In this document: piece by piece, positions 1 to 22,387 of the stretch
How positions within the stretch are numbered: position 1 is the stretch's first letter
How the letters are laid out: every line of letters starts with the position of its first letter
Assembly: GCA_963825135.1 (NCBI GenBank)
Contig: CAWGRW010000013.1
Location: forward strand, 1 to 22,387
Length of the DNA: 22,387 nt
Reading direction: 5' to 3'
Source: an uncultured bacterium
Lineage (GTDB): Bacteria > Desulfobacterota_D > UBA1144 > Nemesobacterales > UBA2774
The notes under the pieces: generated by a model
The model's input: the letters and a program-made list of their open reading frames with translations, nothing else
What the model was told of the DNA's origin: nothing
The model's database searches: none
Program-made: the position numbers and the translations under genes

Positions 1-1
1 C

Positions 2-541
2 AACGACGAGTGCTTTACTCCCGGATTCATACTCCCGGGACTCGACCTCACAATAAATCTGCAGGATGGGATCGGCTTATTCGTGCTGTTCGGTCCCGAT
101 TACCGCGGCAGCGGCAGCCCCCCCAACGTGCTCGCGGCGAGTATTGTCAACGCGACCCTGGACGTTAGATTCCCCGTCCTGGGCGCAGACGCCGTCGGCG
201 TGCTGCTCGGGTGCATGCAGTCGGAAAATGGGAACTGCGATACGGCTATGACAGTCGAGGTTTTCGGGCTGGACGGGGAGTTTCTCGGCCAGACCGTCGT
301 ACAGGGCAGAAGCCTGTTCGACTCGTTCCTGGGCATCGAATCCTCTGTGCCTATCGCCAGGGTCAGCATTATTGTGCCTGCCCCGTCGGAGAACGTGCCG
401 GGCGTAACGCAGGTATGGTTTGATCTCGCGACCCGGAGTATCCCGACTCTATCCGAATGGGGAATGATGGCGGCCGGGGCGGGGCTGGTGGTTGTTGGCG
501 TGTTCTTCGCTGTCAAGAGAAAGAGAAGGGCTGCGGTTTAA
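2..541 (+). CDS. IPTL-CTERM sorting-domain surface protein, type A (5'-truncated by window edge)
   Basis: Frame open from base 2 (NDECFTPGFILPGL...), same frame as ORF 83..541. Ends in SIPTLSEWGMMAAGAGLVVVGVFFAVKRKRRAAV (IPTL motif, TM helix, basic tail). Shares the CF.PG.ILPG and FDSFLGI motifs with downstream paralogs. Confidence 0.9.
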   Translation, partial: NDECFTPGFILPGLDLTINLQDGIGLFVLFGPDYRGSGSPPNVLAASIVNATLDVRFPVLGADAVGVLLGCMQSENGNCDTAMTVEVFGLDGEFLGQTVVQGRSLFDSFLGIESSVPIARVSIIVPAPSENVPGVTQVWFDLATRSIPTLSEWGMMAAGAGLVVVGVFFAVKRKRRAAV

Positions 542-570
542 TTTCGGCTGGTTTATCAATGAAAAGTTTC

Positions 571-608
571 ACCCCCACCCTATCCCTCCCCCCTCAAGGG
601 GGAGGGAA
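571..608 (+). repeat. C/G-rich palindrome 'module B' (acccccacccta.ccctccccc-tcaa-gggggaggg)
   Basis: Further copies at ~1422, 2259, 4046, 7662, 7829, 10433, 10600, 13881, plus interrupted copies at ~13592 and 22240; all in the same orientation. Confidence 0.85.
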
Positions 609-643
609 TTTATTGTAGAGCGGGGGAGCATGGAGGAACGCAT

Positions 644-1392
644 ATGGAGAATCATCATAAGTCTGCGGGTTTCGTATTTTATAATAACGCTTCTGATTTC
701 CCTTACGCCCGCGCTCGCGCAGGTGACGTTCACTAACGACCAGGCGCAGTTCCTGGCTCGGAATCCGAATCTCCAGTTTCAGGACTTCCTCGGTAAAGTT
801 CTCGCCATGCCTGAAGTATGTGCAAATCCCGCGAACTCGAGCTCCAACGACAATTGCTTCTCGCCCGGCCAGATACTCCCGGATATAGAATTTGTGGTGG
901 ACCCGGGACTATCCTCCAATGCACTGGTTCTTTTTAACGGCAATTTTTTTGGAAACAATAACCCGCCTAACGTATTGGCGTCCAACGTCGGAGGCGTCGG
1001 CGACGATTTCGATATAATTTTTACCGAGCCGAATATTAACGCAGTGGGGATTAATGCGGGATGCCTTTCAGAGAGCAACACGTGCATCAACGGGGACACA
1101 GTTCGCGTATCGGTCTTCGGCGGGAGCGGACTGCTTGGCACTATCGAGATACCGGTGACGAGCGCTTTCGACTCGTTCCTCGGTATTAAATACTGTGGAG
1201 CCGATTACGGAAATAAGCATACTGGACGGAGACGTCGATACGATTCAGGGGCTGCTGAACGTGTGGTTCGGGGCGCAGGTCCCCAATCATATTCCCACCC
1301 TCTCCGAATGGGGGATGATCGCTGCGGCGGCGGGGCTCATGCTCGCCGGAGTATTTTTCGCGGTCAAGAGGAAGAGAAGGGCTGTGGTTTAA
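644..1392 (+). CDS. IPTL-CTERM surface protein, type A; two +1 homopolymer indels (~678, ~1189)
   Basis: GGAGG RBS then ATG 644 (MENHHKSAGFVF...), as in paralog 1495. Extra T in 'gtatttt' and extra A in 'attaaa'. Joined ORFs 492..1406 and 1195..1392 give signal peptide, domain and HIPTLSEWG...KRKRRAVV. Confidence 0.85.
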
Positions 1393-1494
1393 TATTGGTC
1401 GATTGATATATGTAATGTTACACCCCCACCCTGACCCTCCCCCCTCAAGGGGGAGGGAATTTATTGTAGAGCGGGGGAGCATGGAGGAACGCAT

Positions 1495-2229
1495 ATGGAG
1501 AATCGTCACAAGTTTGCGGGTTTCGTATTTATAATAACGCTTCTGATTTCCCTTACGCCCGCGCTCGCGCAGGTGGATTTTACTACGGACGAGGCCGAGT
1601 TCAATGCAAACAACCCTGGACTCGCATTACAGGACTTCGAGAGCGGGAACGTAGCGCCGAATTCCGTTATGCAGTGCAGTGCCGTTGTGAATGAAAATAC
1701 AAGCGACGGCTGTTTCTCGCCCGGGGACATATTGCCCGGGCTAGAGTTCGCACAAGTCCCCCTCGGTGCTCATACATTGTTTATCGCGGGCCCCGGGGTT
1801 GAAGAGAACACGTTTGTTGTGCTGTATACGGACTTCAACACAGATACAATGGATATTACTTTCCCCGGCAATAACGTGAACACCGCCGGGCTTGTTCTGG
1901 GCTGTCTTTCGGAAGGACCGGGCTGCAGCGATACGTTGATTATCAGCGTATTCGGCACGGGGGACGAATTGATAGGTTCCACACAGCGGGCGGTTACGGG
2001 GCAATTCGATACGTTTGTCGGTATCCGATCTTCCGAGCTTATAACGAGGATCAATGTAGGTTCCCTGGCGGGGAACGGTTTCGAAGGCTTAGGCAGTATC
2101 AGCTTCGGGTTAGCGTCACCCGCGAACATTCCCACGCTCTCCGAATGGGGGATGATCGCGGCTGCTGCGGGGCTCATGCTCGTCGGAGTATTTTTCGCGG
2201 TCAAGAGGAAGAGAAGGGCTGTGGTTTAA
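1495..2229 (+). CDS. IPTL-CTERM surface protein, type A (intact, 244 aa)
   Basis: GGAGG RBS; signal peptide ending ALA-Q; C-terminal NIPTLSEWGMIAAAAGLMLVGVFFAVKRKRRAVV. Confidence 0.93.
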   Translation: MENRHKFAGFVFIITLLISLTPALAQVDFTTDEAEFNANNPGLALQDFESGNVAPNSVMQCSAVVNENTSDGCFSPGDILPGLEFAQVPLGAHTLFIAGPGVEENTFVVLYTDFNTDTMDITFPGNNVNTAGLVLGCLSEGPGCSDTLIISVFGTGDELIGSTQRAVTGQFDTFVGIRSSELITRINVGSLAGNGFEGLGSISFGLASPANIPTLSEWGMIAAAAGLMLVGVFFAVKRKRRAVV

Positions 2230-2331
2230 TATTGGTCGATTGATATATGTAATGTTACACCCCCACCCTATCCCTCCCCCCTCAAGGGGGAGGGAATTTA
2301 TTGTAGAGCGGGGGAACATGGAGGAAAGCAT

Positions 2332-3085
2332 ATGAAGAATCATCACAAGCTTGCGGGTTTCGTATTCATAATCACTCTTCTGATTTCCCTTACGCCCGCG
2401 CTCGCGCAGGTGACGTTCACTAACGACCAGGCGCAGTTCCTGGCGGATAACCCGAACCTGCAATTCCAGGACTTCTCCGCTACCAAAGTGCAGCCCACAG
2501 ACGGGATGCAGTGCAACGTGCCGGTCAACTCGCAGAGCGACGACGACTGTTTTTCTCCCGGAGACATACTTCCGGAGGCTGGCGTTCTATAACCTGCCGG
2601 TGAACCCGGTCGGAGGGCTGCGTGTTCTCGGCGAGAACGCGGACGGACTAGGCGATCCGCCCGGTCCCATACTAATTGAGTCTTCAGGCACAGACTCGTT
2701 CGACGTCACGGTGAATCCTGGCGCGACACGGATTGGACTGACGGTCGGGTGCTATACACAGGGGGATTGCAATGGCAGCGCCGACGTCACTGTGTTCGAT
2801 ATCCACGAAACTCCGATCGGGCAGACTACAGTAAGTTTGAACGACAAGTTCAATCAATTTTTGGGGATAACGTCCGACGTCCCCATCTGCTGCGTCGTCC
2901 TCGATCACCAGGCCGTGGAAGATCAGGAGCACGGGAACGGCGTGCTCAACGTGTGGTTCGGCGGTAACAACGCGGGCGTTCCCACTCTCTCCGAATGGGG
3001 GATGATCGCTGCTGCGGCGGGATTGGGATCGATCGGCGTGTTATTCGCGGTGAGGAGGAAGAGAAGGGCGATTACTGGAATTTAA
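2332..3085 (+). CDS. IPTL-CTERM surface protein, type A; one frameshift near 2576
   Basis: ORFs 2332..2592 (signal peptide...CFSPGDILP) and 2600..3085 (...GVPTLSEWG...RRKRR) join by removing one base (ILP.LAFYNLPVNPV). Confidence 0.87.
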
Positions 3086-3088
3086 TGC

Positions 3089-3152
3089 GTCCATCGACAA
3101 GCTCAGGACGAACGGGTTGAAAAACGAGATCCTGAAACAAGTTCAGAATGAC
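3089..3152 (-). repeat. Two REP-like palindromes (tcgacaagctcaggacgaacgg; gagatcctgaaacaagttcagaatgac)
   Basis: First type recurs at ~4004, 4100, 7712, 10481, 13550, 13737, 13931, 20957, 22085; second type at 20524. On the minus strand they begin CCGTTC... and GTCA..., the latter like CGTC-tagged REPs. Confidence 0.7.
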
Positions 3153-3159
3153 TAATAAG

Positions 3160-3198
3160 AGCCTCTTCCCTCGTTGCGGCGGAAGGGGCTTTTTTTTT
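3160..3198 (+). terminator. Rho-independent terminator after first IPTL array
   Basis: agcctcttcc...ggaaggggct stem followed by a T run. Confidence 0.8.
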
Positions 3199-3205
3199 CG
3201 AGGGC

Positions 3206-3658
3206 ATGAGCGATATTAAAAATTATGTGAAAGTCAGCGACGACATCGCGACGTCGGGCCAGCCGGGGCGGGGGGAGTTCGCACAAATCGCTAAAGAGGG
3301 TTACGCGGCCGTCGTGAACCTCGCGACGGGCACGTCCCCGGACGCGATACCGGACGAGGGGGACGTCGCGGCTGCCTCGGGCATGACTTATTACCACATA
3401 CCAGTCGTGTGGACGGCGCCAGAGATATCCGACCTCGACCGCTTCTTCTCGGTCATGGACGACCTACGGGACAAGAAGGTCTGGGTGCACTGCGTCGTCA
3501 ACAAGAGGGCGTCCGCGTTCGTTTACCTCTACAGGCTCATAAATCTGGGCGTGCCGGAGGAGGAAGCCATTCGACCGATGAATGTAGTCTGGGAGCCCGA
3601 CGGGATATGGCGGGGGTTCATAGAGCTCGCGAAGGACATATATCTGCCGGGGGTATAG
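3206..3658 (+). CDS. DUF442 / beta-lactamase-hydrolase-like protein, protein-tyrosine-phosphatase fold (150 aa)
   Basis: TSGQP, AVVNL, YYHIPV and VWVHCVVNKRAS (Cx4R active-site loop) are typical of this family. Confidence 0.8.
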   Translation: MSDIKNYVKVSDDIATSGQPGRGEFAQIAKEGYAAVVNLATGTSPDAIPDEGDVAAASGMTYYHIPVVWTAPEISDLDRFFSVMDDLRDKKVWVHCVVNKRASAFVYLYRLINLGVPEEEAIRPMNVVWEPDGIWRGFIELAKDIYLPGV

Positions 3659-3670
3659 GGGGATTGCCGA

Positions 3671-4450
3671 GTGTGGATTATGAGAACACCGTGCACCTAA
3701 AGTGGTCTATGAAAAGATAATGAAAAGACAAAGAAAGGCGAAGGGCTGTTTGATTGATCCTTCTTTTCCTCGATGAGAAGAAGCACACGCATAGTGTGGA
3801 TTATGAAAAGACTAGAAAGGTGAAAGGCTGTTTTTTTATCCTTCTTTTCCTTGATGAAAAGAAGCAAAAATCATCCGACTACAGAATTGTGCTAAAAATC
3901 TCATGTACTCGCTAAATCTTCCAATTCTACCCCATCCCACGTAAGATTTTTAACGCTCGTACAATCGATTTTCTTAACGCAAATTCTGTAATGTCGGTAA
4001 CGTGCTTCGACTAGCTCAGCACGAACGGGTTTACATATCTGGGTACACCCCCACCCTAACCCTCCCCCCTCCTATTGAGGGGGAGGGAAATAATTTCGCA
4101 CCCTTCGACAGCACACTACGCGTGCGCTCAGGGTGAACAGGATTGGGCAAATTCCCCGGCGATGGCAGAGGAGTTACGGAAGGATCGTAGAGACACACAT
4201 TGTGTGTGCCCGCCGCGAATTCTGTAATGTCGGAAGATAAAGAAAAAACTAGATTGCCGCGCTTCTCTCGCATTCGTTCGTTACGCTCGCAATGACAAGA
4301 TCAAAGACTGGATTCCCGATGAAGGCTTTCGGGAATGACAGAAAGAAAAGATGAGATTGCTTCGCGTTGCTCGCAATGACAGGGTAAGTCGGGCGGAGGA
4401 GCGCAAGTAGAATCGTGGAAACCCACTGTGTGCGCGTGCGTCTGGTCCCG
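3671..4450. repeat. Mosaic repeat block 1
   Basis: Leader (gtgtggattatga..acaccgtgcacctaaagtggtc), element A 3841-3997, then several REP-like palindromes. Ends at the stop codon of the minus-strand gene at 4452. Confidence 0.9.
3841..3997. repeat. Element A: ~157-bp MITE/REP-like structured repeat (copy 1 of 8)
   Basis: 9-bp hairpin cttcttttc-cttgat-gaaaagaag followed by a long imperfect hairpin ccgactacagaatt...aattctgtaatgtcgg. Other copies: 7106-7261, 9882-10036, 13388-13544, 16124-16365, 16581-16738, 20734-20891, 21924-22079. Confidence 0.93.
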
Positions 4451-4451
4451 T

Positions 4452-5087
4452 TCAGATGGCGTTGATCTCGGTCTGGAGCTGCAGGAGCAGGGGCTCGTAA
4501 ATGCCGCTATCGGGAACGGTCTCGGTCTGGTCGCAGCCGAGGGTGTCGAGTACGTTGTAGTATGCGACCTGGTTGTAGAGATACAGAAGCCTGTCCTCGA
4601 ATTCCTGTGAGGCATCGACCTTGCTAGGGCCGTCGAGGTATGTGAACTGCCCCCCGTCATCGAGCCTCAGGCAGTTGCTGAAGAAACTCTTCGCCGTCTC
4701 GTCGAACACGCCGTCGTTATTGTAATCGGCGGACGCCTTGATTAATTCGCACGCGGTGCCCGCGCCCGTGGGGACTCCGCCAAACCCGAACGTGGTCAGG
4801 CCGTCGGACACCAGCACAAACACGTTCTTTCCGTCCGAGTAGAGGTGCGTATCGAGCGTGCTCCCCGCGGCGTTATAGACGTAGAACTCATTCGTATCGT
4901 CAACGTTCACGTAAGCCGTATTCAACGACGGAGAATTACATGCCGTGGGCTTCGAGGTAGGCGCGGGCGTGGGCGAGGGTTTGGGCGTAGGCTGAGGGTT
5001 GTCCCCTCCCGATCCGCCGCAGCCTCCGTAGATTAAGGCTAAAATTACGGGAAAGAGTATAAAGGCATATATTTTTCTCGATTTCAT
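4452..5087 (-). CDS. Hypothetical lipoprotein with Pro/Thr linker
   Basis: MKSRKIYAFILFPVILALIYGG-C lipoprotein-type signal, PQPTPKPSPTPAPT linker; GGGG RBS upstream of ATG-ATG-ATG (5093/5090/5087). Confidence 0.8.
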   Translation of the reverse strand: MKSRKIYAFILFPVILALIYGGCGGSGGDNPQPTPKPSPTPAPTSKPTACNSPSLNTAYVNVDDTNEFYVYNAAGSTLDTHLYSDGKNVFVLVSDGLTTFGFGGVPTGAGTACELIKASADYNNDGVFDETAKSFFSNCLRLDDGGQFTYLDGPSKVDASQEFEDRLLYLYNQVAYYNVLDTLGCDQTETVPDSGIYEPLLLQLQTEINAI

Positions 5088-5309
5088 CATCATCCCCTTC
5101 ATTATATTCAAACATTTGTGCCGGGACCGATTCCAAGCGTCGGAACGGGAAGCACCCTGATTTATCCCGTCTTTGTATCGCGATACAAATGATTAACTAT
5201 ATATCTATATGCTAATATTGACCAGCAATACATCACAAACGAGTTTAGCAATTATCCTGTACAAACTGAAAACATTATCTATTACAAATGGTACTTCAAA
5301 AAATAAAAT

Positions 5310-5338
5310 TTGACAAGTGTTATTAGAATATCTATATT
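5310..5338 (+). promoter_or_regulatory. Sigma70-type promoter upstream of collagen-like gene
   Basis: TTGACA (5310-5315), 17-nt spacer, TATATT (5333-5338), preceded by an A/T-rich tract. Confidence 0.65.
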
Positions 5339-5426
5339 AGGATATATTTTCTCCAGCAATTGACTAAAGTAGGAAAGAATTTGACAGGATAGACTAGAAG
5401 ACCTTTTTTATTCACATTACAGGAGA

Positions 5427-6845
5427 ATGGAGATGATGAGAAGGGAGATCGGGATATCTTTAGCTTTATGCTTTTTGTTGTTTGCAAGTAGAAGTAATTC
5501 AGAAGAATTAACCTTTTGCGTACTCGACGATTTTCTTCAAATAGTGACTTTCAGAGGGCCCGGTACGGAATGTCTCGAACAGGAGGTTCCTATTCAGGTA
5601 AATGCCGGGGAACAGGGACCGCCCGGACCTATGGGACCGGAAGGACCCCAGGGACCAATCGGTCCTGAGGGAGCGGTCGGACCAATCGGACCTCAGGGAC
5701 CCATCGGATCTACGGGAGCGACCGGGGCTACGGGACCTACGGGGACGGCGGGGACGGACGGGCTCAACGCGTTTGTGAACACGACGCCCGAGCCCGCGGG
5801 AGCTAACTGCGCGGACGGCGGCGTAAAGGTCGAATCCGGACAGGACAATATCGTTTCCAGCACTACTTACGTATGCAACGGGCCCGAGGGACCTCAGGGA
5901 CCAATCGGCCCGACAGGGACAACAGGTGCGACCGGAGCAACGGGTCTAACCGGACCAACCGGAGCAGTAGGACCCATCGGTCCAATCGGGCCTACAGGCG
6001 CGACCGGGGCTACGGGACCTACAGGGCCTGCTGGTACGGACGGGCTCAACGCATTTGTGAACACGACGCCCGAGCCCGCGGGAGCTAACTGCGCGGACGG
6101 CGGTGTAAAGGTCGAATCCGGGCAGGACAATATCGTTTCCGGCACTACTTACGTATGCAACGGGCCCGAGGGGACAACAGGGCCTGCCGGACCTGCGGGA
6201 CCAGCAGGGCCAGCCGGGCCTATCGGACCCGCCGGACCCACGGGAACGACAGGGGCTACGGGCCCTGCCGGGCCAGCCGGGCCAACGGGAACGACCGGAG
6301 CTACCGGTTCTACAGGGGCTACGGGGCCTGCCGGGCCAGCCGGACCCGCCGGGCCAACGGGAACGACCGGAGCTACCGGTGCTACGGGGGCTACGGGGCC
6401 TCAGGGGCCTAAGGGTGATCCCGCACCTGCCGGCGTGACTATATTGTCAGGCGGGTCTCGTATTAATATCCTAACCGGAGCATCTGCCACTTCTACATTC
6501 ATAGATATGTTTTTGGAGAACTCCAGTGCTACTGAATCTGTAGTTCAACATAGCTTGCCCGTTTCGGGCGCACTTGTGGGTCTAAATATCTTATTAGACA
6601 ATACTATAGGTGCCGCACCCAACAGTTATGCATTCACGGTGATGGTGGGCGGCATAGCAAGTTCTATCACCTGCACGGTGAGCGGGCCGTCCGGGACAAC
6701 CTGTTCCAGTGCGTTATGCGTTGATCTGGCTGCGAATGCATCGATCGATGTACGTAGCGTTTCAAACGATAATCCCACCGCGCGGACCGTATGGTTGTAT
6801 TCTACGTTCCGTCCCGGCATGACGTGCGCGGCGCTCGGGTTATGA
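5427..6845 (+). CDS. Secreted collagen-like (Gly-X-Y) protein with two Cys-bracketed repeat domains (DUF7151-like) and a C-terminal globular domain
   Basis: N-terminal hydrophobic signal; three GXY runs (GPT/GAT/GPA); two copies of [33 protein letters not shown], 282 bp apart. Start may be 5433/5436 given the AGGAG position. Confidence 0.9.
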
Positions 6846-6901
6846 AGACGGTATAAGAATAAGACGGAGTGAAATTTTCAATTAGCTGAAGAATAATCGA
6901 G

Positions 6902-6932
6902 GCCCGGGAGAATATTCTCCGGGCTTTTTTTT
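6902..6932 (+). terminator. Rho-independent terminator
   Basis: gcccgggagaa-ta-ttctccgggc followed by a T run. Confidence 0.8.
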
Positions 6933-6934
6933 GC

Positions 6935-7935
6935 CCGCTGCCGCAAATTGTGTAACGTTCGGGGAAAGAGAAAAGATAGATTTCTCGCCTCAGGCGAGAA
7001 ATGACGGGAAGATTCATGTAGGAGCAGCTTCCGGCCGCGACACAAGCGTAGTGTGATCTTTCGAAAAGACAAGACAAAGAAAGGTGATAGGCTGTTTTTT
7101 TTATCCTTCTTTTCCTTGATGAAAAGAAGCAAAAATCATCCGACTACAGAATTTGCTAAAAATCTCATGTACTCGCTAAATCTTCCAATTCAACCCCACC
7201 CCGTGGAAGATTTTTAACGCTCGTACAATCGATTTTCCATACGCAAATTCTGTAATGTCGGGGGAGATAAAAGAAAAGACAGATTTCTCCCGTTGGTCGA
7301 AATGACAGTAAAGGAGATGCTTGAGATCGTATGCCCGCGGGTGCTCACCCGCCGCAAATTCTGTAATGTCGGGAAGAGAAAGAACAAACTAAATCCTCCC
7401 TAACCTACTTGGACTTCAGAAGCATTGAGCCGGAAGTTAAGTTCCTTCTTTGCTCTTTAGAGTAGGGCGTCCGAATGCTCACCTATTCGCATCCGTTCTT
7501 TTTCTAAGGAGGGAATAGAGATAAAGACGAGATTGCTTCGCTTCACTCGCAATAACGGGAAAGGAGATGCTTGAGATCGTATGCCCGCGGGTGCTTACCC
7601 GCCGCGAATTCTGTAATGTCGGGAAGAAAAGACTCCCTGATTGATAGTAGTGATAAGGTAAACCCCCCACCCATACCCTCCCCCTCAAGGGGGGAGGGAG
7701 ATAAGATTACCGTCCTTCGACAGGCTCAGGGTGAACGGGGCGGCGTGTCGCCGCTGACGTACGAAAACGTCACGATTGCCGGTTTGAGTGAGGAGTTTCG
7801 ACAGGATCGTATATGAGCACACATTGTACACCCCCACCTTAATCCTCCCCCTTGCGGGGGGAGGGAAATTATTGGTCGGGATAAGGAAGTCCACTAGAAT
7901 CGTATAGACACACGCCGTGTGTGCGTGCGCGCGAA
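6935..7935. repeat. Mosaic repeat block 2
   Basis: Includes a GTAG-type REP (tgtaggagcagcttccggccgcga ~7017), element A 7106-7261, insert 7407-7497 and other modules; abuts the dacB stop codon. Confidence 0.9.
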
Positions 7936-9547
7936 TCAATAGTCGCGCCAGAGGACTGCGGATATTGTGCCCTCGTCCTGGAATATTTCGAGAAGGTCGT
8001 TGAGCTGCTTAACCGGGACATTGTTGACGACGAGCTGGTAGACGAGGCGTCTGCCGCTCTTCGCGTCGATATAACCGCCGAACGCCTGTCCCTTTATCAC
8101 GAGACCCGATGCGTCACCGGCCGCGAACGTGCCGGTCTTTGCGCGCACCCGTCCCTTCGCCCCGGCTAACGTCGGATCGGACTCGAAATCGGTCACGAAA
8201 CCGAGAGAGCCGTCCACTCCGAGTATCGGCAGCGCAGCGAAGAACGCGCCGAACGCCGGCTTCCCGGTCATTATCCTGAGCCATTCGGTGACTGCTTTGT
8301 TAGTCGCCGTGGTCCCGCCGCCGCCGCTTCCGTCGATGAAGAAGAACTCGCCGCCCGGTATGCCGAAATTCTCCGTGAGATTAACCCTCTCGGCCGCGAG
8401 TGCCGCGTTCATGTTGTCTACCCCCTGCGTAAGCCCGAATAAAACCAGACTGGTATCCGCGCCGATGTTATAGCTCACTTTCAAAATCAGCTTCGCAGTC
8501 TCGGAATAGGGCAGTCCTTTGAGCTCTGCCAGTTTTGTTTGAGGCGTGTACGAGTTTCGGGCTGGAAGCAACTGCGCCGGGTTTTCGGCTACGGAGGATG
8601 CGCGGACCGTTACGCCCGCAGCCTTGAGCGCCTCGATGAATACGGTGCGCGCGTAGTTCGAAGGCTGTGTAATGCGGAAGGCCTGCACCAAGGGGTACTT
8701 GTTGGTGAGTGGAGGAATAAAATCAACTGGAATCTGCCCGGCTATGGCTGCCGTGCAACCAGTCTTGCCGATGCACTCAGGTGCTACCGGCTTTAAGGCG
8801 AGCGTATTCTGCGAATGCGCGGCGCTGGTAACCAGATTGTTCTCGACCCCGAGTGCTGCCGAGACCGGACGCCACACTACCGAGGCAGGTTTGCCCGGAG
8901 TCGTGGGCCGGATGCTCAGATCCACCAGATCGCCGTTGACGAAAATAGGTCTAACGTCGAACTGGCCTCTGAAGTTAAAAGGCTGAAAGAGCCGGTCGTC
9001 GATAATGACGTTGCCGGTAACCTCCTTTACCCCTGACTTCGCCACCTGCTGAGCTAACTGGATATACCCAGCCAGCGGGTTAGGCTTGGTGAGCGTAGCG
9101 TTCCCCAGGCTGTCGGCCTCGTTGTGGTCGAAATTGGCGACCGCGATCGTGCCGTCCGGATTCGTTCGTCCGCCCATGGTGAGGTCGCCTGACGCGACCA
9201 ACACCAGGTCGCCGTGCAGCACGCCGGCGCTGTTCAACTCCCCGTGGCGATAGACCGGTGTGTTGTAGCGGTGGTCAGGACCTACCTGGTTCAGCAACTC
9301 TCCCACGGAAAAAATCTTGCGCACCGAGCCGATGTAGAAATTGCAATGCGGCTGCAGATCCATGAGTTCTTTGCCGGTGCCGAGATCTACGACTCGCAGT
9401 CCCCAGATAGAGCCTGAGTAAAGCGCCTTGTCGAATGTCGCGCGTATGTCGGCCGGGATGTTCGAGCCCGAGCCGCGAAGCCCTTGTACAGGACGAAACG
9501 GCAATCAGGACCAGTAAAAACACGAGTAGAGCTTTCCGGTATCTCAT
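7936..9547 (-). CDS. dacB: D-Ala-D-Ala carboxypeptidase/endopeptidase (peptidase S13, PBP4-like), paralog 1; frameshift near 9480-9500
   Basis: Motifs SVRK (SxxK), SYN (SxN) and KTGT; also GDLVLVASGDLT and DGSG. Signal peptide MRYRKALLVFLLVLIAVSSC starts at 9547 with a GGAGG RBS, in a different frame from ORF 7936..9504. Confidence 0.88.
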
Positions 9548-9714
9548 GCATTATCCTCCGTCAAGACAGGGTGATTTTGATTAACAGAAAATATAACGGT
9601 AAACAATTATAGCCTCGGTTGGGGGGGAAAGGGAAATGGGGGGAGGAAAATACGGGATTGCCGAACTTGCTTGCTCTTTTGAGGAAGATAAATAAAAAGA
9701 AAAGGCGAATATAT

Positions 9715-10704
9715 TATCTCTTCTTTTCCTTGATTAACGCAAGCAGTGTGGTCTTTCGGAAAGACAAGACAAAGAAAGGTGATAGGCTGTTTTTTTTATC
9801 CTTCTTTTCCTCGATGAGAAGAAGCACACGCATAGTGTGGATTATGAAAGACGAGAAAGGTGAAAAGCTGTTTTTTTTATCCTTCTTTTCCTTGATGAAA
9901 AGAGAAAAATCATCCGACTACAGAATTGTGCTAAAAATCTCATGTACTCGCTAAATCTTCCAATTCTACCCCACCCCGCGTAAGATTCTTAACGCTCGTA
10001 CAATCGATTTTCTTAACGCAAATTCTGTAATGTCGGGGAGATAAAGAAGAGCAATTTCTCCCGTTGGTCGAAATGACAGTAAAGGAGATGCTTGAGATCG
10101 TATGCCCGCGGGTGCTCACCCGCCGCAAATTCTGTAATGTCGGGAAGAGAAAGAACAAACTAAGTCTCCCTACCTACTTGGACTTCAGAAGCATTGAGCC
10201 GGAAGTTAAGTTCCTTCTTTGCTCTTTAGAGTAGGGCGTCCGAATGCTCACCTATTCGCATCCGTTCTTTTTCTAAGGAGGGAATAGAGATAAAGACGAG
10301 ATTGCTTCGCTTCACTCGCAATAACGGGAAAGGAGATGCTTGAGATCATATGCCCGCGGGTGCTCACCCGCCGCAAATTCTGTAATGTCGGGGAAGAAAT
10401 AATCTCCCTATTGATAGTAGTGATAAGGTAAACCCCCCACCCACACCCTCCCCCTCAAGGGGGAGGGAGATAAGATTACCGCCCTTCGACAAGCTCAGGG
10501 TGAACGGGGCGGCGTGTCGCCGCTGACGTACGAAAACGTCATGATTGCCGGTTTTGAGCGTAAGAGTTTCGGAAGGATCGTATATGAGCACACATTGTAC
10601 ACCCCCACCTTAATCCTCCCCCTTCGGGGGAGGGAAATTATTGGTCGGGATAAGGAAGTCCACTAGAATCGTATAGACACACGCCGTGTGTGCGTGCGCG
10701 CGGA
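9715..10704. repeat. Mosaic repeat block 3 (near-copy of block 2)
   Basis: Same module order and near-identical sequence to ~7060-7935, including insert 10176-10266; has one extra leader unit. Confidence 0.9.
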
Positions 10705-12314
10705 TCAATAGTCGCGCCAGAGAATCGCCGAGATGGTGCCTTCGTCCTGGATCACTTCGAGAATGTCGAGAAACGCATTCAACCTGACGTTGTTGACGAC
10801 GACCTGATAGACGAGCCGTCTCCCGCTCCTGGTGTCGATGTACCCGGCGAACGCCTCGCCCTTCACGACGAAACCCGTCTCGTCCCCGCCGGCGAACGTG
10901 CCGGTCTTGGCGTGCACCTGTCCCTTCGCTCCGGCGAGGGTCGGGTCGGACAGGAAACCGTCGACGAACACCATGGAGCCATCAACGGCGAGGATCGGGA
11001 GCGAGTCGAAGAAAGCCTCGAACGCCGGCTGCTCCGCCATGATCTCGAGCCATCTCGTCACGACCTCGTTCTTCGCCGTGGTCTCGCCGCCGCCGTCGCC
11101 GTTGATGAAGGAGAAGTCGTCTCCGGGAAAGCCGTACACACTCGTCAGCATCTCCCTCTCGGCGACGAGCGCGTCGTCCATGTTGTCGACCCCTTGCGTG
11201 TTGCCCCAGAGGAGGAGGCTCGCGTTCGCCCCCAGGTTGTAACTCAACTTGTTGATCAGCTTCGCGTAGTCGGCGTACGGGAAGGAGGTGAACGACGTCA
11301 CGAGGTCTTCCTCGGAATACGAGTTCCTGGGCGGGAGCTTCGCCACGGGATTCTCGGCCACGGGATCGGCAAGCACGGTGACGCCCGCGTTCTCGAGAAG
11401 CTCGATGAGCACCGTACGCGCGTAGTTCTGCGGCTCCGTGATCCTGATCGTCTGGACGAGCGGGAACTCGTTCGTGAACGGGGGGACGAAGTCCACCGGA
11501 AGCTGTCCGGACACGGCGGACGTGCAGCCGGGCTCGCCGATGCAGGCGGGGAACCCGGGGTCGATCCGAGGGTGAACTCCGTGCCCGGGCCCGACGTGAC
11601 GAGATGGTTCACGACCCCGAGTGCTGCTGATCGGGGACGCCAGTCGACCACGGCGGGCATGCCCTCCGAGCCGGGACTCATGATGAGATCGACGCAGTCG
11701 TCGTTGACGAAGATCGATCTCATGTCGAACTCTCCCCTGAACGAGTAGGGTTCCCAGAGTCTGTCGTCGATGACGACGTCGTTCACCTGGATGATGCCCG
11801 AGGCCGCGATCTGCTGCGCGATGGCCTTGTAGCCCTCGAGCGGGTCGGGCTTCGTGAGCACGGCATTGCCAAACGAGCTGGCTTCGTTGTGGTCGAAGTC
11901 GGTGATCGCAAACTGCCCGTCCTCCTTCGTCCTGCCGCCCATCGAGATGTCGCCCGAAGCGACGAGGATCAGGTCGCCGTCGAGAACCCCCGCGCCGTCG
12001 ACTTCGCCTCGCTTGTAGATGGGTGTGATGAAGAGGTGATCGGGTCCTAGTTCGTTGAAGAGTTCGCCGACGGAGAAGATCTTCCTCACCGAGCCGATGA
12101 GGAAATCGTAATCGGGCCTGTAGTTGATCAGGACCTCGCCCGTGTCGAGGTCCTGGACCCGAAGCCCCCAGACAGAGTCCGAGTAGAGCGGCTTGTCGAA
12201 GATCGCGCGGATGCTGGCGGGGACCTTCGAGTCCCCGCTCGACGAGCAGGCCTCGAGGCCAAAAGCGGCCGTCACGACCAATAAGAACGCGAGTAAAGGT
12301 TTCCGGTATTTCAT
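10705..12314 (-). CDS. dacB: D-Ala-D-Ala carboxypeptidase/endopeptidase (peptidase S13), paralog 2, lipoprotein; frameshift near 11567
   Basis: ORFs 11298..12314 (lipobox-like LEA-C, SVRK) and 10705..11514 (SYN, KTGT, ...LWRDY) join into a protein collinear with paralog 1. Confidence 0.88.
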
Positions 12315-12506
12315 GTACTATCCTCCGTTAAGAGAGTGCGATTTAGCTTATCAGGAAAATATAATAATAAACAATTATAACCTTGGCTGGAGGTGTATGG
12401 GAAATGGGGGGCTATTTCCGTCGTCGTGAACCATGTCCCGTGCCGCGCGCCGGTAGCTCGAACAAGGATTGGGAATATTCAGCGGTTGGAACTTCTGATT
12501 ATTGAC

Positions 12507-13176
12507 TCACAACGCTTCGTGCATCTTCGCCGAGGAGGCGGGGTCGACGGGGAATTTCACGCTCTCGTAGAAGATCGCCAGGGTGCATTCGGACTTGTCG
12601 TCGGCAGACTTCCTGTCGTCGAGCTCGATCATGATTTTAGTCCTGTCGTTTATCGTGGGCCAGATGTACCTTAAACCGTATCTCCCCGTGCATATCTCCG
12701 CGGGGTGCTCGTAGACGGTGTCCTCGCTCTCGTTCTCGGCGTATTTCGCCTGTCCGTCGGGCTCCTTCCCGGTCTCCTCGGTTATCTTGTCCGTTCGCCT
12801 GTCAAACTCGTCGATATAGCCCTTCGCGTCCGCCTTGGGGTTGTCCATGTGGAGTATGGCCATGCCGAGCTTGCCGTCCGGGAAGAGGTAGACGAGGTTG
12901 TAGTCGGGTACGTCGATATCCATGGATAGCTCCATTGATTTCCCATCCAGGTCGGGATGCGTATGGATAATTTCGCGCGTAGGCCCGCCTTTGACGAAGT
13001 ATACGAGTATGCTGTCAGTTTCCTTGATTTTCTCGGCCTTTTCGTGCTTCATGGCACTCTTCTTTCGACATGCCCCACTTAACGTCCCTCAGGTCGGGCT
13101 TTTCGCCCGCCGCGAAGGACAGGGCCGCCGGGGATAGCAATAATAAGGCGATTACGGCAAGTGATTTGATGTTCAT
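12507..13176 (-). CDS. Secreted hypothetical protein, 'WGM' family member 1; frameshift near 13055
   Basis: MNIKSLAVIALLLLSPAALSFA signal and PDLRDVKWGMSKEE, continuing into ORF 12507..13052; homologous to 14110..14807. Confidence 0.78.
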
Positions 13177-13269
13177 GGGTCTCCGCTCCCGTTCAGGGTG
13201 TTGCGGATATTATAGTGCCGGAAGGGCGGGGGACGCAAGAGGGGGATGTGTGCCGATGGTCGAACGGGA

Positions 13270-14109
13270 GGGCTCGCAATGACAAAGGAAAGGCGAAAGG
13301 CTATTTGATTTATCCTTCTTTTCCTTGATGAACACACATAGTGTGAACTTTCGAAAAGACACAGAAAAAGCAAAGACAATAGATTTTCTTCTTTGTCTGG
13401 ATACAAAGAAGCAAAAATCATCCGACTACAGAATTGTGCGGAAAATCTCATGTACTCGCTAAATCTTCCAATTCAACCCCACCACGCGTAAGATTCTTAA
13501 CGCTCGTACAATCGATTTTCCATACGCAAATTCTGTAATGTCGGTAACGTGCTTCGACTAGCTCAGCGCGAACGGGTTTACATATCTAGGTACACCCCCA
13601 CCCTGGCTGTTTTGGCCTAGGCAACGTAAAGCCGGAAGTTAATGTACTTCGGTGACTTCGCTGAGAGAGTGACCAGTTGCGCGCTTGCTTGCAACTGTTC
13701 CCCCCTCCTATTGAGGGGGAGGGAAATAATGTTCGCACCCTTCGACGGGCTCAGGGTGAACGGATTGGATTGTGCCGAGGGGGGATGTGAGAGATCATAT
13801 GCTCGCGGGTGCTCACCCGCCGCAGATTCTGTAATGTCGGGAAGAAAAGACTCCCTGATTGATAGGAGTGATAAAGGTAAACCCCCACCCATACCCTCCC
13901 CCTCAAGGGGGAGGGAGAGAAGACATGAGAGCCCTTCGACGGGCTCAGGGTGAACGGGGCGTCGCGTCGCCGCTGACAATCGAGAGCATTGCGGAAGCGG
14001 AGGAGTCGCACTAGAATCGTAAAAACGCACTATGTGCGTGTGTGCCCGCCGCAAATTGTGAAATGTCGGGGAAAGGAAAGACGAGATCGCCGCGCTGCGT
14101 TTCACTGCG
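13270..14109. repeat. Mosaic repeat block 4
   Basis: Leader, element A 13388-13544, then a segment paralleling 3998-4140 but with an insert at ~13608-13699; abuts the stop at 14110. Confidence 0.9.
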
Positions 14110-14807
14110 CTAGAGTGTCTCGTGGAGCTCGTTCGAGAGGGCGGGGTCCATCGGGTACTTCACGCTCTCGTAGAAAACGGAGAGGTTGCAGTCGGGCTCG
14201 TGGGAGAACTTCTTCTGGTCGAGCACTATGGTGATGTCGGTGCTGTTTTTGAAAGTGGGCCAGGCGTGTTTGAGGGAGTACTGTCCTTCGCAAATCTCCC
14301 GGGGCGCGGAATAGGGGTCGTCCTTCGGCGCGCTCACGTCGTACTCGGCGACTCCCGAGGCGGGGGTGCCCGTCTCCTTCGAAATCTCCGCGGACTTTTC
14401 CCTGAGGAGCCTGATGTATTCGGCGGGGTCCTGGGCAGTATCGCGGAGGTGAAGCACGGCCATGCCTAGCCTGCCGTCCTTAAACGCGTAGACGACGTCG
14501 TATTCGGGCTCGGGCGTTTCGACCTCTATGGTTACGCGCGGACTCTCCCGGGCGCTGCCGTCCCCGGGCTTCGCGTCGAGTCTCGACCTTTACCGTGCCC
14601 TCGGATTCAACGGTCGCGAACCCGCCGCCGATCCTGTAAATCAGCACCTCGTTGCCCTCCTTCATGAGCTCCGCGGTCTCGCGTTTCCTGACCTCTTCTT
14701 TGGACATGCCCCACCTTACGTCCCTGAAATCGGGCTTCCTGTCGCGCGAGCAGGACGACGCGGCGAGGGATATCGATACCGCAAGAAATATAGCTCTCTA
14801 GTTGCAT
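14110..14807 (-). CDS. Hypothetical lipoprotein, 'WGM' family member 2; several frameshifts
   Basis: Reconstructed MQLRAIFLAVSISLAASS-C...PDFRDVRWGMSKEEV. C-terminus EICEGQYSLKHAWPT...FYESVKYPMDPA..HETL matches member 1 (EICTGRYGLRYIWPT...FYESVKFPVDPA..HEAL). Confidence 0.75.
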
Positions 14808-14909
14808 CCGAGGTCCTCACACCGGGCGGGGGGGAGAGGGATATATTATGTTCGGGGGAGGGGGAATAAGCAAGGAATGGGGGGTTATTCCGGTGAAGTG
14901 GAATATGAG

Positions 14910-15803
14910 TTATCGAGTGTCTTCCAAAAACTCCTCGATCGCGTTGAGTACGGCGGCGGGTGCGTCCTCCTGGAGAAAGTGCGAGGCGTCGGGTATCTCG
15001 ACTGAGCGGGCGTGCGGATAGACGCTCTTCCAGATCTCGAGCAGGACCGGCGGGAGTATCGGGTCGAGCATGCCCCACACTATGAGCACGGGGATGTTCT
15101 CGAACATCCCAAGATTCTTTTCTATCGCCGCCATGTCGTCCCACGAGGGATCCCCTTCGTCGACCGGGATGTCCCTCGACCAGCAGAGGAGCGCCCGCCT
15201 CGATTCGGGCGTGGGGAAGGGCGCCATGTACGCGCCCATCACCTCGGGGGTTATCTTCTCCGGATAATTCACAGTGCCCGTGATCGCGCGGCCGACGTAC
15301 CCGTTTTTCTCCAGCACGAACTGCTCCCCGCGCGGGGACCTTATCATCTCGACAAGTTTCGGGAAGGGCGCTCCGGGCCAGCGCGCGAAGGCCCAGGTGT
15401 TCGTGAGCACGAGGCGTTTTATGAGTTCCGGGCGTCTCACGGCGAAGCCCAGGCCGACGGGGCCTCCCCAGTCGTGGACTACGAGCGTGATGTCCGAGAG
15501 GCCTAACGAGAGGACGAGCGATTCGAGGTTGTCTATGTGGCGGCCGAGGCGGTAAGGGTAGGGCCCTTCGGGCGCGTCCGATTTGCCCATGCCCATGTGG
15601 TCGGGGACAATGACGCGGCGCCCGGCCGATAGAGCCGGGATGAACTCCCTCCAGAGATACCCCCACGTAGGGTCGCCGTGGAGCATGAGCACCGGCTCGC
15701 CCTCTCCTTCGTCGATATAATGCATATCGAATCCGCCCGCGCCAGAGAAGCGCGGAGCGAAGGGGAACGTGCCGCCGAATGTCTCGTCCCTGATGCCGGG
15801 CAT
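14910..15803 (-). CDS. Alpha/beta-fold hydrolase, haloalkane dehalogenase/OleB-like
   Basis: MHYIDEGEG, LHGDPTW, PDHMGMGKSD, nucleophile elbow VVHDWGG, WGMLD, catalytic SHFLQED. Confidence 0.88.
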   Translation of the reverse strand: MPGIRDETFGGTFPFAPRFSGAGGFDMHYIDEGEGEPVLMLHGDPTWGYLWREFIPALSAGRRVIVPDHMGMGKSDAPEGPYPYRLGRHIDNLESLVLSLGLSDITLVVHDWGGPVGLGFAVRRPELIKRLVLTNTWAFARWPGAPFPKLVEMIRSPRGEQFVLEKNGYVGRAITGTVNYPEKITPEVMGAYMAPFPTPESRRALLCWSRDIPVDEGDPSWDDMAAIEKNLGMFENIPVLIVWGMLDPILPPVLLEIWKSVYPHARSVEIPDASHFLQEDAPAAVLNAIEEFLEDTR

Positions 15804-15949
15804 GACGTTACAACCATACAATATTTATAAGCGGGGTGTCTATGGGGCGGGGCATTCACTCTCGTGAAACGCGGAGGGAGGTAATTACGTGTACGACGCA
15901 CCCGCGCGGCTCAGGCGGAACGGGATTTTTCTCCGTGTATTTCCGCGGC

Positions 15950-17030
15950 CGATGAACACACGTAGTGTGATTTGTGAAAACACCGTGCACCTAAAGTGGT
16001 CTATGAAAAGATAATGAAAAGACAAGAAAGGTGAAAGGCTATATTTTTATCCTTCTTTTCCTTGATGAAAAAGAAGCAAAAATCGCATACATAGTGTGGA
16101 TTATGAAAAGACAATGTTATTTTCTTCTTTGTCTGGATACAAAGAAGCAAAAATCATCCGACTACATAATTTGCTAAAAATCTCGTGTACTCGCTAAATC
16201 TTCCGATCCCGCCCCATCGGAACAGTAGCTTAGCGATGTCCGTGGTTAACTAACGTCGTGCGGATAGGAGAGGGTGTCCGAATGCGCGCTCGCTTGCATT
16301 CGTTCCGCGTAAGATTCTTAACGCTCGTACAATCGATTTTCTCAACGCAAATTCTGTAATGTCGGGAAGGAAAAGACGAGATTGCCGCGCTGCTATGCAG
16401 ATTTGTATATGGTCTGTCCTTCCCATGGCACAGTAGCTTGCTCGCGTTTTGCGGAGGGCGACCGATTGCTTACTAGCTCGCAATCGTTGCAATGACAGGA
16501 AGATTAATGTAGGAGCGGCTTCCAGCCGCGATTTGTTTGAGCGGACAAAGGAGAGACAAAGGAAAAGCCCAATTTTATTTCTTCTTTTCCTTGATGAAAA
16601 GAAGCAAAAATCATTCCGACTACAGAATTATGCTAAAAATCTCATGTACTCACTAAATCTTCCGATTCAACCCCAGCCCACGTAAGATTTTTAACGCTCG
16701 TACAATCGATTTTCTTAACGCAAATTCTGTAATGTCGGGAATATAAAAACGAAAGACGGATTTCTCACTATTAGAATTTGATTCAGCGTTTTGCCAAGCT
16801 CAACAAATTCCGTTCTGGTTAGTGAGAGCGTCCGGTTCTTACGCTTGCTCGGAACCGTTGTTCGAAATGACAGGAAAGGAGATACTTGAGGTCGTATGCC
16901 CGCGGGTGCTCACCCGCCGCAGATTCTGTAATGTCGGAAAGAAAAAGAAAAAACTAGATTGCCGCGGTTTCTGCGAAGCCTCGCAATGACAGGGTAAATC
17001 AGAGAGAGGGGATTTATTTGCGGATTCTGT
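15950..17030. repeat. Mosaic repeat block 5 (two element-A copies, three inserts)
   Basis: Leader, A 16124-16365 and 16581-16738, GTAG-type REP tgtaggagcggcttccagccgcga ~16508; inserts 16219-16304, ~16395-16488, 16771-16859. Confidence 0.9.
16219..16304. mobile_element. 86-nt structured insert inside element A loop (family of 7 inserts)
   Basis: Removing it restores ccgccccatc|ccgcgtaag, the empty loop at 20821-20839, with no duplication. Ends in agggtgtc, a 7-bp stem with 10-nt loop, then tt. Confidence 0.75.
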
Positions 17031-17032
17031 GC

Positions 17033-17761
17033 CTACTGCTGCGGTTCGTCGCCCGCGCCGGAGAGGAGGAATTTGATGGCGTCGGACGAGCGGGCGGGCG
17101 GGAGCTTGAGCGTCTCCGAGTATAGCTCCGCTATGGCGAAGCAGACCTTCTTCTTGTCCTCTTCGGAGAGCTCCGTCTGCGCCGTGTAGTCGATCTCCGG
17201 GCCGTACTTCGCGACGACGTTCGATGAGACGCGGCCTACGTCCCTTTTCGCCTGCTTCACGTCCTTGAGCTTCGCGGGCTCCGTGTGAGCGGACCTGATA
17301 ATGAGCGCAATCGCCCTTAAGACCTCGTTCTGCTCCTCGGGCGTCATGAGGGTCCACATGCACTGCTCGTTGCCGTTTATGAGATCGACGCAGCACTCGG
17401 GGTCGCTGTTTCCGGCCTTCCGGAACACGCCTATGAAGGAAGTGATGAACGCCGAGGTCGCTTCGTGCGAGGCGAGGGGCAGGTCGTTTCCGAGGAGCGC
17501 CGCGATCTTATCGCCGTTGGACGCTATTATATCGTCCATCTTGCCGCCCTTGATAATCGCCGTTTTCGTATCGGACAGTATTTGCTTGTAGAGGTCGGGG
17601 TAGTATTCCTTTATCTCAGGGAACGCGGGGACTTCGAGCATGCGGGACTCGGCCGTGTAGTAGTAGTAGAACCTCATCATCTGGGGGTAGGCCCAGTAGT
17701 AGATTACGAGCACCGCGGCTACGACCGCCAGAATCCTTACGACAGCGCGAATCGGTTTCAT
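17033..17761 (-). CDS. Hypothetical protein with N-terminal membrane anchor (242 aa)
   Basis: Intact ORF with GAGG RBS and hydrophobic ILAVVAAVLVIYYWAY; no family recognised. Confidence 0.8.
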   Translation of the reverse strand: MKPIRAVVRILAVVAAVLVIYYWAYPQMMRFYYYYTAESRMLEVPAFPEIKEYYPDLYKQILSDTKTAIIKGGKMDDIIASNGDKIAALLGNDLPLASHEATSAFITSFIGVFRKAGNSDPECCVDLINGNEQCMWTLMTPEEQNEVLRAIALIIRSAHTEPAKLKDVKQAKRDVGRVSSNVVAKYGPEIDYTAQTELSEEDKKKVCFAIAELYSETLKLPPARSSDAIKFLLSGAGDEPQQ

Positions 17762-17940
17762 CTTGCCTCAATGGGGAAAAATTGCCCGGGATAACTGAAT
17801 TATACTCGGAGAATCGGGAGGTGTGAAATTTTTGCGCGGCGGGTTAAGAACCGGTGAAAAAGGTTTATTATTTCTTTTAATTATGGTATATTGGGCGTAG
17901 ATTAAGCGGAAGGGTGATATGCCCTTATAGGAGGAGCTAT

Positions 17941-18468
17941 ATGAAACACATTATTAAAGCATGTTACGTACTATTGATTATTGCCGTTCCGGGAACCATG
18001 ATCGTCCCCTCGCTCACCCGAAGCGCGGGCGCGCAGAGTTGCGAGCTGGTCATATGCAAGTCGGCCGAAGGCGCGGGGGATACGCCGTTCGAAGTAAGGT
18101 TCGAAGTGGGCGGTGAGGTGGGCAAGGGAGTGCTGGTCGATCAGGGACTGTGCATCCTGCAAACGTTCGATTCGCCCAATACGCTGACAGTCGCGGAATT
18201 GCCGACGCCCGGATGGGTGCTCGACGATGTGTTATGCCCCGGCATCAACGGAATTGAGATCACCGACACCAACGACGGGTTTGTGGCCGAATGCGTGTCG
18301 TCGAGCGCAGGCCACGTGCACGCTGGTCAACGTGAGGGAACGGCCGAGGCGAACGTCCCGACGCTCGGCGAATGGGGCGTGTTAGTATGGCCGCGGGCCT
18401 CGGATTGTATCGGGGTGTTCTTCGCGTTGAAACGGCTTCGGGCGGGCAGAGGCTCCGAGCAGGCGTAA
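17941..18468 (+). CDS. IPTL-CTERM surface protein, type B (possibly prealbumin/SpaA-like beta domain)
   Basis: GGAGG RBS; signal peptide; LVICKSAEGAGD..F and ELPTPGWVLDDVLC motifs; NVPTLGEWG tail with apparent compensating indels. Confidence 0.8.
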   Translation: MKHIIKACYVLLIIAVPGTMIVPSLTRSAGAQSCELVICKSAEGAGDTPFEVRFEVGGEVGKGVLVDQGLCILQTFDSPNTLTVAELPTPGWVLDDVLCPGINGIEITDTNDGFVAECVSSSAGHVHAGQREGTAEANVPTLGEWGVLVWPRASDCIGVFFALKRLRAGRGSEQA

Positions 18469-18498
18469 GAACCGGAATCGCATCAACTAAGGAAATAG

Positions 18499-18934
18499 AT
18501 GAGGCGGATAATTAAAGCCTGTTGCGTCTTATTGATTATCGCCGTTGCGGAATCATGATCGTCCCCTCTTTCGCGCGGAGCGCGCAGGGCTGCCGGCTGG
18601 TTATATGCCTGGAGGCCGACGGCGCGGGGGATGCGCCTTTCAATATCGGGATCGAGGACGGCGGAAAGACGGAGAAGAAAGCGCTGGTTGATATGGGGTC
18701 GTGTATCCAGGAGTCCCTCGTCCCGTCCGTTACGCTTAAAGTCACGGAGCTGCTGACGCTCGGATGGGTGCTCGACGATGTGGTGTGCACGGGCCTCAGG
18801 GAATAAAGATCACCAAAACGAAGGATGAGTTCGCAGCTAGGTGCGCGTCGTCCGGTGAAGGCGGGTGCACGGTTGAGAACGAGAGGGAGTGGCCGGATAA
18901 TATCCGGCGGGGGATACGGCGGCCAGCGCGGTAA
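18499..18934 (+). CDS. Type-B paralog lacking the IPTL-CTERM anchor (frameshifted; possibly pseudogene)
   Basis: Reconstructed MRRIIKAC..LLIIAV...LVICLEADGAGDAPF...GWVLDDVVC..IKITKTKDEFAARCASSGEGGCTVENEREWPDNIRRGIRRPAR*; collinear with the 17941 gene. Confidence 0.65.
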
Positions 18935-18982
18935 AACATTCGATAGGCGCTGACGTAAATGCGGAATAGGGAGACATACTAT

Positions 18983-19742
18983 ATGCGCGGTATATGTTCG
19001 CTCGGAGCGGTGATAATGTTCGTTATCCTGGCGGCGGTTGTCGGTGCGTCTCCGGCATTTGCGCAGGTAGATTTCCTGTTCGACAAAGGCGAATACATAG
19101 CGAACCATCCGACCAGCTCGTTCAGACCTTTCGAGGCGGGCAACGTAGCCCGGGGCGGCAGCCAGATCTGCGGTGACGTAGTGAACTCGTTCACAAACGA
19201 CGTACTGTTTCCGCCGGCGGACATACTGCCGGGGCTCCAGTTCATGACCAACTTCGTCGGAAAGCCCCTGTATATCGAGGGCGAGCACGTAGGCGGCGAA
19301 GGGAACCCCGGAAAGGTGCTCGGGACGCAGACTGACGGCACTAACGAGTTTCTGGAGATAGAATTCCCGCAGGGCGGGGTACACGCCGCGGGGAATCGTT
19401 CCGGGATGCTTCGACGGATCACCCGGATGCGAGGCTACTTACTTGTTCAGCGTGTACGGCGAGGGTGACGTATTGATCGACGATACGAAGGTGGAGGTGA
19501 CCGACAGGTTCGACACGTTCATCGGATTCGATTCGCCCGTGCCGGTGACGAAGGTCGCCATATCGGACCTGAACGGGACTACGACGTTTGAGGCGGTGGA
19601 TGAGGTGAGGTTCGGCAGGGCGGACGCGAATATCCCGGCTCTGTCGGAGTGGGGAATGATAGCGGCTGCTGCGGGATTAGGATTGGTCGGGGTGTTCTTC
19701 GCGGTGAGAAGGAAACGGCTGCAAGCAAGAATTTCTACTTGA
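18983..19742 (+). CDS. IPTL-CTERM surface protein, type A; frameshift(s) ~19390-19445
   Basis: Signal ...SPAFA-QVDF and FPPADILPGLQF; continues in 19443..19742 with FDTFIG and NIPALSEWGMIAAAAGLGLVGVFFAVRRKR. Confidence 0.83.
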
Positions 19743-19772
19743 ATAAAATAAATAATTTTCGAGGAGGATCGT

Positions 19773-20306
19773 ATGAATAAAGTATTGAATTCGTTTTTGG
19801 AACTTTCGGTATTCATATTGGCGGCCGTCTGTATAGCGTCGTTCGGAGACAGCGCGAGCGCGCAGCCGCCGTGCGCGGTGACAATCTGCAAGTCAGCTCC
19901 GGGAGCGGGGGACCAGGGTTTTCTAATCGATTTCACCGATTCCGGTATGACAGAAACTGTAGAGCTCTTCGACGGAGGGGACTGCATTACGACGCAATTA
20001 AATTTTGACGCCGACGTCGATATCACGGAGCAGCCTACACCCGGCTGGACGCTCGACGATGTCCTCTGCGATTCCAGCACGGGGTTTGAGTTTACCGCTA
20101 TACCGGGTGGTATTACCGCCCTCTGCACGAGTGAGGCTCTGTCTGAGACGACCTGCACATTCGTCAACGTTCCGGGAGTTACGAGTAATGCTATCCCGAC
20201 TCTGTCCCAGTGGGGGATGATCGCGGCCGCTGCGGGATTAGGATTGATCGGAGTGTTCTTCGCCGTCAGGAAACGGTTACAAGCGAGCAACGAATTCGAT
20301 GAATAA
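19773..20306 (+). CDS. IPTL-CTERM surface protein, type B (intact, 177 aa)
   Basis: GAGGAGG RBS; signal peptide; VTICKSAPGAGD, EQPTPGWTLDDVLC and TCTFVN motifs; AIPTLSQWG TM tail. Confidence 0.92.
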   Translation: MNKVLNSFLELSVFILAAVCIASFGDSASAQPPCAVTICKSAPGAGDQGFLIDFTDSGMTETVELFDGGDCITTQLNFDADVDITEQPTPGWTLDDVLCDSSTGFEFTAIPGGITALCTSEALSETTCTFVNVPGVTSNAIPTLSQWGMIAAAAGLGLIGVFFAVRKRLQASNEFDE

Positions 20307-20477
20307 GAGAATTCGGACGCCCTGAGCTGAGAATCTCGAATGCTTGTGTTCATAGGATGATCTATTGAACCCGAAATAAACCGGACGCCAAAGGCTCATT
20401 GCGGAATTCTTATCGACACTGCATAGAAGTAATTGAAGCCAAAGTGAGGGCGCAGGCGGTATAGACGGGAAATAACA

Positions 20478-21057
20478 GCGAGATTCCCGATAGATGCTCA
20501 CGGGAATGACAGAAAGGAAAAGCGGGACCCTGAAACCAGTTCAGGGTGACTTCGAAGTTGCCCCTTTCTTCCGCAATGGAGGGAAGGGGCTTTTTTTACG
20601 GTCGGAGAGAAAGACAAAGAAAGGCGCAAGGCTATTTGATTGATCCTTCTTTTCCTTGATGAAAAGAAGCACACACATAGTGTGAACATTCGAAAAGACA
20701 AGAGAAAGGAAAAGGCTAAGACAATATTATTTTCTTCTTTGTTCTGGATACAAAGAAGCAAAACTCATCCGACTACAGAATTGTGCTAAAAATCTCATGT
20801 ACTCGCTAAATCTTCCAATTCCGCCCCATCCCGCGTAAGATTTTTAACGCTCGTACAATCGATTTTCTTAACGCAAATTCTGTAATGTCGGGGAAAAAGA
20901 AAAAACTAAATCCCCCTTAATCCCCCTTTTTCTAAGGGGGAAATTGAAGGGAAGAGACCCTTCGACAGCACACTTCGTGTGCGCTCAGCACGAAGGGGTT
21001 TGGCTTCGCTTGTTGGTTGAGCTGAGGAGTCACGGAAGAATCGTAGAGACACACAAT
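20478..21057. repeat. Mosaic repeat block 6
   Basis: REP-like modules, leader, element A 20734-20891, further palindromes; ends ~20 bp before the stop of the minus-strand gene at 21078. Confidence 0.88.
20560..20597 (+). terminator. Rho-independent terminator after second IPTL array
   Basis: gcccctttcttcc-gcaat-ggagggaaggggc followed by T7. Confidence 0.8.
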
Positions 21058-21077
21058 GAGCGAGCGGGCCGGATGTT

Positions 21078-21671
21078 CTACGGCTGCTGATTGAGCTTCC
21101 GCCCCTCGACGCGCGGGTTTAACTTCACGCTGTAGTAGAGCACCGAGAGGATTGTGTTCACGTTCCCCTCCCTCGAGAGTCAGGAATATTTCGGTCTCGG
21201 GCGTTTTCCAGGAGGTCTGGAGCACCAGCTTCCCTTCCGTCACGGCCTTGCCGTACGCCTCGGGCTTTTCCTCCTGCTGACCCGGGCTCCAGGTCTTCCA
21301 GTCCTCCGCAGGCTTGCCGAATTGCCCGGCGAGGACGCCCTTTACCCTCTCGTAGTCCTTCACGTACTGCTCGAGGGTCCTCGTACTTGTTCGTCACGGC
21401 GTATCCGCCCAGGACAAGCTTGTCGTTCGTGAACAGGTATCCGATCTCCGCGTCGAGCCCCTCGTACTTCCCCCTGTAGCTAATGGCGAGGTCGTAGGGC
21501 GGCAGAGTTTGGTCTCGCTTACGGGTGTGCCGTTCTCCGTGAGCTTCACCTGCGCCGGGGTCATGCCCCAGCGGGTTTTCCTGAAGTCGTGGGTTTTGTT
21601 GTCCGCGCGGGATTCGGGGGCCAGGACGGTGAGTATTAGGCCGCGATCAGGGCGAGCGTGATAGGTTTCAT
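21078..21671 (-). CDS. Secreted hypothetical protein, 'WGM' family member 3; several frameshifts
   Basis: Reconstructed MKPITLALIAA..LTVLAPESRADNKTHDFRKTRWGMTPAQVK...YERVKGVLAGQFGKP...WKTPETEIFLTL...LSVLYYSVKLNPRVEGRKLNQQP*; GGAG RBS. Confidence 0.72.
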
Positions 21672-21764
21672 CGGCGTGTTCTCTCCCTCCGTAGAATTAT
21701 ACATGCAGATCGGGCAAAAGGCGGGGTTCCGCTCTGCTTTGCGGCATTCGATGCGGGAGAAAAG

Positions 21765-22387
21765 GCAAAGGAAGGTGGAAGGCTGCTTTTTCATCCTTCT
21801 TTTCCTTGATGAAAAGAAGCAAAAATCACACACGTAGTGTGGATTATGAAAACACCGTGCACCTAAAGTGGTCTATGAAAAGATAATGAAAAGACAAGAA
21901 AGGTGAAAGGACTTTTTTTAATCCTTCTTTTCCTTGATGAAAAGAAGCAAAAATCATCCGACTACAGAATTGTGCTAAAATTCTCATGTACTCGCTAAAT
22001 TTTCGATCCCGCCCCGGCCCACGTAAGATTTTTAACGCTCGTACAATCGATTTTCTTGACGCAAATTCTGTAATGTCGGTGACGTGTTTCGACTAGCTCA
22101 GCACGAACGGGTTTGGCTTCGCTTGTTCGTTGAGCTGAGGAGTTACGGAAGAATCGTATATGAGCACACATTGTGTGCCGCAAATTCTGTAATGTCGGGA
22201 AGGAAAAGACTTTCTTGCTTGATTGGAGTGTAATGTAAACCCCCCACCCTTAACCACATGCTCGACAAATCGGAGAGCATGGTCACAGTTGCTTAAGTGG
22301 CCAAAGGGTTCAAGCGTCCTACTTCTCGCTCGCTCGAAGCAGTTCCCCCTCCAGGGGGAGGGGAATATTTCGTCCTTCGACCATTCG
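21765..22387. repeat. Mosaic repeat block 7 (runs off window)
   Basis: Leader, element A 21924-22079, REP-like modules, and an insert at ~22256-22344 in module B. Confidence 0.88.

Follow-up and report, generated by a model that had tools for sequence, protein, structure and literature searches.

In neisserial mosaic and Correia elements, short conserved repeats flank variable segments and provide landing sites for mobile DNA, and elements of the IS1397/ISKpn1 type insert into REP loops. IS200/IS605 elements and their miniature derivatives have hairpin-defined ends and a replication orientation bias, and they reportedly prefer the fork, including stalled forks. The BIMEs of E. coli are intergenic mosaics of imperfect palindromes and other short motifs that are enriched at 3' ends and between convergent genes and belong to vertically inherited, lineage-specific families. 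Integron attC arrays and CALINs are co-oriented, near-identical imperfect hairpins with extrahelical bases that separate accessory genes. PMC6006769 states that REP/BIME are probably mobilised by TnpA-REP and that IS608/ISDra2 use the lagging-strand template. Bertels and Rainey 2011 (PMC3116915) describe tight tandem REP arrays in P. fluorescens SBW25, built of two REP types separated by fixed spacers; they lie forward near 2 Mb, on one side of the chromosome, and reverse near 4 Mb, on the other.

We analysed a 22,387-nt stretch of DNA from an uncultured bacterium (GCA_963825135.1, CAWGRW010000013.1:1-22387), hereafter the window, in which an original prediction had seen block-plus-gene units resembling gene cassettes of an integron- or BIME-like platform, or long structured 3' UTRs. 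With a probability of roughly 0.55, we consider the blocks to be BIME/REPIN-like intergenic hairpin mosaics that spread in step with replication and accumulate around the terminus.

Composition of the seven blocks

All seven repeat blocks of the window are real, and they are intergenic mosaics of non-coding, hairpin-forming modules (Table 1; genes were called with our own crude dicodon caller). They had been said to fill about a quarter of the window; counting whole intergenic stretches, we measured 6830 of 22,387 bases (30%). The common layout was as predicted, with one or more leader hairpins, element A and then a variable chain of palindromes. In each block a small leader hairpin (HP1) and the long hairpin A, of 125 nt, came before a chain of further hairpin modules. 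Every asymmetric module in the seven blocks was on the + strand, far beyond chance (core 17/17, left part of A 8/8, GATT..AATGAC 9/9, FDKLR-type 7/7, T 4/4). Copies of A in the window were 92–98% identical over 125 nt, while the intervening genes were unrelated. Unlike in the tight arrays of SBW25, every unit has a separate intergenic region to itself, flanked by unrelated genes, and a variable chain of modules comes after it. The solo core is a copy of the 20-nt right end of A behind a short hairpin, with at least 49 such copies.

Table 1 Features of the repeat blocks in the window; outer block limits are approximate.
Feature	Position	Strand	Content
Block 1	3659..4451	+	two leader units; HP1+A 3841-3997; FDKLR-type and GGGGGAGGG hairpins; C module with solo core 4165-4233; three GATT..AATGAC hairpins; T module 4393-4443, 8 nt from the stop at 4452
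HP1+A reference copy	3841..4000	+	conserved 160-nt unit
Block 2	6846..7935	+	degenerate core; GTAG-REP 7018-7040; HP1+A 7106-7261; two B modules with solo cores 7357 and 7607; nested N insert ~7402-7499; T module 7880-7930
Terminator	6894-6932		canonical, of a + strand collagen-like gene; inside Block 2
T module reference copy	7880..7930	+	GAGGAG..GGAAGRATCGTA plus short GC-rich hairpin
Block 3	9505..10704	+	repeats from ~9650; three leader units; HP1+A 9882-10036; two B modules; N insert ~10172-10268; T module 10649-10699
Block 4	13053..14109	+	repeats from ~13240; HP1+A 13388-13544; three FDKLR-type hairpins; N insert ~13600-13701; B module (core 13825); C module 13997-14069; truncated GATT hairpin running into the stop at 14110
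Block 5	15822..17032	+	repeats from ~15950; first HP1+A 16124-16365, apical loop split by N insert ~16219-16306; second, intact HP1+A 16581-16738; GTAG-REP 16509-16531; two further N inserts within GATT..AATGAC hairpins (~16389-16490, ~16770-16861); B module (core 16922)
N-type insert	20287..20390 (approximate)	-	opposite orientation; overlaps the 3' end of the IPTL-CTERM gene 19773..20306
Block 6	20307..21078	+	repeats from ~20480; GATT hairpin; terminator-like hairpin 20560-20600; leader; HP1-variant+A ~20733-20891; AAATCC..GGGGGAAAT hairpin; T module 21021-21071
Block 7	21681..22387	+	cut by contig end; two leaders; HP1+A 21924-22079; FDKLR-type hairpin; C module with core 22134-22198; N insert ~22245-22346

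N elements were about 95 nt long and non-coding, with a conserved 3' hairpin ending in GTTC or GTTG. At least four types of hairpin module carried them in the loop, as REPs do with IS1397/ISKpn1, except that N is a non-coding mini-element; in a relative (genome G003) nesting was up to two deep. A search for a parent element of the N inserts found none. One N-type insert supplied the last codons of the IPTL-CTERM gene 19773..20306.

Blocks 2 and 3 are a tandem duplication of a block plus a PBP4 gene, with the boundary at the leader (88% identity over 1373 nt). They also shared 233 nt at 97% identity, compared with 84% for the adjoining gene ends, a pattern of concerted evolution; blocks are homogenised within a genome.

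The six complete blocks had all been predicted to abut the stop codon of a minus-strand gene. This was so for Blocks 1–4, whose last module lay within ~10 nt of 4452, 7936, 10705 and 14110. The last recognisable module of Block 5 ended ~40 nt before 17033, and the secreted-protein gene adjoining Block 6 was frameshifted in the contig, with an open frame that continues to 20932; the stop near 21078 is that of the ancestral frame, as in intact gene copies on contigs C10 and C1. Abutment as a general rule failed genome-wide, where the stop of the gene downstream of A faced A in 50/77 cases. Contact with the stop codon belongs to the separate T module. The T hairpin abutted the stop of the convergent gene, the module kept a fixed distance of 20–26 nt from stop codons, and T also occurred solo at gene ends elsewhere in the chromosome. 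It behaves as a gene-3'-end element, either a hairpin after the stop or a preferred landing site.

Export signals, claimed for five of the six adjoining genes, were confirmed in part. The product of 4452..5111 had a lipobox signal, as did the second PBP4 gene in its N-terminal fragment; the open frames 7936..9504 and 14110..14463, as they stand, showed no export signal of any kind. The signal peptide of the sixth gene was present in another frame. The one predicted membrane anchor was found in the product of 17033..17761.

Only one module carries the GTAG foot of REPs. This module, GTAGGAGCGGCTTCCAGCCGCGA, had 46 copies in the window's genome (G000; 3.1 Mb, 94% complete), two of them in the window (Blocks 2 and 5). 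A itself is no REP: it lacks the GTAG foot, extends over 125 nt and has arms that are not palindromic in their own right. The suggested search for RAYT/TnpA-REP genes gave a divided result. G000 had no match to Y1_Tnp or RAYT in an assembly of 94% completeness, and mobile genes often go unassembled. Two relatives had a RAYT-like gene between inverted copies of the window's GTAG REP (G009:C25 and G003:C8). Y1_Tnp was found in only 4/24 family genomes, though A occurs in 20 to 28, and none of 8 loci retrieved around Y1 genes of relatives contained an HP1+A match. The BIME-like part of the original prediction is supported in kind, by intergenic palindromic mosaics and one GTAG-REP module with a RAYT-like gene in two relatives.

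Structure and inheritance of the HP1+A unit

HP1 has a 9-bp stem and a 6-nt loop and is joined by the linker GCAAAAATCA to A. Hairpin A has the termini CCGAC/GTCGG, three covarying stems, a C-rich apical loop, and two conserved asymmetric boxes, GCTAAA opposite TTYTTAACGC. The structure of HP1+A is under selection. Compensatory changes, with both sides altered, occurred in 23/38 pairs, and 95.2% of cells were paired against 80.4% in shuffles (0/500 reached 95.2%) and 38–45% when partners were slid. The unit is inherited across the bacterial family. By blastn, A was found in 25/41 relatives and in 20/24 within the family; a covariance model matched HP1+A in 42/120 genomes of the phylum and 28/32 in the family.

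This structure raises the possibility that HP1+A acts as a structured RNA. It would be a small RNA gene in many copies, transcribed co-directionally with replication, or else a cis element that stabilises, terminates or processes read-through transcripts, the hairpin chain being a long structured UTR. Strong covariation, the conserved unpaired boxes and loop, and a full-length architecture conserved across families all fit an RNA. A.C mismatches outnumbered G.T on the + strand (18 to 8), a pattern that G.U pairing on the opposite strand would produce. The complement of A is the sense strand of convergent genes, and it folded more stably than A in 115–117 of 124 copies, by 8.5 kcal/mol with RNA parameters (117/124 copies). 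A larger share of convergent intergenic regions carried A (21/36) than of tandem ones (41/143), and the fixed distance of T from stops points the same way. Against an RNA, position relative to genes was mixed. The gene downstream of A was convergent in 50 cases, co-directional in 27 and lacking in 7, and the 73 distinct A-bearing intergenic regions comprised 21 convergent, 11 divergent and 41 tandem (27 anti, 14 co); the 11 divergent promoter regions speak against a general 3' UTR role. Orientation with respect to strand composition, on the other hand, was nearly absolute (see below). By eye, no promoter-like motif was conserved upstream across genera, and terminator-like sites showed no excess (19 compared with 21.3 in shuffles). 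No Rfam 15 family reached its gathering score anywhere in the window; when E values up to 1 were allowed, positions 3600-17100 gave a single chance-level match, to rli42, which lay outside the repeats and scored 21 bits where the cut-off is 80. We regard an RNA role as the main function as doubtful.

Orientation relative to genes and replication

We located 84 copies of A of at least 100 nt in G000 (blastn), related by segmental duplication, so that the counts overstate independent events. By contig, copies were 43/43 '-' on C10, 21 '-' and one '+' on C9, 7/7 '+' on C13 and 4/4 '+' on C11, with 8 on small contigs. The G-rich strand, judged by contig or 50-kb skew, held 82/84 copies; the exceptions were C9:2547595 and the sole copy on C12. 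Other modules were restricted to the regions where A occurs and were equally polar (on C10, core 93:1 and FDKLR-type 36:1), unlike the GTAG REP, whose orientation was mixed (13 '-' to 6 '+' on C10). In the genome-wide check of orientation suggested with the original prediction, blocks followed the chromosome strand, not the neighbouring genes.

Copies lie on the G-rich strand and flip at a terminus-type skew switch, with arrays concentrated beside the switch. In the near-complete relative G011, GC skew changed from + to - at 2.262 Mb, and did so too in coding sequence, at third codon positions and for genes of either strand; this switch lay opposite dnaA (0.994 Mb on a 2.67-Mb contig). Among the full-length model matches listed for G011, 5/5 were '+' to the left and 17/17 '-' to the right of the flip. 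In a second relative, G014, orientation of A agreed with the sign of local third-position skew in 7/7 sampled regions with an A match, although the skew samples were noisy and one leader-only match at 1.318 Mb disagreed; a cluster at 1.93–2.24 Mb stopped at the skew flip. In G000, C10 51–69 kb was orthologous to the G011 switch region, its own skew flipped there, and an array began at 69.5 kb. G000 skew also flipped at C9 1.05 and 2.28 Mb, which makes the replichores look unequal and is unreconciled with a terminus on C10. All G000 arrays are apparently on one replichore, so array and replichore polarity are inseparable in that genome. In three genomes of other families, compared contig by contig, orientation was mixed.

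One explanation for this placement is that the units are chromosome-organisation sites of the terminus region, polar protein-binding elements like Ter fork traps, FtsK-orienting sequences or macrodomain sites, kept for pointing towards the terminus. The G011 copies that flank and invert across the switch opposite dnaA, the G000 arrays next to the orthologous switch and the G014 cluster ending at a flip are all consistent with this, as are the two repeated conserved boxes about one helical turn apart. We nevertheless consider it quite unlikely. Copy number ran from 1 to more than 100 per genome, and 4/32 family genomes had no model match. Orthologous sites turn over their modules, insertions are nested and blocks evolve in concert, all of which is typical of selfish repeats, and a hairpin with conserved bulges implies a folded single strand, not a duplex site. 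Isolated copies were also found far from the terminus (G000 C9 411 and 425 kb, G014 161 kb).

The replication-coupled reading has difficulties of its own. The more stably folding complement of A lies on the leading-strand template and not on the exposed lagging-strand template, orientation does not alternate as in BIMEs, and a functional RNA would account just as well for covariation with conserved bulges.

Gene order, spread and turnover

The gene order of the window was collinear in four other species of the genus (G009:C9, G003:C2, G004:C83, G008:C415; 67–88% identity). G009 had A at 5/5 matching sites, while G003 had blocks of other modules without A. One core-genome site measured 525 nt of intergenic sequence in G000, whereas between the matched flanks G007 has a gap of 194 nt and G006 one of 119 nt; G003 and G008 had other modules at this site. 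At one orthologous site G008 had a hairpin and a core, where G000 had the hairpin, HP1+A and the core. Across species, blocks occur at corresponding intergenic sites, and module content at one such site varies while the genes stay put. Conserved synteny in relatives lacking the blocks had been named as evidence against the original prediction; our result comes close to this, except that the relatives with the conserved gene order carry blocks too.

These comparisons bear on the cassette platform, in which A would be a recombination site, the gene or genes between two A copies a mobile cassette, and the recombinase encoded elsewhere. Like the sites of attC arrays and CALINs, A is a long imperfect hairpin with extrahelical bases, which are conserved. 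Its size is attC-like, and its copies are highly similar inside one genome but species-specific from one genome to the next. Arrays of co-oriented sites extend over more than 150 kb and separate accessory genes (transporters, hydrolases, IPTL-CTERM proteins, a RelB-domain protein), and the block-plus-PBP4 unit was duplicated with its boundary at the leader. However, IntI (TIGR02249) was not found in G000, where the best match scored 88 bits against a cut-off of 265 and such matches were Xer-like recombinases of 311–320 aa far from the arrays; 14/14 control genomes reached the ~88-bit level and 0 exceeded the cut-off. By inspection, A seemed to lack the R/L box consensus: its termini are CCGAC/GTCGG against RYYYAAC/GTTRRRY of attC, and GTTAAGA/GTTAAAA-like boxes are internal, in tandem on one arm. 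Multi-gene operons and genes of both orientations lay between sites in units of up to 16 kb, orientation inverted across the terminus, and some copies were isolated between core genes. The cassette reading is largely refuted by the synteny, which four species keep and G003 keeps without A at those sites; as an explanation of the blocks it is very improbable. Hairpin stacks between stably ordered genes, oriented by replication, resemble the mosaic palindromic repeats of E. coli and not a gene-capture platform.

We therefore return to the BIME/REPIN-like mosaics. The blocks share with E. coli BIMEs the intergenic mosaic of imperfect palindromes and other motifs, the enrichment at 3' ends and between convergent genes, vertical inheritance in lineage-specific families and a GTAG-REP module, copies of which flank a RAYT-like gene in two relatives. 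They differ in a 160-nt three-stem core where BIMEs have a 20–40-nt REP or REP doublet, in co-oriented instead of alternating asymmetric units, in having no RAYT in G000, and in strict replication polarity with copies confined to a few hundred kb near the terminus. The opposite orientation on the two sides of the chromosome is shared with SBW25. Hairpin-defined ends and orientation bias (82/84 in G000; 5/5 and 17/17 in G011) recall IS200/IS605 and their miniature derivatives, and such a bias together with a preference for forks and stalled forks would explain both polarity and terminus clustering; A differs in having no associated Y1, in being one long hairpin instead of two subterminal hairpins around a body, and in a structure kept by covariation across families. 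Compared by description, neisserial elements are alike in their intergenic mosaic layout, apparently unrelated in sequence, and not known to be defined by replication orientation. In Dadabacteria, the blocks probably correspond to the BIMEs/REPINs of E. coli and to neisserial mosaic elements.

The organising piece of these mosaics is the 160-nt HP1+A unit, a small hairpin plus a long three-stem hairpin, behind which solo cores, GATT..AATGAC and FDKLR-type hairpins, the GTAG-REP and ~95-nt N elements nested in loops accumulate. Spread coupled to replication, for A by a putative enzyme, would set the orientation of the repeats, and local recombination between co-oriented copies would duplicate or delete block-plus-gene units. 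A more specific version is tentative and, in our estimate, unlikely: HP1+A would be a new kind of replication-coupled, base-pair-targeted hairpin element that lands immediately 5' of an existing 20-nt core complementary to its left arm and is moved by an enzyme that is neither Y1 nor IntI. Its co-oriented arrays around the terminus would be the recombination scaffold for duplication and loss in secreted-protein gene families. It is suggested by the covariation of stem I across genera, the solo cores as possible empty targets, and the site difference between G008 and G000.

About a tenth of the 3.1-Mb genome is organised by one repeat system common to most of this uncultured family. As a set of non-coding elements that follow replication in their orientation and turn round at the terminus, the system makes a clean natural case, and its structurally conserved core covaries enough to define a model. 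It is also a starting point for studying the spread of hairpin repeats where no transposase is obvious. The repeats may be the reason that these assemblies fragment into small contigs in this region. Because the modules create many spurious open frames and extend real ones, annotation here calls for caution. As direct repeats, the blocks probably drive the duplication and decay of genes for secreted and IPTL-CTERM proteins.

Layout of the repeat blocks

The assembly comprises 3.13 Mb in 17 contigs, and the window is one entire contig (C13, 22.4 kb). Repeat finding and direct reading recovered seven intergenic blocks with the common layout that the original prediction had described, an observation we consider real and striking. 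The blocks occupy 6830 of the window's 22,387 bases, and all of their asymmetric modules lie on the + strand. A block begins with a "leader" unit, present once to three times and made up of purine-rich sequence, a run of T, and the 9-bp hairpin HP1 with the loop YKGATS; it continues with A, a 125-nt imperfect hairpin with the termini CCGACTACAGAATT and AATTCTGTAATGTCGG, and then runs into a chain of further hairpin modules of variable content. Chain modules are B and C (ATCGTA, a short GC-rich hairpin, and a 20-nt "core" identical to the end of A), GATT-hairpin-AATGACAG, TTCGAC..GCTCAG..GAACGG, CCCTCCCCC/GGGGGAGGG hairpins, a GTAG-footed REP, and module T, which adjoins the gene. Rfam gave no match at gathering score across the entire window and nothing in the repeats at E up to 1 (positions 3600–17100), and the window contained no tRNA or tmRNA genes.

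T, the last module of a block, consists of GAGGAG..GGAAGRATCGTA and then a short GC-rich hairpin. It was also found solitary outside the arrays, in both replichores and both orientations. In seven clear solitary cases the convergent gene ended 20–26 nt past the motif, so the T hairpin exactly fills the gap, and in G003, another species of the genus, T likewise adjoins the stop codon of the orthologous PBP4 gene. T thus qualifies as an independent element of gene 3' ends, which explains why blocks touch stop codons. No T module was flagged as a canonical terminator in a consensus scan for terminators and promoters, and the terminator-like sites of that scan did not exceed their frequency in shuffled sequence.

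Some hairpins carry nested insertions of N, a non-coding mini-element of ~95 nt that sits within hairpin loops of at least four kinds: the apical loop of A, GATT..AATGAC, AAATCC..GGAGGGAAT, and CCCTCC..GGGAGG. Its 3' end invariably reads GYGWCC, a 6–7-bp stem, a 10–12-nt loop, the stem complement, and GTTC/G, a pattern applied inside the window only, being too loose genome-wide (114 + and 113 - matches on contig C9). In G009, a second species of the genus, the A copies at the counterparts of blocks 1–3, three in all, have their apical loop split by an insert of ~100 nt, where the copies in our genome are intact; inserts in G003 were nested two deep. No parent element was found for N.

Features of the window (C13), of other contigs of its genome, and of two related genomes
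Contig	Feature	Position	Strand	Remark
C13	IPTL-CTERM (exosortase-type sorting signal) secreted proteins	1-3085; 17914-20306		tandem paralogues
C13	IPTL-CTERM paralogues split by frameshifts	657..1406; 2332..2592/2600..3085; 18959..19468/19443..19742		
C13	Small GGGGGAGGG hairpins	584-606; 1435-1457; 2272-2294		between IPTL-CTERM paralogues, outside the originally predicted blocks
C13	Collagen-repeat secreted protein	5427-6845		472 aa; G-X-Y repeats (period 9 nt); two DUF7151 domains
C13	Tandem duplication	7071-8430; 9848-11199		88% identical
C13	N inserts	7402-7499; 10172-10268; 13600-13701; 16219-16306; 16389-16490; 16770-16861; 22245-22346	+	
C13	N insert	about 20287-20390	-	
C10	DUF559 gene (Vsr-like endonuclease), locus L026	214600-215090		single in genome
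C9	Small GIY-YIG gene	191943-192170		single in genome; isolated A copy 2.4 kb away
G009:C25	RAYT-like Y1 gene, 154 aa	1441-1905 of locus L085 (10186-12461)		between inverted GTAGGAGCGGCTTCCAGCCGCGA REPs
G003:C8	Similar RAYT-like gene	about 1437-1900 of locus L086 (98075-101368)		inverted GTAGGAGCGGCTTCCAGCCGCGA REPs

Conservation of the HP1+A unit

Together, HP1 and A form a conserved 160-nt unit that is under structural selection. We aligned 28 copies, pairwise <93% identical, from six genomes of three genera, and the predicted fold consists of HP1 and a three-stem hairpin. Both sides had changed in 23 of 38 base pairs. Paired cells made up 95.2% of the alignment compared to 80.4% in column shuffles (0/500 shuffles reached the observed value) and 38–45% when partners were slid by 1–3 columns, and the covariation score was 0.374 vs 0.117. 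Beyond the conserved structure, the invariant features were the termini CCGAC/GTCGG, two asymmetric boxes (GCTAAA opposite TTYTTAACGC) with the bulged bases on one constant arm, the linker GCAAAAATCA, and a C-rich loop. Such selection would also fit a structured RNA, which we regard as a possible though less probable reading of HP1+A. Of A and its complement, the complement gives the more stable fold in 117 of 124 copies with RNA parameters and 115 of 124 with DNA parameters.

Searching a phylum sample of 120 genomes with a covariance model derived from this alignment gave full-length matches in 42. The unit is inherited family-wide, with matches in 28 of the 32 genomes of the window's family, and is patchy elsewhere. 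Copy numbers from this search are lower bounds because at most 24 candidates were scored per genome. As far as a limited literature search on Dadabacteria intergenic repeats goes, the repeat family is undescribed.

Copies are homogenised within a genome. A 233-nt stretch of block 2 is 97% identical to block 3, compared to 84% for the adjoining gene ends, and the A copy of G009 at the position of block 5 is 92% identical to the copy in block 1 of our genome and 88% identical to its positional counterpart.

Orientation relative to genes, strand and terminus

The genome contained 84 A copies (blastn, ≥100 nt), confined to 69–213 kb of C10 (43), 1–82 kb and a few isolated sites of C9 (22), and eight small contigs (19, seven of them in the window). 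Orientation was uniform per contig except on C9 (21 to 1), and the + form of A lay on the G-rich strand, by GC skew, in 82 of 84 cases. The remaining modules occupied the same regions with equal polarity. According to rough gene calls from a purpose-made dicodon caller, the gene downstream of A had its stop towards A in 50 cases, was co-directional in 27, and was missing in seven. The 73 distinct A-bearing intergenic regions were convergent (21), divergent (11), or tandem (41), with A anti-oriented to the genes in 27 of the tandem regions and co-oriented in 14. The original prediction that each complete block abuts the stop codon of a minus-strand gene thus persists genome-wide as a two-to-one tendency, and fails as a strict rule. 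The hard rule for A is chromosome strand rather than gene direction.

Strand polarity inverts at the terminus, and copies cluster beside it. In G011, which belongs to another genus and has a 2.67-Mb main contig, GC skew changed sign at 2.262 Mb, being positive on the left and negative on the right. The same change was seen in coding sequence alone, at third codon positions, and in the genes of each strand separately. The flip lies nearly opposite dnaA (0.994 Mb) and so marks the terminus, assuming, as usual, a G-rich leading strand. Among the full-length model matches listed, the five sites left of the flip (2.2248–2.2509 Mb) were all + and the 17 sites right of it (2.321–2.479 Mb) were all -. 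In the single-contig genome G014, from a third genus, all seven sampled regions with A hits agreed with the sign of the local third-position skew, one leader-only hit disagreed, and the main cluster (1.93–2.24 Mb) stopped at the skew turn; this profile consists of twenty noisy 20-kb samples and supports the orientation rule weakly. In our genome, dnaA lies at 1.05 Mb of C9, where skew becomes positive. The 51–69 kb stretch of C10 is the orthologue of the switch region in G011, the skew of C10 flips there as well, and the C10 array starts beside this flip at 69.5 kb. A second flip at 2.28 Mb of C9 is difficult to fit with the C10 switch, and the assembly is not closed. Short-word BLAST for a dif-like site shared by the G011 and C10 switches returned orthologous coding pieces only. 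Separately, strand asymmetry right of the G011 switch (C1:2.26–2.42 Mb, loci L043–L050) was unusually strong and far above that of the left side, with GC skew of -0.12 to -0.25 and third-position values to -0.42. A polarity change has been described for REP tandem arrays of P. fluorescens SBW25, which are forward near 2 Mb and reverse near 4 Mb (PMC3116915).

Gene backbone, candidate enzymes and proposed mode of spread

The genes between blocks are accessory and mutually unrelated. Besides the IPTL-CTERM and collagen-repeat proteins, they encode a phosphatase-like protein, a lipoprotein, two PBP4-type D-Ala-D-Ala carboxypeptidases (one with a frameshift), a family of small secreted proteins, a membrane protein, and a haloalkane-dehalogenase-like hydrolase. 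A shorter copy of the collagen-repeat gene is present on C10. The original prediction had read block-plus-gene units as possible integron-like cassettes, a reading that our results do not support. It had reported no recombinase gene in the window, which we confirmed, and profile searches of the whole genome for IntI and Y1_Tnp found neither an integron integrase nor a Y1 transposase. The C10 array holds operons between its A copies (a type III polyketide synthase cluster and a MacAB-TolC-like efflux set), along with regulators, transporters, and many IPTL-CTERM genes. Most tellingly, window gene order is collinear with contigs of four other species of the genus (G009:C9, G003:C2, G004:C83, and G008:C415; 67–88% nucleotide identity). 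The original prediction had named synteny in relatives lacking the blocks as evidence against itself. The relatives here come near that case, since they keep synteny, but they carry blocks of their own rather than being block-free: G009 has A at all five matching intergenic sites, and G003 has blocks of other modules without A at the same sites. Modules likewise turn over at an isolated core-genome site (C9:2.5474 Mb), where the intergenic region is 525 nt in our genome, the gaps between matched flanks are 194 nt and 119 nt in the further relatives G007 and G006, and other modules are present in G003 and G008. Fixed genes with modules gained and lost are the opposite of cassette behavior.

A BIME-like reading was supported in kind. 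REPs are described as forming BIMEs, and TnpA-REP as cleaving and rejoining REPs (PMC6006769). Blocks 2 and 5 include the GTAGGAGCGGCTTCCAGCCGCGA GTAG REP, of which our genome has 46 copies in mixed orientation, and inverted copies of it flank RAYT-like genes in G009 and G003, each a classical REPtron. In its REP/RAYT part, then, the mosaic is of the classical type, even though our genome, unlike G009 and G003, has no RAYT-like gene. Searches for two other proposed enzyme types, DUF559 and GIY-YIG, returned one small gene each, neither of them tied to A. The AAATCC..GGGGGAAAT hairpin module stands on either side of the DUF559 gene as a pair of inverted copies, an arrangement reminiscent of a small selfish gene travelling inside a hairpin repeat. 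Around eight Y1 genes of relatives, covariance searching detected no HP1+A.

A may land next to a core with which it base-pairs. This is suggested by at least 49 solo cores behind ATCGTA-hairpins, by the complementarity of A's left arm to the core, and by inspection of one orthologous site that reads hairpin and core in G008 and hairpin, HP1+A, and core in our genome. IS608 and ISDra2 are described as excising from, and inserting into, the lagging-strand template (PMC6006769). The modules here may spread at the replication fork in folded, single-stranded form, and such spread would fix orientation and favor the terminus, where forks slow or stall. In 2010, Ton-Hoang et al. reportedly showed that IS608 can be steered to insert at stalled forks.

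The tandem duplication in the window belongs to a 2.77-kb unit of leader, A, module chain, and PBP4 gene, whose repeat parts are 97% alike and gene parts 84%; it is also duplicated in G009 and single in G003. On a larger scale, the window is 84–98.5% identical to C9:1–14.3 kb (1–14305) and about 90–93% identical to C10 (179–197 kb and 222–224 kb), which makes it either a diverged paralogue that arose by segmental duplication or a second haplotype captured by the assembly. Several window genes are frameshifted with intact paralogous copies on C10 and C1, and frameshifted genes are more numerous in the window than in its C10 copy. This possibility of a strain-mix artefact leaves the repeat architecture untouched, as that architecture recurs across all contigs and in other genomes. 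The numerous co-oriented copies would, by recombining with one another, generate duplications such as the 2.77-kb block-plus-PBP4 unit, and the same process may have produced the three diverged copies of a ~20-kb segment on C13, C9, and C10.

Follow-up and report, generated by a model that had tools for sequence, protein, structure and literature searches.

The 22,387-nt stretch of DNA analysed here (the window) carries inserts of about 90 nt that interrupt the hairpins of other repeats, which raises the question of what these inserts are and how they came to lie there. A sequence-only reading had listed seven of them, 86–94 nt long, and all seven were found at the positions it gave, each ending in a linker, a hairpin and TT. 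The stems quoted there and the linker of the AGRGYGWC type proved correct, and stem position 3 does carry an A.C mismatch both in I1/I2 and in I7. Empty sites placed the start of I5 at 16401 instead of 16395 and that of I6 at about 16769, and by the same comparison the true starts of I1 and I2 are probably one base before the positions first given.

All seven inserts lie on the plus strand. I1 (cluster 4; 7406–7497; 38.1 bits) is found in a AAATCCTCCC...GGAGGGA palindrome, and its tagged hairpin at 7453–7497 has the stem CGAATGC/GCATCCG with A.C at position 3. I2 (10175–10266) is located within a segmental duplicate of the I1 region; the two elements are 100% identical and their flanks 95/94%. 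I3 (cluster 3; 13608–13699; 40.4 bits) occupies the 5' arm of the poly-C palindrome CACCCCCACCCT...GAGGGGGAGGG. Its empty sites read ACCCTAACCCT followed by CCCCCC with the insertion point in between, and an empty palindrome of this type is present at 4046–4087 (plus strand). I4 (cluster 2; 16219–16304; 41.5 bits) is a clean insertion into the loop of a AAATCTTCC...AAGATT palindrome, with empty sites in which CCCCATC is directly joined to CCACG or CCGCG; one empty palindrome of this type lies at 20821–20839 (plus strand). I5 (cluster 6; 16401–16488, 88 nt; 51.6 bits) interrupts the loop of a GATTGCCGCG...GCAATGACA palindrome, for which contig C10 holds the paralogous empty site GCTGCTATGCAG-CTT-GCAATG. 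I6 (singleton cluster 67; 16769–16859; 45.4 bits) was found in the loop of a GATTTCTC...CGAAATGACA palindrome (empty site GATTTCTCAC-ATGC-GTTCGAAATGAC), and I7 (cluster 17 type; 22256–22344; 38.1 bits) in a poly-C palindrome (cluster 17 empty site CCATCCTCACC-TTC-CCCCC).

Two further copies, absent from the first list, were detected on the minus strand, one inside the other. The ninth copy, e117 (cluster 10; 20289–20378; 38.5 bits), lies inside the hairpin of an outer element. The latter is thereby split into a 5' part with the body, the tag and the first 5 stem bases (20379–20444, minus strand; 13.1 bits at 20379–20402) and a 3' part with the remainder of the loop, the 3' stem arm and TT (20272–20288, minus strand). 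On the plus strand, 20272–20288 and e117 together supply the final ~13 codons plus the stop codon of an ORF at 19773–20306, whose C-terminus reads ...VFFAVRKRLQASNEFDE*. The one orientation shared by the seven listed inserts holds in the window and reflects the polarity of the enclosing repeat mosaic; 47 of the 48 elements with a AATTCTGTAATGTCGG motif at most 400 nt away are co-oriented with it.

Many more copies were found in this genome and in relatives. Scans of this genome yielded 104 curated copies plus I7 (about 105) in 52 sequence clusters, 34 of which have one member. A covariance model gave at least 142 matches in this genome, a count that covers 150 of 1013 first-look candidates. 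The elements are 86–92 nt long, contain no gene and consist of an RWTTTKG-like left end, a variable body of ~55 nt, a GCGWC tag, a 7-bp hairpin and GTT. The last five linker bases of the 104 copies are GCGAC (43), GCGTC (33), CCGAC (11), GTGAC (6), GTGTC (5) or others (6). The stem starts with a C-G pair in 50 of the 52 cluster representatives, and the loop of 10–11 nt has a conserved sequence with the motif ..CTYGCTY (10 nt in 67 copies, 11 in 36 and 12 in 1). A full-length alignment revealed homology from end to end with TTTTGG, tag, loop and GTT conserved. The motif TT(T)(T)KG/TCTGG was present 52–72 nt upstream of the hairpin in 34/52 representatives, compared with 9/52 in a control window. 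For 33 pairs of elements that are at least 95% identical and have unrelated far flanks, mean identity fell from 97.3% within the element to 75.9% over the 30 nt on its left and 81.5% over the 30 nt on its right. Thus, each copy is a discrete unit, with identity declining at its borders. One copy, e003, is a chimera in which a cluster-6 body is joined to an e102-type hairpin with another right flank.

Covariation of the stems, claimed for the window copies, was confirmed by a test on the 52 cluster representatives: 95.1% of stem cells were paired, double changes occurred at 6 of 7 pairs and 0 of 500 shuffles scored as high. Since this set came from a hairpin scan, a pattern consisting of tag, loop motif and TT with no pairing requirement was run in addition. 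Of its matches in the 10-nt-loop class 40/51 had 6–7 of 7 Watson-Crick pairs, in comparison to 4/80 with shuffled partners. RNAalifold found only the right-end hairpin in the 52 aligned representatives, with no second hairpin or other structure, and the body gave no folding signal (z about -0.2 and -0.1). Mismatches among 35 distinct stems comprised 15 A.C versus 4 G.T, and an identical A.C persists in 4 clusters and in one copy in species G009. The 17 copies listed from relatives showed 5 A.C-type mismatches versus 2 G.T. The predominance of A.C among the mismatches points to folding of the hairpin on the strand complementary to the written one, in line with the minus-strand folding suggested earlier.

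In order to characterize the insertion sites, empty and filled sites were compared. Empty-site candidates were obtained for 63 of the 104 elements, and 47 of these 63 differ by a net 84–89 nt. The proposed precise insertion without duplication was borne out in palindromes as far as the lack of duplication is concerned; I4 is clean, and usually ~3–4 target bases are gone (CTC, TTC, CTT, GCTT, ACGC or ATGC). The interruption of several host palindrome types was verified, with five or more palindromic repeat types serving as targets. The elements also reside in hairpins of their own family, at tRNA 3' ends and at 3' ends of IPTL-CTERM genes, and in several multi-copy targets the copies share a fixed position and orientation. 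Nested copies in family hairpins were observed in 7 clusters, always after stem base 5–7 and before loop base 3. At one tRNA-Glu gene and at four tRNA-Arg genes, of which two are near-duplicates, units bounded by 9–15-nt copies of the tRNA end are arranged as tandem arrays, which follow tRNA-Arg(CCT), tRNA-Glu(TTC), tRNA-Arg(ACG) (two copies) and tRNA-Arg(TCT). These repeat arrays are members of the same family as the ~90-nt inserts of the window. No polymorphism indicative of very recent movement was seen: in 22 of 22 non-self locus pairs whose flanks match on both sides over at least 150 nt (identity 85% or higher), both loci were filled.

The covariance model matched 29 of the 120 phylum genomes searched (this genome, G000, included). 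Element-bearing genomes amounted to 26/32 in family f1, and nearly all matched genomes fell into this one family. The gene-less elements, found in Dadabacteria, are thus restricted to a single bacterial lineage. The GATTTCTC...CGAAATGAC host palindrome occurred 41 times in G003 and 35 times in G012, and was absent (0 copies) from the element-free genomes G011 and G015. Six true copies were recovered from 4 phage-like IMG/VR contigs encoding terminase or tail-tube proteins; judging by the ORF list, 4 of these 6 have the written strand as coding sense.

The inserts are probably mobile elements that are mobilised in trans. More specifically, they may well form a superfamily of non-autonomous DNA insertion elements, specific to this lineage and of extended-REP build, that is trans-mobilised via the hairpin, a reading to which we give an even chance. 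The earlier proposal of a non-autonomous element was apt insofar as the units are discrete, gene-less and polar, possess one conserved hairpin end and reside inside other palindromes; the HUH enzyme assumed to move them found no support. Tag and hairpin would serve as the handle for a trans-acting, structure-specific DNA strand-transferase. This enzyme would read the hairpin in single-stranded form, on the complement of the written strand, and join exactly after GTT. The left terminus is short and defined (RWTTTKG-like), and the ~55-nt body is free to drift. Counting against this explanation, the search for a mobilising enzyme identified none, long-flank empty/filled polymorphisms are lacking, and 34/52 clusters are singletons and therefore indicate no bursts.

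The strongest alternative, which we consider unlikely, dispenses with a transposase. A few old illegitimate insertions into multi-copy repeats would have been spread and homogenised by homologous recombination or gene conversion between the dispersed host copies. Tag and hairpin would be kept because they are of use to the cell or to the repeat system; a DNA or RNA hairpin that binds a protein is one example. The missing polymorphisms, the many singletons and the negative transposase searches agree with such hitch-hiking, as do the chimeras joined at the conserved tag and the co-distribution of host palindromes and elements (G003 and G012 versus G011 and G015). Each lineage keeps to a single position in a single multi-copy target, a pattern that gene conversion or concerted evolution would produce equally. 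However, identity falls from 97% to 76–82% within 30 nt of the borders, and consequently conversion tracts would need to stop at the element. The host arms offer only about 15–30 nt of homology, the host hairpins of nested copies have arms of differing sequence, and at least about 10 unrelated target types, including those on phage-like contigs, would still require de novo insertions.

No enzyme of the kinds known to mobilise such DNA was detected. The Y1 HUH transposase domain PF01797 had 0 matches in this 94%-complete genome, and PF01548, PF00078, PF07282, PF00239 and PF01609 were likewise without a match there; a few rve-type genes are present. The HUH mechanism originally invoked (IS200/IS605, TnpA-REP/RAYT), with an enzyme on an unassembled contig or too divergent to detect, is very unlikely in our judgement. 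It would account for the conserved terminal hairpin, the 5' tetranucleotide tag, the strand polarity and the lack of duplication; the mismatch asymmetry is consistent with a single folding strand, and at 94% completeness the gene could be missing. The parts of PMC6006769 drawn on here describe recognition of subterminal secondary structures at IS ends by IS200 TnpA, which also fits. Yet across 61 relatives PF01797 was found in 6/31 element-bearing versus 21/30 element-free genomes, in 0/7 g4 genomes and in only 2 of the 16 richest genomes (at least 40 copies). Furthermore, the elements have a hairpin at one end only, and the left junctions show no conserved target tetranucleotide. Orientation on a 2.79-Mb contig showed no clear bias with respect to GC skew (on contig C9 plus and minus copies are mixed in both GC-skew domains), a comparison blurred by arrays and rearrangements. 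To our knowledge, tRNA-end duplications and the loss of 3–4 target nucleotides are foreign to HUH Y1 elements. We infer that the mover is not a Y1 HUH transposase.

For the reading of trans-mobilised insertion elements, the enzyme class can be suggested only tentatively, by analogy: a tyrosine recombinase that works on a folded site is possible, though doubtful. It is the best guess because no other site-specific recombinases were detected; 8 tyrosine-recombinase matches were obtained in this genome, and those detected were XerC, XerD, a third Xer-like protein and one integrase. Integron integrases act on folded attC sites and XerCD on CTX phage DNA. The third Xer-like recombinase does not track the elements: 5 of 6 f7 genomes and the element-free genomes G011, G022 and G026 carry it, and it was not found in the element-bearing G034. 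We know of no tyrosine recombinase or HUH enzyme that causes a loss of 3–4 target bases.

An element acting at the RNA level, in which the hairpin of the complementary strand would, for instance, signal processing or stabilisation of transcripts or form a small RNA and the copies would be duplicated functional modules, is highly improbable. The G.U-type tolerance on one strand, the stem covariation, the conserved loop sequence and the arrays directly behind tRNA genes, where co-transcription would occur, speak for it, and an RNA role for many REPs is argued in the part of PMC3733652 cited here. Against it, only 7 bp are conserved, the body is devoid of a folding signal and RNAalifold detected nothing else. 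Orientation relative to neighbouring ORFs was about even (28/22/19/19, with crude gene calls), and on the phage-like contigs it was the written strand, not its complement, that matched the coding sense in 4/6 cases. No Rfam match at E up to 1 overlapped any window copy. The empty and filled sites indicate DNA insertion regardless of later use. Hence, of the small structured RNA proposed earlier, little beyond the conserved terminal hairpin stood.

An integron cassette or attC site was rejected, as the integron integrase is absent (best TIGR02249 score 159.7 bits among all recombinases tested, cut-off 265) and only GTT is common to both, and so was a DDE-transposon MITE, as no inverted repeat is formed by the ends RWTTTKG and ...GTT and palindromic hosts show no duplication.

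The element had not been recognised in the sequence-only reading. Its plan of tag, hairpin and tail is that of the CGTC-tagged REPs, which include Neisseria dRS3 in mosaic intergenic regions, as far as described in the consulted part of Di Nocera, De Gregorio and Rocco 2013 (PMC3733652); the defining measures differ. The two share an unpaired tetranucleotide tag (CGTC and variants) at the hairpin foot, a short unpaired tail, heterogeneous stems, many copies clustered in mosaic intergenic regions, some of them within other palindromes, and the apparent absence of a dedicated transposase. The same source gives stems of 8–9 bp with an A-T start, loops of 4–5 nt, a CCA tail and units of 20–40 bp, whereas here the stem has 7 bp and a C-G start, the loop 10–11 nt, the tail is TT and the unit keeps a constant length of about 90 nt, its far end being defined. 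CGAC is commoner here than CGTC, and the tag is either CGTC or differs from it by one base. Unlike those REPs, the elements form no head-to-head dimers and occur in tRNA-linked arrays and nested in their own hairpin.

Similar to REPIN/RAYT and IS200/IS605 and their gene-less derivatives (PATEs), which are also thought to move in trans, the elements are gene-less, hairpin-bearing and polar and cause no target duplication. In contrast to REPIN/RAYT and IS200/IS605, the elements neither have a Y1 transposase in this genome nor co-occur with one, they carry one hairpin instead of two, the tag is CGWC and not GTAG, and a conserved target tetranucleotide is lacking. The functional analogy to attC and CTX phage attP comprises structure over sequence, one folding strand, tandem arrays and an invariant GTT at the joint, with a tyrosine recombinase as a plausible enzyme. 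attC carries the R''/R' cores RYYYAAC/GTTRRRY. The present elements, in contrast, have no R/L boxes, extrahelical bases or cassette ORF, and their targets are many different repeats. The tRNA-linked repeats of E. coli follow a tRNA gene in tandem, and every unit closes with a copy of the tRNA 3' end. The arrays found here share this arrangement; their units, however, belong to a dispersed insertion family that has non-tRNA targets too, which suggests an origin of the arrays by repeated integration.

The best reading is a variant of the known tag and hairpin kind, a REP-like miniature element mobilised in trans. A new class of gene-less mobile element, whose sub-lineages home to different repeats by means of a novel enzyme or a host Xer-type one, is rather unlikely. 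If this were true, the element would consist of a single structure-read hairpin handle and a short far end, and the mover would lie outside the known transposase families or be an Xer-type enzyme working on folded single strands. The homing targets would be the own hairpin loop, other palindromes, the 3' ends of tRNAs, the tails of genes and intergenic sites in phages, and the same process would make tRNA-linked repeat arrays.

The public runs holding the DNA of the window were metagenome contigs.

The inserts of the window belong to a clade-specific family of discrete, polar, gene-less units of about 90 nt, which carry one structure-conserved, tagged hairpin end and occupy lineage-specific positions within multi-copy targets. 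All seven plus-strand inserts of the sequence-only reading (I1 to I7) were confirmed with correct coordinates, lengths of 86–94 nt and the right end reported for them, in which an AGRGYGWC-type linker leads into a stem of 6-7 bp that closes a 10-11-nt loop and is followed by TT. The genome assembly G000 (3.13 Mb, 17 contigs, 94% complete), of which the window is the entire contig C13, was scanned with regular expressions. The strict form yielded 122 candidates and the relaxed form 281. From the latter, 121 were retained by stem and loop criteria and clustered by their 5′ parts, and 17 of these were discarded by eye as chance matches in coding sequence. The resulting 104 copies fall into 52 clusters, of which the biggest has seven members and 34 have just one; I7, which lies too close to the contig end for the genome scan, is the 105th copy. 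A covariance-model search, as had been proposed, was also performed: R1, a model of the 45-nt module, matched G000 at least 142 times at E up to 1, a lower bound because 150 of 1013 first-look candidates were scored. Within the window R1 gave eight matches at 38–52 bits and a ninth, partial one at 13 bits. Two window copies were absent from the original list, both on the minus strand and one nested in the other. The nested copy (20289–20378), which is the eighth full match, sits inside the hairpin of the outer copy (20379–20444, continuing at 20272–20288), and the latter gives the partial match, being split by it.

In a full-length alignment of 52 representatives, homology spans the entire unit. 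A TTTTGG-type motif marks the left end: at 52–72 nt upstream of the hairpin, 34 of 52 representatives carry TT(T)(T)KG or TCTGG, compared to 9 of 52 in a control window. Sub-lineages further show GTTAA in mid-body and a box resembling TGCAATCAGCC. The right end consists of the tag, then the hairpin, then GTT. The last five linker bases of the 104 copies are GCGAC in 43, GCGTC in 33 and CCGAC in 11 cases, and the loop measures 10 nt in 67 copies, 11 nt in 36 and 12 nt in one. The description of the elements as structure-conserved holds for the terminal hairpin, the sole structure predicted by RNAalifold from the full-length alignment, but not for the body, which on neither strand folded better than shuffled sequences (mean z −0.23 and −0.12). 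Long-range pairing of the pre-tag region with the left end or left flank, which would close the unit as a stem, was rejected (mean duplex energy −11.7 for true pairs versus −11.1 for mismatched ones, p = 0.27). The term is therefore restricted to the terminal hairpin. Guide-like complementarity to the target is present in I6 (TAGTGAGA versus TCTCACTA) and follows no general rule. Some D-arm-like similarity, which might have pointed to a tRNA-derived (SINE-like) origin, was seen in one array and is inconsistent across arrays.

Standard pairs occupy 95.1% of the stem cells in alignment A1, which holds one representative per cluster (n = 52), and both-side changes occur at six of the seven stem pairs (92 cells). 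The covariation score of this stem was matched by none of 500 shuffles, and slid registers showed 21–59% pairing. Since the A1 set had been picked via a hairpin scan, ascertainment was repeated without a pairing requirement, using a pattern of tag, loop motif and TT and nothing else. Forty of the 51 sequences found in the 10-nt-loop class had 6-7 Watson-Crick pairs, one had five and ten had at most three, while 6-7 pairs were present in 10 of 17 sequences of the 11-nt-loop class. Shuffled partners, used as a control, attained six pairs in 4 of 80 cases. The non-Watson-Crick cells in 35 distinct stem pairs were A.C in 15 cases, G.T in four and other combinations in three, with the stem scan penalizing A.C and G.T equally. 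At stem positions 2, 3 and 6 the A.C cells represent the step between the two common pair types, and the stem CGAATGC/GCATCCG was found in four clusters as well as in a copy from another species (G009). The 17 copies listed from relatives contained five A.C-type mismatches versus two G.T. Such asymmetry would be expected where pairing is required of the complementary strand. It agrees with the folding strand originally suggested and is good evidence for it, though short of conclusive because the mismatch events are not all independent.

Empty sites were sought by anchoring the 14-nt flanks of each copy and scanning the genome for the same flanks close together. Candidates were obtained for 63 of 104 copies, with a net difference of 84–89 nt in 47 of the 63. 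For I5 the empty form was seen directly at a paralogous locus on contig C10. Comparison of empty and filled sites in palindromic hosts revealed no target duplication, as had been claimed, and I4 and cluster 1 are clean insertions. Usually, 3-4 target bases are missing at filled palindrome sites. Poly-C palindromes lack CTC or TTC, the I5 host CTT and the I6 host ATGC, and family hairpins that hold a nested copy lack GCTT or ACGC. The nested copies belong to clusters 10, 12, 14, 22, 55, 58 and 68 and have another member's hairpin as host. Their entry is always after stem base 5–7, and the host hairpin resumes at loop base 3. A GATTTCTC...CGAAATGAC palindrome of a related genome (G012, contig C19, 9988–10024) holds only the loop end, the 3′ stem arm and TT, and this insert looks like a 5′-deleted relic of an element. 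A similar apparent relic, ...GCATTCGTT, lies within a GATTGC palindrome at 4262–4300 of the window.

The targets also include the genes for tRNA-Arg(CCT), tRNA-Glu(TTC), tRNA-Arg(TCT) and, as two near-duplicates on contigs C9 and C14, tRNA-Arg(ACG). The arrays found there are built of 74-77-nt units with 9-15-nt copies of the tRNA 3′ end between them, resulting in a period of about 88 nt. These units carry the same tag and hairpin as the window inserts, plus one nested copy. Consequently, arrays and window inserts belong to one family. We infer that the arrays arose by successive integrations that share a core. Insertion after a mimic of the element's own tail fits the tRNA arrays only and was rejected as a rule, since palindromic hosts do not fit. 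IPTL-CTERM genes are the target of a further lineage of elements, at their conserved 3′ end. The elements also change genes, one of them in the window: ...RKRLQASNEFDE plus stop is encoded by the outer copy and the copy nested in it, both on the minus strand, so that opposite-strand elements supply the secreted-protein ORF 19773–20306 with its last ~13 codons and its stop (20266–20306, plus strand). Paralogues of this ORF on contig C9 share such an ending (...AVRKRLQASA and stop).

With a threshold of E up to 0.001, R1 had matches in 31 of 61 relatives; the values by genus include 9/9 in g1, 7/7 in g4, 1/1 in g5, 3/3 in g6 and 7/10 in g2. At least 40 matches were found in 15 of 17 genomes (nine g1 relatives, G000 and seven of g4), and 23 in G034, a member of another family. 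The near-complete genomes G011 and G015, from the family of G000, gave zero R1 matches. A phylum-wide search of 120 genomes returned 29 positives at E up to 1e-5 (family f1 26/32, f3 1/1, f7 1/15, f8 0/37, f9 0/19). One host palindrome, with 41 copies in G003 and 35 in G012, was not found in G011, G015 or G034. With relatives differing so sharply, the responsible protein could feasibly be sought by comparison of genomes. Six true copies with 0-1 stem mismatches were detected on four IMG/VR contigs encoding terminase or tail-tube proteins, and two related contigs contain differing host-plus-element composites at the same position upstream of the tube gene. At the IMG/VR loci L093, L094, L096, L097, L098 and L101, elements and host palindromes lie between the genes of phage-like contigs.

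Tag and hairpin are inferred to serve as the handle for a trans-acting enzyme, which would read the folded complementary strand and join DNA precisely after GTT. Our preferred guess is a tyrosine recombinase acting on the folded site, because of the cores at tRNA ends, the tandem arrays, the recognition of structure and not sequence, the invariant GTT, the exchange at the module and the lack of any other recombinase family in G000. Integron attC sites and CTX phage integration would be analogues of such recombination at a folded site. The eight tyrosine-recombinase matches in G000 are XerD, XerC, a 285-aa Xer-like protein (C9, 698153–699007), a 365-aa integrase (C9, 289086–290183) and fragments. 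The guess is opposed by three points: none of these proteins reached the integron-integrase cut-off, the Xer-like paralogue is vertically inherited in families f1 and f7 and present independently of the elements, and 3-4 target bases are lost.

The main rival to this reading is spread via recombination between the repeated targets, with no dedicated enzyme. Four observations favour discrete, mobile units, one of them being the copies on IMG/VR contigs described above. The single copy e003 is a chimera of a cluster-6 body and its left host, joined to the hairpin type of copy e102 and its right host, which shows exchange at the conserved tag. In 33 copy pairs, chiefly from clusters 0 and 3, with elements at least 95% identical and unrelated distal flanks, mean identity was 97.3% within the element, against 75.9% over the 30 nt adjoining it on the left and 81.5% over those on the right. 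Across species of the genus the orthologous intergenic region ranges from ~0.3 to 5.3 kb. Both copies were filled in each of the 22 non-self locus pairs with both flanks matching (at least 150 nt, at least 85% identity), which together with the mostly singleton clusters is evidence against recent activity. In four DNA metagenome runs (as contigs) the joints at elements were all repeat-confounded. One contig skips 16215–16308, with other letters in between, and is most likely another copy of the host repeat. No RNA runs holding the DNA were listed.

Mobilization by an HUH enzyme, as put forward in the sequence-only reading, failed its main tests. PF01797 had no match in the 94% complete G000 and did not co-occur with the elements, being present in 6 of 31 element-bearing versus 21 of 30 element-free relatives among the same 61 genomes, in 2 of 16 genomes with at least 40 R1 matches and in none of seven g4 genomes. 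Furthermore, each element has one hairpin, and element orientation is mixed within both GC-skew domains of the 2.79-Mb contig C9, a comparison that arrays and rearrangements blur. PF04986 (Y2 HUH) was silent in G000 and equally in control genomes. G000 likewise gave no match to IS110 (PF01548), reverse transcriptase (PF00078), TnpB (PF07282), serine recombinase (PF00239) or DDE_Tnp_1 (PF01609); it has a few rve-type genes, and the elements are without inverted ends or fixed duplications. The suggested long, enzyme-encoding version was sought in the gaps between neighbouring copies, which turned out to hold ordinary cargo genes. Neighbouring ORFs of ~170 aa, considered as enzymes, are IPTL-CTERM secreted proteins.

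Rfam returned no match, and a literature search turned up no published account of such elements from this lineage. The nearest described kind is the CGTC-tagged REP superfamily (PMC3733652), which shares the plan of tag, hairpin and tail, the mosaic clustering, the position of some copies inside other palindromes and the absence of a dedicated transposase. Stem length, first pairs, loop size and tail all differ, and our elements have a 90-nt unit, a fixed far end, self-nesting and tRNA arrays. The differing measures and the 90-nt unit place the elements outside families CGTC-1 to CGTC-4, as a variant of that kind. How REP-type repeats are copied without RAYT is the closing question of PMC3733652. 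The elements bear on two puzzles, the copying of RAYT-less REPs and the nature of tRNA-linked repeats. They offer clean handles in exact empty and filled sites, self-nesting at one hairpin position and tRNA arrays of the same unit, and further ones in the copies in phage-like genomes and the sharp presence/absence contrast among relatives.

Orientation of the elements relative to neighbouring ORFs is about even (crude gene calls), and relative to the surrounding repeat mosaic it is fixed. This mosaic makes up the intergenic regions, combines many repeat modules with a common polarity and is interspersed with the 16-nt motif AATTCTGTAATGTCGG; in the window such regions extend over 3660–4440, 6950–7930, 9650–10690, 13240–14100, 15940–17010, 20600–21060 and 21760–22387. 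The window has 17 occurrences of the motif, always on the plus strand, and the genome has 161 when up to one mismatch is allowed. Elements with the motif within 400 nt are co-oriented with it in 47 of 48 cases. In layout the mosaics are similar to the BIME/NIME type but differ by their strict orientation. On contig C9 the cumulative GC skew has its minimum at ~1.28 Mb and a maximum at ~2.24 Mb, with very unequal arms, and nearly all elements of this contig lie within 0-0.7 Mb and 2.2-2.79 Mb. Large parts of 14900–17800 are 93-99% identical to positions 184031–187268 of C10, as are large parts of the window to positions 1–7300 of C9; the intergenic content of the duplicated regions differs, and one C10 copy has an extra gene. 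These copies are either true segmental duplications or co-assembled strain variants. Region 1–3085 contains four tandem paralogous IPTL-CTERM genes with poly-C palindromes (CACCCCCACCCT...GGGGGAGGG) between them, and ORF 5427–6845 has long collagen-like Gly-X-Y repeats with an internal duplication. Several mosaic-adjacent ORFs at 14110–14800, 21100–21700 and 18300–18900 are apparently frameshifted or truncated, as split frames of paralogues of 12507–13052 and of the IPTL-CTERM genes.
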